This document shows positions 1-64,000 of a stretch of 64,000 bases of DNA, piece after piece. The notes below the pieces were generated by a model that did no database searches, was not told the origin of the DNA, and saw nothing but the letters and a program-made list of their open reading frames with translations. Numbering within the stretch: the stretch's first letter is position 1; each line of letters opens with the position of its first letter. The DNA comes from Macrostomum lignano. Its lineage: Eukaryota. A program made the position numbers and the translations under genes. Where the stretch lies: positions 62,001-126,000 of the forward strand of contig NIVC01000471.1 in the NCBI GenBank assembly GCA_002269645.1, given 5' to 3'.

Positions 1-3000
1 TGCCCAAGACACTGGAGTCGGACTGCAGCACCTTGTTAGTATGTTGGGCTAGCTAGAGGCTCGTTCTCATCCACTACCCCCATCTTCTCGCAGTCAGTGC
101 GTTTTACGGCTTTTCTTAACACCCCGCCCCCAGCACAAATGTACATTAATAAACAATTTGCCTCTCGCCTGCGCCAGCGTACACCCGCATTTATGCTTTG
201 TCCCCCTTGTTATCGATCTCATAAGACCTCTTTCGCTCTCTATAAAATCGCTTGAATCATCATGTGCTATGAAGTTTAGGACTGGAGTATTTCGCCAAAT
301 TCGCATCTAAAGCAAAACAATGATCCAGCAACAAATTATGATTGTGTTAAGGAATCAGGCAAACCAGATTCGCGCGCTGACTAGAGCTATTTTGGCATTC
401 CAATCGCGATTCAATAGCACTACACAGGCGCCTCGCAGTTCAAAGCAGCACCAATTTCAGTCCGCTTCACTGATTGGCACCGAAAAACTCGTCGGACTGC
501 TAACAGCCCTAGTTGTTCTTGTATTCGTCTATTCACTAGTTTCGTGCAAGTTTCGGTAGGTTTAAATTGCCTATTTGATTATTTCAACTCTTTTCTCCAT
601 TTTTGTTTCATCCCTTTTTAACATCAGCACATCGCGCGCGACTCGGCCAAGAACTCCACCACAGTAGCCTTCAATCGCAGCAACTGACCATCAAACCCAA
701 GAAACATGTCTACAATATCCTTGCGGATCGACTCCTCAGCGCGAATGGCACGCAATTACCCTGGAAAGTATTGATGAGGGAGAAACGCAAAACCAATCCG
801 GAGAGACGATCGAATTGTATACCGTCCCATCGTAGCAGATGCATGGCCTGACTGCCCAGGCTCTGGGGTGATGGGAACCGCACAATTTCTTGAAAAAAAA
901 CGCCGATGTAGTGGTACTAACACACGGTGCATATTTTTTGATTTTTGATATTATTTTGTACCTGCGATCAGCAGACCACCGTCTATGTTCTGTAACGGCT
1001 CAACTGCTTAAATTTACTTTAAATTTAATTTCCGTGTGCTTGATGCTACGACATCTGCTCATTCCTCTTATTTTCAACACTTTATGGCCATTGTTGCTAA
1101 CTTTCCCAATATTACTGTTTAATTTTATGATATTTACGTGTTGGTGCTAAGTCTAGCTTCATCGGTCTGTTCCTTAGCAATAATCGGAGTGTTTCTAAAT
1201 TTAAGTGTCTTTTTGTTTTGTGTTCTATTCTAAATCTCGAGCTTTTTGCTTAATTAACGTATAATTTTTCCTTCAACACTGTAGTATAAAACCAAAACTT
1301 TTAAATCTTGATCGTTAAACTGTTTTGGTCTTTAGACTCTAGTATTCACTTTAGTTCTAGTGTAAGATCTAAACGTTGTTCAAAGCTTGCTGTGTGTACA
1401 ATTCATATTAAGCGTTGAATAGAATATTGCACAAATTAAAGTATTGCACAAATTAAGAACACAGTATTATAATCGATATGCGGTCAAAGCCTCTCCTACT
1501 AGTCGGTAACTTCTTTTTAGTCAAATTTTCAACCCACTCCAATGCACTACCCTTAATCGAAGCCAACATGCTACGTACACTCCCTCTCGCTACAGACTAA
1601 GGCTGTTAAAAAAGCTCCGAAGCAACGCACTGGAAATAATCACCAAGACATCGCTTGACTCGACTTGCCAAAAGAAACAAAAGACACAAGTTTTTAATTT
1701 TAATACTGTATAGTGGGTGCTTGTCAAATCATAAATTTTCTAGCGTTATCAACCATATCTAAATATACTAAATCTCTAATTCTTTATTCTATGCGTCTGT
1801 TTCCTAATACCTTTTGCTTGCATTTTTACTAAGTAAATTTATTTTTCGGTTTACTCGCTTTACTTTAGCTATAAAAGAAATATACAAGAAACTAAAAAAC
1901 AGCGTACGTACAACAGTTGTTTTTCAAAGCTTATACTCTATTAAATTACACCAAAAGTTCAAAGTATAAAGTATCGATTCAAACCTCAGTTCACATAATT
2001 GTCCGTCGTCAAATCAAAGTATTCTTCCGACTTTATCTGAACACATCCTTGTTGAGATCAGAACAATATCCATGCGCACTTGTCCTTTTTCAACCCTCCG
2101 ATCGTGCTTTCGTAGCCCAGTGGGTTTCTGTTAAATACCCGTTTTTGGCTGCAAGAAATAGAAATGCAGGGCAGTACTTCAAGATAATTGAAAGATTTTT
2201 GTTAAACACAAAGTCAAATATCTGCTTACCTTCTTTGACATACCGCTCGGCTAAGGTCTTTTTGAGCTGACGTGCCCATAGCTTCGCTTGTAGTAGTCGG
2301 TCGAAGTATTGTAATAGATAAAATATTCTTTTGGAACGCGGCTAAGTTGGATTTGTTAGACTCAATATCCTCTCCTTTTTATGTTGTCGCCGATGTTCGT
2401 CGTCGCCCTTTAGCGCTTTTACCTGAAAAGCACCAGCTTAGACCGGGCGCTTTAGTGACTTCTTCAAAACCAAGAAAAGCAAAAATGAACTATTGTCATG
2501 GTCCTAGCTAGATGCTTTACCATCCTAGCTGCTGGGACTTGCGTTGTCGTCGTCGTTGTCTGATATCGGTTCAACAACTCGAAAACCGAGTTGTGCAGAG
2601 CGAGGCGACACGGCCTACTCGACCGCCCCCCAATCCCGTACCAGCTGCGGTTGATGCTGCTGTTCATTATAAGTGTGTTGATCGCGAATTTCGATTTGAG
2701 AAGATTTTCGGAGCGCAGGGGTCTTCTTTTATAGTTGTTTTGAGCGACCTCCTATTGGCTCCGCAGCCCTCACAGCCCCCGTCAGCCAGCCAGCCAGCTT
2801 GCCGGCCGGTCTGTCCACAGCCCGCGAGTAAGTCAGTCAGTCAGACTCAACAACAAGCTGCAGCAGGTAGCTACTCTCGTTTTATTAAAATTTCAGCTCA
2901 TTCATTCAGAGTGACTGTAATTCAGAGTCTCAGTTCTTTTTTCAATTTCAAGAACAAATGAATTAAGACCATTTTTAATTCCAGAGATGTTTTTGTCTGC

Positions 3001-3981
3001 CAGTTTATTCATTTAACTGAAACTCAAAAGATGGTTTCACAAAACCAATGGCTTTTCATTATTAGAGCCGATAATCGCAGAAAATGACGACAACAATTAT
3101 ACAAGCCACAATTCCAACAAAGTATTGAGTATACACTATTTGAAGAGCTAATAATAGCAGACAAATATTTGTCCACGCTTGCTGATATAGTTTCGGCCCT
3201 CTGTGCGGACCTGCACCAAGATGATTTTGTAATAGTTATAGTTCTAATCTTTTTTTCACTCGACTCGCATTGTGGGCAGCCGCTGTAGTTTAGCCTTGTC
3301 GCTGCAGATTAGCTTCATTCGCTAGTTCTACTCCTTGATCACAGTGAAATACTTTTGAATGTGGTTTCAGCTCTCTGTCGGATCTGTGTCCGAGTATTCT
3401 AAGTTGAGGCAATAAGCGGCAAGTCCGACTGTGTTTTCCTGCGGTGTTAAGCCTTCTGGCAAATTTCGAACCTGACGTGTCATCGTACAATCCAGCTTCG
3501 ATTGCGGTTGCTGTCGCTGCGGAGCTGAAGAACTCAATTAAGGCCGAAATAAAGGTTGAAGTGGGCAAAAATGGAGCGATGGGTTTTAATAAAGCTCCGT
3601 TCTGTATCTCATAATACAGACGCTGAAATCGGCTTGCGAAACTTTGATGAAGAGGTAATTTTTCACTCCCTAGCTTTTCCACGGCCGCATGTTGATCAGA
3701 AAAAAGGGAATGCGTAAAGACTAAAAATTCCTATCTAAACAGTGTTGCTTTTCATGAAGTTTGTGTTTAGACGAACTTTTATTTGCTATATATCGTGCTT
3801 ACACGTACTTGGTCAATTACCAAATTCGAGTTCTAATGTTCTTGCTATCAGAGACCTTATTCACGTCCCATCCCCGCCCCACCCGAAATATCTTGATAGA
3901 ACAAATTGCGCGCCAATTAAAAAAACTTAGATTGCGACTTTTGAACTTTACAGAAATACTGGCTTCGGATTAGGAGCATCA

Positions 3982-4045
3982 GGGCGAGGGCGAGGCGGAG
4001 GGCGAGGGCGAGGCGGAGGGCGAGGGCGAGGCGGGGGCGAGGGCT
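3982..4045. repeat. GC-rich short tandem repeat (GGGCGAGGGCGAGGCGGA-like)
   Basis: About three directly visible units. Confidence 0.8.
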
Positions 4046-4070
4046 GAAATAGACTATTTCAGCATATTTT

Positions 4071-6694
4071 TTACACCCCCGTAGCCTGCGATAGCAGGTG
4101 GATTAGCTTATACTCGTAGCAATAAAGGATAAACATGAAAGCAAAAAACAAAAGTGGAGTGGGGTGGATGGACGGGTGGGTGGGTATAAAGACTCAGTAA
4201 AATTGTGGGATTCATCAAATCAAGAAAGCTTGAAGCTACATGATAGAAGTCAAGTGCCAATTAGTTAATTGAATCATCGATCAGCAGCTTCATTTAGTGC
4301 AATAATTTCCAAGTATCGGAGAGTGTTTTTCAGGGCTGCTCAAGTGCATTTTGATCCAGATACCGACTCCGAACTAGAGGAGAAGGCTGGCTAACAGCGG
4401 ATGAGGGTAAAGATGAAGAAGAGGGGGACCTGCATCTCCAGCAAAATGAAGACGCCGGAAGCTTACCAAATGATGCTTGGGTGGCACGGGAAGCTGGGCA
4501 GGATCAACGGCCAGATGCAGAGCCCGAATTCTTGGGAATGCCTGGTATGGATCCTGACTTACCGAGGCCAGAGACTGCTGATGACGATCCAGCTGCGTTT
4601 TTCAAGCTGTTTCTGACTGCTGACCTACTGCAACAGCTCTGCGCTTGGACCGATGCGCAGGCGTGGCGCAAATTCGACGAGCTACAAGCATCGATGCCAA
4701 ACTTGCCTCAAAGGTTCTCTGCGTGGAAAGACGTGACCGTGGACGAGATGAAGAATTTTGTCGCCATGTCGCTTTACATGGGAATAGTTACGAGCTCGAG
4801 AAAAAAGTTACGAGTTAGTTACGAGCTCGTAAAAAGCTCGAGATCGCCAACTATTGGAGCAAAGATGATTTCTACGCAACACCTTTCTTCCAACAACTCG
4901 CTCGCCTGACAAGGGACAGGTACTAACAGATCAGTAGCCAGCTGCGCTTCTATGACTGCAAAAACTTCGATGGAAACGACCCGCTAGCAAAGGCAAGACC
5001 ATTTATTACGCTTGTAGCTGAGATATGTCGCAATGTGTACATGCCAGAAAAAAAATTAGTGTCGACGAAGAGCTTGTTCTGTTCAGGGGTCGCGTCATGT
5101 TTCGTCAATATATTCCATACAAGAAAGCGCGATATGGCATCAAATTGTATTGTCTTTGCGAAGCTAGATCCGGTTACGTGAGCAACTTCTTAGTGCACTC
5201 TAGTAGTGCTGAGAATGAGCGATTCGGTCCAGGTCTTGGGTGGGGGTGCTGTCTCTGAGTGAGAAAGTCCTGGTGGAGGCAGTTAGGTACGTATTGGATT
5301 TAGGTTATCACGTCTTCTGCGATAGCTGGTTTGGATCTTATCATATTGCGATGTATCTGCTGCAGCGGAGCACCATGCTGACATGCACAGTTCGCGCCTA
5401 TCGCGTTGTCCCAGATGGCCTTCGTGGTATCCAGGGAAACCAAGCTACATGTTTATGCGCAAAGGAAACGTGCTAGCGTTGAAAATAATTGACAGGAAGA
5501 GCTCGGGCCTAAAGAAAGTTTACTTCCTTGACACGCAAGGCGTAGTCCAACTTCACCCTGTTCACCGAATCGTGCGAAACGAACTGGTCATCCAGCAGAA
5601 GCAACAGACAGTTGTGTCGTGCAACAGATTTATGGGTGGTGTCGACAGGCTGGACTCTGCCTTGCAGCCATACAACCCATGCCGGCGGACTCAGAAGTGG
5701 CCCACAAAGCTCGGCGCGCACCTTTTTCTTGTACTGGCCAGAAATGGCTGGGTTGTGTACCGATCGTGCGGAGGTACACTGGAGTTTTTAAAGTTTCTGG
5801 AGACCATCATCAAGAACTTTATCGACTCCTCTGGACCAGGTCGTGTAAGAACTGCTCGGGCACAGCAGCAGCCAGCAGTGGCTCACCAACAACACTCGCT
5901 GAAGCGCATTGAAGCCACCGAAGCGCAAGCCCGACCAACGAAGCGGTGCAGGCAGTGCTACAAGAACGGCCAGGCCAAGAAAACAGTCTTCTGCTGCGGC
6001 TCCTGTGAAGGCAACCCTGGACTGTGCGCAGCCCCCTGCTTTGCCGACTGGCATACCGCTCAGGTGTAACTTATTTTTTTTAGTTTTCAAAGCCAAAGGC
6101 AGCTCATATTTAATTGACAAACAATATGCGGCATAACTTCGGTTTCCACTCTAAATTATTTTCCGGATTCTTTTAAACTTACAGTCTACAAATGTAAAAG
6201 AAACAAGTAAAAAGTCAATATTGAATCAATGTAATAGTCCAAACTCCAAAGCAGGAAAATGAAGCAGGTTTCTGAATTCCAAATCTGGAAAGGCCGGAAA
6301 ATAATCAGTAACGCAGGTTTAAAAGTATTAAAGTATTAATTTCTGAAAATCAAGAAAATAATTTAGAGCGAGAAACCGAAGCTATACCCAATATGCCATC
6401 TGGTTATAAACAGGTTATGTTATTGTTGTTGTTTAGCTGTTAAACATTGTTTATACGTTATAGCAATTTATCTTCTTGATTTTTACTGTTTCTTATTAAA
6501 AATTACTTCATCAGATAGAAAAACTCGTTGACCGTGATTCACAAATGTTTTCTGTATAAAAAAATAGGCATGGCCTGCTGAGCCGCAAGCTACGGCTATG
6601 CAAACTTATTTTCGAAACAGCATTTAAATGATTCGCAAGCCATAGACCATTAGCTATGGCCTGCAGAGCAGGCCACCCGCATCCTCGGGGTTAA
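4071..6694 (+). mobile_element. piggyBac DNA transposon, degenerate
   Basis: Transposase inside. Right end GGGG-TTAA at 6687-6694. Left end TTAC-ACCCCC-GTAGCCTGC..GCAGG only loosely matches the reverse complement of the right end. Confidence 0.7.
4400..6069 (+). pseudogene. piggyBac (PGBD4-like) transposase, frameshifted
   Basis: Across several frames: FFKLFLT, ISVDEELVLFRGRVMFRQYIPYKKARYGIK, HVFCDSWF, NRFMGGVDRLD, and the C-terminal Cys-rich domain CRQC..CGSC..LC..CFADWH. Confidence 0.92.
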
Positions 6695-7025
6695 GTGGTC
6701 TCGCTTCCTTATATCTGGAGGCAATGTCTATAACTGTGAGAACATACTTGTAGTCTGAGTCATTGGGGAGAAACAGAAGATCTGTTGGTGCGCCTCATTA
6801 GGTTTATAAATACTGAAATGGGGCCTTTCAAATTTTACTGGTGGGAAATAGACTTTGTAGACTGCTTGCTTAGAGAGCCATCTTTCAACTGTTTTTTTTT
6901 ATTCATTACTTAGTTCTGCGAGTTTGGCGACTGCATTTTTGCCTACAAAGAATCCTTTGTCACTATAGTAGATAGATTTTAGTTTTTCTTCTCCCATTTT
7001 TTAAAAAGAAAATTTTAAATAAATA

Positions 7026-7382
7026 ATGCAACGCTATGGTGTTAACTTAGATTCACATGGACTGATAGAAAAGCTTCCATGTCCAAACAAAGGCTGGACA
7101 ATTCCTGGCTACAAATATTGCGGGCCTTTGAATCCACTTGAAATACAGTTAGATAAAAACAATAATCCAAACCCTGGGCATGAGCCTGTGAACGAGCTAG
7201 ACTCTGTCTGCATGTGGCACGACGTTAAGTATAAGGATTTTCCAGAGGAGAAGAATCGCTGAGACAAAGAAATGCTTAGGAGATTAGACAATATGGGGAC
7301 TTCAAGCGAGTGGAGGGAATCAATCCCTCGGAAGCTAGTTAAAGCTGTTATTTTGGTAAGGAAAAGTTGGGGTTGGAGGCGA
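7026..7382 (+). pseudogene. PLA2X parvovirus-type phospholipase A2 of Polintons, copy A (internal TGA at 7260-7262)
   Basis: PGYKYCGPLNPL Ca-loop and NELDSVCMWHDVKY (HDxxY). The reading frame continues DKEML..LV..VI after the stop. Confidence 0.88.
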
Positions 7383-8112
7383 GGGTGGGTGTTGGGGAAG
7401 AGAGGGCTGGTGCATGGGGAGAAAGGGCGGAGGCTCGGGAGCAGGGTTTATTTTGTGCGCTCCTAACAAGGAACTGGGAAGACTTTTGAAAGATATGGGG
7501 GTAGAGAGACGCGCTTGAGTCGGGAAGGGTTTAACTATTATTATTCTCAGCCCTGACCAAATGCGACAGCTGCATTTGAAAAGTCGAGGCCAAAATCCTC
7601 TTCGATCTGGCCTCGGGTAAGGCCAAAATCCTAAAATCCTTTAGCCGAAGCTGACTTCGGCTAAATCTCTATCCCCCCCACGCCCACAGCCCAACCCCCA
7701 CTTTATCCAAACTCATTGCTCTGGCTGATTAAGCTGGCTTCGGCTAGATCTCTCTCCCCACCGAACAAACCCTCAAAACCCTCTACCCGGCTGGCTGTAT
7801 TAAACCAGAAGCATAAACCCCCCAGACCTCTTTACTAACATATATTCCCTCGCCAGGTACAGAAGAGAAACGATTAAAAGAACTTGAATCCAAATTGAAG
7901 CAAGGAAAAAGAAAGGTTTAATTACTTCATCGAGAGTGATTTGAAAAATATCCCTTTAGAGTTTTTCCAACATTGGAACGGATCGTCTCTGAGAAGAAAC
8001 ACTGATTTCTTTAAGTCAGTAGAGGTAAGACTCAAATCGGTGTACCTTTATCGGTGCATTTGTCTGGAACTTTTTATTTATTTATTTATAGCATTGTTTC
8101 ATTTCTTACAAC

Positions 8113-8409
8113 TTGAAGACCGTGTATCATCTGGAAGAAAAAAGGCGTGTGAAACAAAAAGAGTTGGACAGAACGAGATCAGAGAATATCCCTGAAGGAC
8201 TCGAGTGTAGCGTTTGCCTCGACTGGCTCGCCGACTCCCGACTGCTAGTCTGCGGCCACACTTTCTGTCGCAACTGTCTTGATCGCATATACAATGCGGA
8301 GGCAAATAGCATTCCCTGTCCCATATGTCGGACTGTGACGACTGGACAAGTAGAAGAACTGATTAAGAACTATTCTGTTGAAACAGCGATCCAAGGCTGT
8401 AAAAAATGA
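8113..8409 (+). CDS. C3HC4 RING-finger protein, probably the last exon (candidate upstream exon 7941-8024)
   Basis: CSVC..CGHTFCRNC..CPIC spacing. An in-phase GTAAG donor follows KSVE upstream. Confidence 0.8.
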   Translation: MKTVYHLEEKRRVKQKELDRTRSENIPEGLECSVCLDWLADSRLLVCGHTFCRNCLDRIYNAEANSIPCPICRTVTTGQVEELIKNYSVETAIQGCKK

Positions 8410-9335
8410 GCCCTTCTCTTTTTCCTGCTTTAATAGGAAAATAAAGATGAAAAAACATATCTTGAACTATGTTCTGCTGGCCTCCAACATAAAGAGCAAC
8501 TTTTTGTTTGTTGGAGACAAGACATATACTATAAGTCTATAAGTCTACTATAAGTCTTCTTTTTACTTTGTGACAATTACCATAAAAAGCTAGCATGATC
8601 TTACCAAAAACCACTACTTAACTACCTCTGTTATGCTCTGATGGGGGTGGGTGTGTGAGAGAATGTGAGAGAATTGAGAGAATGTGAGAAAATGCGTTCC
8701 CCTTTTAAGTATGCTTGCCGAGAATAGAGTAAAGAGTGGTATGAAAAAATGCGCGCATGTGTACTCAAAATCTCTTACCCCATTCTCACAGGTTGTGGGC
8801 GCGGGCGTCTCGTGTGTGGGGGAGAGGGGAGTGTATGCGTGTGGGTGCAGCGCGCGTGGGGGAGAGAGATTTTCACTTTAACTGAGCCCAGACGAGGAAG
8901 AATTCAGTGTTGAGCGAAGGTCAGAATGCAAACGATTTTGGCCTCGCGCAAGGCCACAATGCATACGATTTTGACCTTTCAGTTTTTTTGGCTGCATACT
9001 ATTAATTATAAGTCCTGTAACTTAAGTGAGAATACCGCTACTTTTTGCCCTTAGATTATGTTGATTTTTTGCTGTCCTAGGGAGGGGAGGGGTGGTAGAC
9101 TGATGTTATCCCTCTTAGATGAGTGGTTGTAAGTATTGCACTGGGATAGCTAATTTTAAACGTAAGAGCATTATGTATAGATAGATTTTACTAGATGTTG
9201 ATCTGTGGGGGGTTTATTCTCTTTTGTCCCAGAACTTCCCTCATGACAACTACTGAGTTTCGGCTTGAGATTTTTAACGCAATTATCTAATGATTTCTGC
9301 AAAGTTATAGTAGCTGTCGTAATCTTTTACGTAGG

Positions 9336-9425
9336 TTACTCCATACCTAAGAGCCAGTGTCTTTGGAGAGCTAGATTAATATTAGGGACATTGATATCAA
9401 CGCCGGGCCAATATTTTCTCATGTA
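9336..9425 (-). CDS. Small orphan exon 'orfX', copy A (YMRKYWPGVDINVPNINLALQRHWLLGME*)
   Basis: Inverted homologue at 18178-18267 has the same frame and stop. Confidence 0.5.
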   Translation of the reverse strand, partial: YMRKYWPGVDINVPNINLALQRHWLLGME

Positions 9426-9685
9426 CTCACTGCATTCTAGTTTGCATTGGTACTTACTCTTGTAATTAGGCTCGTGCGCTTTGTAATAAGAACCTGGAGA
9501 GAGGATTGAAAACATTTTTATTGAGAATTTAATTTTTTTCAAAGGGTAAGGACCCTGCGCTGATGATTTAAAGTCTTAGGGATCTGGTTTCGCGTTGCAA
9601 ATTGAATGTGGGGAGAAGAATGCAGATTCTTTTCTGATTGTTTCGAAGATGCTATGGGTGGATGTCAAAGGATTATGTAGGACAC

Positions 9686-9980
9686 CTGTTATGCTCTGAT
9701 TCTGTCGTGGAGGAAGGAGGATAGGTTAGGAGGATTATGTTCGAAGTTTTCGGAACAAGTGTGACCCTCTGATTCAGGAATAATATGGATGGATTTAATG
9801 GGATTATGTTCGAAGTTTTCGGAGCAAGTGCGACACCTGTTATGCTCTGATTCTGTCGGGGATAATATGGATGGATTTAATGGGATTATGGAGGACGTTT
9901 TGTGAGCGAGTGCGACCCCCCTTTTTTCTGATTCTGTCAGGGATAATATAGATGGATTTAAAAGGAATATGGAGGACGTG
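9686..9980. repeat. Degenerate tandem repeat (CTGTTATGCTCTGATTCTGTC / ATAATATGGATGGATTTAATGGGATTATG)
   Basis: Three to four recurring blocks are visible. Confidence 0.7.
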
Positions 9981-10004
9981 AAAAATTTTGTCCCAGAAGC
10001 CCCT

Positions 10005-10799
10005 TGTCACGTTATTGGCGTAGTGGCTATGGGCCTCAAAAGGGCCGTTTTAACGAGAGTTGTCGTTGTAGTCCAAAAGGAAGGTTAATTGAACAATGGC
10101 GGTGTAGCGGTTTCGTGTAGCGGTAGCACTTATTAATAGAGAATAGAAATTCGTTGTGGTCTGGCTCTTATATTTTCTCACAATAATAATAGAGTTACAG
10201 AGGCGATAACAGTATGGGCACTGGCGGCTGCAACAACGAGTTAATGATCAGATGAGTAGACGACGAGGGATGGCATTGAGGCAATGGCAGTGAGTAGCGG
10301 TCGTGAGTAGGCAGAACGGTAGTGAGCTGGCGTTAGCCGTAGTAGAAGTACAAGTGGAACACGGTGTGTGTAACAGGCTGGCCCAGACAGAGGAGCCGTG
10401 GCGAGTGATAAGGAGGCTCGAGGCAGCCAAGAGAGAGAAGGAAAACAAGCGCCGCAAGGGAGGAGGCAGAAGTGAGGAGCCCAAAGCGAGGGGGCAGAAG
10501 GCAGGAGTGAGGAGCCCGCCGCCAGGCGGGGGTTAATAAAGAGCGCAAAGGGGGGGGCATAAAACACGGAGAGTTTCATTGGCTGGCGAGAGAACTTGAA
10601 ATTATCGATCGTGCCAAAATTCACAGACGAGCGCAAGGCCTACCAAATACACAGTGAATTAGCAATTGATACAGATTATTTGCACGCTACTACAAGTAAA
10701 CGTTAAAATAAACTATTGGAGAAATTAAAATGAGAAATTGCAAGGGAAACTATAGTCCAACGGCCCTTTTGCGGGACCACTTAAACTAGCAACGTCACA
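10005..10799. mobile_element. 795-bp TGT..ACA insertion with 4-bp TSD (CCCT): solo LTR or non-autonomous Ginger-like element
   Basis: CCCT at 10001-10004 and 10800-10803. Termini TGTCACGTT / AACGTCACA, with a shared subterminal CAAAAGGGCCGTT in inverted orientation. Confidence 0.75.
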
Positions 10800-11984
10800 C
10801 CCTCATGCATTCTACTCCGGTATAATATACTAGGCCCCTATGCTATTTAAATGCATAGCTCAGTATGATATTATCGGGTAGAAAGCGTGTCGTCTTGACA
10901 TACGACATGCTCGCAAGCCGATATTATCGGTCCCAATTGGTACATCTTCTTCCGATAATATCGGTGCCACTGGGGTGGCTCCAGAGGCGGATATTTGTGG
11001 AATTAAGCGTAAGTGCAGTTATTTTAATACTATTCAGCAAAGTGAAAAGAAAACGTCCTAAACTGCATATGTTGGTATTATTGCCTAATATAATATCCGA
11101 TTTAAGGTGTCCTTCGCAAGTGCTACAAAATACCAGCGGATCGCTTTTTTCCGCTTTGGGCGGACATGAAAAAAAAACCTCAATCAGCTAGCAAGGGAAG
11201 ACAAAAGGCGTCAAAAGAAAGTTTCGGCTGCGGTTGTTTCTGTTTGAATACTTAAAGTGCGAATTGTTCTTAATGTAACTTAACTAAGGTCGGCGAATGG
11301 TCCGGTGTTATTTAATGCTTTTCTTAATATTTTTGTCTATTAAGAATATATATATAACACAATAACAATTGCTGTATACACGATGTTTGCGATCTTTGAA
11401 AATTTCGATAGCAAAGGTAGCAAACAGGCTATGGAGTAGGTTTGATATTCTGATCGCAATGATAGACTGCCTTAGAAATCAAATTTTATTTTGTCACAGA
11501 AGTTATCACAGTTCAGGTGTGCCTCTGCTATCTGTCATTTAATAATAATTTTTTTACTTTTGTCTCTTTCCGATGATGTTCTAGTTCAATCGTAGTTAAA
11601 ATTTTTCTCGTTCTGTGTGTTACTGGTGTTTAAATAGTATCACATTATTTTTTACATGTTCATTAAATTTGTCTTTGTTTTGCAGGCGCTGTTGCAGCAT
11701 TTGTTCTTTCACAATATAATTTCGATTACCTTTGGTAGCTGTATGGTAGTGTGGTTAATGAAAAGCACCCTGGCAATAGCGTATTAACAGTATGAATCAC
11801 AGTCACTAAGCTAACATAATGACATAGTAAAGTTTAACATGTAACAATGTAGTCATTTTATAGCCCTCATAGGTTTCCACTAGACGATGCAACTTAGACA
11901 CCTTAGAGTATCAGACATTCCTCAATTTCCTATCCTGCTTATATTATTTCAACTGTCATAAAACACAAAAAAATTGTCGCTCCG

Positions 11985-12476
11985 ATGCGCCTGCTGGTTC
12001 ATTTGCGGCTCGGCAGTAGATTCACTGACACTCAGAGCAGCGGTACTCCAGATTTTAACGACACCGCCAACACACAGGACGATGAAACCGCCGACACGCA
12101 GGACAATGACACCGCCGACATGCAGGACAATGACACCGCCGACACGCAGGACAATGACACCGCCGACATGCAGGACAATAACACCGCTGACTCGCAGCCG
12201 TCGCAGGACGATGACACCGCTGACACGCAGGACATCGTTAACACGCCACAGAAAGATCTGCCAAAACTGACCGGACCGGCCCGTGACGGGACGGCGCGCC
12301 TATGCCGCAAGGCGATAAAAAGGCGAGAAGAAGAAGAAGAAGACATCGTTAACACCGGAGATTTGGACAGCGATATGATAGGCTCCCAATGCATTTGTAT
12401 TAGAGAAAATTACGAGACGAACAGGACATGCACGCTTGCGAATGCTTCAATGATTTCAGTCGATCCAATTGTTTAA
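11985..12476 (+). other. ORF with a 24-bp tandem repeat encoding acidic DTAD(T/M)QDN units
   Basis: About six units at 12060-12240, followed by a basic/acidic RKAIKRREEEEE segment. Coding status is unproven. Confidence 0.4.
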
Positions 12477-12489
12477 TTTTGCAAATTTC

Positions 12490-12860
12490 CTTCCCAGACT
12501 ATCTCTCTGACTCTAGCCCTCCCAGGCTATCCTATCCAGTTTACCCTTCCTACTCTACCCTTCCCAGGCTATCCCGCCGACTGTACCCCTCCCAAACCAG
12601 CCCCACAGGCTTTCTTTCCCACTTTAGCCCTCCCTGGCTACCCCTTCCAGGCTGCACCTCCCAGGCTACCCCTCCCAAGCTACACCTTCCAGGCTACCCC
12701 TCGCAGGCTAACCCTTCCAGGCTACCCCTCCCAGACTACCCCTCCAGGGCACACCTCTCAGGCTACCGTCCCCAGGCTACCCCTACCAGACTACACCTCC
12801 CAGGCTATCCTGTCCAGTTTACCCCTTCCAAGCTACCCCTCCCATACTACCCTTGGCCGG
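12490..12860. repeat. C-rich minisatellite (GGCTACCCCTCCCA core)
   Basis: Many imperfect copies are visible. Confidence 0.8.
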
Positions 12861-13409
12861 CTACCTGTTCCTCCCGTATTTTCTTCGTTCTTCTCCATCC
12901 TTTTCGTTGTATCCCGTCGTTTTCGTAGTGCAAATTTTTAATGCAATCATCAACTCTTGCAGTGTTGCAGTCATGCGCGTGGGGAAAGCTTCCCCATGGA
13001 ATGTATACGTTGCTGAGCGATACTCTCAGGCTAGAGGATAATTTAAATGTTTGTCAGGTTATTATTCATAGTTGCCACCCCTGCTCAAATTTTGAGCAAT
13101 CGCTAAGAAAATTAAGCTGCTCAAATGCTTAATTTTATTTGGTTCTGCTCAAAAAAGTAATTATTTTTTTGCTTGTCTATTTTTTAATTCTATTGCTGAA
13201 AAGTCATTCTAAATAAAGTAAGAAAGGTCAAAATGTTTCTTGTTCCTATTTTTGGGTCATTAGTTTTGTAATTTTCTCTATAAACTTGTACGTAGAAGTC
13301 TATGTATAAGTATATTATATGTATAAGTAGTGAAAATACTAAAGTGGGAATCTAGGGAAGTAGTAGTTTAGGTACTATAAAATTCAAGTCACATTTCAGC
13401 CACATTCTA

Positions 13410-14135
13410 ATGCCCACTGATCGAAAAACGAAGTGGAATGCTACCTGGTTATCTTAACATGACCATTCGGGGTCAAAATAACACGCTGGTGCCAGAAAGA
13501 CGACGAAAATGACGATGAAGCCACATGTAGATTGTGCAACCGTGGAGTAAATTTTCGTCAACATGGCATTGCTGCTTTGCTACATGCTGATGGTGCAAAG
13601 CACAAGGCTCTTTCTCGGGCTATTGTTGCTGCTGACAGTCAGCAAAAAATCAATGCTTTTTCCCAATCACTCCATCTGAGAACCAACAGCTAAAAAAAGT
13701 GGAGGCAGAGGCATCTTTGCCCCAACAGACCATGGCGGCGAGCCTACGATTCGAACTGCTTGTTGTTCGGAAAGACCTATCATTCAAAACTATGGACGAA
13801 ATTTCTGAAACACTGCCTGTTGCTATTCCTGATAGCAGTGTTGCTCAGAACTTTTCATGTGGAAGAACCAAGACAACGTACCTGGTCACTGATGCACTTG
13901 CCCCACATGCTAAGGAGGAAATGTTTAAGAGCCTTCGTGACCCTCCCTTTTCAATTCTGCTTGTTGAGGGCATGAAACGTGACCGCTGCTGGCTGGTTTT
14001 ACTGGCCCGCACTTTCTGCATTGAAAGGCAGAAGGTAATTCTTCTCTACATTGGTTCAGAGGAGCTTAAAAATTCATCGGCGTCAAATATGAAGAACACC
14101 GTTTTGTCCTTGCTATCCCAAGCCAAATTGCCTGC
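13410..14135 (+). pseudogene. hAT-superfamily transposase, N-terminal fragment
   Basis: BED-like finger CRLC..HADGAKH, then PDSSVAQNFSCGRTKTT..LAP..FSILL. Contains stops and frameshifts and is truncated near 14135. Confidence 0.75.
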
Positions 14136-15121
14136 AAGGCGCCGCCGAGGCATCGGGCGCCGAGGCTTCGGCCGCCGAGGCCACCGATCCCGACCCAGAT
14201 GTGCTGGGCAGTGTCATCTGTAGCTCAGACGACACGGAAGCTAAGGCACCGTCAGCAGGGGCAGGAGCAGCGGTTTTGCGCGCGTTTGCGCGGAACGCCG
14301 ACCGTATAGCACCCGTGATAGTCGCCCTTCGACGGTGCATTCTCTGGCGGGCTTTAAAGTTGTAGTGGGGGACAACCTTTTAGTTTAAATTCTCATTAGT
14401 TACTACAATCATAAAACAGCATACTCTTAAACTTAGCAACCTGTTTCACATCTTGAAGGCAAAAGTTTAATACGTACAATGCCGGGCCAATATAAAGGGT
14501 ACGAATATCGGGAGTAAGGTATGGGTATTAAAAAGTTATTTCACTACACTCTGTAAAGTTAATACGTACGTAAAGTTGTAAATTTTATTGAGTAGGAAAA
14601 TAGTTACTTCACATACGTTCTCTGTATACTGCCTTCCGGTTTTAATACGTACTTGGAAATTGATACGTTGCAAATTCGGATAAATTAGTACGCAGTAAAA
14701 ATTTAGCACTTCATACGCGTTGCTACTTTAAGAGCAAATTTAAGTGCATATTCTTTTCAAAATTCTTTTCACTCACCATACTGTAGGCCAAATTTTTTCT
14801 TCAAGCTTTGGAACTGTCGGTGTTGCGTCCAGTGCCACCTGCCCGCCCTGGTCGCAACAGGCGCCACATGCCGCTCGGTGTCAGGCCGGACTTGCTGTTC
14901 TGCCCGCTCCGCTTCGCCTTCGACAGCCTGCGAGTGGGGCTCCGGGTCGACGCTTTCCGGGAAAGCCAGAAAGGACGCCATGAATGATTCGGCCATAGAC
15001 AATGCGGTGTCATAGGCGACGGCGTCAGACTCCTTCAGGAATGTTTCAGTAGGAGTTGGGTATTTGCTAGAGATTGTAAATTATACGCACATTAATATAA
15101 AGAGACATTTTTGATCACTTA

Positions 15122-17535
<2,414 letters not shown>

Positions 17536-17824
17536 AACTTGATCACGTTATAGGTGCTAGCTAAGAAGGGTAGAACAAAAAGAATTTGCGAGGCAGAGAA
17601 AAAATGAGCGGGGGGTTTCTTTTCATACCAAGCTGCAGTGGTCCTCACTTCAATGAATTCTGATTGGCTCTCAGAATTTGCTACCTTTGAAAAAACCGAT
17701 ATTGTAAAGTACATTCTTTAAGAATTTCACACACCTTTGACGTAGCAAAGTCTATGGGTAGTAAAATTTGGCCTCCATCCTAATAAAAACAATTTGAGAC
17801 GCCGAAAAGGTCTCCATCTCCATC

Positions 17825-17948
17825 GCAGGCGCTACTTTGACTGGCGCCGGTCAAAGTACTTCCCAGAGGTCTCACGGACGAAAAAGAGTATTTTGGTACC
17901 TTCCGAATTTCATACACATCTTATGTAGCAAAGTCTATGGGTAGTAAA
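17825..17948. repeat. 124-bp direct repeat, copy 2
   Basis: Matches 15997-16120. Confidence 0.9.
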
Positions 17949-18177
17949 TGATTTGAATTTTAGTACGTACTGAAAATTTCATACGTAAACGACGTACGCA
18001 ATTTAGAGGGTAGGAAAATCCGAACGTGGCAAAATACTGAATAATAGAGCGGCCCTTCTAATCCTCTACCCTGGTACTGTTGAATTCACGGAAACGCCTG
18101 GCATTGGAAACGATACAAAACGTTTCCCCTATTAGGGCCCTTCTTATCCCCTGCCCAGTTGTTGAATTCATTAGTAG

Positions 18178-18267
18178 TACATGAGAAAATATTGGCCCGA
18201 CCACACAATACACGTCCCTAATATTAATCTAGCTCTCCAAAGACACTGGCTCTTAAGTATGGAGTAA
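18178..18267 (+). CDS. Small orphan exon 'orfX', copy B (YMRKYWPDHTIHVPNINLALQRHWLLSME*)
   Basis: Homologous to 9336-9425 (-) and convergent with the penton stop. Confidence 0.5.
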   Translation, partial: YMRKYWPDHTIHVPNINLALQRHWLLSME

Positions 18268-18334
18268 CCTATGAAAAAGATTACGAAAGCTACTATAACT
18301 TTGCAGAAATCATTAGGCAATTGTAATTTTTTCC

Positions 18335-19169
18335 TCACATTCTCTCGATGATCAACGTCAATACAAACTCTTCACCGTTGAAATCAACACCCACCCCATC
18401 TTCAGTTTCAAACTGTAGCACAATCTCGTGAATCTCCTTATTACTCAACACAACTTTTTTTCACTGGATTTGGTTTCTTTACCAGCATCTGTCCTCCAGT
18501 TACAGAGTTAGAGATGTTGTACAAAATATTCGTTCGCTTTCCCTTAAATACCCAATCAAGACTAAGATTACTTTTGATGAGAATATTCAAACCCTTTAGA
18601 ATGTCTGCAATATTGGGTGCTAAGAACAAACCGCTTACACTTTCCCGGGCCATGCTAACGACCCCCGATGATTTCGGCGCTTAAGTGCCGGTCTGCGCCG
18701 TGGATTTTACCTTATAAACTTTCTTCTCGAATCCCAATTCCCTATACCAAGTGTCATCTTTAAACTCAACCTCCGCAGCTTTGTGAACTTAAATGACCAC
18801 TCTTATTACAGTGAGATCATAGGCTAGTTGGACAGGGAACAGTTCTGGCTTAATCAGATTAGGTGTCTCAAAACGGCCTCTTTTAAGTTAAAACTTTTTC
18901 TAGAAAGTAATTGTAGGTATCCACACCTTGCGTGCTCACAGGGAATGCCACAGGTTCTGCTGCCGCACCTTTTAATTTGTAATAAAACTTATTATTTGCT
19001 GCTGCAACATTGGGAACGTTTGACCAACCAGTGCAGTCGTTAAGCAAATCGTCTGATCTAATTTTTCAACAAATATCCCGTTTGAGTCATTAATTGGCCC
19101 AGTTATTGCAAAAGGAATGCTCTCCTTTGAGTGAGAAATATTATTTAGTCTTTCAGAAATCGCTTTCAT
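18335..19169 (-). pseudogene. Polinton minor capsid protein (penton), frameshifted
   Basis: Pieces across frames: WSNVPNVAAANNKFYY, ELGFEKKVY, TNILYNISNSV, and C-terminal EIVLQFETEDGVGVDFNGEEFVLTLIIERM*, which resembles the penton DFNGE motif. Confidence 0.75.
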
Positions 19170-19194
19170 TTTTTGTACTAAAAATTTTTAAACT

Positions 19195-19420
19195 TTACTG
19201 GATGAATTGTTGATCGTGTTAAGCTTCACCAAATGCATAGATAATGTACAGGTCCACGGGTGTTGCGACAGTCCTCTCAATGTTAGTCACGATACTCACA
19301 GGGCTGTTATCAGTAGGCATTTGTCTGGCAGACACATCAGCGCCAAACATCGGATATAGAGTTCCATATTGAAGTGTAGTGACTCCTCTCTTGGTGTTCC
19401 TTTGCAGGATTTTTTAAAGG
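19195..19420 (-). pseudogene. Probable C-terminal fragment of Polinton major capsid protein (hexon)
   Basis: YGTLYPMFGADVSARQ..SPVSIVTNI..DLYIIYAF resembles the LYPxFxFDVS end of Polinton MCPs. It lies directly upstream of the penton on the same strand. Confidence 0.55.
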
Positions 19421-19734
19421 CGCATACTGGTTGGATTCTAATTGATTGATGATTTCCAAGTGTTTTTCGTAGCTTCCCAGGTGACCAGGGTCGGTGTTAA
19501 ACTTTTGTTTGAATGCTTCTCTTAGTAAATTACTTTTGTCTTGAAATGAGACGCCTTTTGAAAAATATTTGTTGACTTAATCTTTTGCTGAATTGGCTTT
19601 TGACATTTTTTCTCTAAAATAATAAAAAAATTGAGGGTGACCACTCTGATAGAAAAGTTGAACTGTTTCTACATCCTCGTCACATCCGCATTGTTGTAAA
19701 CCCAGCATTGTGCAGTGTCATGATGGCTTTGTGA

Positions 19735-20159
19735 CAACGCTATGGTGGTAACTTAGATTCACATGGATTAATTGAAAAGCTTCCTCATCCAAACAGAGGC
19801 TGGACAATTCCCGGGTACAAATATTGCGGGCCTTTGAATCCACTTGAAATTCAGTTAAAAACAATAATCCAAATCCTGGGCATGAGCCTGTGAACGAGCT
19901 CGACTCTGTCTGCATGTGGCACGACGTTAAGTATAGGGATTTTGCAGAGAAGAATCGCTGGGACAAGGAAATGCTTAGGAGACTAGACAATATGGGGACT
20001 TCAAGCGGGTGGAGGGAATCGATTGCTTGGAAGCTAGTTAAAGCTGTTATTTTTGGTAAGACAAAGTTGGGGTTGGGGCTTGGCGGCTTGGGAGAAGGGG
20101 CGAGTTTTGTATTGCATGCGCCAAGTAAAGAACTAGGAAGACTGCTGACTGGGGGTTGA
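19735..20159 (+). pseudogene. PLA2X copy B (4-nt deletion near 19856)
   Basis: Same motifs as copy A. Has TGG where copy A has TGA, and ends KTKLGLG. Confidence 0.88.
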
Positions 20160-20181
20160 GAGAGCAGAATAATTTTCTCTT

Positions 20182-20309
20182 CACTTGTGTGGAGAGAAGA
20201 GAAGTGAAGGCCAGAAAGCCAGTCTGCGATAAAATTTGGCCTTACTCGAGGCCAAAATCCTTTGCATTCTGGCCTTTTGGCCTTTGCTTCTCTTCTCTCC
20301 ACACAAGTG
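20182..20309. repeat. Inverted repeat with about 41-bp arms
   Basis: CACTTGTGTGGAGAGAAGAGAAG.. pairs with ..CTTCTCTTCTCTCCACACAAGTG. Confidence 0.85.
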
Positions 20310-20989
20310 TACAGTCTTGAGCACTGGTTTCGGCTACAATCTCTCTTTCCAACATGCTTCTCCTTCATGCTCCTCACCTCCTCACCCTATGCTCTGTGTA
20401 CAGAGAAGTCTCACCCTTCACTTTCACACGCCTAATGTTCTATCGTACATTGAGCTATATCGATTACTTTTCCCTGCTTGACTCCAAGATTTTACAGTCC
20501 AGAATTTTCTGGAATTTTCTACGGCTAGCTGTATTTAAGCAAACACTGAAACATTCGGGCTTCTTCTCCCCACATATGCAATCAACTGCGACTGAGAAAC
20601 GACGATTGCACGAACCTAGATCGAAACTAAGGACTGTACAAAATCTGACAGCCGTGCTGCACGCTGAAAGCGATCTAAGAAATTGTCCGCCAGGCTAGAA
20701 GATAGTAGATAGTAGATAGTAGAAGAGACTAGAAGACTTAGAAAATGGAAGTCGAGTGGAATCTTTATTTGACAGATAAGCAAGGCCTTTGTGCCATGCT
20801 ACAAAGAATGTTACAGGATATGCCGTCACATCTACAAGCAAGAAAGGAACTAACCACCTTTTTCGGTCTAGTGTAGAGTATTATACCTCCCAGAAAAGTT
20901 ATTTAAAATTGTTAACGTACTACTTAAATAGTAATTTGAGGAGCATGTATAAGGATATGCGCTGAACCATACATACTCGTATATTCGAA

Positions 20990-21290
20990 TGAACCAATAG
21001 AAAGAGAGAAATCTCGAGCATGCTAATTTTAGAAATCACCCAATCACGTGCGACCAACAACTGTCAATTCAAACCCCACCTTCAAGTCATCATTTGGTTT
21101 GCACTCGGGTTGCACCCGGATGAACCAATCAAAGTCTACCAGCTACGGTAACCAATCATGCGCTTGTACAGTAGACTAGTTGCGCAACTTTCTACCGTCA
21201 TGATTGACAGCTACCGAATCGTGACCCTTTGACATTTGCGAAGACAGTGATGTACGACCTCGAGAGAGGTCTGAACGCCTATAAATACAA
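20990..21290 (+). promoter_or_regulatory. Multi-CCAAT plus TATA promoter candidate
   Basis: At least four CCAAT boxes, then TATAAATA at 21280-21287, then an ATG exon ending in GTAAG. Confidence 0.5.
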
Positions 21291-22111
21291 GTGGTCCGAA
21301 ACGGACTCAGAGCCAACAATTCCTCCGGAAGTAGAAGAGCTCCGAAGATGAAGCCACTACAGGACTTCCTACAGAAGACTCGTCGAGTTCTTGCGGTAAG
21401 CCTTACTCATTTGCGCCTGTGTTTTGAGACGTCTCGTTGGAGTTTAGTTTGAGTCTGTTGAGACTCCTGAGTCTGTTTAGACTCTACTGGTTGCAGTCTC
21501 CAGAAGGACTGCCCCTGATAGATCTTAGAAGACTATCAGTGGTTTCCGGAGCTATACCTAGAGTGCATAGAGGCACTGCTAGAAGGAGTAGGCTTATATT
21601 AAACCGCAGTTTGGCGCAAGGTACCCATTGTTAAGTTGGAAGCTTCTTATTGGTCCGAACGACAGATACCGACCGGCAAAAGAAGAAAAAGAAACTCGGA
21701 CCAGGACCACAAGTCGAGTCGAATTCAGGCCTGAGCTACAGATCGAGATCTACACGAGATCTACGAAGGACTCAAAGAAGGAGAGATATCTCATAAGAAG
21801 TCAAGGTAATTGAATGCTTGAATGTTTGAATTACTGGGTTGCCTAGCTAAAGAGCTAGAAGTGATTGTTCTTTGATTACCGAAGTCGGGTAATAAGGAAC
21901 ACATCACTAGAAACTGGCGATCTACCAATCGAGTTTTTCGCCATGGCCCCAGATAATATCGCCGCAGCGAATGAAGCGCAAATGTGAGTAGCGAAGAGAA
22001 GAAGACGGCGGATCTGCAGATATTCAGGGAGAAGCTGTACGCATCTTGCGTAACACTAACTGATCAGCTGATCACCAGCTTCCATCTGGCGAGCAGAACA
22101 TCATCACGAAG

Positions 22112-22426
22112 GTGAAGGCGGCTATAGCAAAATACAAGACTCAAATTGGAGGTCTACATTGGATTCTCGAAGTTGGGCGGCTGCTTACAACTTATCGCAC
22201 CGAAGAGAAAAAGAACTTTGGACAAGATGTTAAAGTACGGTTCGCCCAGTTGTGCAAAAATGTAAACATCCAGCGATCAACTGGCTATTTTTACATTCGT
22301 CTGTACAAACTGTCTGTTACCTACCCAGGCTTGAGACAGGTTTCGATGCCAATTAGGGAATTAAACTCTAAGATGAAGTTTCTAGAAGAAATTTTAGCCC
22401 GTGATCCTGCGTGGAAAACTGTGTAA
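22112..22426 (+). CDS. Orphan helical protein (probable terminal part of a spliced gene)
   Basis: Plausible globular composition (RSTGYFYIRLYKLSVTYPGL). No family recognised. Confidence 0.45.
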   Translation: MKAAIAKYKTQIGGLHWILEVGRLLTTYRTEEKKNFGQDVKVRFAQLCKNVNIQRSTGYFYIRLYKLSVTYPGLRQVSMPIRELNSKMKFLEEILARDPAWKTV

Positions 22427-22577
22427 TTTTAGAATTTAGTTCATGTAGAATTTTTCTAACGCGTTAGAATTTTAAACAAGATTCAACTACCGAACTAGGC
22501 AACCGATTGGTTAAGTAGAGGAGGGTAGCAATTTTCTCAGTGCTGCGTGCAACTCAATCGGTGGGTTTGGAATTTTA

Positions 22578-22663
22578 ACGCTGTTAGAAATTTCTATGTG
22601 AAAAGTTTCCCGCAAGATAAGCTTGGGCACACCAAATTTTCACATAGAAATTTCTAACAGCGT
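22578..22663. repeat. Perfect 27-bp inverted repeat with 32-nt spacer
   Basis: ACGCTGTTAGAAATTTCTATGTGAAAA / TTTTCACATAGAAATTTCTAACAGCGT. Confidence 0.9.
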
Positions 22664-23062
22664 CAGAAAATCTAGCTGCTGGCTCAAAGGAACGCTAGGC
22701 TGGCTCTGTATGTTGTTAAAACATTCGAACGCGTTAGACAATTCTGAGATTTTTTTCTGTTTTCTGATGTCTTTTTTTCTATCATTTTTTTACAATCTTG
22801 TAATAGTTAATAAATATCCTATCAGCTGTGCAACCATTAATAAATATATAGTTCTTAAAAATGAATAATAAAATTAATAGGCAAGCTGTAAGAAAAGTAT
22901 CCTCTTCCTTCTCTTCAAATTCACTGTAATTTTTGCAATTTGTAGAATTAGCTCTCAAAAATTCTTTCTTAACTCATAAATGTCTTTCTGTTTTACTTCC
23001 TTAATCTGTTTTGATTTTCTAAAAAACGTCTTTACTAAGCCAACTCTGTTGCTGGAGGACAG

Positions 23063-24356
23063 ATGTTGGTAGAGAATCCAGTGAAAAAAGTTGTGTTGAG
23101 TACCAATTCCATCACATGCAACAAATGCGCCGGTGATCATCAATCTACTGAATGTCCCAAGACTGATGCCCTAAAGTGCGCAAACTGCAATGGCGCACAC
23201 CTGGCTTACTCGCATAAGTGCCCAGTTGCAAAAAAGGCGCACCAACAAGCAAACGCGCGTGAAATTGAACGAGTATCCAACTTAATGCAAGCCAACAACA
23301 AGCAGTATGAAGAAGACTGCTACCGACGACATCTGCCCGAGACTTATCCTGGACTACAACAGTACGCCACTGTAGCTAGGCCACAGTTCGACTCTGCACC
23401 AAGTCTCCGCCCTATGACTGCTGCAATGCCAACCTGCGGCAGTCCAGACGATGGCCTCTGCGTCCCCGAACACATAGTTCCCCTAGGCACTGAAAACAAC
23501 GGAACTGATAATTGGGAGGTTGATCAATATTTAGCTTGGGCTATGGCCGATGATAGCGACCCCGAGTCTAAAGTTTTCGACCTCCCGCTGCTGGCTATTG
23601 GAGGGGTTGTGAACGGTGCCCCTGCTGCTGCCTCCGATTTGACTGCTGCCTCTGCCGCCCTCTTTGAGCTGACCACAGCCGGCCCCGTCTCGAGCAATGC
23701 CTCTGCTGACGCCTCTGCATCGGCTGATGTCCTGTCTGCTGCCGCCTCTGCATCGACTACCTCCAACCGGGGCTCTATATCATCTGCCGCTACGCTCCTC
23801 CTCCTTGGTGATGAGGACGAGGACGTGCCTGGGGAGTTTGCCATGGCTCGCGAGCGCTTTCCACGCATCCTTGCCTCGTTTTTCTGCGGGGATATCGACT
23901 GGCTGAGGTCTCGGCATCCTGGCGGCCTGCTTTCCCAAGACACCTTTATCAGAGCCTTTGATAGGGTTCTCTATACTTTGGTTTCGAGGGGGGCCGGCCT
24001 ACGGGAGGTGCTGGAGGCTGAGAATCTGCACCAGGACTGGTTGATGGGGCGCAATTCGAATGCCTCTGACTCAGAGGCGTACCTGGCCGGTCCTGGAGCG
24101 CGCCCGACTGCGTGGGATGAGCCCGCCGCTATGCAACCCTCTAACTGGGAGGAGCACCTTTCGCTGGTGCGCTATACAGCGTCTCTACGTCTGTGGCGGC
24201 TGGAGGACGATTTAGATTTGGTAAGATATTACATTATATATACATTTCATGTAATCTGTATTTCATATATTCTGTCTATATAGAATGTTTTAATTTTCAC
24301 ATTGCCAGTCATCCGACTACTGCTTCGATAGCGTGGAGGAAGACCCTAGTAATTAG
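23063..24356 (+). CDS. Chimeric ORF: penton-derived start, LINE ORF1-type zinc knuckles, and 'orfY' body. Exons 23063-24220 and 24309-24356
   Basis: CNKCAGDHQSTEC and CANCNGAHLAYSHKCP. The body aligns with 30395-31288. GTAAG donor at 24221 and CAG acceptor at 24308. Confidence 0.6.
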
Positions 24357-24379
24357 CCGTGGGGAAGTAATTAGCCGTG

Positions 24380-25570
24380 GCACCCAACGAGCTAAGGACA
24401 CAAATGGAGGTATGTGGTCTCATCTGAAAAGCCACCACGTTGAAGCCCTATACTTGCTGAAAAGAATGGAAAAAGTTGATAGTGAGCAGAAGAAATGGCA
24501 AAATAATGTCATTGCTGAAGCTGAATATATGCTGCCATCTACCAAGATGAGGCTGACACCATCAACTTCATCACCAGCTTTGTCTGCTAGCTCAATAACA
24601 CCAAAGGGCAAGGCCAACTCAAGTTCCACCCCCCAAGGAACACCAGTTACACCACAGCAGTAGCAACAGCCTATATCTGCATCATTTATGCCCCAATTTA
24701 AAATGCCCAGCAGATGACCCAAAGGCTAAAGAGTTAACAAGGGATATTGGTAAGTCTACTACTAGTCTGACCAGTAATTCTTTTTTCTAAAGACAGTCTT
24801 AAAGTACACTTCAAATTGGCTTGTAAAATACCCCCTTTTCCCACCCACCCTCTTCTTATGGCAGAGCTTATTGCGTTCGACAGGGAGCCATTTAGTCAGG
24901 TTGAGCGACTTGGATTCTCGAGGTTCTTGGCGAAGCGTTTCCCACGCTACTCCATTCTATCCGCCGACTACATGGCGAAGGTTGCTGTGCCACAGCTATA
25001 CGATTCTGTTCGCCAATCATTCGAGAGTGTGCTAAAAGATAGTACATCTTTCGCCCTTAGCACAGATGGCTGGACATCAGCTTGTGGTTCATTTAAAGTC
25101 ATAGGGCTTGTTATGCACTTTATTGCTCCAAGTGGAAAGCTGGAGCAGGTAACGCTCTGCTGCTCCCAAGTTCCTGGTTCACCAACAGGCGAATGTATTG
25201 CAGAGGTTGTGAGAAATGTGAGTAAATTTGGAAAACAAAAAGTAAAAAGTAAAAAAAAACTGATATTGATAAATATCAACGATGAATAATTTTGAGATAG
25301 CCACAGAAATATGTTGTTAAAAGATGAGAGTAGCATAAGGAGAGTAGAATAGTGTAAAAGCATCAATGCTTTTTTCTAAAGCATTGTATATTTGGATTAC
25401 GAGTGTACATTTGGAGTTTATTGTAAAAAACTCCAAAAACTCTAAACTTTTACAGGTGTTATCTGACTGGCATCTAATGGATGCAATTGTTTCCGTTATC
25501 ACTGATGATGGACCAAACGTGAAGAAAGCAATCCGACTGCTGGGCCTTGCTAGGCACTCGTGCGTCCTAT
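24380..25570 (+). pseudogene. hAT (ZBED4/Ac-like) transposase with introns, truncated
   Basis: WSHLKSHH; DDPKAKELTRDI|AELIAFDREPFSQVE; FALSTDGWTS; VITDDGPNVKKA; ends at RHSC. Confidence 0.88.
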
Positions 25571-25599
25571 ATCGACTGCCGATTTGCGTTCATACAGTT

Positions 25600-28318
25600 T
25601 TGCCTCAGAAGGCAATGATTGCGGGCTAAATTGCTACAATGCTCAGTGCCTTGAAAATCACAAGCGCAAGAATAAGGCTGGTAGATCGCGCTGTGATTCG
25701 GTTCACGTTTGCGGGACGTGCGGCTATGTGGAAGAGCTAAAAGTAGGCCAGGCCCCCGAGCATCAGTGCGGTCACGCCAAGTGTCCAGTCTGCAAGCAGT
25801 ACGACGAAACTGCCACCCACGAGTGCTTTGTCACCCCGCCCAAAGCCAAAGAGTCTAGCGCCCCGTACGTTTACTACGATTTTGAGACGTACGTAGACTT
25901 TGACAAGCAGCACCGGGTACACTTGGTTACGGCAGCTACCTCGTGCGAGTCGTGTCCCAAACTCTTCCCGAGGCCCCGCTGTAGCGCGTGCGGGGGGTTG
26001 CACAGCTCAACTAATTGCATTGCGGGACGCGATTTGGCGCGCGATTTTACTGGCTGTGTCTCCCACAATGACTGCGCTTGCGGGATGCGAGAGTTTGTTT
26101 CGGTTGGGCCGCACTCTATCGATGCCTTTTACTGCTGGCTGACTAGTGTGTTCAAGCAGGGGGCTATTGCTATTGCGCACAATGGCTCCGCGTATGACGC
26201 ATTCCTCCTGCTCGGAGCCCTACTTAACGGACTGGCCAAGAAGAAGCCCCAAGTGATCTTCCAGAATAGCCGCCTAATGTACATGAAGAGCGACAAGATC
26301 ACATTCAAGGAAAGCCTCAACTTCATCCCTATTGGTCTGGCGCAATTCCCAAAGGCGCTTGGTTTGGGCACCCAGCTGACCAAGGGTGATTTCCCGCATG
26401 TGTTTAATCAACCGCAAAATTGGTACTACGTAGGGCCTTACTGTTCGATTGAAATGTACGGCGGGAAGAAAAACAAGCAGCATGACTCCATCGCAGACTG
26501 GCTGGCCAAGCAGGAGGGTCAAGTGTTTAATTTCAACAAGGAATACTTGGACTACTGCCTGCAAGACACTCTAATTTTGCGGGAAGGGTGTCTAAAATAC
26601 GCCCGCCTGATTAAGGACATTTGCGGACTGGACGCATTTGTCCAATCTAACACCATTGCGGGCTTGGCCATGGCTGTTTTCACCACCAAGTTTATGGAGC
26701 CCAACACTCTTGGGGTGATTTCCCGCCGGTCAGATGTGCAGTCGTACAAGGCGCGGTGCTGGCTTACACCTTTGAATGCAACCGAGTTTGGCGGCCGGTT
26801 GCGGACAGCCGACTCTGGCGGCGAGGCTTTCGCCATGGGTCGAAAGGTGGACGGCTTCGACCCAGAGACTAGGACAGTGCTCGAATTCCACGGCTGCTTC
26901 TACCATGGCTGTCCCAAGTGCTTCCCCAACGGCGACGTGCTGCACCCGCTCAAGAACCAGCCAATGCGGGCAATTTATGAAGAGACTGAGCGCTTCACTC
27001 GACTGCTCTCCACGGCCTACAATGTACGTGTCCTGTGGGAGCACGACTACCAGGACGAGGGAGCGCCAGTCCAGCCGCCTATTCGCCTGGAGGAGGCCCT
27101 ATTTAGCGGCCGCACCGAGGCTTTTGTCCCGCACGCCGAGGCCACCGAGACTGTGGAGCTGCGCTATCGGGATGTGGTAAGTTTCTCTTGCACAGTTTAC
27201 TATACTAAATCTATATTCTACTACAACTACCACCACTTTCCCTCTAGGTGTCGCTCTACCCGACTGTCAACAAGTTTGACAAGTACCCTGTCGGGCACCC
27301 GGTTCACCACCCCGAGCCTCATCTACTGGATGAGCAGCAGCTGGCCTGGTACTTTGGCATCGCCGAGGTCTCGATTCTGCCGCCTACCAATCTCCACATC
27401 CCGCTACTGCCCGCCAAGATTAGCAAGAAGCTGGTTTTCGGCCTCTGCCGCGTCTGCATGGAGACCCAGTGCAGCAGCGAGTGTACACACACTGACGCTG
27501 AGAGAATGCTCCGCGGTACATGGTCGACCCCAGAGCTCCACAAGGCCCTGCAGTTGGGTTACAAACTGCAGTCAGTTCTTGCCCTGGCCTATTGGGCCGA
27601 GACTCGGAGCGGGCTGTTTGCAGACTATGTAAACACCTTTTTGAAGCTCAAGGCCGAGTCTAGCGGTTCGCCGGGGATGACTGAGGACGCCAAGGCCGCC
27701 TACATGGCCAGCTTTTTCGAGCGCGAAGGTGTCCGGCTGGAAAAGGTGGAAGAAAATCCTGGCCTGCGCTTTGTTGCCAAGATTTTTCTAAACTCGTAAG
27801 TTGGGGTTTTTCTACTTGCCGTGGGGGGCGTGTTTTTCTACTTACAGTAGCCAGATATACCTACATATTCCCTAAAACTGCAGGCTCTGGGGCAAATTCT
27901 GCCAGCGCGACGACTTGACCTCCACGGAGATTGTGGACAGCTACGAGGCGTGGCTGCAGCGTCTGACGGACCCGTCCATCAAGGTCAAGTCGTGCGAGCC
28001 TGTCGGGGAGAGCTTCATGATGCTCGAATACAAGCCCCGAATTGGTGGTGCTGTCGAGCGGGCCTTCAAGTACGCCAATGTACCAATTGGCGTTTTCACC
28101 ACCTCCCACGCCCGGCTGCGACCATACGAGGCTTTGGAGGGCCTAGGGACCCGAGTCATTTACACTGATACTGATTCGTAAGTAATTTTTCCCCCTGTCT
28201 CTGTCTGTTTCCCCCCTTAACACTATATCCTCCTGCTCCACAGGGTCGTGTATCGGTGCTCTCCCGGCCAGTACGAGCCTCCTGGCGGTTCGAGTTTGGG
28301 GCAGTGGACTGATGAGGC
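25600..28318 (+). pseudogene. Protein-primed DNA polymerase B of Polinton type. Introns at 27177-27247, 27796-27883 and 28178-28243; C-terminus truncated
   Basis: Zn-finger region, ExoI YYDFETY, ExoII AHNGSAYD, ExoIII YCLQD, EFHGCFYHGCPKC insert, GRTE. Spliced motifs YRDV|VSLYP, KIFLNS|LWGKF and YTDTDS|V. Stops after LGQWTDE. Confidence 0.95.
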
Positions 28319-28900
28319 CACAAATTGCAGGTAGGCGCAGGCCACAACCAGAGCTCGCAGCAGGCACCTCTTATCCGTGTTGGTGATGTGGACATAGTGC
28401 TTGGAGAAGGCATGGCGCTCCTCCAGATGCTTGTTCTCTAGGGCACAGCCAACCTGAGGCACCCAGGCATTTAGCAGACGGATAGAAAAGTTGCCCGTCA
28501 ATAGTGGCATCCGACTGCACAATCTTGTCAATCAACGTGCTAAAACAACAACTCTGCTGTCATGCGGGCTGCACGCACCGGGGGAGTATGGGCCGCTTTG
28601 AGCATGTTGTCGCTCTCGAATTTCGCGGCCATAAAGTCTTCCCCCGCCAAATCCTGCTTAAAGACATCGAGCATGTCGGCAAACACCTCCCGCAAATCTT
28701 CGATGTTAGTAATGCGCACCACATACTCGACGCCCTTTGCCCTAAACTTTGGCAGGTCACGTTGATTATCTAGCCGGGCCGTTAAACCTGCAGGGAATGA
28801 ATGGGAGTGTGAGTCAGCCCGGTTCTGTCTGGGGAATGGGGGCTATATAACTCACCCGGTCCGGTAACTGATTCAGGTTGGGCAGGCGGAACAAACGCGT
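28318..28900 (-). pseudogene. N-terminal exons of the same pPolB type, in inverted orientation
   Basis: KIVQSD.. and HITNTDKRCLLRALVVACA resemble the N-D-x-x-C-L-x-R-A-x-V-V motif of Polinton pPolB N-termini. A phase-1 GT-AG intron lies near 28791-28857. Confidence 0.7.
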
Positions 28901-29030
28901 CTGAAAAAACAAGAAAATAAAAAACCAGAAGAATCTGTCAATTCGCGGCACCCCAGGATCAGACTCCAACCGGTTCATTGTTTGTGCTCCTGCATAACCC
29001 CTTGCGCTCAGGCCCTCCTGCCGACACGCG

Positions 29031-29359
29031 TCTGCAATTTTTTTAACCCCAGCCCGCAGCCGTTATCCGGCCTGCTCTTTGTTTGCGCACCCTCCCTACT
29101 CAAACTCGTAAGCCCCCTGTCGCAGCACTCTGAATTCCCGCATGCGCCTGAAGCTGTCAGAGCGCCCACCATTTTTTATCGGTCTGGCTCATTTTTTGCG
29201 CTCACGCATAACCACTCGCGCGCAAGCTCTCCCGCTGAAACGCTCTGCAATTTTTTTAACCCCAGCCCGCAGCTGTTATCCTGCCTGGCTCTTTGCTTGC
29301 GCGCCCTCCCTACTCAAACTCGTAAGCCCCCTGTCGCAGCACTCTGAATTCCTGCATGC
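29031..29359. repeat. About 115-bp direct duplication (29031-29145 and 29244-29359)
   Basis: Two close copies in the putative first pPolB intron. Confidence 0.85.
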
Positions 29360-29741
29360 TCATGCCCCTTGCCAATTCATAGAAGCTCCCTTCTGCAGCA
29401 ACTCAAAACCCGTCTAGATTGATAAACAACCGTCGGAAATTAATTAAAACTTACCATAAAGACGTTGCCTCTTGTCAGCTAGGAAAGCTGTCGATGCTGC
29501 GCTGCGTTTAGTCTTTTTGCACACAGAGAGAGAGAGAGTAGGATTATCTCTCTACCCCTGTTCTGGGGGGTCTAAATATATACTAGAAACCTGCTTAGCT
29601 CGTCTATTATTGGTCAAATCACCAAAAAACCAACCAGAATCACCCAAAATCACCCCTAAAATCACACCCTCCCCACCCTCCATCTGGGGTATATAAAGCG
29701 CTGCACGGCTGTCAGAGAGCTCTCTGCTGCTGCTGCTAATC

Positions 29742-30287
29742 ATGTCTTCTATCGCTCTATACGAAAACTTTGTGGTGCGGAAGCCCACATTTGAAACGGA
29801 GCATGACTTAATTGAAATCCGTCGTCTCTACACCAACGAAGCCGGAGTGTGGAAGGACGGCTTCCCAGCAATCTATTTAAGCGAGGTCGAGTGGAAGAAG
29901 CTCGAAGCTGCACGCCCTGACCTGGAGGCTGCGGTACGTCTTCACGTGGACAAGAGAGTCGTGTTGGGCAACTTCAAGGCGGCAGAAGCTTCACAGGGGA
30001 GGATTCGTTTGCGGCGCAATTGGCTTAATCGGGATCCAAAGTTCAATTGGCGCTACACAATTGAATTCACGCCGGAACTGTGGCGCCGGATGTTTGCCGC
30101 CCGTTTGGGCAAGCTCTTCAAACCCAAGGCCCCACCGCAAGCCAAGCGAGCCAGGACCGAGACCTCTCCGGTAGCCAGGACTGAGGAGGAGGAAGAAAAT
30201 CTCCAGGACATTCTCCAGGTTGTGGGTCTCAAACCCTACCAATCCCCGCCCTGGGAAAATCTGTTTGACGAGAGTCAGCGCTGGTAG
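29742..30287 (+). CDS. PC4-like ssDNA-binding protein, apparently with two tandem domains; intact
   Basis: LIEIRRLYTNEAGVWKDGFPAIYLSEVEWKKLEAARPDLEAAVR aligns by eye with PC4 [53 protein letters not shown] at 29690. Confidence 0.78.
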   Translation: MSSIALYENFVVRKPTFETEHDLIEIRRLYTNEAGVWKDGFPAIYLSEVEWKKLEAARPDLEAAVRLHVDKRVVLGNFKAAEASQGRIRLRRNWLNRDPKFNWRYTIEFTPELWRRMFAARLGKLFKPKAPPQAKRARTETSPVARTEEEEENLQDILQVVGLKPYQSPPWENLFDESQRW

Positions 30288-30394
30288 TTCCCTATTGGCT
30301 CGCGCCACCCCGCGGGGCTCCCTATATAACTATCCAGCCTCTAGAGAGCCAAACCCTAATCCTAGCCCTGATACTATAGTCTGCTGATTCCAAC

Positions 30395-31393
30395 ATGTCC
30401 CGCCGCCGAGCTCTATCCACCCTCTGGGATAAAAACCGCCCATCTGAAGAATTAGCCTCCCTCGACGGTGAAATACCCGAACATATAATCCCCATAGGCA
30501 TAGAAAACGGCGGACTTGACTATCCTGAAAATTGGGGTGCTGATATAGCCTTATCTTGGGCTTTGTGGGCTATTACCTACGATAGCGACACCGGGTCTGA
30601 GATTTTCGACATCCCGTGGGGTAATACCTACGATAGCGACACTGGGTCTGAGATTTTCGACCTCCCACCGCTGACTATCGGAGGGGGTGTGAACGCTGCC
30701 GCTGCCGACTCTGGTGCCTCTGCCGCTGCCGCCCCTGCCACCTCTGCCGCCGATGCCGACTCTGCCGCTGCCGACTCTGGTGTCTCTGCCTCTGCCGCCC
30801 CTGCCACCTCTGCCGCCGATGCCGACTCTGCCGCTGCCGACTCTGGTGTCTCTGCCTCTGCCGCCCCTGCTGCCGCTGCCGACTCTGGTGCTGCCTCCCC
30901 CGGTGTCTCTGCCTCTGCCGCCTCCAGCCAAGCCTCGATATCATCAGCCACCACGATCCTTCTCTTTGGTGATGAGGAAATGAATATGGCCGAGGAGATC
31001 GCTATGGTCCGCGATCGCTTTCCGCGTATTGTGGCCTCCTTTTTTCACCGTGATATCGAGTGGTTGAGGTCTCGCCACCCCGACGGCCTGCCTCCCCAAG
31101 ACACCTTTGTCGAGGCCTTTTATCGGGTTCTCGATACTTTGGTGTCGAGGGGGGCTGACCTACGGGAGGTGTTGGAGGCAGAGACACTACATCAAGATTG
31201 GTTGATGGGGCGCAATTCGCATGCCTCCGACACTGAGGCATATCTGGCCGGTCCGGGAGCGCGCCCTACTGAGTGGGATGCACCTATGGTAAGATATTAC
31301 ACCGTATACACAATTCGTCTTATCATATACAAAGCATATATTCTATCTACATTAATTGTTTTAATTTCCCCATTGCAGTCGGCCGACTACTGA
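30395..31393 (+). CDS. Orphan 'orfY', Ala/Ser-rich with a conserved C-terminal domain. Exons 30395-31288 and 31379-31393
   Basis: ATTGG at 30294 and TATATAA at 30323. Paralogue at 23460-24356 has an intron at the equivalent position. Confidence 0.7.
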   Translation: MSRRRALSTLWDKNRPSEELASLDGEIPEHIIPIGIENGGLDYPENWGADIALSWALWAITYDSDTGSEIFDIPWGNTYDSDTGSEIFDLPPLTIGGGVNAAAADSGASAAAAPATSAADADSAAADSGVSASAAPATSAADADSAAADSGVSASAAPAAAADSGAASPGVSASAASSQASISSATTILLFGDEEMNMAEEIAMVRDRFPRIVASFFHRDIEWLRSRHPDGLPPQDTFVEAFYRVLDTLVSRGADLREVLEAETLHQDWLMGRNSHASDTEAYLAGPGARPTEWDAPMVRYYTVYTIRLIIYKAYILSTLIVLISPLQSADY

Positions 31394-32479
31394 TTCGAGA
31401 CCCTTGAGGAGGAGGCGGTATGAAACAACACTGAGGAGTGGCTGGAGGTTGACTGGGGTTTGCGGTTTTTTCTCCCTGTAAGTGGTTTAGGGGAACCCCG
31501 CAGTATACACTGAGTAGATAGGAATGGGGTTGACTGCGGTTAAAAGACTAATTCAGATGGCTCACCCCTAGGGAGAAAATTGTCTCCCTTACACAGTGTC
31601 CCCTGACTGAGATTCGCCTGTCTGCGCGGCACTTGGGAGCCGCTAAAACCCTATTTGGAAGCCCCCATTTGGGGAGGAAAAATAGCTCTCCTAGGTGAGG
31701 GTCACCTGGTCTGGATGAAAATAGCTCAAGCTGTACATTGGGATCCCCTCGAAACATTACTCAGCCCGCCTTGGTCTCCACTGTCTGGCGCTAGATGCAG
31801 TCGGTCGCTTTGCACTCAGCTGGGGAGGGACTGGCTCTGTTTCTCCGCCCTCACTGTACTTGCCCCTGGGGAGGAATGCCTTCATGCGTGTCTCGAATAT
31901 CCCTTACTAGGTGGGCCAGATATTTTACCTTTGTTTGCACCTACATTATGTCAATATACGCTCAATTTTGCGTACATATGTTGCATATATCACAATTTGT
32001 ACCTTCCGTGTGTGTATTTTAGCCCATGCACCTCCATTAATTTCAATCTAGTGTGTATTTTGCCTATATACGGTTGCATTATACTTGTATCTACTGTGTG
32101 TACGTGTATTTCAACCTATGTTTAATTTTCCTACAGTATACTTGAATCTGCCTACTACACTAACAAAGCGATATGTACCTGCTATTTTGCCTGTTTTACC
32201 GTCTGCCAATATAACAATAATATCATTGTGTGTATTTTGCTATACCTAAGTTTGTACACCTATATGCAATATGCACCAATATGTACATTTTTAATATGCA
32301 CCTGCATTATACCTACTGTGTATTTTTATGTAAATATACATAATTAAATCTACTATAATGCATAATTTTGTGTTTTTATCGCTAACTACACGTATATTGG
32401 GAGAGTGTACACATGTATTGGGCGAGTGTACATGTGTATTGGGCGAGTGTACACCTGTATCACCTGTATTGGACGAGTG

Positions 32480-32830
32480 TACCTTCGGTTTGGGGTGCCT
32501 ATGGCAGGGAGGGTGCCTGCGGTGTACATATAGAGGCGCCCGCGGCAGGGAGGGCGCCTGCGGAGGACGCCTGCGGCGGGGAGGGTTGTCGTACATGTCG
32601 GGAGGGACGCCTGCGGCTGGGAGGGCACCTGCGGCATGTGCACCGTATATGTTGGGAGGGCACCTGCGGCGGGGAGGGCGCCTGCGGCGGGGAGGGCGCC
32701 TTCGAAGGGGAGAGGCGCCTTCGGAGGGCACCTGCGGCATGTGCACCGTACATGTCGAAAGGGCACCTGCGGCGGGGAGGGCGCCTGTGGCATGGGCGCC
32801 TGGATGGCGCTTGGCGCCACGCGCCGAGCA
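32480..32830. repeat. GC-rich tandem repeat (GGCGGGGAGGGCGCCTGC) next to AT-rich TGTAC repeats
   Basis: Directly visible. Confidence 0.8.
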
Positions 32831-35644
32831 CCTACCAATGAGAGGTGAGGTAGGTTGACACCCACCCCACCTCCAAAACCGATGGATCTGGCAGTCCTTA
32901 GTAGTTGTTTCTCTTCATAATTTTATGCTATGCCGATTGCTACATATACATGCATTAAATTGCATGATGATGATATGAATAATCAATAAATTATGCATTG
33001 CTCTAATTAATAATTCAACAGTAGGATTATAACTTGTCTATAACAAATGTTTTATTAGAAATTTCTGCCATTTACAAATTGCAATGTGTTACTAATTTTT
33101 CGTAATAAAGAGGCAATACACCTAGTTAAAAGGAGCACTCAGTAGGCAAAGGCTAGGTCAGATCTTGGGTCTGGGAGGCAGCACGCTTGTTTTACTGGGG
33201 AATAGGGATGGGCAGTTTGGGGAGGGAGGAGCTGTACACTCTTTTTAGATGAAAGGGGAGAGAGGGAAGATTGCACATCTGACATCTTTAAATGAACAAG
33301 GCAGACTCAGTTGCTATTGCTATCAACTGTTGTATAGTGTTTCTTGTTTTGTATTTTGTTTTAACATTTTGTTCATAAAAACATTTTTAAATGTTTTTTG
33401 TACATCAATTGAACATACAATATGTGAATACGTCATTTTATACGTCTACTGCCACGCCAGACATCTACGTCAGACACCGATACGCCGGCACAGTGGCGCA
33501 CAATTGGCATAGCTATTGTGTTACGCCGAATGTTATACGCCAAGCATATTTTCAGGTCTACTGTACGCCAGAATTTTCTGGCGTATATGTAAGATTCGGG
33601 AGTGAGGGACTATGATTGGCGCTAAGGCCTAATAGCAATTGCCAGAACAGGGCAGTCAAGCATAAGTTGTTCTTTGTCGCTGTATATTAGCTCGTATATG
33701 TAGTAATTTTACTAAAAATGGCACAAAATTATTAACAAAATTTAAGCAATAGTACATAGTAACAATAAGCATAATAAAGCAACTTAGCAAAGCAAGGCAA
33801 TATATTGAACCACTTAATAAGAAAAAACAGGATAAACAGGACAATAGGATAAAGAATACTATTAAAATGATAACTACAATACAAGAAATTACTACTACTT
33901 CACAAATTAATTTGATTTAATTGTCAGGACAATTCAGCAAATGATATATAAATATATAATATAATAATACATTCAAAAGATAGGCATTATTTATTAGGCA
34001 ATAAGAAAATAATAAGAAAAATGCAATAAAATTTGACTTTTGAAATTTGGGTTGGGAGCCAAAATATGAAAATAAAGCTATTGAAATTTGAATACTGGAC
34101 ACTGGTTAGGTTATTCTGATTCAAAACTGGTATTGGCGAAATTCCGGTATTGAATATCGGGATCCCAGTTTAGGGCAAGTCCAGTATTTTAGCATCCATA
34201 GACATGAGCCACATCTCCCAAAGAGATATAGCTTTTTATAAAAACCAAGTTTACAAGTTCTTAAATCTTCTACATACTAAATCTTCAATGTAAAAATATT
34301 TAATTTGTACTGCAGAAATATTTTATTACATATAATAATACAAGTGTGCTATATACTGATTATATTGCCCTGCAACTTATAATATTTAGCATAGAATATT
34401 AAATAAAACATTGTAACAACTTACGGACCTACTTGCTAGGAGTTACCGGTTTCAAAAAGTATTGGGTATGGGGACGGGCGCTCCAATATACAAACTGAGA
34501 CGAAAGGCCTGAGGGCCATTCGAGTCTGGCAAGTTGGCTGTCTGTCTGACTGAATCAGCGGTATATACTCATGTTCGACCCCCGCCCCTCCCCTTTCGTG
34601 CAGGCCGCGGGGGGTAAGGGAGAGAAAGGGAGGCAGGCAGTTAATGTACGGCCCAGCCATTGGACAAGCGGTTGGAAATCGAGGGAGTTGACAAACCCAG
34701 TTTTAGGGTGAGTGAGGAGAGAAGGCTAGCTGCGTGCACGTGCATACATACGATCGGTCGGTCGGTCGAGAGATATCGATCGGTTCTGTTTTGTAGGCCA
34801 TGTAGGGCCAGCTTGAATACGGTTCCCAATTCTGGGTTAAGGGCCAGACAAAGAATCCAATTCATGGGAGTCATGGCTTATGGCTGCCGGGAGGGGAGGG
34901 AGAGAAGAAAAGAAGAGGAAAGAGCTGAGACCGTGAGAGACGCAGAGCGGACCGAATTGCTATTGGGATAGGGAAGTTTAAGGACCCGAGGCCCCGAAGG
35001 CCAAACCGGATAGACAGGATTCGCGCTTCGCGGGCCTTGAAGCCTTTGATTATACAAAGCCTGCTTCGCATAGCATCATGGACGACTTTAATAATCAATA
35101 GCAATAAAATCTAGGAGTTCATGTTCGCACACAGGCACACAGCACCGGGAGAGGTGAATCATCCCAGTTCGCGTCATGGGCAAAGGGCCATAATTCTCAT
35201 GAAGAGAGATCATTAGGACTTAAAATTGAAAAGGACCGCTGTAAAAGTTGGAAGTCAAAACTTAACAAGCGACTGCTTGAGTAGAACGACACTAACGACA
35301 TAAACGACACTTAGTAGTCCATGACTTAAACTTAAAATTTCAACATCTTTAAGAATTAGTTGAAACAGCACATCACAAATTGGTTTGGGAAAATCAGACC
35401 ACATCAAAACTACATGGGAATTGTAAACCAGCTTTTTTCACACACAATTTGAAAATTTAAGAAATTCCGGGCGGTACAATTTGTCGAGAATCCCGGGATT
35501 TTTTAAGTCGGGGATATCCCAATCCCGAAAATCCCGGGATTGGCAAAACTCGGGATTTTTTATTCCCCAGTTATGACTCATGGAATGGAATTTGTCATTC
35601 CGTGCGGCAGACCAAATCTGCACCTAATGGTATAGGGTCTAGCT

Positions 35645-35956
35645 CAGGGGTTGGCAAACTTTTTATATCAAGGGCCAGATGGACAATCTAGTGGCAGACT
35701 GCGGGCCAGAGGAGAGGAGATAGGATAGGGTCAAAGGAAATAGAGAAGAGATGGGAGACAAAAGAGTGAAAGCACAGGAGAAAATATAAGAGAGGAGAGG
35801 AGAAGACCAGAGGAGAGGAGAGGAGAGAAGAGGGACAAGAAAAGAGATTATTAGAGAGAAGATCGAGCTGAAAAGAGACGCAAACCTTGTGCTATTGTAG
35901 GACCCGAGGGTCGGATAAGAGAGGCTTCTTCGCGGGACGGAGTTTGCCGACCTCTG
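35645..35956. mobile_element. Non-autonomous hAT MITE, 312 bp
   Basis: TIRs CAGGGGTTGGCAAACT / AGTTTGCCGACCTCTG. 8-bp TSD GTCTAGCT at 35637-35644 and 35957-35964. Confidence 0.9.
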
Positions 35957-36013
35957 GTCTAGCTTCTGGATTCCTCTTGACTGTAGGGGGTGTTATTTCG
36001 CATTGGATTTTGG

Positions 36014-36723
36014 TAGGGGTCACAAAATCCCGGATTCTGTCAATCCCAGGATCCCGGGATTAGGAAACGTCAAATCCCAGGATCCCGGGATTATCCCGGG
36101 ATTAATATTTTTTCAGTACCATCCTTGTCGTAACATTGTTATAATGTTATATCAACGCTGCGAATTACTTTTTTATCACGTGACTAACGTGAGAACATCT
36201 GCAAGTTGCAAGTAAAAATAAGCAAACACTATGCAAAGCAAAATAAATGTATATACATGTATTACATACTATGTATAGTAGCACTAGCAGTATGCACATT
36301 GCAAAACAAATGCACATGACTCGTGGACGTGGTCGTGGAGTCGTTGGCCCGTGGCATGAGGCATACTCACAAAGTCACAAGGACTCACAAGGACTCACAG
36401 TCACAACACGTCACAACCTACTACCGCCTGGGCATTCACGTTGTCACTTGTCAGTCTGGAGTCTGGACTCACGTATCCTATGAGTTCAAACTTTAAAATC
36501 AAATCTCAACGTTAAATGATTTAAACAAGACTCAACTCAAACAACATTAAAGACCTTACAAAGTGGGCAACGGAGAAGGGACATGTATGCGTGTATATTC
36601 CATATTTGAACTAACTGCCATTTTATGATAAAATACTTGCGATTATATCAGACATTATAAAAACATAGCATTAACGTTCCGGGATTGAATCCCGACCCTG
36701 TGAATCCCGGGATGTGACCCCTA
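36014..36723. mobile_element. Non-autonomous hAT element, 710 bp
   Basis: TIRs TAGGGGTCACA / TGTGACCCCTA, subterminal ATCCCGGGAT repeats, and 8-bp TSD GATTTTGG at 36006-36013 and 36724-36731. Confidence 0.9.
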
Positions 36724-36884
36724 GATTTTGGAGACCGTAAATTCTATAATAGGTTTCTGGTTTGAGCGCTTGCAAAAAAGAGAAACGTACGAAAACACCC
36801 GAGTGGTAAGGAAGTTGGAAGAGAGTGGGGAGTGGAGAGTGAGAGAGCTCGTATAGTCTAATTATATCTGATAGGTCAGGACTC

Positions 36885-37130
36885 AGGGTCGAGCCTCTCT
36901 CAATGCGGCCATTCGGGTCCTTTGAAACTTCATGCAATGGCAATCCGGCCCGCTCAAGGCTTGTCTCTTATCAGCTCGTCTTCTCTATTTAATCTCCTCT
37001 CCCTTCTCCTGTCCCTTCTATCCTCTCTCTTTATTCCCTCTAGCTTTAAAGATCATATCCTTCCTCTGGCCTGCAGGCATGCGCTAGATTCTCCATCTGG
37101 GCCCTTGAGGTAAAATCTTTAACAACCCCT
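36885..37130 (-). mobile_element. Diverged inverted relative of the 35645 MITE
   Basis: Reverse complement starts CAGGGGTTG..CAAGGGCCCAGATGG. The other end and a TSD are not clear. Confidence 0.55.
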
Positions 37131-37318
37131 GTTATCCGTCCATAGTCAGTCAATTCCAAACATAAGCAAGTTGTGATGCAGAAAACTTTTTACTACAGCT
37201 TTCATTTTCTTAAATTGGCTGTTTCCAATGACACGAATCTTCTTTCACATTTCTTGGAATATAAAGTTTTCTGCAACACAACTTTTTAAAATCGATTAAA
37301 ACGACACACCAATTGCGA

Positions 37319-37685
37319 GCACTCCTTGATCTGGCGCCATGCAGTCACTAGCACTCCTTGATCTGGCGCCATGCGGTCACTAGCACTCTTTGATCTGGCG
37401 CCATGCGGTCACTAGCACTCCTTGATCTGGCGCCATGCAGTCGCTAGCGCTCCTTGATCTGGTGCCATGCAGTCGCTAGCACTCCTTGATCTGGCGCCAT
37501 GCAGTCGCTAGCGCGTCTTGATCTGGCGCCATGCAGTCGCTAGCGCTCCTTGATCTGGCGCCATGCAGTCGCTAGCACTCCTTGATCTGGCGCCATGCAG
37601 TCTCTAGCACTCCTTGATCTGGCGCCATGCAGTCGCTAGCGCTCCTTGATCTGGCGCCACGCTGCGCCAGAACTTCTTGATCTAA
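37319..37685. repeat. 32-bp minisatellite (GCACTCCTTGATCTGGCGCCATGCAGTCGCTA), about 11 units
   Basis: Head-to-tail units with no spacers. Confidence 0.92.
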
Positions 37686-38259
37686 CACCAGTTGCAATAG
37701 TGCTTCTTGGCCTTCTTGGCCAAGTTGCTGGCGCCCAATCAAACAAGTGTTCTCTGATTTAACGATGTCCCAATGATCAAATAGTAAATGATGTACATGT
37801 ACATATACTTATGGCTACGCACCCCCCGCCCAAGAAAAAGAAATGACGTACGAGGGATTCTTGCAAGTTTGTTGTAACTCATTTTTAGTATTTGGCTTGA
37901 GCACTTGCACATATACTACTACGACTTAGTAATTGTTCTATTTATTAAAGAAATTTGGAGCAAATTAATGACGATAAATAAAGTAGTAATACAATGCTTA
38001 TGTAACCCAGCAACAGCTAAACATCTGGGGGATAGAAAGGTGGGTTATGAGGGCCTACCATGTTACTGAAACAAGCATTGGACATTGCCTAACTTTTTGC
38101 CGCGTGGAGGGGGCGGGGCTAGCTGTTGCCGCGTAAAGACAAATAATTTGATTTCGAAGCGCGAAAGATTAAAATTATAAAACACTGGCATCTTTACTAT
38201 ACAGTACTGGCATATCGATAGACACTGACTGCCAGTGACACTTTGACTGTCAGTGACAT

Positions 38260-38370
38260 TTCACTGTGAGTGATTGTTGACTGTGAGTGATAGTTGACTG
38301 TGAGTGATTGTTGACTGTGAGTGATAGTTGACTGTGAGTGATAGTTGACTGTCAGTGACATTTGACTGCC
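38260..38370. repeat. 17-bp repeat (TTGACTGTGAGTGATWG)
   Basis: About six units. Confidence 0.8.
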
Positions 38371-38450
38371 AGCTATTTGACAACCGACGATTTTAAGCTA
38401 GGTTTAGATTTAGAGTTATTAACCCAACATTAAGTCAGTAGCTGCCAGAG

Positions 38451-38996
38451 TCAAGCGTGAGCTTTCAGCTGGTGCCTCCTCTGGTCAGCCCTAGACTTGA
38501 ATCGATGCTCGCACAGCTGACAGCCGAACGGCCTAGTTCGTGTGTGCACCATTTCGTGCAGGCGATAATGATCGCGACGATGAAATCGCTTGTTGCAGTA
38601 GCCGCACTGAAACGGTTTATCAGCCGAGTGAATTTTCCTGTGCCTACACAGAGCTGACAGCACCTTAAAATCGGCGCGGCAGTGGTCGCATTTAAAAAGC
38701 CGAACCTCGGAGTGAGTAAAGCTGTGAGTATAGAGAAGATGCTTATTCGTAAAGCTTTGATCGCAATGGGTGCAATGAAAACGCTGCTTAGAGCTCCGAA
38801 TGTCGGGTTGCTGCGGCTCGGAGGTCTCACTCCTAGCCACAAAAGTAGAGTCCATCTGCAGCCCATGCCTCTGAACGTGCCGAAAGTATCTGCACTTTGA
38901 CTGTGAAGACAGGCTAAATCTTAGGCCGCAAATAGCGCAGCTGAATGAGCTGATCAACTGCTGAATATTACTATTATCCTCTGCAGACTCGGACAT
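38451..38996 (-). CDS. C2H2 zinc-finger protein (one isolated plus four clustered fingers)
   Basis: CxxC..HxxxH repeats with linkers HSADKPF and HTRTRPF. Polypyrimidine-CAG acceptor just before the ATG. Confidence 0.92.
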   Translation of the reverse strand: MSESAEDNSNIQQLISSFSCAICGLRFSLSSQSKCRYFRHVQRHGLQMDSTFVARSETSEPQQPDIRSSKQRFHCTHCDQSFTNKHLLYTHSFTHSEVRLFKCDHCRADFKVLSALCRHRKIHSADKPFQCGYCNKRFHRRDHYRLHEMVHTRTRPFGCQLCEHRFKSRADQRRHQLKAHA

Positions 38997-39659
38997 TTTC
39001 TGGAAAGACAAGAAAAACTGCATTTATGTTTTTTTATTCATCGATAGATCTAGACTAACAACTTGATTAAAAATAGTGAAAAAATCTGCAGAAAGGAGGT
39101 GGACGGCTTTGTGAATCTGTATCTGATCAAGAGGAAGAAAATCCACTTCTTTGGTCATGCTGTGAGAAGTGATGGAGTGCTGAAGGCTGTCTGTCGCTGA
39201 AGGTTGTGTTGAGGGATGAATCAACAATAGTCGTCGATTTTATCTTCTAGGTCTTGATACTAAGAATCAAGAGGCATGTAGTCAAATTCTATAAGATTAA
39301 TATGAGCTAAAATATATACTCGTATTTCCTTCGAGGCCCCGACTATCATAACTGTTTGTCAATAGTAAGGCATGAAATTTCCATAGACGCTCCATAGTAA
39401 GTCAAAAAATGTTGTAAGATATTTTGCTTTATAATATTATTGTAAGATACAGGATACAAGTAATATTAAAAAACTTTCTAGAATAGAGAACAGTGGTAAA
39501 CGGAAAATGGAGTAAATTTTTGCTAAATTAAGACTTGAGGCAAGCATTGATCTTATCTCATTAGCTGGGGTGCCTCGCAGAATGGCAGGGCAATGCCTGT
39601 CTAAGCATGTTTTGGCCAACTCTGGCCTCTCTATTTCGCCATCCTTCAGGTCCTTTGAA

Positions 39660-40165
39660 ACTTTTTTCTTCTTTTCTCTATCCTCCCTCCTCACTCTTCT
39701 CTTCTGTCACTTCTCTCTTCTCTTTCCTCTATCCTCTTCTTTGTTATCTTATCTATCATCTTATCACATCACTCTCATCTCTTTTCTCCTCTCTACTCTT
39801 TCATCTCTCTTCTTTTCTATTTTGTCTCCTCTCTGTCTCCACTACATCATCTCTCCTCCTCTTCCTTCTCTTCTCTATCCCCTCTACTTTCTTTCCTCTC
39901 TCTCCCCGCTCTCCCTTTCCCCTCTACCCTCTCCTTTAGCTTCTCTCCTCTCCCCACTCTTTCTCATTAATCCCCTCTTCTCTCTCCTCTCTCTCATTGC
40001 TCCTCTCTCCCTTCTCTACTCTCATCTCACTTCTCTCAATCTTCTTTCCCTCTTTCTCTCCTCTCTCTTTTCACTTCTCTCTTCACTCTCCTATTCTCTT
40101 TCTTTGCCCTTTCCTCTCCCCTCTTTTCATCCCTCTCTCTCCTTTTCTTTTCTCTTTCCTCTACT
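39660..40165. repeat. CT-rich low-complexity tract
   Basis: Almost pure pyrimidine on the + strand. Confidence 0.9.
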
Positions 40166-42420
40166 CTGAGGAAAGGGTGAGGTTAGGGTGGGTTTGGGTA
40201 AAAAGTGTGGCCTCATTTGGTTGGTCAGTTTGGGAGTCCATAGTGCACAAAATTGTACACACATAAATAGACACAGAGCTTTCATTTTTTAAAGATATAA
40301 AATTTGCAACATACACAAAAACATTGCGTTGCTTTTAGTATATTTATAGATGAACACTTACTTGGTTTTATCTAAAGTTAGATGTCAAAATCTTTATAAC
40401 TAGCAGATGAGTTGTTAGTCTACTATTATAAATACTATTTTTTATTTTGTTGCAATCACATTAATAGATTAAAAATAAAAAAATGAATTATTTATGTTAA
40501 TTTTGTCTAAAATTAATAAAATTTCATTCAAATCTTAAATTTATATATAGGAATATGGTTTAAGATGTTTAGCATATATCAAACTGACTATAAGATAATT
40601 TATCACAACAGATTTGTAAAAAAGGATTAAATGTATGATAAGATATTATGTCAAAAAATTAGACAATTTGCCAAATTCAGTAGGCCTAGGCATATTTAAA
40701 AATACTTAAAACAAAAAAGAACAATAACAACAACAATGGTAAACAAATTGCAACTACTATAAAATGTTATAGATATATCATGTAGCTATATATTTGTTAT
40801 ATGTTATATAGTTTTTATATAAATATATATAGAATAAACAATCTGTCCAATTGCTATATTTGAGTCTTGACAAATTATCTTTTAACAAATCAAATTTTTG
40901 ATGGCTTGTCTGGTTTTAATCTAATAAAGTGCAATTTTGCCAACATTGAAACACAGTGAAAGCGATACAACTTAATTAAGTCAACTGATATTAGGACTAG
41001 GAGAAACATTTTAATTTTAAAGACTAGACCTTCATTTCTAAAGTAGACTGTTGACCTAAGTTGAATTTTAGCCAATCCTCATCATATGACATATTTGAGT
41101 CTGCTATACTAATAATAGAATGAGTGGCTAAGTACTAAAATTGAAAATAATGTTTATGATTTCTATATCATGCCATAGTATACATATACTAGGCCTACGC
41201 CTTATGCAGATTGCAGCCTGCAGGTTATGCTTTCTTACAAGTTACTATTGTCTATTATGTCATTGAAGTGCTACCAAAGCCTACTGAAATTAAATACAAT
41301 GCTTGCAATTAATACCATTTTGCCACAAAAGCAGAAAATTAAATAAGTAAAGAAGTAACATGGCAGCTGAGGTCCGAGAGTGGTGCAATATAACGCCCTT
41401 AATAATGCACTGCACGTGTTGGTGTAATATACATGGAGGCATTATTCAAATTTATGGACGTATGAATGATAAGTAAAACAATTTATTTATCGTGTCACTG
41501 TTGACTGCTCCTTGAACTGTACACTCGCTTTAGAGACATGTTAAAAAACTTATTTTCTAAATATTACAATAATCGATTTTTTATTCAGTGCGTTGTTGCC
41601 TTAGCAGCATCTAATTTAACATGTGCAGTTCAATTTTATTTTTAACAGTGGTTTTTCGTAAGTACGAGCGAAAACCGATGTCTTTGGTATATTTGTTTTC
41701 TTTGAAACTAAAAAACCATTTTACTTTTAAAAGATTCTGAAAGGATAACAGCCTTATACAATATATGTTATATACATCATACAATAAAAAATACATCGAA
41801 TCATCGACTGCTTCAATCAACATACTAATATTGTTATTTATAATTACTTCTAGCTCTATTTCAGAGAGTCTACCTTAAAAGACAAAGGTGCACGCTTTAG
41901 CCCTTGTGGAGGATTTGTAATGTGGTACTCTATATTTATTAGAACATCGAAGATTACTCTGTCTTTTTCAGAAAAGGAAGTCTTGAAACTCACTTTTTAT
42001 ATTCGAAGTCTGTCTGTCTTTCTCTCTGTATGTGTGTGCGCCTGTCTTTCCTCTATCTGTCTGAACTTGCTAATATTTTTGGAAGTCACGGTTTCCTTCT
42101 CATATTATAAATAGGTTATAAATTTCCATATCTCTATTGCCATCCTTCTACTTATAGCTAGTCATGTATTGGTATGATTTTTATGTACAATACCAAAAAC
42201 TGTTTAATTAGATTATATTTTAGAGAAATTTTTTGTTTAAAAAAGTTTGAATGAACTAACTATTTCAATTATTCCAGCATTTCACTTTTAGATTAGTTTC
42301 AAAGGTCTTTGGCTTTTAAAGTCCGAAGACTGTTTTAGTAAAAATGCACTTTACTAAAGTACTAACACTTCTCTGTTTCCAGCCAGCAGCTCTGAGACTT
42401 CTAAGCGACCCCACGCCAGC

Positions 42421-44277
<1,857 letters not shown>

Positions 44278-44494
44278 TTTTGTCATAAAATTGCGTAAAA
44301 CTTTTATAATCATAGCCGGCAAATGTTTGGTGATTGCTCTCTACTTTCAGTAGCTTGATTTGCTAAATCCTTAGGTTCATGCAATTTTGTTGCAAATTTT
44401 CCCGAAGTGTCAATATTTGGCGGGTTTTATTTTCCCTGTTCCGCCCCTTGACAGCCACACTCCTAACATCCATAACTGGAGTCCCTGAAACCGA

Positions 44495-44945
44495 TAATTT
44501 GGCGTCCTTGACATCCCATAATTTGACGTTCCTGACACCCATAATTTGACGTCCCTGACACCCATAATTGACGTCCCTGACACCCATAATTGACGTCCCT
44601 GACACCCATAATTTGACGTCCCTGACACCCATAATTTGACGTTCCTGACACCCATAATTTGACGTCCCTGACACCCATAATTTGACGTCCCTGATACCCA
44701 TAATTGACGTCCCTGACACCCATAATTGACGTCCCTGACACCCATAATTTGACGTCCCTGACACCCATAATTTGACATCCCTGACAAGCCATAATTTGAC
44801 ATCCCTGACAACCCATAATTTGACATCCCTGACAACCCATAATTTGAAGTCCCTGACACCCATAATTTGACGTCCCTGACACCCATAATTGACGTTCCTG
44901 ACACCCATAATTAACGTCCCTGACACCCATAATTTGACTCCCTGA
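44495..44945. repeat. 22/23-bp minisatellite (GACGTCCCTGACACCCATAATTT)
   Basis: About 20 units. Confidence 0.93.
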
Positions 44946-45430
44946 CACCCGAGTTACAACAACTACATTCCCTCTGACGTCACGACAGAAAACATTAAAG
45001 GGTTTGAAGACACAGAAACTTCCCTACGGTTAGTCTTAAACTTATTTAATTGAGAGAAGGATATAGTAATAAAATGTGTACAAATATACATTGCGCTGGA
45101 GTTTAATTATGATATCATTCATTCCTTTTTAATACTGCCATGGTGAAATTTTTTACACCGAGCGTGGTCCAGAAAAGTTTTTGAAACATTGGCATTGTTT
45201 ATTTGTATTTTATCTGCGTTGAAAATACATGTACCTGTGCACTAGTGAAAATAACACAAAACAGCATTATGCAGACAGTAATTGCAACGAAAATTGTTAT
45301 TGTGTAATTGTAAGTTCTGAACAGACTAAAAACAAATACATATTTATCCGACAAGAAATTAATAATTAAAATGTTTTTCACACTACTAAACGCCAATTTA
45401 TAAGTAGCATCTAATGGGTTTTATCAATCT

Positions 45431-47515
45431 CTAGGAGAGCACTGCGTACTTGTACCGCCTGATGGCATCCTCGTGCGCGTCCCGCATGTTGTGGCAGGCC
45501 GTGGAGCCCCGCCCGCGGGCCCGGGGCAGCTTCAGCTTGATGCCGACATCCGCCGCAGCCTCTTCGTAGTCGTCGTTGAACTCGACAACCTCCAGCAGGC
45601 GGGGCAGGATTCCGCGATGCTGATCCGGCAGGAACCTCAGCAGCCATCGGTCGCGCCGATCCAATTGCGTGGCGCCGCCTTCCGGCACGTAGCCGTCTTT
45701 GGCGGCGCTGCACATCTTCCTGGAGGCGGCGGCGATCGGGCCCCAGTTGCGGCGGAAGTTCCAGCGACGCTGCAGAAGCCGGTGCTGCTGCTGGACGCGG
45801 CCGTGCAGCTCCTTGGCGTTCAGCAGCAGCAGTGCGTCGTTATAAGTGGCCACCTTGCGCTTCAACCGCAGCAGCAGGTGTCTGTTTTGGCCGCTGGAGT
45901 TCTCTTGCATCGTCAGCAGCAGCGCTTCGAGACCGTCAAGTCGTTTTGCCAGGTAGCCGGCCGTGAGTGGAAACTGGACGACCTCCTCGGCAACTATCTG
46001 CTCCTGCAGGACCAGATCCGACTCTTCTCTGGCCGACTCCTTCGAGCTTCGGCGCTGCCGGACCCGCTTCGGCTTCTTTGGCAGGTGCCGTTGCCGGCGC
46101 AACAGCTGCGGCACCAGCTGGTGCTTCGGCTGCTGCTTCTGCCAGTGCCGCAGCTGCCTCCGGTTCTGCCTCCTGAGCGCTACGGCCGCCAGCGCCTCCT
46201 TGTGCTGCAGCTCGCGCTGCTTCTTCCCCGGGTAATAGTGCTGCCGGTCGTACAGCACGTTGAGCGGACACCAGCTTGACGAGCCGCAGGAGGACAGCTC
46301 GCTGGTTGTCTGCCGGTGAGGACCCTCGAAGTCCTCAACGATTTCTGGAGCCGGCGACACTTCAGCAGCGACCCAGTCGGTGCTGATTTCTGATTCGTCC
46401 AACTCGGCCACCGACTGCCTACCGCGGCAGCAGTTCTCGGAGGCGTTCAACTGCATCAGCGAGTCGAACGTGCCGTTCAAGTTGTCGATGGCTGAACGGA
46501 TTTTGTTGTCCATTCGGCCGCGTAGGTTGTCCACAGCAGCCAAGGTGTCCGTGGCTGTTGAAGTGCTGAGTTGAAGCTGCTGCTGGTTCCGAGGCTGCTG
46601 ATCCCCTTCGCTGTTGTTGTTGGCAGTTGCAGACGCCCCAGACAGATCTCTGCAGAGGCAAATGCGTTGGGGATTTTCAACTGGCCCGTAAAGACTTCTC
46701 TCACCAGCCAATCAAGCTATTTCTGATTCACCTGTCAATCAAACTAATCCTTACCTGTCAATCAAGCTATTTCTCATTCACCTGTCAATCAAACTAATCC
46801 TCACCTGTCAATCAAGCTATTCCTCATTCACCTGTCAATCAAACTAATCCTCACCTGTCAATCAAGCTATTCCTCATTCACCTGTCAATCAAACTAATCC
46901 TCACCTGTCAATCAAGCTATTCCTCATTCACCTGTCAATCAAACTAATCCTTGCCTGCCAATCAAGCTATTTCTCATTCACCTGTCAATCAAACTAATCC
47001 TCACCTGCCAATCAAGCTAGTTCTCATTCACCTGTCAATCCAGCTAGTTCTCATTCACCTGTCAATTCAGCTAGTTCTCATTCACCTGTCAATCAAGCTA
47101 GTTCTCATTCACCTGTCAATCAAACTAATCCTTACCTGCCAATCAAGCTCCGCTGGCTCTTCATTCTCTTCAGCTTCCTTAGCCGCCGTTTCCGCAGCCT
47201 GGCCCTCGCCAGCTCCCGGTTCTGCCTGAACCCGATGCCGCTGTTGTTGCAGTTCTCCGACACGACCGCCGCGCCGTGCGTCATCTCGCCATCGGTCACT
47301 GAGCAGTCGTCGCAAACTGAGTCATAGCCATCCGCACTGCTGCTGCAGCAGGTGCTGGACTCGCTCTGCTCTGTACTGCTTTTTCTGTCGCTAATTCTGA
47401 TGCTAAACCCTTTGTCGTCCACGCCTAGATCTCTGTTTTCAGCTCGATTTCTAACCTGAGATTGCTGATCGAAATTATTGAGAAGCTTCTGAGGTTTCTC
47501 TTGGAGTTTAGACAT
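45431..47515 (-). CDS. Orphan host protein, two exons (47515-47136 and 46649-45431), basic/Gln-rich with coiled-coil character
   Basis: Two long GC-rich ORFs are joined in phase 2 by an AG|GTAAG donor and a TGCCTCTGCAG acceptor. Confidence 0.65.
46715..47145. repeat. Intronic 23/27-bp alternating tandem repeat (CACCTGTCAATCAA core)
   Basis: Roughly 16 units. Confidence 0.9.
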
Positions 47516-47739
47516 CTTTTAGTGAGTAGCTAATCTACGGCTGGCGTCTGTGATATTTTTTCTTCAAACTAAACATTACTGCTGGGTATAATTTCGATTA
47601 TAAATATTTCTTTCTACTTTACTTAAGCTTTCTATGGTAAAAACTCATGCCAATAAGCGTTAATTGAAATATTAAACAACTTGTACCGATTTCGACTTTG
47701 ACACCAGGGTTGTGACGCTAGAATGAACACTGTTGCACT

Positions 47740-48135
47740 AGAACCAAGACTATGGCGCTAGAACAAAGATTATTGCGCTAGACAAAGATTATGGCGCTAG
47801 AACAAAGACTATGGCGCTAGACAAAGATTATGGCGCTAGAACAAATACTATGTGCTAGAAAAAAGACTAGTATGGCGCTAGACACAAAGACTATAGCGCT
47901 AGAACAAATACTATGGCGCGAGACACAAAGACTATGGCGCTAGAACAAAGACTGTGGCGCTAGAACAAAGACTATGGCGCTAGAACAAAGACTATGGCCC
48001 TAGGGCAAAGACTGATGCTGGGGCAAAGACTGAAGCTAGCGCAAAGACTATGGCGCTACAACAAAGACTGTGTACTAGAACAAAGACTATGTACTAGAAC
48101 AAAGACTATGGCGCTACAACAAAGACTATGGCAAT
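47740..48135. repeat. About 20-bp minisatellite (GACTATGGCGCTAGAACAAA)
   Basis: Directly visible. Confidence 0.9.
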
Positions 48136-48504
48136 GGCGATGTTAAATTCTAAGCTCGAAAAAAATCGAGTTCGCGTAGTTCGTCAAACTTCCCTTGCAG
48201 ACGGAAAGCTTTGTTCAAGACACCTCAGCTGATCAGTTCTAACAGCCGTATGCTTGAAATTAATCAGAACTAGCTGTGCCACATATTATACAAAAATTAA
48301 ATTTTCGACCGGATCAGAGTCATACAAAACCCAGCGATACTCGTGTAGAAAGAAAATTACAGAACATTATCAACCGCACTTTCCCAGGGATTAAGCTGCG
48401 GCTTAATAAAACGAATCAGTGAGCTGGATTAATAGCAGCATGTACTAACAGTACGAATGTAAAGTTCATCTGGACTGAGAATATATTGTAGATTGAGCAC
48501 AGCC

Positions 48505-49600
48505 AGTACCATGATAGTTACTATGGCGATCCTGTTAGACACAATGATGATCCTGTTAGACACAACAATGATCCTGTTAGACACAATGATGATCCTGTTA
48601 GACACAATCATGATCCTGTCAGACACAATCATGATCCTGTTAGACACAAGAATGCTCCTGTTAGACAGAATGATGATCCTGTTAGACACTATGATGATCC
48701 TGTTAGATACACTGATGATCCTGTTAGACACAATGATGATACTGCTAGACACAATGATGATCCTGTTAGACACAATGATGATCATGTTAGACACAATGAT
48801 GATATTGCTAGACACAATGATGATCCTGTTAGACACAATAATGATCCTGTTAGACACAATGATGATCCTGTTAGACACAATGATGATACTGCTAGACACA
48901 ATGATGATCCTGTTAGACACAACGATGATCCTGTTAGACACACTGATGATCCTGTTAGGCACACTGATGATCCTGTTAGACACAGAAATGATCTTGTTAG
49001 ACACAATGATGATCCTGTTAGACACAACGATGATCCTGTTAGACACAACGATGATCCTGTTAGACACACTGATGATCCTGTTAGACACACTGATGATCCT
49101 GTTAGACACACTGATGATACTGCTAGACACACTGATGATCCTTTTAGACACACTGATGATCCTGTTAGACACACTGATGATCCTGTTAGACACACTGATG
49201 ATCCTGTTAGACACAATGATGATCCTGTTAGACACAATGATGATCCTGTTAGACACACTGATGATTCTGCTAGATACAATGGTGATCCTGTTAGACACAA
49301 CGATGATCCTTTTAGACACACCGATGATCCTGTTAGACACACTGATGATCCTGTTAGACACACTGATGATCTTGTTAGACACAGAAATGATCTTGTTAGA
49401 CACAATGATGATCCTGTTAGACACAATGATGATCCTGTTAGACACCACGATGATCCTGTTAGACACACCGATGATCCTGTTAGACACACTGATGATCCTG
49501 TTAGACACAGAAATGATCCTGTTAGACACACTGATGATCCTGTTAGACACACTGATGATACTGTTAGGCACAGTAGTGATACTGTTAGACGTCATCCTGA
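48505..49600. repeat. 21-bp minisatellite (GATCCTGTTAGACACAATGAT), about 50 units
   Basis: Directly visible. Confidence 0.95.
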
Positions 49601-50155
49601 TTACAGTCACTTACTCAGTTAGACACAACACAATAGAAACAGTAGCAGTTAAGAACAGTAAACTTGTTATATAAATTAGTTCAGGTAAACTTTGGTAGTG
49701 CAACTTCTTGAGCTCCACTTTTCTAACCTGCGTGACAAAAGTGAGTTCATTCACGCAGATTCAGCAGTTCCTTACCCAGAAAAGGAATCAGAAATTCGAA
49801 GTACATATAACTTCTGGTTTGGCTCTAAGGTGTAACAATTGGGTTAAAGGAAGTTACCGTTGTAACAGAATGTTAGATACACTATAATCCAATTTTTACT
49901 AGAATCTTCATCTTCTCTTTAATAATGCGATTTGGCAAGAAAGAAAATCTGCATTTTTAGGCACCCAGTGGATTCTTCCTTACCTTCTCCTACTACCTCA
50001 ACATCCTCAACATCCGATTGGCTGAAATCCAGTTCCGGACCATCAGCGAATCCTGACCGGTTCTGTCTGGCATAAAACCGCCAACTCGAGCTTGTGCTGT
50101 TTGCGGCTTTTGCAGAACATTTTTGTGCCCGAGATTTCAGCCAGACAGCCGGGAA

Positions 50156-52147
<1,992 letters not shown>

Positions 52148-52744
52148 TCAGACTGGCTGGCAACAGAAACCAACATCAAGGATCAATGGCCGCTTGTACC
52201 TTATTTGGTGATAAAACATTGAGTCAACGAGAGCTGCTAAAAGCAGAAAAAATCAAGCCTTCAAATAAATATGTCAATCATCTGTCTTTTTGTTCAGTTA
52301 TGCAGCAACATGCAGAAGTGTTGTTTTTGATAGAAAAAGTAAGTAGTACATACAGCGTATGAAGGGTCCTCCTAGCTGTTCGTCAGTCAACGAATGACGT
52401 GTCAAAAAATACAACAATATATTGACGCGCGTGCAACAATTGTGTGGCGCAAATCCTTGATGAAGGAAAAATTCTCCATATTAGGCATTATGAGTTCATC
52501 CTGTACGGCTTACAGTTGCCACCCGCGCTGCCGCTTGTTCCATTGGATTATTAATTAATGCAATTTCAGCATTTCGTGGCGGGGAAGGCAGTGAGTGATA
52601 GCTTATGCACAAGTTGGCGAGACCTGCATAAATTACTTTTTTATAAGATATTAGTAGCTAGAAATAGCTATCCATGCTGCAGCAGAGTAAGTAAATCAGT
52701 GTGCTGCATTGCTGTTGTGGAACTGCTTTCCAATAGTCTGAGAG

Positions 52745-52753
52745 TCTGTCCGT

Positions 52754-52803
<50 letters not shown>

Positions 52804-52851
52804 TGCCTGCCTGCCTGCCTGCCTGCCTGTCTGTCTGTCTGTCTGTCGGTG

Positions 52852-52899
<48 letters not shown>

Positions 52900-52903
52900 G
52901 GTG

Positions 52904-52987
<84 letters not shown>

Positions 52988-52988
52988 G

Positions 52989-53051
<63 letters not shown>

Positions 53052-53115
53052 GGTGTGTCTGTCTTAGTGTCTGTCTGTCTGTCTGTCTTAGTGTCTGTCT
53101 GTCTGTCTGTCTTAG

Positions 53116-53152
<37 letters not shown>

Positions 53153-53160
53153 TTATCTGC
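52745..53160. repeat. (CCTG)n grading into (CTGT)n microsatellite
   Basis: Directly visible. Confidence 0.95.
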
Positions 53161-54234
53161 CTGTGTATAAGGTAATTAATAAAGCTAGATAGAACCCATT
53201 GAAGCTGATTGAACTTCATTCTGACAACTTCAGACATCAGATTACCTGTTCATTATTCCACCTTGGTGATGGGCGTGGGCGGCATGCAGTTCCCTATGCT
53301 CAGGAGAGCAGTGAGAACAATGAGTCACTGTACTCGCCCCAGTTCATAGCCTCCCTAAATTGGTCCGCGGAGATGTGCACAGGTATGTGGAGGACAGAGG
53401 ATGCAGGAGAGCACTGCATACCGGTTCGCTGACGGAGATGAGGCTTTAAGGGTGTGGAGAGACAAGAGCCAAGGCGAGGGAAAGTGCGTCCGTAGGCAGG
53501 GCATCTTGGCCGGCTCAGCACTGCACAGTCATCACCAAGTTGCTAAAAATATTCAGTTATAACTGAAACTGGGAACGCCCTCTGCGTGAATCCTCATCGC
53601 GCATAAATACAGCACAGCCGCGCGCTGCAATGTTGTGCAATTCAAGACTTCAATTGAGCGTCAAATCTACAGGATGAGGCTAAACAGCTCGACTTCTCAG
53701 CTGGAGTTTTTTGAGTCGAATTCGCAGCACAGCGCTGGCGTCATCGTCAGGGCAGCTGCGAGGCTCGCTCAGCAGCAGAGCAGCAGTGACGGATTCGTGA
53801 CATCGGTCTCAGGTGAACTTGCTGACGATGGGAGTTCTTGTGCGGTTGGGATTATTACCGATAAGAATTGGTTAAAATAGGGAGTTGTAATTGATAGGAA
53901 ATTTCAAGGATTAGGGGAATTTCAAGAATGTGGGAATTTTAAAGATGGGGAATTTCTAGGATGGGGGAATTACAAGGATAGAAAAATTTCAAGGGTTGGG
54001 GAATTTCAGGAATAGGATATTTTAAGCATGGGGAATTTCAAGGATCGGGAAGTTTCAAGCATAAAGAATTTCATAGACATAAAGTTTCAAAGGGAATTTA
54101 AAATTGGAATTGGAACTTCTTTAAGCGAGGTCAATTTCAAGGTTGGGGAATTACTGAGCTTGTGTAGTTTTAGGGCATACAATTCAGCGTTAAATGCTCG
54201 ACATATCCCCTTCCATTTCCACAATCCGCCCTGA

Positions 54235-54600
54235 ATGGACGCAGTCTCGGCCTCCTTCGCCGCCTTCTGCCTGCTGCTGCTGGCCCTCTGCCTTGCCGCC
54301 GTCTGCCTCGCCTGCGCGTCGAAAAGCTCCTGGCGACGTCGTAAGTTCGACTACGCAGACGGCGTCGCCGAGGCCGACTGCGACGACGAGCAGAACGACA
54401 AAGACTATGAGAAGAATTTGGACCATTTTCAAGGCCAGCATTTCTCGTCAGCAAAATTGAATTTTGTCAGCATTGAAGAGTCCAAGTGCCAGTTGTTGAA
54501 GTCCGATTCGCCTGCGCTGCTGAGGCTGGACTCTTGGCAGGACCGGGTCAGGGAGATTCCTGGCGGTGCCGACAGTCGATGCTGGGAGACTTTGCTGTAG
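54235..54600 (+). CDS. Single-pass membrane protein ORF or terminal exon
   Basis: Hydrophobic run FAAFCLLLLALCLAAVCLACA followed by basic WRRRK and an acidic tail. GC-rich coding-like composition. Confidence 0.6.
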   Translation: MDAVSASFAAFCLLLLALCLAAVCLACASKSSWRRRKFDYADGVAEADCDDEQNDKDYEKNLDHFQGQHFSSAKLNFVSIEESKCQLLKSDSPALLRLDSWQDRVREIPGGADSRCWETLL

Positions 54601-54711
54601 AAAATTAACGGCAATTAAGTCTTATGTACATGCGAAGGATGCGTATCGAAGTACTCGTACTTCTAATTAACACGATTTTAGTCCAGTTGTGTCACCTAGT
54701 TTAAGGTGCAA

Positions 54712-55775
54712 CCTGGATGTCCAAATTAAGCAACCCGGATGTCCAAATTAAGCAACCCGGGTGTCTAAATGAAGCAACCCGGGTGTCCAAATTAAGCAAC
54801 CCGGATTGCAGTTTTAAGCAACACGGGTGTCTAAATGAAGCAACCCGGGTGTCTAAATGAAGCAACCCGGGTGTCCAAATTAAGCAACCCGGATGTCCAA
54901 ATTAAGCAACCCAGGTGTCTAAATTAAGCAACCCGGGTGTCCAAATTAAGCAACCCGGGTGTCTAAATTAAGCAACCCGGATGTCTAAATTAAGCAACCC
55001 GGATGTCCAAATTAAGCAACCCGGATGTCCAAATTAAGCAACCCAGGTGTCAAAATTAAGCAACCCGGATGTCCAAATTAAGCAACCCGGATGTCCAAAT
55101 TAAGCAACCCGGATGTCCAAATTAAGCAACCCAGGTGTCTAAATTAAGCAACCCGGATGTCCAAATTAAGCAACCCAGGTGTCTAAATTAAGCAACCCGG
55201 ATGTCCAAATCAAGCAACCCAGGTGTCTAAATTAAGCAACCCGGATGTCTAAATTAAGCAACCCGGATGTCTAAATTAAGCAACCCGGATGTCTAAATTA
55301 AGCAACCCGGATGTCCAAATTAAGCAACCCGGATGTCCAAATTAAGCAACCCAGGTGTCAAAATTAAGCAACCCGGATGTCCAAATTAAGCAACCCAGGT
55401 GTCTAAATTAAGCAACCCGGATGTCCAAATCAAGCAACCCAGGTGTCTAAATTAAGCAACCCGGATGTCTAAATTAGGCAACCCGGATGTCCAAATAAAG
55501 CAACTTGGATGTACAAATTAAGCAACCCGGATGTCCAAATTAGGCAACCCGGATGTCCAAATTAGGCAACCCGGATGTCCAAATAAAGCAACTTGGATGT
55601 ACAAATTAAGCAACCCGGATGTCCAAATTAGGCAACCCGGATGCCCAAATAAAGCAACCCGGATGTCCAAATAAAGCAACTTGGATGTACAAATTAAGCA
55701 AGTCCCAGATAACCACAGTAAGCAACCCAGATGTCCACCATAAGCAACCCAAATGACCTCTAAGCAACCCGGATA
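54712..55775. repeat. 22-bp minisatellite (AAGCAACCCGGATGTCCAAATT), about 45 units
   Basis: Directly visible. Confidence 0.95.
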
Positions 55776-56808
55776 TCCAAATTACACAAGATTACATCGA
55801 TGTACCGTTTTTTCTGTTTCACTTTTACAGTAGAATGCGTGACTTTTCACTTTTTCATGTCGGTTTGCTTGAAAAATACTGTAGATTTTATTACTGTTAT
55901 TGAACTAGTTCACCTACTGTAAGTAGCGAGTATTACCTCAACAATTTAGCCAAAATGTAATTTTCCTGTTAAGGGCATTAAAAGCATTAAAAGCATTAAA
56001 GATAATCTTTTTTGTTTTCAAAGTTTTCTGTGAGCTTTAGATAATCTTTTTAGGTTAAAAGAGGCAACAGATCGGAGTTACTTGAAAGAAATCTGACATG
56101 AAACTATTGGATCGTGTTGTGTCGTGTCTAAATTAAAAACCAGTATATCTGTTACTTCCCTAATGTGTCAAATAAGTGTTTCAATTCACTTCATAAATGT
56201 GATGTTCTGATATTTTTACTGAAAGTAGCAGAACTGCAAAATGCAATGAATTTTAAACTGCGTTGAAATTCTTCTTTACCAATATTCTTTACTCAACAAT
56301 TAAGGGATAAGTTCACTCTCATAAGGGCAGATCTGCAAATGCACTGCCGAGTGCATGCCTGATAATGATGAGTTACAATATCTATTTGATCAAATCCAGA
56401 TGATTTTTGAGCAGACTTTAGCGATTTTGAGGCTTGTTAGGTGTGACATGAAACTCCAGGACACGACATGGGACTTCTGCGAGTTTCTGACATAAGGGCA
56501 AGTCAACCAAAGGCTGCGGATGTCAAATGCTGTGGCCACGAATGTGCTGCTGCATGGACTCATAATTCACCTTTCAGACAGCCAGGATAACTGCCACGGC
56601 CCAGACTTCCTGTCCACGCTTGTGTGTCGGGCTTGACTCCCAGAACTACGAGCGTACTTTACCTAACGGCTCTGCTTTGAATTCATTCAGTGTCAAAGAT
56701 TTATGACTAAGTAGGAGTTCTGCTTTGAGTGGCTTTTTTCTTGAAACTGTACTAGTGCAGTTATACATTTTAATAGAAAGGCTCGCGTACACAATCTGCA
56801 TACAAATT

Positions 56809-57918
<1,110 letters not shown>

Positions 57919-58599
57919 AAATGAACCTTAGTAGAGAGGATCAGCTATCGAAATTAGTTAAAATTAATGCATTTTATAGGCAGCCCGATCCGTCAATGCC
58001 TGAGCAGCATGCGTGACTGTGACAGTGCAGTTCAAGTGCTAAATAAGCCAGTAAGGAGTCGATATGTTTCGCTGAATCATACCCTCGTAGATTTGCTTTT
58101 GCAGTGTAATTTAATTATATTTTAAATCCTCGCTCTATCGGCTGCACTGGGCGCCGGAGGCTGTAGCGATCATTATTACAGGAGAATTTTGCAGTCTCTC
58201 AAGGTTGCTTGAACAAAGTTTCATTGGTGTAGAAAGCCTCGTCCAATTAATACGCAACGATGCGAGTTGGTGTTTTTTATTTCATTTAATCGTCTTGGCC
58301 CATTGAGGCAGTTGCTATCGTGTCTTCATCAAGGTATTTTAAATTCGTGTGAGCATTCGTGCAGTTACCAATGACAGCAATAAAAAGTGCTTCCGGAAGC
58401 TTTGGAACTGGTAAGTGAGTCCATGTGTCCTTCATTTGTGCAAATCATATCGGCTGAAACAAAAATTTGAGTAGCCAACGTCAATTATAAATAGTAGATG
58501 TTCATCTTACTTTAAATATCTTGCGTATAATACAAAATCTTTCTAGGGGCACTGACTGTCGCATCTTTAGAGGATTCCTTTGGATTTGAATTTGTATTT

Positions 58600-59290
58600 G
58601 GGCGCCATTTCATTTGAGAAGGCGCCATTTCATTTGGGGGGCGCCATTTCACCTGAGGGGGCGCCATTTCACCTGAAGGGGCGCCATTTCATCTGAGGGG
58701 GTGCCATTTCACCTGAAGGGGCGCCATTTCATTTGAGAAGGCGCCATTTCATTTGAGAAGGCGCCATTTCATTTGAGAAGGCGCCATTTCACCTGAGGGG
58801 CACGATTTTATTTGAGAAGGCGCCATTTCATTTGAGGCGGCGCCATTTCACCTGAAGGGGCGCCATTTCATTTGAGGAAGCGCCATTTCATCTGAGGGGG
58901 CGCCATTTCACCTGAAGGGGCGCGATTTCATTTGAGGAAGCGCCATTTCATCTGAGGGGGCGCCATTTCATCTGAAGGGGCACCATTTCATTTGAAGAAG
59001 CGCCATTTCACCTGAGGGGGCGCCATTTCACCTGAAGGGGCGCCATTTCACCTGAGGAGCGCCATTTCATTTTTGGGGCGCCACTTCATTTAAGGGGCGC
59101 CACTTCATTTAGAGGGGGCGCCCTTTCATCTGAGGGGCGCCATTGCATTTAAGTAAGACGCCATTTTATTTGAAGGGAAATAAGTTTAATTGACTGCATG
59201 AAAAAGCTTTCTTCCCGAGCGATTTCATCTGAAGGGGCGCCATTCCTTTAGAGGGGGCGCCATTTTGTTTGAGGGGGCGCCATTTCACAT
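58600..59290. repeat. About 20-bp minisatellite (GGCGCCATTTCAYYTGARGR)
   Basis: Directly visible. Confidence 0.92.
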
Positions 59291-59967
59291 GAATTTTGAC
59301 TGCACGCGGAAGCTTTCTCCCAGAGAGATTCCCTTTGCATATCATTTGTTTTTTAGCAACCATTCCCTCGCATTCCTTGTCTTATCAATCGACAGTTAAA
59401 CAAAAATTTACGCGAGCAGAAATGATTTTAGTGGAAAACATTGTCCCATTGTTTTATTGCGTACTGGCAATTTTTTTCGAGAATCCTCATCAATTTAAAA
59501 ATAGCTATTTATCCGTCTAATTTAAACAATTACGCTTGTATTAACGCTTCAACGACGCTCGTAGGAAAGATCAAAACTAAGCTTTTTAAACCAATTTGAA
59601 AAAGTACAAAGTTTAGAAAGTTTCTCATGAACCGAGCTCCTGCTTGTACTTTTTGTTTAGTATTTTCTGCTTCAATTTCGTTTACAAGCAACTCAAGATA
59701 CACATTAGTTCATTTTTCTCCGTATCTCTCTCGCTCTCTCAGAAAAGCAATCTTGGGAGTCAACATGAAATTTGCGAATCAGACATTTTCAAAAAAGTGA
59801 AGATTGTTTTCGAAATTTCGTTGCTCTTATTTTCAGACATTTTTTTCGCTTCTGCATTGATCACGTACGATTTGCCAAGCAAAGCTGGCAGCCCCCAGCT
59901 TGCAGACAGTCTGCTTTGAAATATAAGCATGAAAACCTGAATTTTTGTTTTTTTTTCAGGCATTCGT

Positions 59968-60215
59968 TTTAGCGCCACAAGCACTCATTTTAGCGCCGCA
60001 GGCACTCATTTTAGCGCCGCAGGCACTCATTTTAGCACCGCAGGCACTCATTTTAGCGCTGCAGGCACTCATTTTAGCACCGCAGGCACTCATTTTAGCA
60101 CCGCAGGCACTCATTTTAGCGCCGCAGGCACTCATTTTAGCGCCGCAGGCACTCATTTTAGCGCCGCAGGCACTCATTTTAGCGCCGCAGGCACTCATTT
60201 TAGCGCCGCAGGCAC
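59968..60215. repeat. 21-bp minisatellite (GCGCCGCAGGCACTCATTTTA), about 12 units
   Basis: Directly visible. Confidence 0.95.
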
Positions 60216-60553
60216 CATTTTTGTCGCGTTGAAGCAAAATTATTGATTTCCCAAAACAGGTCAACGAAGGTGTCAAGACCTGTCGATATACATGTATGAG
60301 AACGGTTTTGGCGCTCCCTATTGTTGATGTCCTCAAATGATATGACGGCGCCTTCCCAAATATACGCGTCCTTGATTGATTTTAGAGACTTTTCACACCA
60401 GTAGGAATAGAGGAATAGCATGGTTTCTTGATTTTATTCTGCTTTTTGCCTATCATTTTCTACGTGAAACAAAATTGTCGCTAAAAGACGACGTACAGTA
60501 CTGTACACATTTTTTACGACAATAAAAATGCAACTAAAATTTCTCCATCGCAG

Positions 60554-61164
60554 GTGAGCTGGAGAGAGTTGGACAGCCCTGCACTATCGGTAGGGCGCAG
60601 ATGCACCGCAGGTACATCAATCTGCAGGCTGAGACTCGGCTGCCCCTGCAGGCAACACCGGAGCGGCCGTACGCCAACCTGCAGTCTCAGCTGATGGCGG
60701 ACGAAATGCTGGATCCCAGACTCAATTACGCTTATCTTGGTTCGCCACTGAGCAGCCGGCTTCAATCGCACAATAATGAATTGCACGAACAACAGTTCAG
60801 GCCGACCGCCTGTCCCCCTCCAGCTGTGCAGTATGACAGCTTGCAGTACGAATCCCCTGACCCAATTAGTCCCATCATCATCCCAGGCGGTGCTCGCAAC
60901 AGCCCAACCGTATTTGGTAGCTTGTCCGCGCAGTTGGATTATGTTGAACTGGACTTCCGCGCAATGTCAGCTCTGTCCGACACGGCAAGAGAAGTGAGTA
61001 GTCGTCGACGACTGCAGATGCATGATGGTCATTCGACAGGGTTGGAATCTCTGGCGGCAAATAAAATGTATCAGCTGAGCTGGCTACGGAGGCTGCGTCT
61101 GTCTTTTAGACGGCTGCTGCGACGGCTGCAGGTGTGCAGATTTCACGTCAGAGAACGGCAATAG
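60554..61164 (+). CDS. Terminal exon of a phosphotyrosine docking adaptor (FRS2/IRS/Gab-like tail)
   Basis: Phase-1 acceptor at 60553. YxN motifs YINL and YANL, plus LNYAYL and LDYVELDF. No PTB or PH exon found. Confidence 0.5.
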
Positions 61165-63180
61165 GAAGTCATTTTGTAACAATTTGCTTTTGAATTCAGC
61201 AACTGTAACTATAATCACCTCATTGTGGTTTGTTTTGCTCGTGGAATATAGAATTGATCTTGACTCGATTCGATTATTCATTAGTTGAGATTTGATATAA
61301 GAATTAGATCTGCCTTATTATTTAACTGTTTCATTGTTGGAACTCGGAATGTTTCACAGGGTTGGATTTCCTATGTAACACATGTAACCTTACCGTACGA
61401 GCTAATGCAAATGCACACAAAATTATACTGTACAGAATTGTGATGTTGTATATTCGAGCTAATTGAATTCCAAGCTTTGTCCTCATGTAACTAATACTTG
61501 AAGAAATATAATTTTCTTCGTCATTGAATTATTTATCCACCCATTAAAACATTAATTATTACTTAAGCTCTAAATTAATTTTTACACTTTTACTCGGGGT
61601 GGTCCGAAAGAACTGAAAGTTGCAAATCTTTGTGGCGAAAGTAGAAATTCCAATTAGAAGGGGCTGCATACAAGTATTTGGCGGCTGTATGTATATAACA
61701 GACAGCGGGGGTTCTGAACCCTGTACTAAATTTTCTTTTTATTTAATTCATAGACCTGCTGCGCTTTATACGTTCGATCTTCAAAAGCTTTGGGACTTTA
61801 TTATCTTTATCCGAAAAGCATCTTTAAAATTCTAAACTCTGCCCTTGATCAAACCCTTGGTTGCCAGCTTGGCTGTGATCGGCATGGGGCAAACCGAGAT
61901 GTCAAAATCAAATATGGCGTTAATTATTTTAGCCGCTTGGAAACATATTTGAAAATTTTCAATTTATCAGCTATAGCAAAGTCTTAATATTTGCATATAA
62001 AAATACTTGAAAAAAGATCACTATAGTTGATTTTTAAATTACATAAAAAATCACATAAAAATTTTTCGATTTAATAACTATGGGCGAAGTGGTTTTCTTT
62101 CTTTTTTGTTTCCCTACTATAATTCTTACGACCAATTTCTTGATATAATGTGGTAGGCGCGGGCACGGCCTCCCACTGCGCGTAATCCACCGGCTGGATG
62201 ACTCAATGAACCGTCATTCCCGGCGTGGAAATCTGTGACACTCAATGTAACTTTCCTTCCCACCCCCTGGCTAAGTTTTGTTTTTCCGTGCTTTTCCCTG
62301 GGGTCCACCCGGTGCTATTTTCGTCACCACCCGGTGTACCCGATCTTTTCCATTGCGTGTAACTCTCTTCCCACCCGGGGTAACCCGCTTCCTCCCGGTG
62401 GTTCCTGAGAGCCTAATTTAAGAGTCTGCGCCCCGCCTTTCCCAGCCAGACTCTCGTGACCTTTGCCCGAACTCCTGAGGATTCAGTATACCCTACTCAG
62501 ACCATTACGAGAGGCCCCATATTTTGTAAGCCCAACCTCCCGACCCGACCAGCTCCTCGCCTTTTCAATTTAACAGTTTGACAGCAACATGTAAGTTTTA
62601 ATCATTGCTTATAGTGCGTGCAACCTAAGTTTTAATAATAATCTAGTTATCCAGCTTCGGCCATTATTTATTCTCGGCCTGACTTTATTGTGTGTGAAAC
62701 GGTGTCTTAGCCTTCGTGACCTCGGAAGCACTCTATTTAGACCTTAGAGGTCTACTGAGAAGCGCTAGAGCAAACTCAAGCTAGTTTCAAGCTTTAGAGC
62801 TTTCCCGCGTACAATCGCGGTGGTGGCAGCGACTTTTAGTAATCACTCTCGACGAATTAGCTTATTTTGAAGTGCCCCTATTCGGCTACAAATCTCTGCA
62901 TTCGGCATTCTGAACGTCGGCAACACTAGACCGCTCAGCCGCGACCACAGCTACCCTCCCCCTGAGCCTGAGGAACTCAGCAGCGGAGCTCCCTGTCATC
63001 TACAAGCCGGAATCTTCGTTAAGTTTGTTTGAAACGACAAAGCGCACCGATTCGAACGGACGAGAACGAACGAATTTCAACCTACCGACTACAACCAGTT
63101 TTTCAAACCCCCCGACCTCAATAACAATATTTTATTTTTAGTTCAACCACTTTAACCTAAGAGTTTTTTCATCACAAAAG

Positions 63181-63208
63181 ATGTCAATCCAGAATCTTCA
63201 GCGATATG
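63181..63208 (+). CDS. EIF1: Probable first coding exon of translation initiation factor eIF1 (SUI1)
   Basis: MSIQNLQRY then a phase-1 GTAAG donor. Animal eIF1 starts MS(A)IQNL..DPFAD, so the G would begin the Asp codon. Only 28 nt are visible. Confidence 0.5.
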
Positions 63209-64000
63209 GTAAGCTTTGACTTTTGGTTATTTTGATTATTTTACTATTTCTATTTTTGTACTTGCCAAAACAAAGTGTCAATTTAATTGGGCTGTGTGAG
63301 CTTAAGCCTAGTGATAGGAGAAATTAGGCCCCCCTACATTATTGACAATTTGACTGCAAAAAAATTGTTTTAAAAGTATTTCTTGTGGCCATTTAGTCAT
63401 TGCAAGCGATGATCAGGGACAATCAGTTGAAACTTAATAAGATAAGGTTTGTAACAACTTCACAGATATAATTTAAAAATCAATTTAAAACTAAATAATT
63501 ATAAATAAACTGAACAATTTTATGCTGTTAAATGTGTCTTCCATCACAATAAATGCATTTTGGCATGCATTTAGGGGGAAAATAATTAGCATGATAACAT
63601 GCACTTCTTTATAGCCCATTACACTAGGCCTATTATATTATCATTAGCTGTCTTTTGCCTTATATTTTTTATTCCAGACTCTGGAAGGTTAAGCCTACAT
63701 GTGTGCCAGAAATTTCTAATATACAAATGAGCTCTTTCAAAGTTGGCATATAATTTAACATGTAAACTTATACCAATTTTGGTATAAAATATTTTTTGTT
63801 TAAAAATAAATGGCAGTGACCATAGTCTATTTGTCCGGTACTGGATAAATAAAAGTGAAGTTATTTGTCTGGCACAGTATGGACGTGGATATATAATAAA
63901 AACTTATAAAATATAGGGAATACTCAAAAAAGTAGTATAGGCCCCTATAGTTCACTTTTAGGCTAGAAGTAGAAAATATTTGTTATGATTAGATAGTGCT

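Follow-up and report, generated by a model that had tools for sequence, protein, structure and literature searches.

The polymerase gene in the window (the whole 64-kb stretch of DNA analysed) belongs to a mobile unit, termed P, whose ends are common to a capsid- and integrase-bearing unit, termed S, and P and S are probably complementing segments of one split Polinton. The lack of capsid and integrase genes on P would be explained by their location on the separate S unit with matching ends, and P and S combined hold the full Polinton core gene set (integrase by Pfam, major capsid protein (MCP) by fold, the others by label). Complementary gene sets on separate units and matching termini, by which segmented viruses are recognised, were both found; complementation itself and virions are what we infer from the ends and the gene content. 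No segmented Polinton was found in the literature searched.

The window is a heap of fragments of mobile elements unrelated to each other (Table 1). Its pPolB and PC4-like gene form a rearranged copy of the 9–10 kb P unit, which carries neither capsid nor integrase, and the sequence outside this copy is debris of several kinds, namely from DNA transposons, an LTR, a RecQ unit and a monopartite Polinton (A) that is unrelated to P and S. The genes that the original prediction had listed within about 26 kb are mostly present, but they are not parts of one element. Its reading as Polinton debris, with a host-spliced polymerase travelling with a PC4-like gene, was borne out; its single lineage with polymerase, SSB and helicase was not.

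Table 1 Features in the window (positions count from the first nucleotide of the window)
Feature	Position	Strand	Basis
rve integrase 5' fragment, Polinton A	6669..7027	-	tblastn, 66-74% to C1412 integrase
PLA2X copy 1, Polinton A, in-frame stop	7023..7515	+	single ORF in complete copies
RING-finger gene, Polinton A subfamily	7850..8409	+	Pfam zf-RING; 86% nt to C1304
Right TIR, Polinton A (AGTAG-type), extreme end eroded	8673..10003	.	matches both arms of C1304, C869, C2140
RecQ-bearing piece, separate low-copy mobile unit, outside A, P, S	14140..18150	-	copy distribution
Polinton A TIR piece, frameshifted penton, major capsid 3' end	18176..19382	-	nt copies; tblastn
Polinton A piece, then PLA2X copy 2 (19735-20174, frameshifted)	19381..20174	+	C1412 mapping
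Solo LTR of retrotransposon, origin of TATA box at ~21280	20872..21906	+	repeat ends, flank duplication
Orphan ORF, 120 aa	22064..22426	+	35% to an accessory ORF of C869 (Polinton A)
Second, stray ORF-X copy	23463..24343	+	85% to C41 and C493; 79% to window 30907-31280
Alpha-type pPolB body, P family 1, three spliced introns	25612..28317	+	Pfam, RNA joints, family copies
pPolB N-terminal exons, one spliced intron	28316..28943	-	family copies, RNA joints
PC4-like ORF, putative ssDNA-binding protein, P unit	29742..30287	+	weak PC4 matches; family-1 loci
ORF-X of P unit, an optional accessory gene without family match	30395..31390	+	family copies
P-unit TIR, inner boundary approximate, partner arm missing	31400..32905	.	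family copies

The P unit occurs at about 100 loci in the genome; its ends read ACTAC, and target duplications of 6 bp flank it. Its length of 8.7–9.8 kb is below the Polinton range of 13–25 kb, and the TIRs of typical P1 copies (1.2–1.4 kb) fit the Polinton criterion of 100–1500 bp. Inside the ends of 26 P loci (19 P1 and 7 P2), no rve integrase and no MCP, penton, protease or ATPase was found. The window pPolB was confirmed by PF03175 above cut-off in two exons; compared with copies that were not rearranged, its body lies inverted and breaks off in the last exon, and the N-terminal exons, which were split from it by the inversion and a loss of 0.6–0.7 kb, are likely the terminal-protein/vOTU region, judging from their position and the relevant part of PMC11161782. 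The P unit is expressed and spliced at four introns, as read from putative RNA runs: joints were seen at 27175/27247, 27795/27884 and 28177/28244 (GT..AG) and, on the minus strand, at 28785/28854 (three of the four in run X1, all four in X5, three in X7, and 0/4 in the DNA-like X15). X1, X5 and X7 are runs guessed to be RNA, none of the listed runs being recorded as such, and of them the joints were used and the depth disregarded, and the joint-bearing contigs, being from family copies about 90% alike, may not derive from the window copy. The PC4-like ORF was present in 18 of the 19 family-1 loci and was detected in none of the 7 P2 loci searched; its first half matched PF02229 at E = 0.039 and its top Atlas matches were PC4 clusters at 0.86, below the 0.9 line, so that the expected tandem PC4 is reduced to one PC4-like ORF, a weak lead, whose second half has no Pfam match. 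In the window, the P TIR stops at 32905 with an ACTACT end in minus-strand reading, and its terminal 30-mer agrees with S2 ends at 25/30 and with S1 ends at 15/30 positions. The window polymerase forms a long branch in the tree without a resolved sister, and an IMG/VR scan with it returned no relatives.

The S unit is a 10-kb element with about 63 copies elsewhere in the genome (at least 63 capsid loci, with 150 of 279 capsid candidates scored), and carries integrase, double jelly-roll capsid, penton, protease and ATPase genes and no polymerase; neither polymerase type gave a match in the 16 S loci that were fetched (6 S1 and 10 S2). The integrase matched PF00665 above cut-off. The predicted structure of the capsid (pLDDT 83, from a 38-row alignment) matched the PBCV-1 double jelly-roll MCP at E = 4e-12, and the protein is related to ‘F54H12.2-like’ proteins; a single-sequence fold (pLDDT 31) was discarded. 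The remaining genes, putatively penton, protease, ATPase and small ORFs, were labelled by gene order, a Walker A motif judged by eye and matches to metagenomic Polinton-like contigs, with no Pfam match above cut-off. An IMG/VR scan with the S capsid returned no relatives, and its distant metagenomic relatives are 29–36% alike. Among the contigs carrying these, in a set where several rows are one and the same element, 9 of 10 longer than 10 kb bear a polymerase, which is similar to the Beta-type enzyme of Polinton A; the window Alpha polymerase matched 0/22 longer than 5 kb. A common monopartite ancestor of P and S would thus not follow from these data, as the metagenomic relatives link the S capsid to a Beta-like and not to an Alpha polymerase. 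A further family, S3, from which the Beta polymerase was deleted and which retained AGTAG ends, served as an internal control. Another capsid family, reached via PF21738 and considered as partner of P, proved to belong to a different Polinton (A2), complete at 18 kb, which has AGTAG ends and encodes a D5-like helicase and a Beta polymerase. The genome search also returned several other capsid families at 26–36%.

Ends and insertion sites would tie the two units together. The prediction had proposed a check for TIRs with 6-bp TSDs, and the P unit has both: exact 6-bp TSDs flank 15/15 P1, 6/6 P2 and 17/19 N units, the latter being non-coding 9-kb palindromes with P/S-type ends, and among S units with both ends in view 6-bp TSDs were read in 7/8 S2 and 4/5 S1 (one S1 with a 3-nt shift; flanks non-matching in one S1 and one S2 unit). 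Since P inserts alone yet without an integrase, an integrase would act on it in trans. All 18 S2 ends are nearer to P1 (26–30/30) than to P2 (16–21) and all 11 S1 ends nearer to P2 (24–27) than to P1 (17–19), and so each of the 29/29 S ends is assigned to a single P family, giving the matched pairs P1+S2 and P2+S1; two terminal 30-mers are identical between P1 and S2. The AGTAG families (A, A2 and S3) agree with P or S at only 9–14/30 positions. Beyond the terminal ~30–45 nt there is little similarity between P and S. In one S2 copy (S2_C150) the first 46 nt of the right end are of P1/N type, and as the likeness is limited to these, a whole-arm P/S recombinant was rejected. N arms contain P1 TIR sequence as well as an internal S2-TIR-like piece, and of 20 unpaired TIR ends 13 run into palindrome sequence and 0 into Polinton A genes; one of the 20, L120, leads to S1, which is nested there as a separate unit and has an end of its own. 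Lengths of all P, S and N units cluster at 8–10.6 kb. No single element joining P and S genes was found among 104 polymerase loci (134/134 candidates scored) and 63 capsid loci (150 of 279 candidates scored) in an assembly of 5269 contigs, in which the counts are lower bounds; P and S share a contig in three cases, 47, 167 and 469 kb apart. A profile search of the genome with PF04665 gave 0 matches and is uninformative.

Substitution patterns indicate that P and S, the S integrase included, are both maintained under purifying selection. The dN/dS was 0.06–0.10 for the window pPolB body against C173, 0.055–0.10 within polymerase families, 0.26 for the PC4-like ORF and 0.04–0.08 for S1 against S2, the S comparisons covering genes other than the protease; the outlier was one within-S1 capsid pair (0.71), whose query copy is frameshifted near its end. 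Between families, synonymous sites are near saturation (pS 0.74 for P, 0.66–0.73 for S). In the trees, of which that of the capsid is a quick version with natural single copies as S rows, P1+P2 and S1+S2 each form a supported clade.

In the split-Polinton reading, the host would transcribe P and splice it at the four introns seen, and the P pPolB would prime on a ~30-bp ACTAC origin and copy any molecule ending in it. The S integrase would insert any ACTAC-ended molecule with a 6-bp duplication, and the packaging of ~9–10 kb molecules would fall to the capsid, penton, protease and ATPase of S. Template switching at the common origin could yield both the mosaic ends and the N palindromes, which would then be full cheats, i.e., defective satellites, and the split would run through both matched families, P1+S2 and P2+S1. 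An even chance is given to the fuller proposal of a bipartite, possibly multipartite (one segment per particle), recently active double jelly-roll dsDNA animal virus with independently integrating segments, a split that outlasted the divergence of two families, an exchanged mosaic 30-bp origin and its own genome-length palindromic defective interfering genomes.

Alternatively, a full-length autonomous master, unassembled or only exogenous, could have given rise to P, S and N as dependent deletion derivatives, like non-autonomous transposons. Mobile polymerase-less Polintons are described in the cited portion of 10.1101/2025.02.07.637071, S3 is present in this genome, and a full-length master may be missed in an assembly so divided. 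We consider it unlikely, however, as no linked copy occurs among the loci scored, the identical split is found in two families with saturated synonymous sites between them, both halves are under strong purifying selection with the P introns spliced, and the P/S similarity ends ~30–45 nt in, unlike in simple deletion products. P and S could also cooperate without ever having been one genome, P being a plasmid-like replicon of another Polinton lineage that was paired with a polymerase-less capsid module via an adopted origin. The present-day mechanism would be identical to that of a split Polinton and only the origin would differ; this is decidedly unlikely in our judgement, as the metagenomic S-capsid relatives are distant and an Alpha polymerase could just as well have come to lie beside the S capsid before the split through an exchange of modules in monopartite elements, although these relatives carry Beta-like and not Alpha polymerases, the window polymerase is a long branch, and polymerase replacement is common in Polintons according to the portions cited of 10.1101/2023.08.22.554363 and PMC8502044.

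It is very improbable that P is a satellite that copies itself alone and relies on A/A2 for integration, and S a second, independent parasite copied by the A/A2 Beta polymerase: the ends of A, A2 and S3 are far from those of P and S, which agree at up to 30/30 by family, and S owns an integrase under purifying selection, even though A and A2 are abundant and complete with 6-bp TSDs and P copies lie inside Polinton A and beside S3. Next to no credence is given to the single intron-rich lineage with pPolB, PC4, RecQ, capsids and PLA2X. Here, and in C157 and C513, these genes are indeed found inside a 26-kb span, but the last two are duplicates of the window locus (93–98% alike, identical junctions) and not independent insertions, and the RecQ piece is absent from the fetched stretches of both. 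By the linkage test set beforehand, the modules are separate in all other copies, and capsid, PLA2X, RING, RecQ and integrase genes were found inside the ends of 0/19 fetched family-1 (P1) polymerase loci. Linkage of capsid, PLA2X, RING and RecQ to the window polymerase was therefore dropped; in C1412, a P unit with TIRs and TSD of its own is nested in a Polinton A copy.

Read as a split Polinton, P and S share with Polintons/Mavericks (adintoviruses, Polintoviricetes) of the Alpha-PolB type of Starrett et al. (PMC8502044) a PF03175 pPolB, rve integrase, penton, protease, ATPase, double jelly-roll MCP, long TIRs and a 6-bp TSD, and their total of ~19–20 kb is within the 13–25 kb range. They differ in that the gene set is divided over two separately integrating units, in the spliced introns of the P polymerase, and in ACTAC ends where the other three families here have AGTAG. 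Like S, the polB-less mobile Polintons of Lepidoptera (10.1101/2025.02.07.637071, part cited) and S3 are capsid/integrase units inserting without a polymerase, and the former have complete polB-bearing sisters, polB having been lost or replaced. For P/S, in contrast, the searches turned up no complete sister, and the ends of S recur on a reciprocal unit that carries the polymerase without capsid or integrase. Bidnaviridae have an ssDNA genome with parvovirus-like NS1 and capsid, and are not known to have an integrase or a double jelly-roll capsid; they are parvovirus-derived, whereas P/S has an integrase and a PBCV-1-like double jelly-roll capsid and integrates. Two segments, matching termini and a Polinton-derived pPolB, as described for bidnaviruses in parts of PMC8502044 and PMC11161782, are common to both. 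The yeast linear plasmids pGKL1/pGKL2 and transpovirons resemble P as capsid-less linear replicons needing a partner (PMC13348850; PMC11161782, in part); the former are cytosolic without particles and the latter parasites of giant viruses, whereas P resides in an animal nuclear genome and its partner S would provide integrase and capsid. Complementary partial genomes and non-coding genomes exploiting common machinery, as in P/S/N, are what the cheating model predicts in the cited part of PMC10159356 on multipartite viruses with ‘full cheats’; in P/S/N, separate encapsidation is hypothetical.

Polinton screens demand core genes within ~20 kb (10.1101/2023.08.22.554363, part cited), and because Polintons are so screened and defined by polymerase and integrase on one molecule, a split one would be missed by design. 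According to the section cited of a 2016 review (PMC5094692), the demonstrated multipartite animal viruses were one ssDNA and one ssRNA virus, polydnaviruses excluded. If confirmed, P/S would be a double jelly-roll dsDNA element in segments, all of whose players have left a fossil record in a single genome: the pair of complementary segments, the full cheats and the monopartite relatives. The cheating model of multipartitism could then be tested by copy counts and dates. P/S/N would also be a natural test of Polinton mechanics: insertion with 6-bp TSDs persists in non-coding units that have only the ~30-bp end, which narrows the cis signal, and the clustering of units at 8–10.6 kb would point to capsid-limited packaging. 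No Polinton virion has been observed to date according to the cited part of 10.64898/2026.06.19.733378.

The penton, hexon end, both PLA2X, RING and integrase fragments of the window stem from Polinton A, an ordinary 16-kb Polinton with AGTAG ends and another polymerase, whose pPolB has no significant similarity to that of the window (best blastp E = 0.15). In complete copies (C1304, 16 kb; C869; C1412) a single element has pPolB, INT, MCP, penton, PRO and ATPase together with TIR and TSD, several of the core-gene calls being Pfam matches below cut-off; the C1412 integrase matched PF00665 above it. With proteins of a complete copy, tblastn confirmed the penton (18338–19184) and the hexon/MCP 3' end (19231–19407); of 40 scored copies of the stretch at 18176..19382, 39 lie beyond the window, most at 86–90%. 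Window positions 18178–19382 and 19381–19677 map 9.4 kb apart in C1412, i.e., a ~9.4-kb internal deletion. Both PLA2X-type pieces were confirmed by PF08398, above cut-off for copy 1 and, in copy 2, for its second piece. The RING gene was also confirmed by Pfam, and in C1304 it has the equivalent position between PLA2X and the right TIR. The reported absence of ATPase and protease held for the 64-kb window in tblastn with complete-copy proteins, but that of integrase did not, given the 5' fragment at 6669–7027. In complete copies one uninterrupted ORF each encodes the penton (294 aa) and the PLA2X protein (169 aa), and their breaks in the window are frameshifts or a stop rather than introns; of the GT-AG introns claimed for many genes, those of pPolB stood, and heavy reliance on host splicing holds for the polymerase only. 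P copies were seen inserted within Polinton A and beside S3.

The RecQ gene is genuine (DEAD, Helicase_C, weak RecQ_Zn_bind), but it belongs to none of P, S and Polinton A. DNA-level relatives of this piece are only C2967 and C2423, both partial, with one 61% relative at C538, and it is missing at the corresponding site in C157. An AcademH-like transposon is a possible identity of the RecQ unit, in which TIR and TSD were looked for and none found. The main TATA-driven orphan gene of the prediction turned out to sit in a separate insertion, a 1035-bp repeat identified as a solo LTR by its TG..CA ends, a 4-bp CTAG flank duplication, 710 search candidates and same-strand pairs ~10 kb apart. Plausible GT-AG sites, judged by eye, were seen in RING, RecQ and ORF-X.

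The window holds a copy of a polymerase unit (P) with ACTAC ends, probably one segment of a bipartite Polinton; P occurs in two families, P1 (including the window copy) and P2. Searching with polymerase exon 3 and scoring all 134 candidates yielded about 100 P loci, i.e., 56 at 85% or more (P1) and 44 at 54–75% (P2), of which 19 and 7, respectively, were fetched. P1 units were 8.7–9.8 kb long with terminal inverted repeats (TIRs) of 1.2–1.4 kb, P2 units about 9.5 kb without insertions, and a 6-bp target site duplication (TSD) was exact in all 15 P1 units with both ends in view; a TSD was likewise present in 6/6 P2 units. Units started with ACTACTA in P1 and ACTACGTA in P2, and encoded pPolB, a PC4-like ORF (18 of 19 P1 loci; not detected in the 7 P2 loci), and, optionally, ORF-X. 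The window copy has an inverted polymerase body with a cut last exon and has lost one of its TIRs. Among database proteins, those nearest the window polymerase (62–96%) were labelled as the flatworm Macrostomum lignano, with relatives from other taxa at about 25–32%. The polymerase evolved at a dN/dS of 0.055–0.10, and its four GT-AG introns were found as spliced joints (3, 4, and 3 of 4) in contigs from three putative RNA runs belonging to three separate studies, with 0/4 in a DNA-like run.

The original prediction had united pPolB, PC4, RecQ, capsid, and PLA2X genes in one intron-rich Polinton lineage. Such a single element does not exist: inside the fetched P loci (19 P1, 7 P2), zero matches were obtained to proteins of the capsid-and-integrase unit described below (S) or of two ordinary monopartite Polinton families (A and A2). 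The proposed introns were borne out for the polymerase and not for penton and PLA2X, which are single ORFs in complete A copies. Pfam recovered the pPolB, both PLA2X-type pieces, RING, and RecQ that had been read from the sequence, and the penton and capsid 3′ end were placed with proteins of a complete copy elsewhere; the same proteins located an integrase fragment where none had been recognised.

The entry point to S was an unpaired end, from which we reached a small ORF that we take to encode a Polinton structural-module protein. Searching with this ORF retrieved two close families (S1 and S2), and 16 of about 63 listed loci were fetched. S units measured 9.8–10.6 kb (two were longer and carried extra sequence), with TIRs of 0.5–0.65 kb and 6-bp TSDs in 7/8 S2 and 4/5 S1 units. 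They encode an rve-type integrase, a capsid with a predicted structure matching the double jelly roll of PBCV-1, and penton-, protease-, and ATPase-like ORFs (names in part presumed) in Polinton gene order; a polymerase of either class had no match in any of the 16 fetched loci. P and S loci shared a contig in three cases, each at least 47 kb apart.

An exact 22-mer of the P1 TIR occurred 131 times (0 for the reversed control), and 19 paired units absent from the polymerase list were fetched as non-coding satellite units (N). Since arms were at least 3.1 kb in 14/19, these 14 are near-perfect palindromes of 6.7–9.4 kb. TSDs were exact in 17/19, none of the 19 matched polymerase, A, or S proteins, and ORFs of the two units inspected contained nothing recognisable. 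A family-2 counterpart of N surrounds a P2 unit on contig C1485. P, S, and N integrate separately with 6-bp TSDs, and the gene contents of P and S are complementary.

The ends are common to P and S and specific to the family. In comparisons of terminal 30-mers, all 18 S2 ends were nearer P1 (26–30/30) than P2 (16–21), and all 11 S1 ends nearer P2 (24–27) than P1 (17–19); ends of A, A2, and the polymerase-deleted Polinton family S3 scored 9–14. Terminus positions 8–27 of P1, S2, and N consist of interchangeable short blocks flanked by the invariant ACTACTA and a T run, and this mosaic is mostly alike at both ends of a copy, shuffled among copies, and common to unit types. Identical terminal 30-mers were found across classes (two P1/S2, five P1/N, and one S2/N), and in one S2 copy the first 46 nt of one end were of the P1/N type. 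Families 1 and 2 are near synonymous saturation in both P and S, with purifying selection in both segments, and P1 + P2 as well as S1 + S2 each formed a clade.

According to Krupovic et al. (PMC11161782), Polinton pPolB includes a region with terminal-protein and vOTU parts, and priming takes place at the ends of the genome. P would then replicate every ACTAC-ended molecule and S would integrate and package them, with N palindromes probably arising by copy-back synthesis and the narrow range of unit sizes possibly reflecting a capsid limit. We consider it quite probable that P and S complement each other as two segments; alternatively, the assembly may lack a master copy. S-capsid relatives from metagenomes were monopartite in 9/10 long contigs and had a Beta-like polymerase, so an origin of the two segments by fission of one Alpha genome does not follow. 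The literature searched contained no segmented or bipartite Polinton and no relevant paper on Macrostomum and Polintons, although supplements, subscription papers, and Repbase lay outside its scope and could describe such an element; works drawn on were Jeong et al. (10.1101/2023.08.22.554363), Pannagram (10.1101/2025.02.07.637071), 10.64898/2026.10.13.758929, 10.64898/2026.06.19.733378, PMC5094692, PMC10159356, and PMC13348850.

The capsid genes of the window come from the ordinary Polinton family A, sampled via the flanks of 8/40 listed penton loci and three TIR pairs. Complete copies are about 16 kb long, start with 5′-AGTAG, have 6-bp TSDs, and encode penton, MCP, ATPase, protease, polymerase, pX, integrase, and PLA2X, with RING in one subfamily. 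The A polymerase stayed below the PF03175 cut-off, weakly matched Endonuclease_7, and reached a best E-value of 0.15 against the window polymerase. It fits the “Beta” class and the window polymerase the “Alpha” class, both among the Polinton polymerase classes of Starrett et al. (PMC8502044). A2 is a second complete family (18 kb, AGTAG ends, Beta polymerase). S3 (C424, C641, C753, and C2693; ~14.7 kb with AGTAG ends; 99% identity among copies) has a complete structural module, PLA2X, and an internally deleted Beta polymerase; although polymerase-less, this Polinton has still spread. Further S3 ORFs presumably encode dUTPase, TBP-like, and ankyrin proteins.

Features located in the window (G000:C471:62001-126000); positions are those of the window
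Feature	Position	Remark
piggyBac-, hAT-, and LINE ORF1-like fragments (jointly)	5219-6069, 13400-14139, 23039-23420, 24343-25611	between Polinton pieces; piggyBac-like by weak Pfam hits; hAT-like presumed from motifs, no Pfam hit
One A copy, right end	6669-10003	
RecQ-bearing piece	14140-18150	
Second A copy	18176-20174	internally deleted
Solo LTR	20872-21906	
Example mosaic terminus of P1 type	32876-32905	
Minisatellite and microsatellite arrays	37000-60200	dense

At the DNA level, RecQ matched just two other loci, and there was one 61% relative. On C2967 and C538, the D5-like helicase gene of an A2 copy is interrupted by a 9–12 kb stretch in which RecQ lies; both stretches have one orphan ORF in common, and RecQ is absent from uninterrupted A2 copies. 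TIRs and TSDs were looked for around the RecQ unit and none were found, nor were its ends identified.

Contigs C157 and C513 carry the same heap as the window at 93–98% with identical junctions and are therefore duplicates, not independent evidence. Upstream of the window, C471 contains additional Alpha polymerase units in degenerate form, one of them accompanied by a PC4-like ORF at 42%, which marks the contig as a hotspot for these elements. Capsids 72–74% identical to the S query were retrieved from ENA and Logan assemblies and branched beside S1 + S2; the S capsid lineage is therefore not confined to the M. lignano genome. This genome holds many Polinton lineages, and further capsid families, 26–36% like the S capsid, were seen on C1390, C889, C3758, C297, C4619, and others. 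In the A copy on C2140, the TIR was expanded to 6.2 kb by copy-back with duplication of the penton gene, and in the P1 copy on C1090, PC4 and polymerase pieces were similarly duplicated.

Follow-up and report, generated by a model that had tools for sequence, protein, structure and literature searches.

Inteins in B-family DNA polymerases occupy sites I and II in motifs A and B. Three PolB sites (I–III) have been described for these inteins, all at the active site (PMC549080), and a preference for conserved sites has been found for inteins and group I introns but not for spliceosomal introns (PMC2814812). Spliceosomal homing introns (shintrons), some of them with VSR-like nucleases, have been reported in mirusviruses (PMC12768974), and in collaborative homing a free-standing nuclease acts together with an empty intron (PMC11296320). 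Among Polinton-type elements, whose core features were taken for comparison from PMC5718144, the vertebrate Mavericks are reported to be intron-free (PMC8097293), pPolB2 Polintons/Mavericks bearing a VSR insert are described among marine nematode and mollusc elements (10.1101/2023.08.22.554363), and introners are described in dinoflagellate Polinton-like elements (10.1101/2025.03.18.643946).

The window analysed here is a 64,000 nt stretch of a Macrostomum lignano contig (NIVC01000471.1, positions 62,001–126,000), and it contains a copy of a protein-primed family B polymerase (pPolB) gene with one short intron in each of the catalytic motifs A, B and C (Table 1). The PF03175 polymerase with its VSR-like insert, and the long inverted repeats and 6 bp duplications of its element, resemble those of the nematode and mollusc pPolB2 Polintons/Mavericks, whereas the six introns of the gene set it apart from the vertebrate Mavericks, reported as intron-free (PMC8097293). 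The shintrons are likewise GT-AG introns that recur at fixed sites in core genes of nuclear DNA viruses, but they have nuclease genes and favour the virion genes of protist viruses, whereas the flatworm introns are empty, 53–89 nt long, and lie in the polymerase of an animal element. PolB inteins and group I introns also sit at the polymerase active site or at conserved sites, and the flatworm motif C intron is only 8 nt downstream of the YGD/TDS intein site (here and below a slash marks a junction); the flatworm introns differ in being removed at the RNA level, presumably by the spliceosome, in having no splicing domain, ribozyme or nuclease, and in exact positions that vary between lineages. 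The dinoflagellate introners share with them that they are spliceosomal introns in Polinton-like elements, but are described as young, repeated and transposon-derived, whereas the flatworm introns are old, unique in sequence and associated with motifs.

Table 1. Features of the pPolB gene copy and of its displaced element pieces in the window (window coordinates).
Feature	Coordinates	Strand	Evidence or remarks
Long pPolB exon, from the end of the terminal-protein region through the exonuclease domain and VSR-like insert to the first half of motif A	25612..27176	+	PF03175, E 2.5e-14
VSR-like nuclease insert of pPolB2 (bounds approximate)	26791..27078	+	DGF...FHGCFYHGC motif in translation
Intron, motif A	27177..27247	+	71 nt, phase 0; joint in runs X1, X3, X5
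Exon, motif A to motif B	27248..27795	+	PF03175, E 1.1e-12; 548 nt in 22/27 copies
Intron, motif B	27796..27883	+	88 nt, phase 2; joint in X1, X3, X5
Exon, motif B to motif C	27884..28177	+	294 nt in 26/27 copies; joined to both neighbours in one X5 contig
Intron, motif C	28178..28243	+	66 nt, phase 2; joint in X5
Last pPolB exon, truncated in window copy	28244..28317	+	Sister copies continue ~110 codons without further intron
Inverted 5' piece of same pPolB gene	28316..28943	-	87% match to sister copies, opposite strand
N-terminal intron 2 (68 nt), outside catalytic motifs	28788..28855	-	Predicted: GTGAGT donor, CAG acceptor; position shared with sister copies and with family B
45-nt mini-exon of N-terminal leader	28856..28900	-	
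N-terminal intron 1 (554 nt), outside catalytic motifs	28901..29454	-	Predicted from sister copies; donor and acceptor located
Element left arm, inverted: first pPolB exon, then small divergent ORFs (one weakly PC4-like)	29436..31582	-	72-85% match to sister copies
Outer end of terminal inverted repeat	32775..32905	-	5'-ACTAC terminus
Second displaced left-arm piece	23463..24343	-	85% match to sister copies

Three short GT-AG introns in motifs A, B and C had been predicted in the first-pass annotation of this DNA, and they are confirmed, with the exact coordinates of Table 1. A purpose-written spliced aligner, unguided and given no hint of the intron places, recovered the same three with each of four intronless reference proteins. 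The motif A intron falls between codons (YRDV/VSLYP), and those in motif B (KIFLNS) and motif C (DTDS) both cut a serine codon as TC/G, with GTAAG donors, as had been noted; all three donors read GTAAGT in full, with a YAG acceptor. That both serine codons are split TC/G is no surprise, since at these motifs the intronless relatives mostly use serine codons of the TCN family (61/90 at motif B and 74/82 at motif C). With GT-AG ends, a GTRAGT donor and a pyrimidine-rich YAG acceptor the three fit the U2 type, and they are genuine spliceosomal introns of host type, presumably removed by the host spliceosome. No Rfam family of self-splicing group I or II introns matches at E up to 1 over 27000–28400, and the introns are also too short for these; an intein reading is ruled out, the inserts containing frame breaks or stops and being freely variable in length. 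Additional in-frame intron candidates at 25889–26159 were dropped as reference-dependent, having appeared with three of the four references in three different places. Neither an intron nor a splice joint in the aligned contigs was found in 25612–27176, and the earlier statement that the upstream exonuclease region is intron-free stands for this exon but not for the whole gene, which has three further N-terminal introns. The VSR-like insert within this exon resembles the VSR insert of the pPolB2 elements (10.1101/2023.08.22.554363) and taken alone has no Pfam match.

Contigs from 4 of 24 listed runs, none of them catalogued as RNA and their type (RNA or DNA) therefore guessed, were aligned to 25600–28340 at 85% likeness. 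Runs X1, X3 and X5 (guessed to be RNA, from two studies) have GT-AG joints omitting the 71 nt and 88 nt introns, although those in X1 and X3 rest on short sides (20–27 nt); X5 has a joint omitting the 66 nt intron too, and one 1161-nt contig of that run joins exons over all three. In X1 and X3 the motif C intron is represented by loose contig ends that read into the next exon, and the DNA-like run X15 has no joint at any of the three. The RNA check of the junctions that had been suggested thus supports all three in X5 and two in X1 and X3, subject to the guessed run types. The spliced contigs have the letters of the major subfamily and extend past 28317, and the transcripts therefore derive from other copies and not from the truncated copy in the window. 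In X1 and X3 contigs that retain introns accompany the spliced ones and, since unspliced forms cannot yield active enzyme, one could imagine a regulatory switch, the introns having been favoured by selection because they tie the activity of the polymerase to regulated splicing in the host. We consider this very improbable: the intron-holding contigs may be pre-mRNA or DNA, the splice sites are strong consensus sequences, and the only alternative product seen is one unsupported, non-canonical joint in X3. The polymerase is strictly dependent on splicing, as was claimed, but no regulated switch was seen, and motif placement adds nothing to this dependence because an intron that breaks the frame anywhere upstream of motif C would have the same effect.

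A DNA search of the M. lignano genome gave at least 47 matches (with 40 of 95 candidates scored), and 30 loci of the family to which the window copy belongs (family A) were examined. All three sites are kept in these copies, with GT donors in 30/30, 30/30 and 29/30 (introns 1, 2 and 3; one GC) and AG acceptors in 30/30 for each, and with intron lengths of 53–89, 67–89 and 65–75 nt in which all three frames are represented. Of the 27 copies in the major subfamily, 22, 26 and 25 have exons of unaltered length. The window copy has diverged from the major subfamily by 5–10% in exons and 19–42% in introns; of its codon differences 127 are synonymous and 36 non-synonymous, and the pPolB exons are under purifying selection. 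No intronless family A copy was seen, there being among 125 protein matches none of at least 90% to exon 2 with an open frame longer than 456 aa. UniRef contains a protein, labelled Macrostomum lignano, that matches exon 2 at 99% identity; its gene model uses the same junctions. A sister family (family B, ~69% protein identity) has the motif A intron in eight of nine aligned loci and the motif B and motif C introns in all nine (one motif C donor was shifted by the aligner), and has introns at all six family A positions with little sequence similarity to those of family A; the six-intron layout is therefore older than the split of the two families. Family B, at first thought to have no motif A intron (an 867-aa open frame), contains an in-frame intron of 81 nt there. 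In one family B copy a 2.2-kb insertion with short inverted ends (L047:7225-9470) lies inside the motif C intron; it was considered as a long intron with a nuclease and rejected, showing no nuclease-like ORF and being by its appearance a transposon insertion.

The three additional introns of the complete gene, seen in sister copies, are in its poorly conserved N-terminal part, and two of them are visible on the minus strand of the window, inverted. The window copy is broken: it begins at 25612, where a 90% match to sister copies starts and the 5' part is missing, and ends at 28317, and the 5' part and left arm lie inverted at 28316–32905, with a part of the gene missing between and only one element end kept. 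This arrangement is common to two other loci. The window segment 20176–35217 recurs at ~97% identity on contigs C157 and C513 and, because copy and flanks recur together, the rearranged copy represents a single insertion inside a duplicated segment. Within the first N-terminal intron of the window copy there is a 175-bp direct repeat (89% identical, 28972–29359). The sequence abutting the polymerase at 25612 (24771–25560) has no Pfam match and contains what we take, by eye, to be an intron-split fragment of a hAT-type transposase; elsewhere in the window (4355–6066, 15198–17251 and 38454–39023) are PiggyBac-like transposase pieces, a RecQ helicase gene and a C2H2 zinc-finger ORF.

The sister copies are elements of 8.8–9.5 kb, within the 8.8–9.7 kb of the elements examined, with terminal inverted repeats of 0.9–1.4 kb and 5'-ACTAC ends, and 6-bp target duplications flank three copies (two of family A, one of family B). 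Their gene content is pPolB (PF03175, protein-primed family B) and a few small ORFs, one of which, in a sister copy, is weakly PC4-like at a score under the cut-off (PF02229, E 0.034). Examples of these compact, polymerase-only families are C1713:173109-182614 and C2757 (L045). Two integrases of the same genome gave no tblastn match at E 0.1 in four elements, a search that a distant or intron-split integrase could escape, and the integrase behind the 6-bp duplications of both families was not found in the elements; queries for capsid, ATPase, protease and penton from the genome's own canonical Polintons likewise gave no match in the compact elements. The pPolB element is thus a reduced, likely non-autonomous element of Polinton type rather than a full Polinton. 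The canonical Polintons of this genome differ in size (15–18 kb), in their 5'-AGTAG ends, and in having unbroken polymerase motifs (all three in C2068; motif B in C2696), and a decayed pPolB2 at C234 also has all three motifs unbroken; the introns are therefore a property of this lineage and are not imposed on every Polinton of the host.

Conservation was scored by Jensen-Shannon and identity measures on an alignment of 38 full-length representative proteins, and the three motif junctions fall in the top 6%, 1–3% and <0.5% of conservation windows. Three random sites in the exonuclease–polymerase region score as high with p 2.4e-4 (Jensen-Shannon) and 3.5e-4 (identity); the values are 8e-4 and 1.4e-3 for the polymerase domain only, and 3.5e-4 and 8.7e-4 with dinucleotide-matched random sites. 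A proto-splice bias finds no support, since conserved junctions show no enrichment of MAG/R sites: of 607 such sites, 33 fall in the top 10%. Placement in motifs is in excess of chance within the exonuclease–polymerase region, and the permutation of intron position against conservation that had been suggested gives p 2.4e-4 to 1.4e-3 for the three introns. For the gene as a whole the proposal of motif-specific placement fares less well: only three of six introns are in motifs, and the summed score over all six is not significant (p 0.15 and 0.10).

This null result lends something to the view that introns were gained at random and that readers and aligners notice those in motifs, as do the dropping of five weak or spurious calls in variable regions, the reliance on the eye for ORF-level cases, and the choice of this gene for its pattern, which makes the p-values for the flatworm gene post hoc; independent cases therefore weigh more. 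We nonetheless think chance with ascertainment quite unlikely, as the exon structure over ~870 codons is fixed by four references and by aligned contigs with no other intron, at least three of six introns fall in the top 6% with p 0.003–0.004, sites pooled at the DNA level give p 2e-4 (seven sites) or 0.006 (ten, including the three N-terminal ones), and the pattern is repeated in independent lineages. A filter on retention, by which random gain is followed by the persistence of motif introns, where nothing but exact removal is tolerated, and by the loss through sloppy deletion of those in tolerant regions, is also unlikely. It predicts that loops should be free of introns but not that introns should crowd into the few most conserved percent of columns, and most of the folded polymerase domain is probably just as intolerant of sloppy deletion; moreover, three introns in the least conserved, N-terminal part of the gene have been kept in both families, and the host Pol alpha, delta and zeta genes (one locus each) have several introns, yet none of their nine motif instances is split.

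A map of introns across pPolB homologues, as had been recommended, suggests that motif introns recur at positions a few bases apart. Among 92 viral and metagenome loci, scanned with two patterns of which one needed an unbroken motif B, three have convincing introns (L165, L161 and L125). The L165 introns are in Exo II (phase 0), in a stretch reading PxxG, in the VSR motif (phase 1) and, at phase 2, in motif A, the last 5 nt from the flatworm site; one of them is at a poorly conserved junction, and the four sites together give p ~0.035. L161 has the PxxG and motif A introns in common with L165, and L125 the VSR one. Five further in-frame calls (L139, L155, L157 and two in L163) were dropped for their weak donors. 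By eye, a packaging-ATPase-like ORF (L165:4360-4872) follows the intron-bearing pPolB of L165 and suggests a full Polinton. In IMG/VR a protein scan with P0065 found nothing, and two junction-type DNA patterns gave 26 loci, none of them pPolB.

Protein ORF calls provide a wider but less direct sample. Near P0013, where the named members are Porites gene models, 116 of 120 calls leave homology directly after the motif B asparagine, a share inflated by a query that contained read-through residues and from which a motif B intron is only inferred; the Porites-like calls read on into a pyrimidine-rich stretch, and all three possible frames fit a phase 2 intron in an AGY serine codon. The suggestion that such genes are hidden from ORF-based surveys is borne out by these breaks, biased as the query was, but UniRef already has spliced models (P0001). 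Cluster representatives at 50% identity (149) were classed by eye in a search blind to introns between motifs A and B, and 62 of them end early. Donor-like breaks or an in-frame insert were recognised by eye in 15 of the 149, at five codon sites of which four are in motifs B or C: eight at the motif B serine (phases 1 and 2), three at the following glycine, three in motif C and one at KxRG. These five sites, called by eye as they are, give p 4e-5. The remaining early-ending representatives are apparent contig ends, frameshifts, chimeras or unclear, and in no representative are two motifs set apart by a long insert that keeps the frame. On a FastTree phylogeny (171 rows, ~187 columns) the rows marked for introns lie in scattered places; its backbone is weakly supported, and introns may be hidden in those unmarked rows that are spliced gene models.

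Judged from these sequences, motifs A, B and C, Exo II and the VSR motif look like recurrent intron hot spots, and introns appear to have entered a given motif more than once, at bases slightly apart, as read in DNA for three contigs and otherwise from ORF read-through; a single ancient motif B intron followed by many losses is a possible alternative history. That the same motif B phase 2 site occurs in distant branches, and that the flatworm genome contains several Polinton families, would also be expected if introns moved without any nuclease, by gene conversion between divergent co-resident families that takes place only where the flanks are conserved. Such recombination is distinctly unlikely to be the explanation, as unbiased conversion should remove introns as readily as it adds them, the flatworm serine codons are split TC/G whereas those of the Porites-like calls are probably split AG/Y, and from one lineage to another the sites in a motif are displaced by a few bases.

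We propose, with a probability of roughly 0.45, that the three motif introns were placed by homing-type nuclease pressure on conserved motif DNA, the nuclease being inferred. Conserved motif DNA would be the target of homing-type nucleases, and an intron inside a motif would shield its own element from cutting and could be copied into cut, intronless relatives. The nuclease may once have been encoded inside the introns and since lost, the introns having then resembled the spliceosomal homing introns of mirusviruses, or it may have been supplied from outside the intron as in collaborative homing, for which the VSR-like insert of the polymerase itself is a candidate; the introns of today would be the plain 53–89 nt sequences that the host spliceosome removes. 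That positions are scattered inside a motif is consistent with selection for breaking up a short target. No nuclease ORF or remnant was found in introns at these sites, which are 53–124 nt in all DNA examined save for the 2.2-kb L047 insertion, and a nuclease gene within an intron, the mark of a shintron, is absent from the 30 family A and nine family B loci. Two further points count against nuclease pressure: five or more motifs would need several nuclease specificities, and three of the six flatworm introns lie in unconserved N-terminal sequence. A broader reading, which we offer only tentatively, is that in animal pPolB2 Polintons empty spliceosomal introns act in an intein-like manner, arising and spreading in motifs as immunity alleles against element-borne nucleases that cut the catalytic-motif DNA of rivals, and that the two flatworm families are the fully shielded end state, compact polymerase-only elements that borrow an integrase in trans.

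The sequences of the present-day introns largely refute an origin by transfer from the host's B-family polymerase genes or by insertion of an introner, for which the dinoflagellate elements would be a precedent (10.1101/2025.03.18.643946). The motifs of host Pol alpha, delta and zeta are intron-free in the nine instances considered above, intron 1 (the one searched genome-wide) matches only its own three copies, and only 2 of 45 intron pairs have a shuffle p <0.05. Even allowing for an ancient introner that has since decayed, we regard this origin as extremely doubtful.

No published report of motif-placed introns in a Polinton pPolB, or of these flatworm elements, was found in the open-access literature searched. 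If true, the repeated gain of spliceosomal introns in catalytic motifs by virus-like elements of animals would be a clear exception to the pattern described for spliceosomal introns (PMC2814812), and would offer both a tractable place to test how such introns originate and spread and a link to the mirusvirus homing introns. In surveys based on ORFs these polymerases are cut short at motif B or C and functioning lineages would count as broken, and intron-bearing Polintons are therefore likely to be undercounted.

Several other elements of this genome are of related types. Those at C625:278.5-287.8 kb (L208) and on C436, C2536, C2243, C660, C1944 and C1300 (L207, L209–L213) are 6–9 kb long, are nearly entire palindromes, and have ACTAC ends and 6-bp target duplications as in the pPolB elements; they are likely non-autonomous foldback passengers. 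A second genome segment, with capsid and integrase genes and sharing these ends, was considered and is not supported among eight pPolB-less elements with ACTAC ends: six align to the L208 palindrome type (L208–L213), L207 has frames mirrored likewise, L206 could not be assigned, and translation of three of them revealed no long ORF. The capsid-bearing Polintons examined have ends that differ from those of the pPolB elements. There are at least two families of canonical 15–18 kb Polintons with integrase, capsid and ATPase (C2068, C2696, C67, C2232 and C1101; L214, L216, L221–L235), and one of these families has a phospholipase-A2-like N-terminus on its integrase, an Eco47II-like nuclease ORF and an ORF with an F5/8 type C domain.
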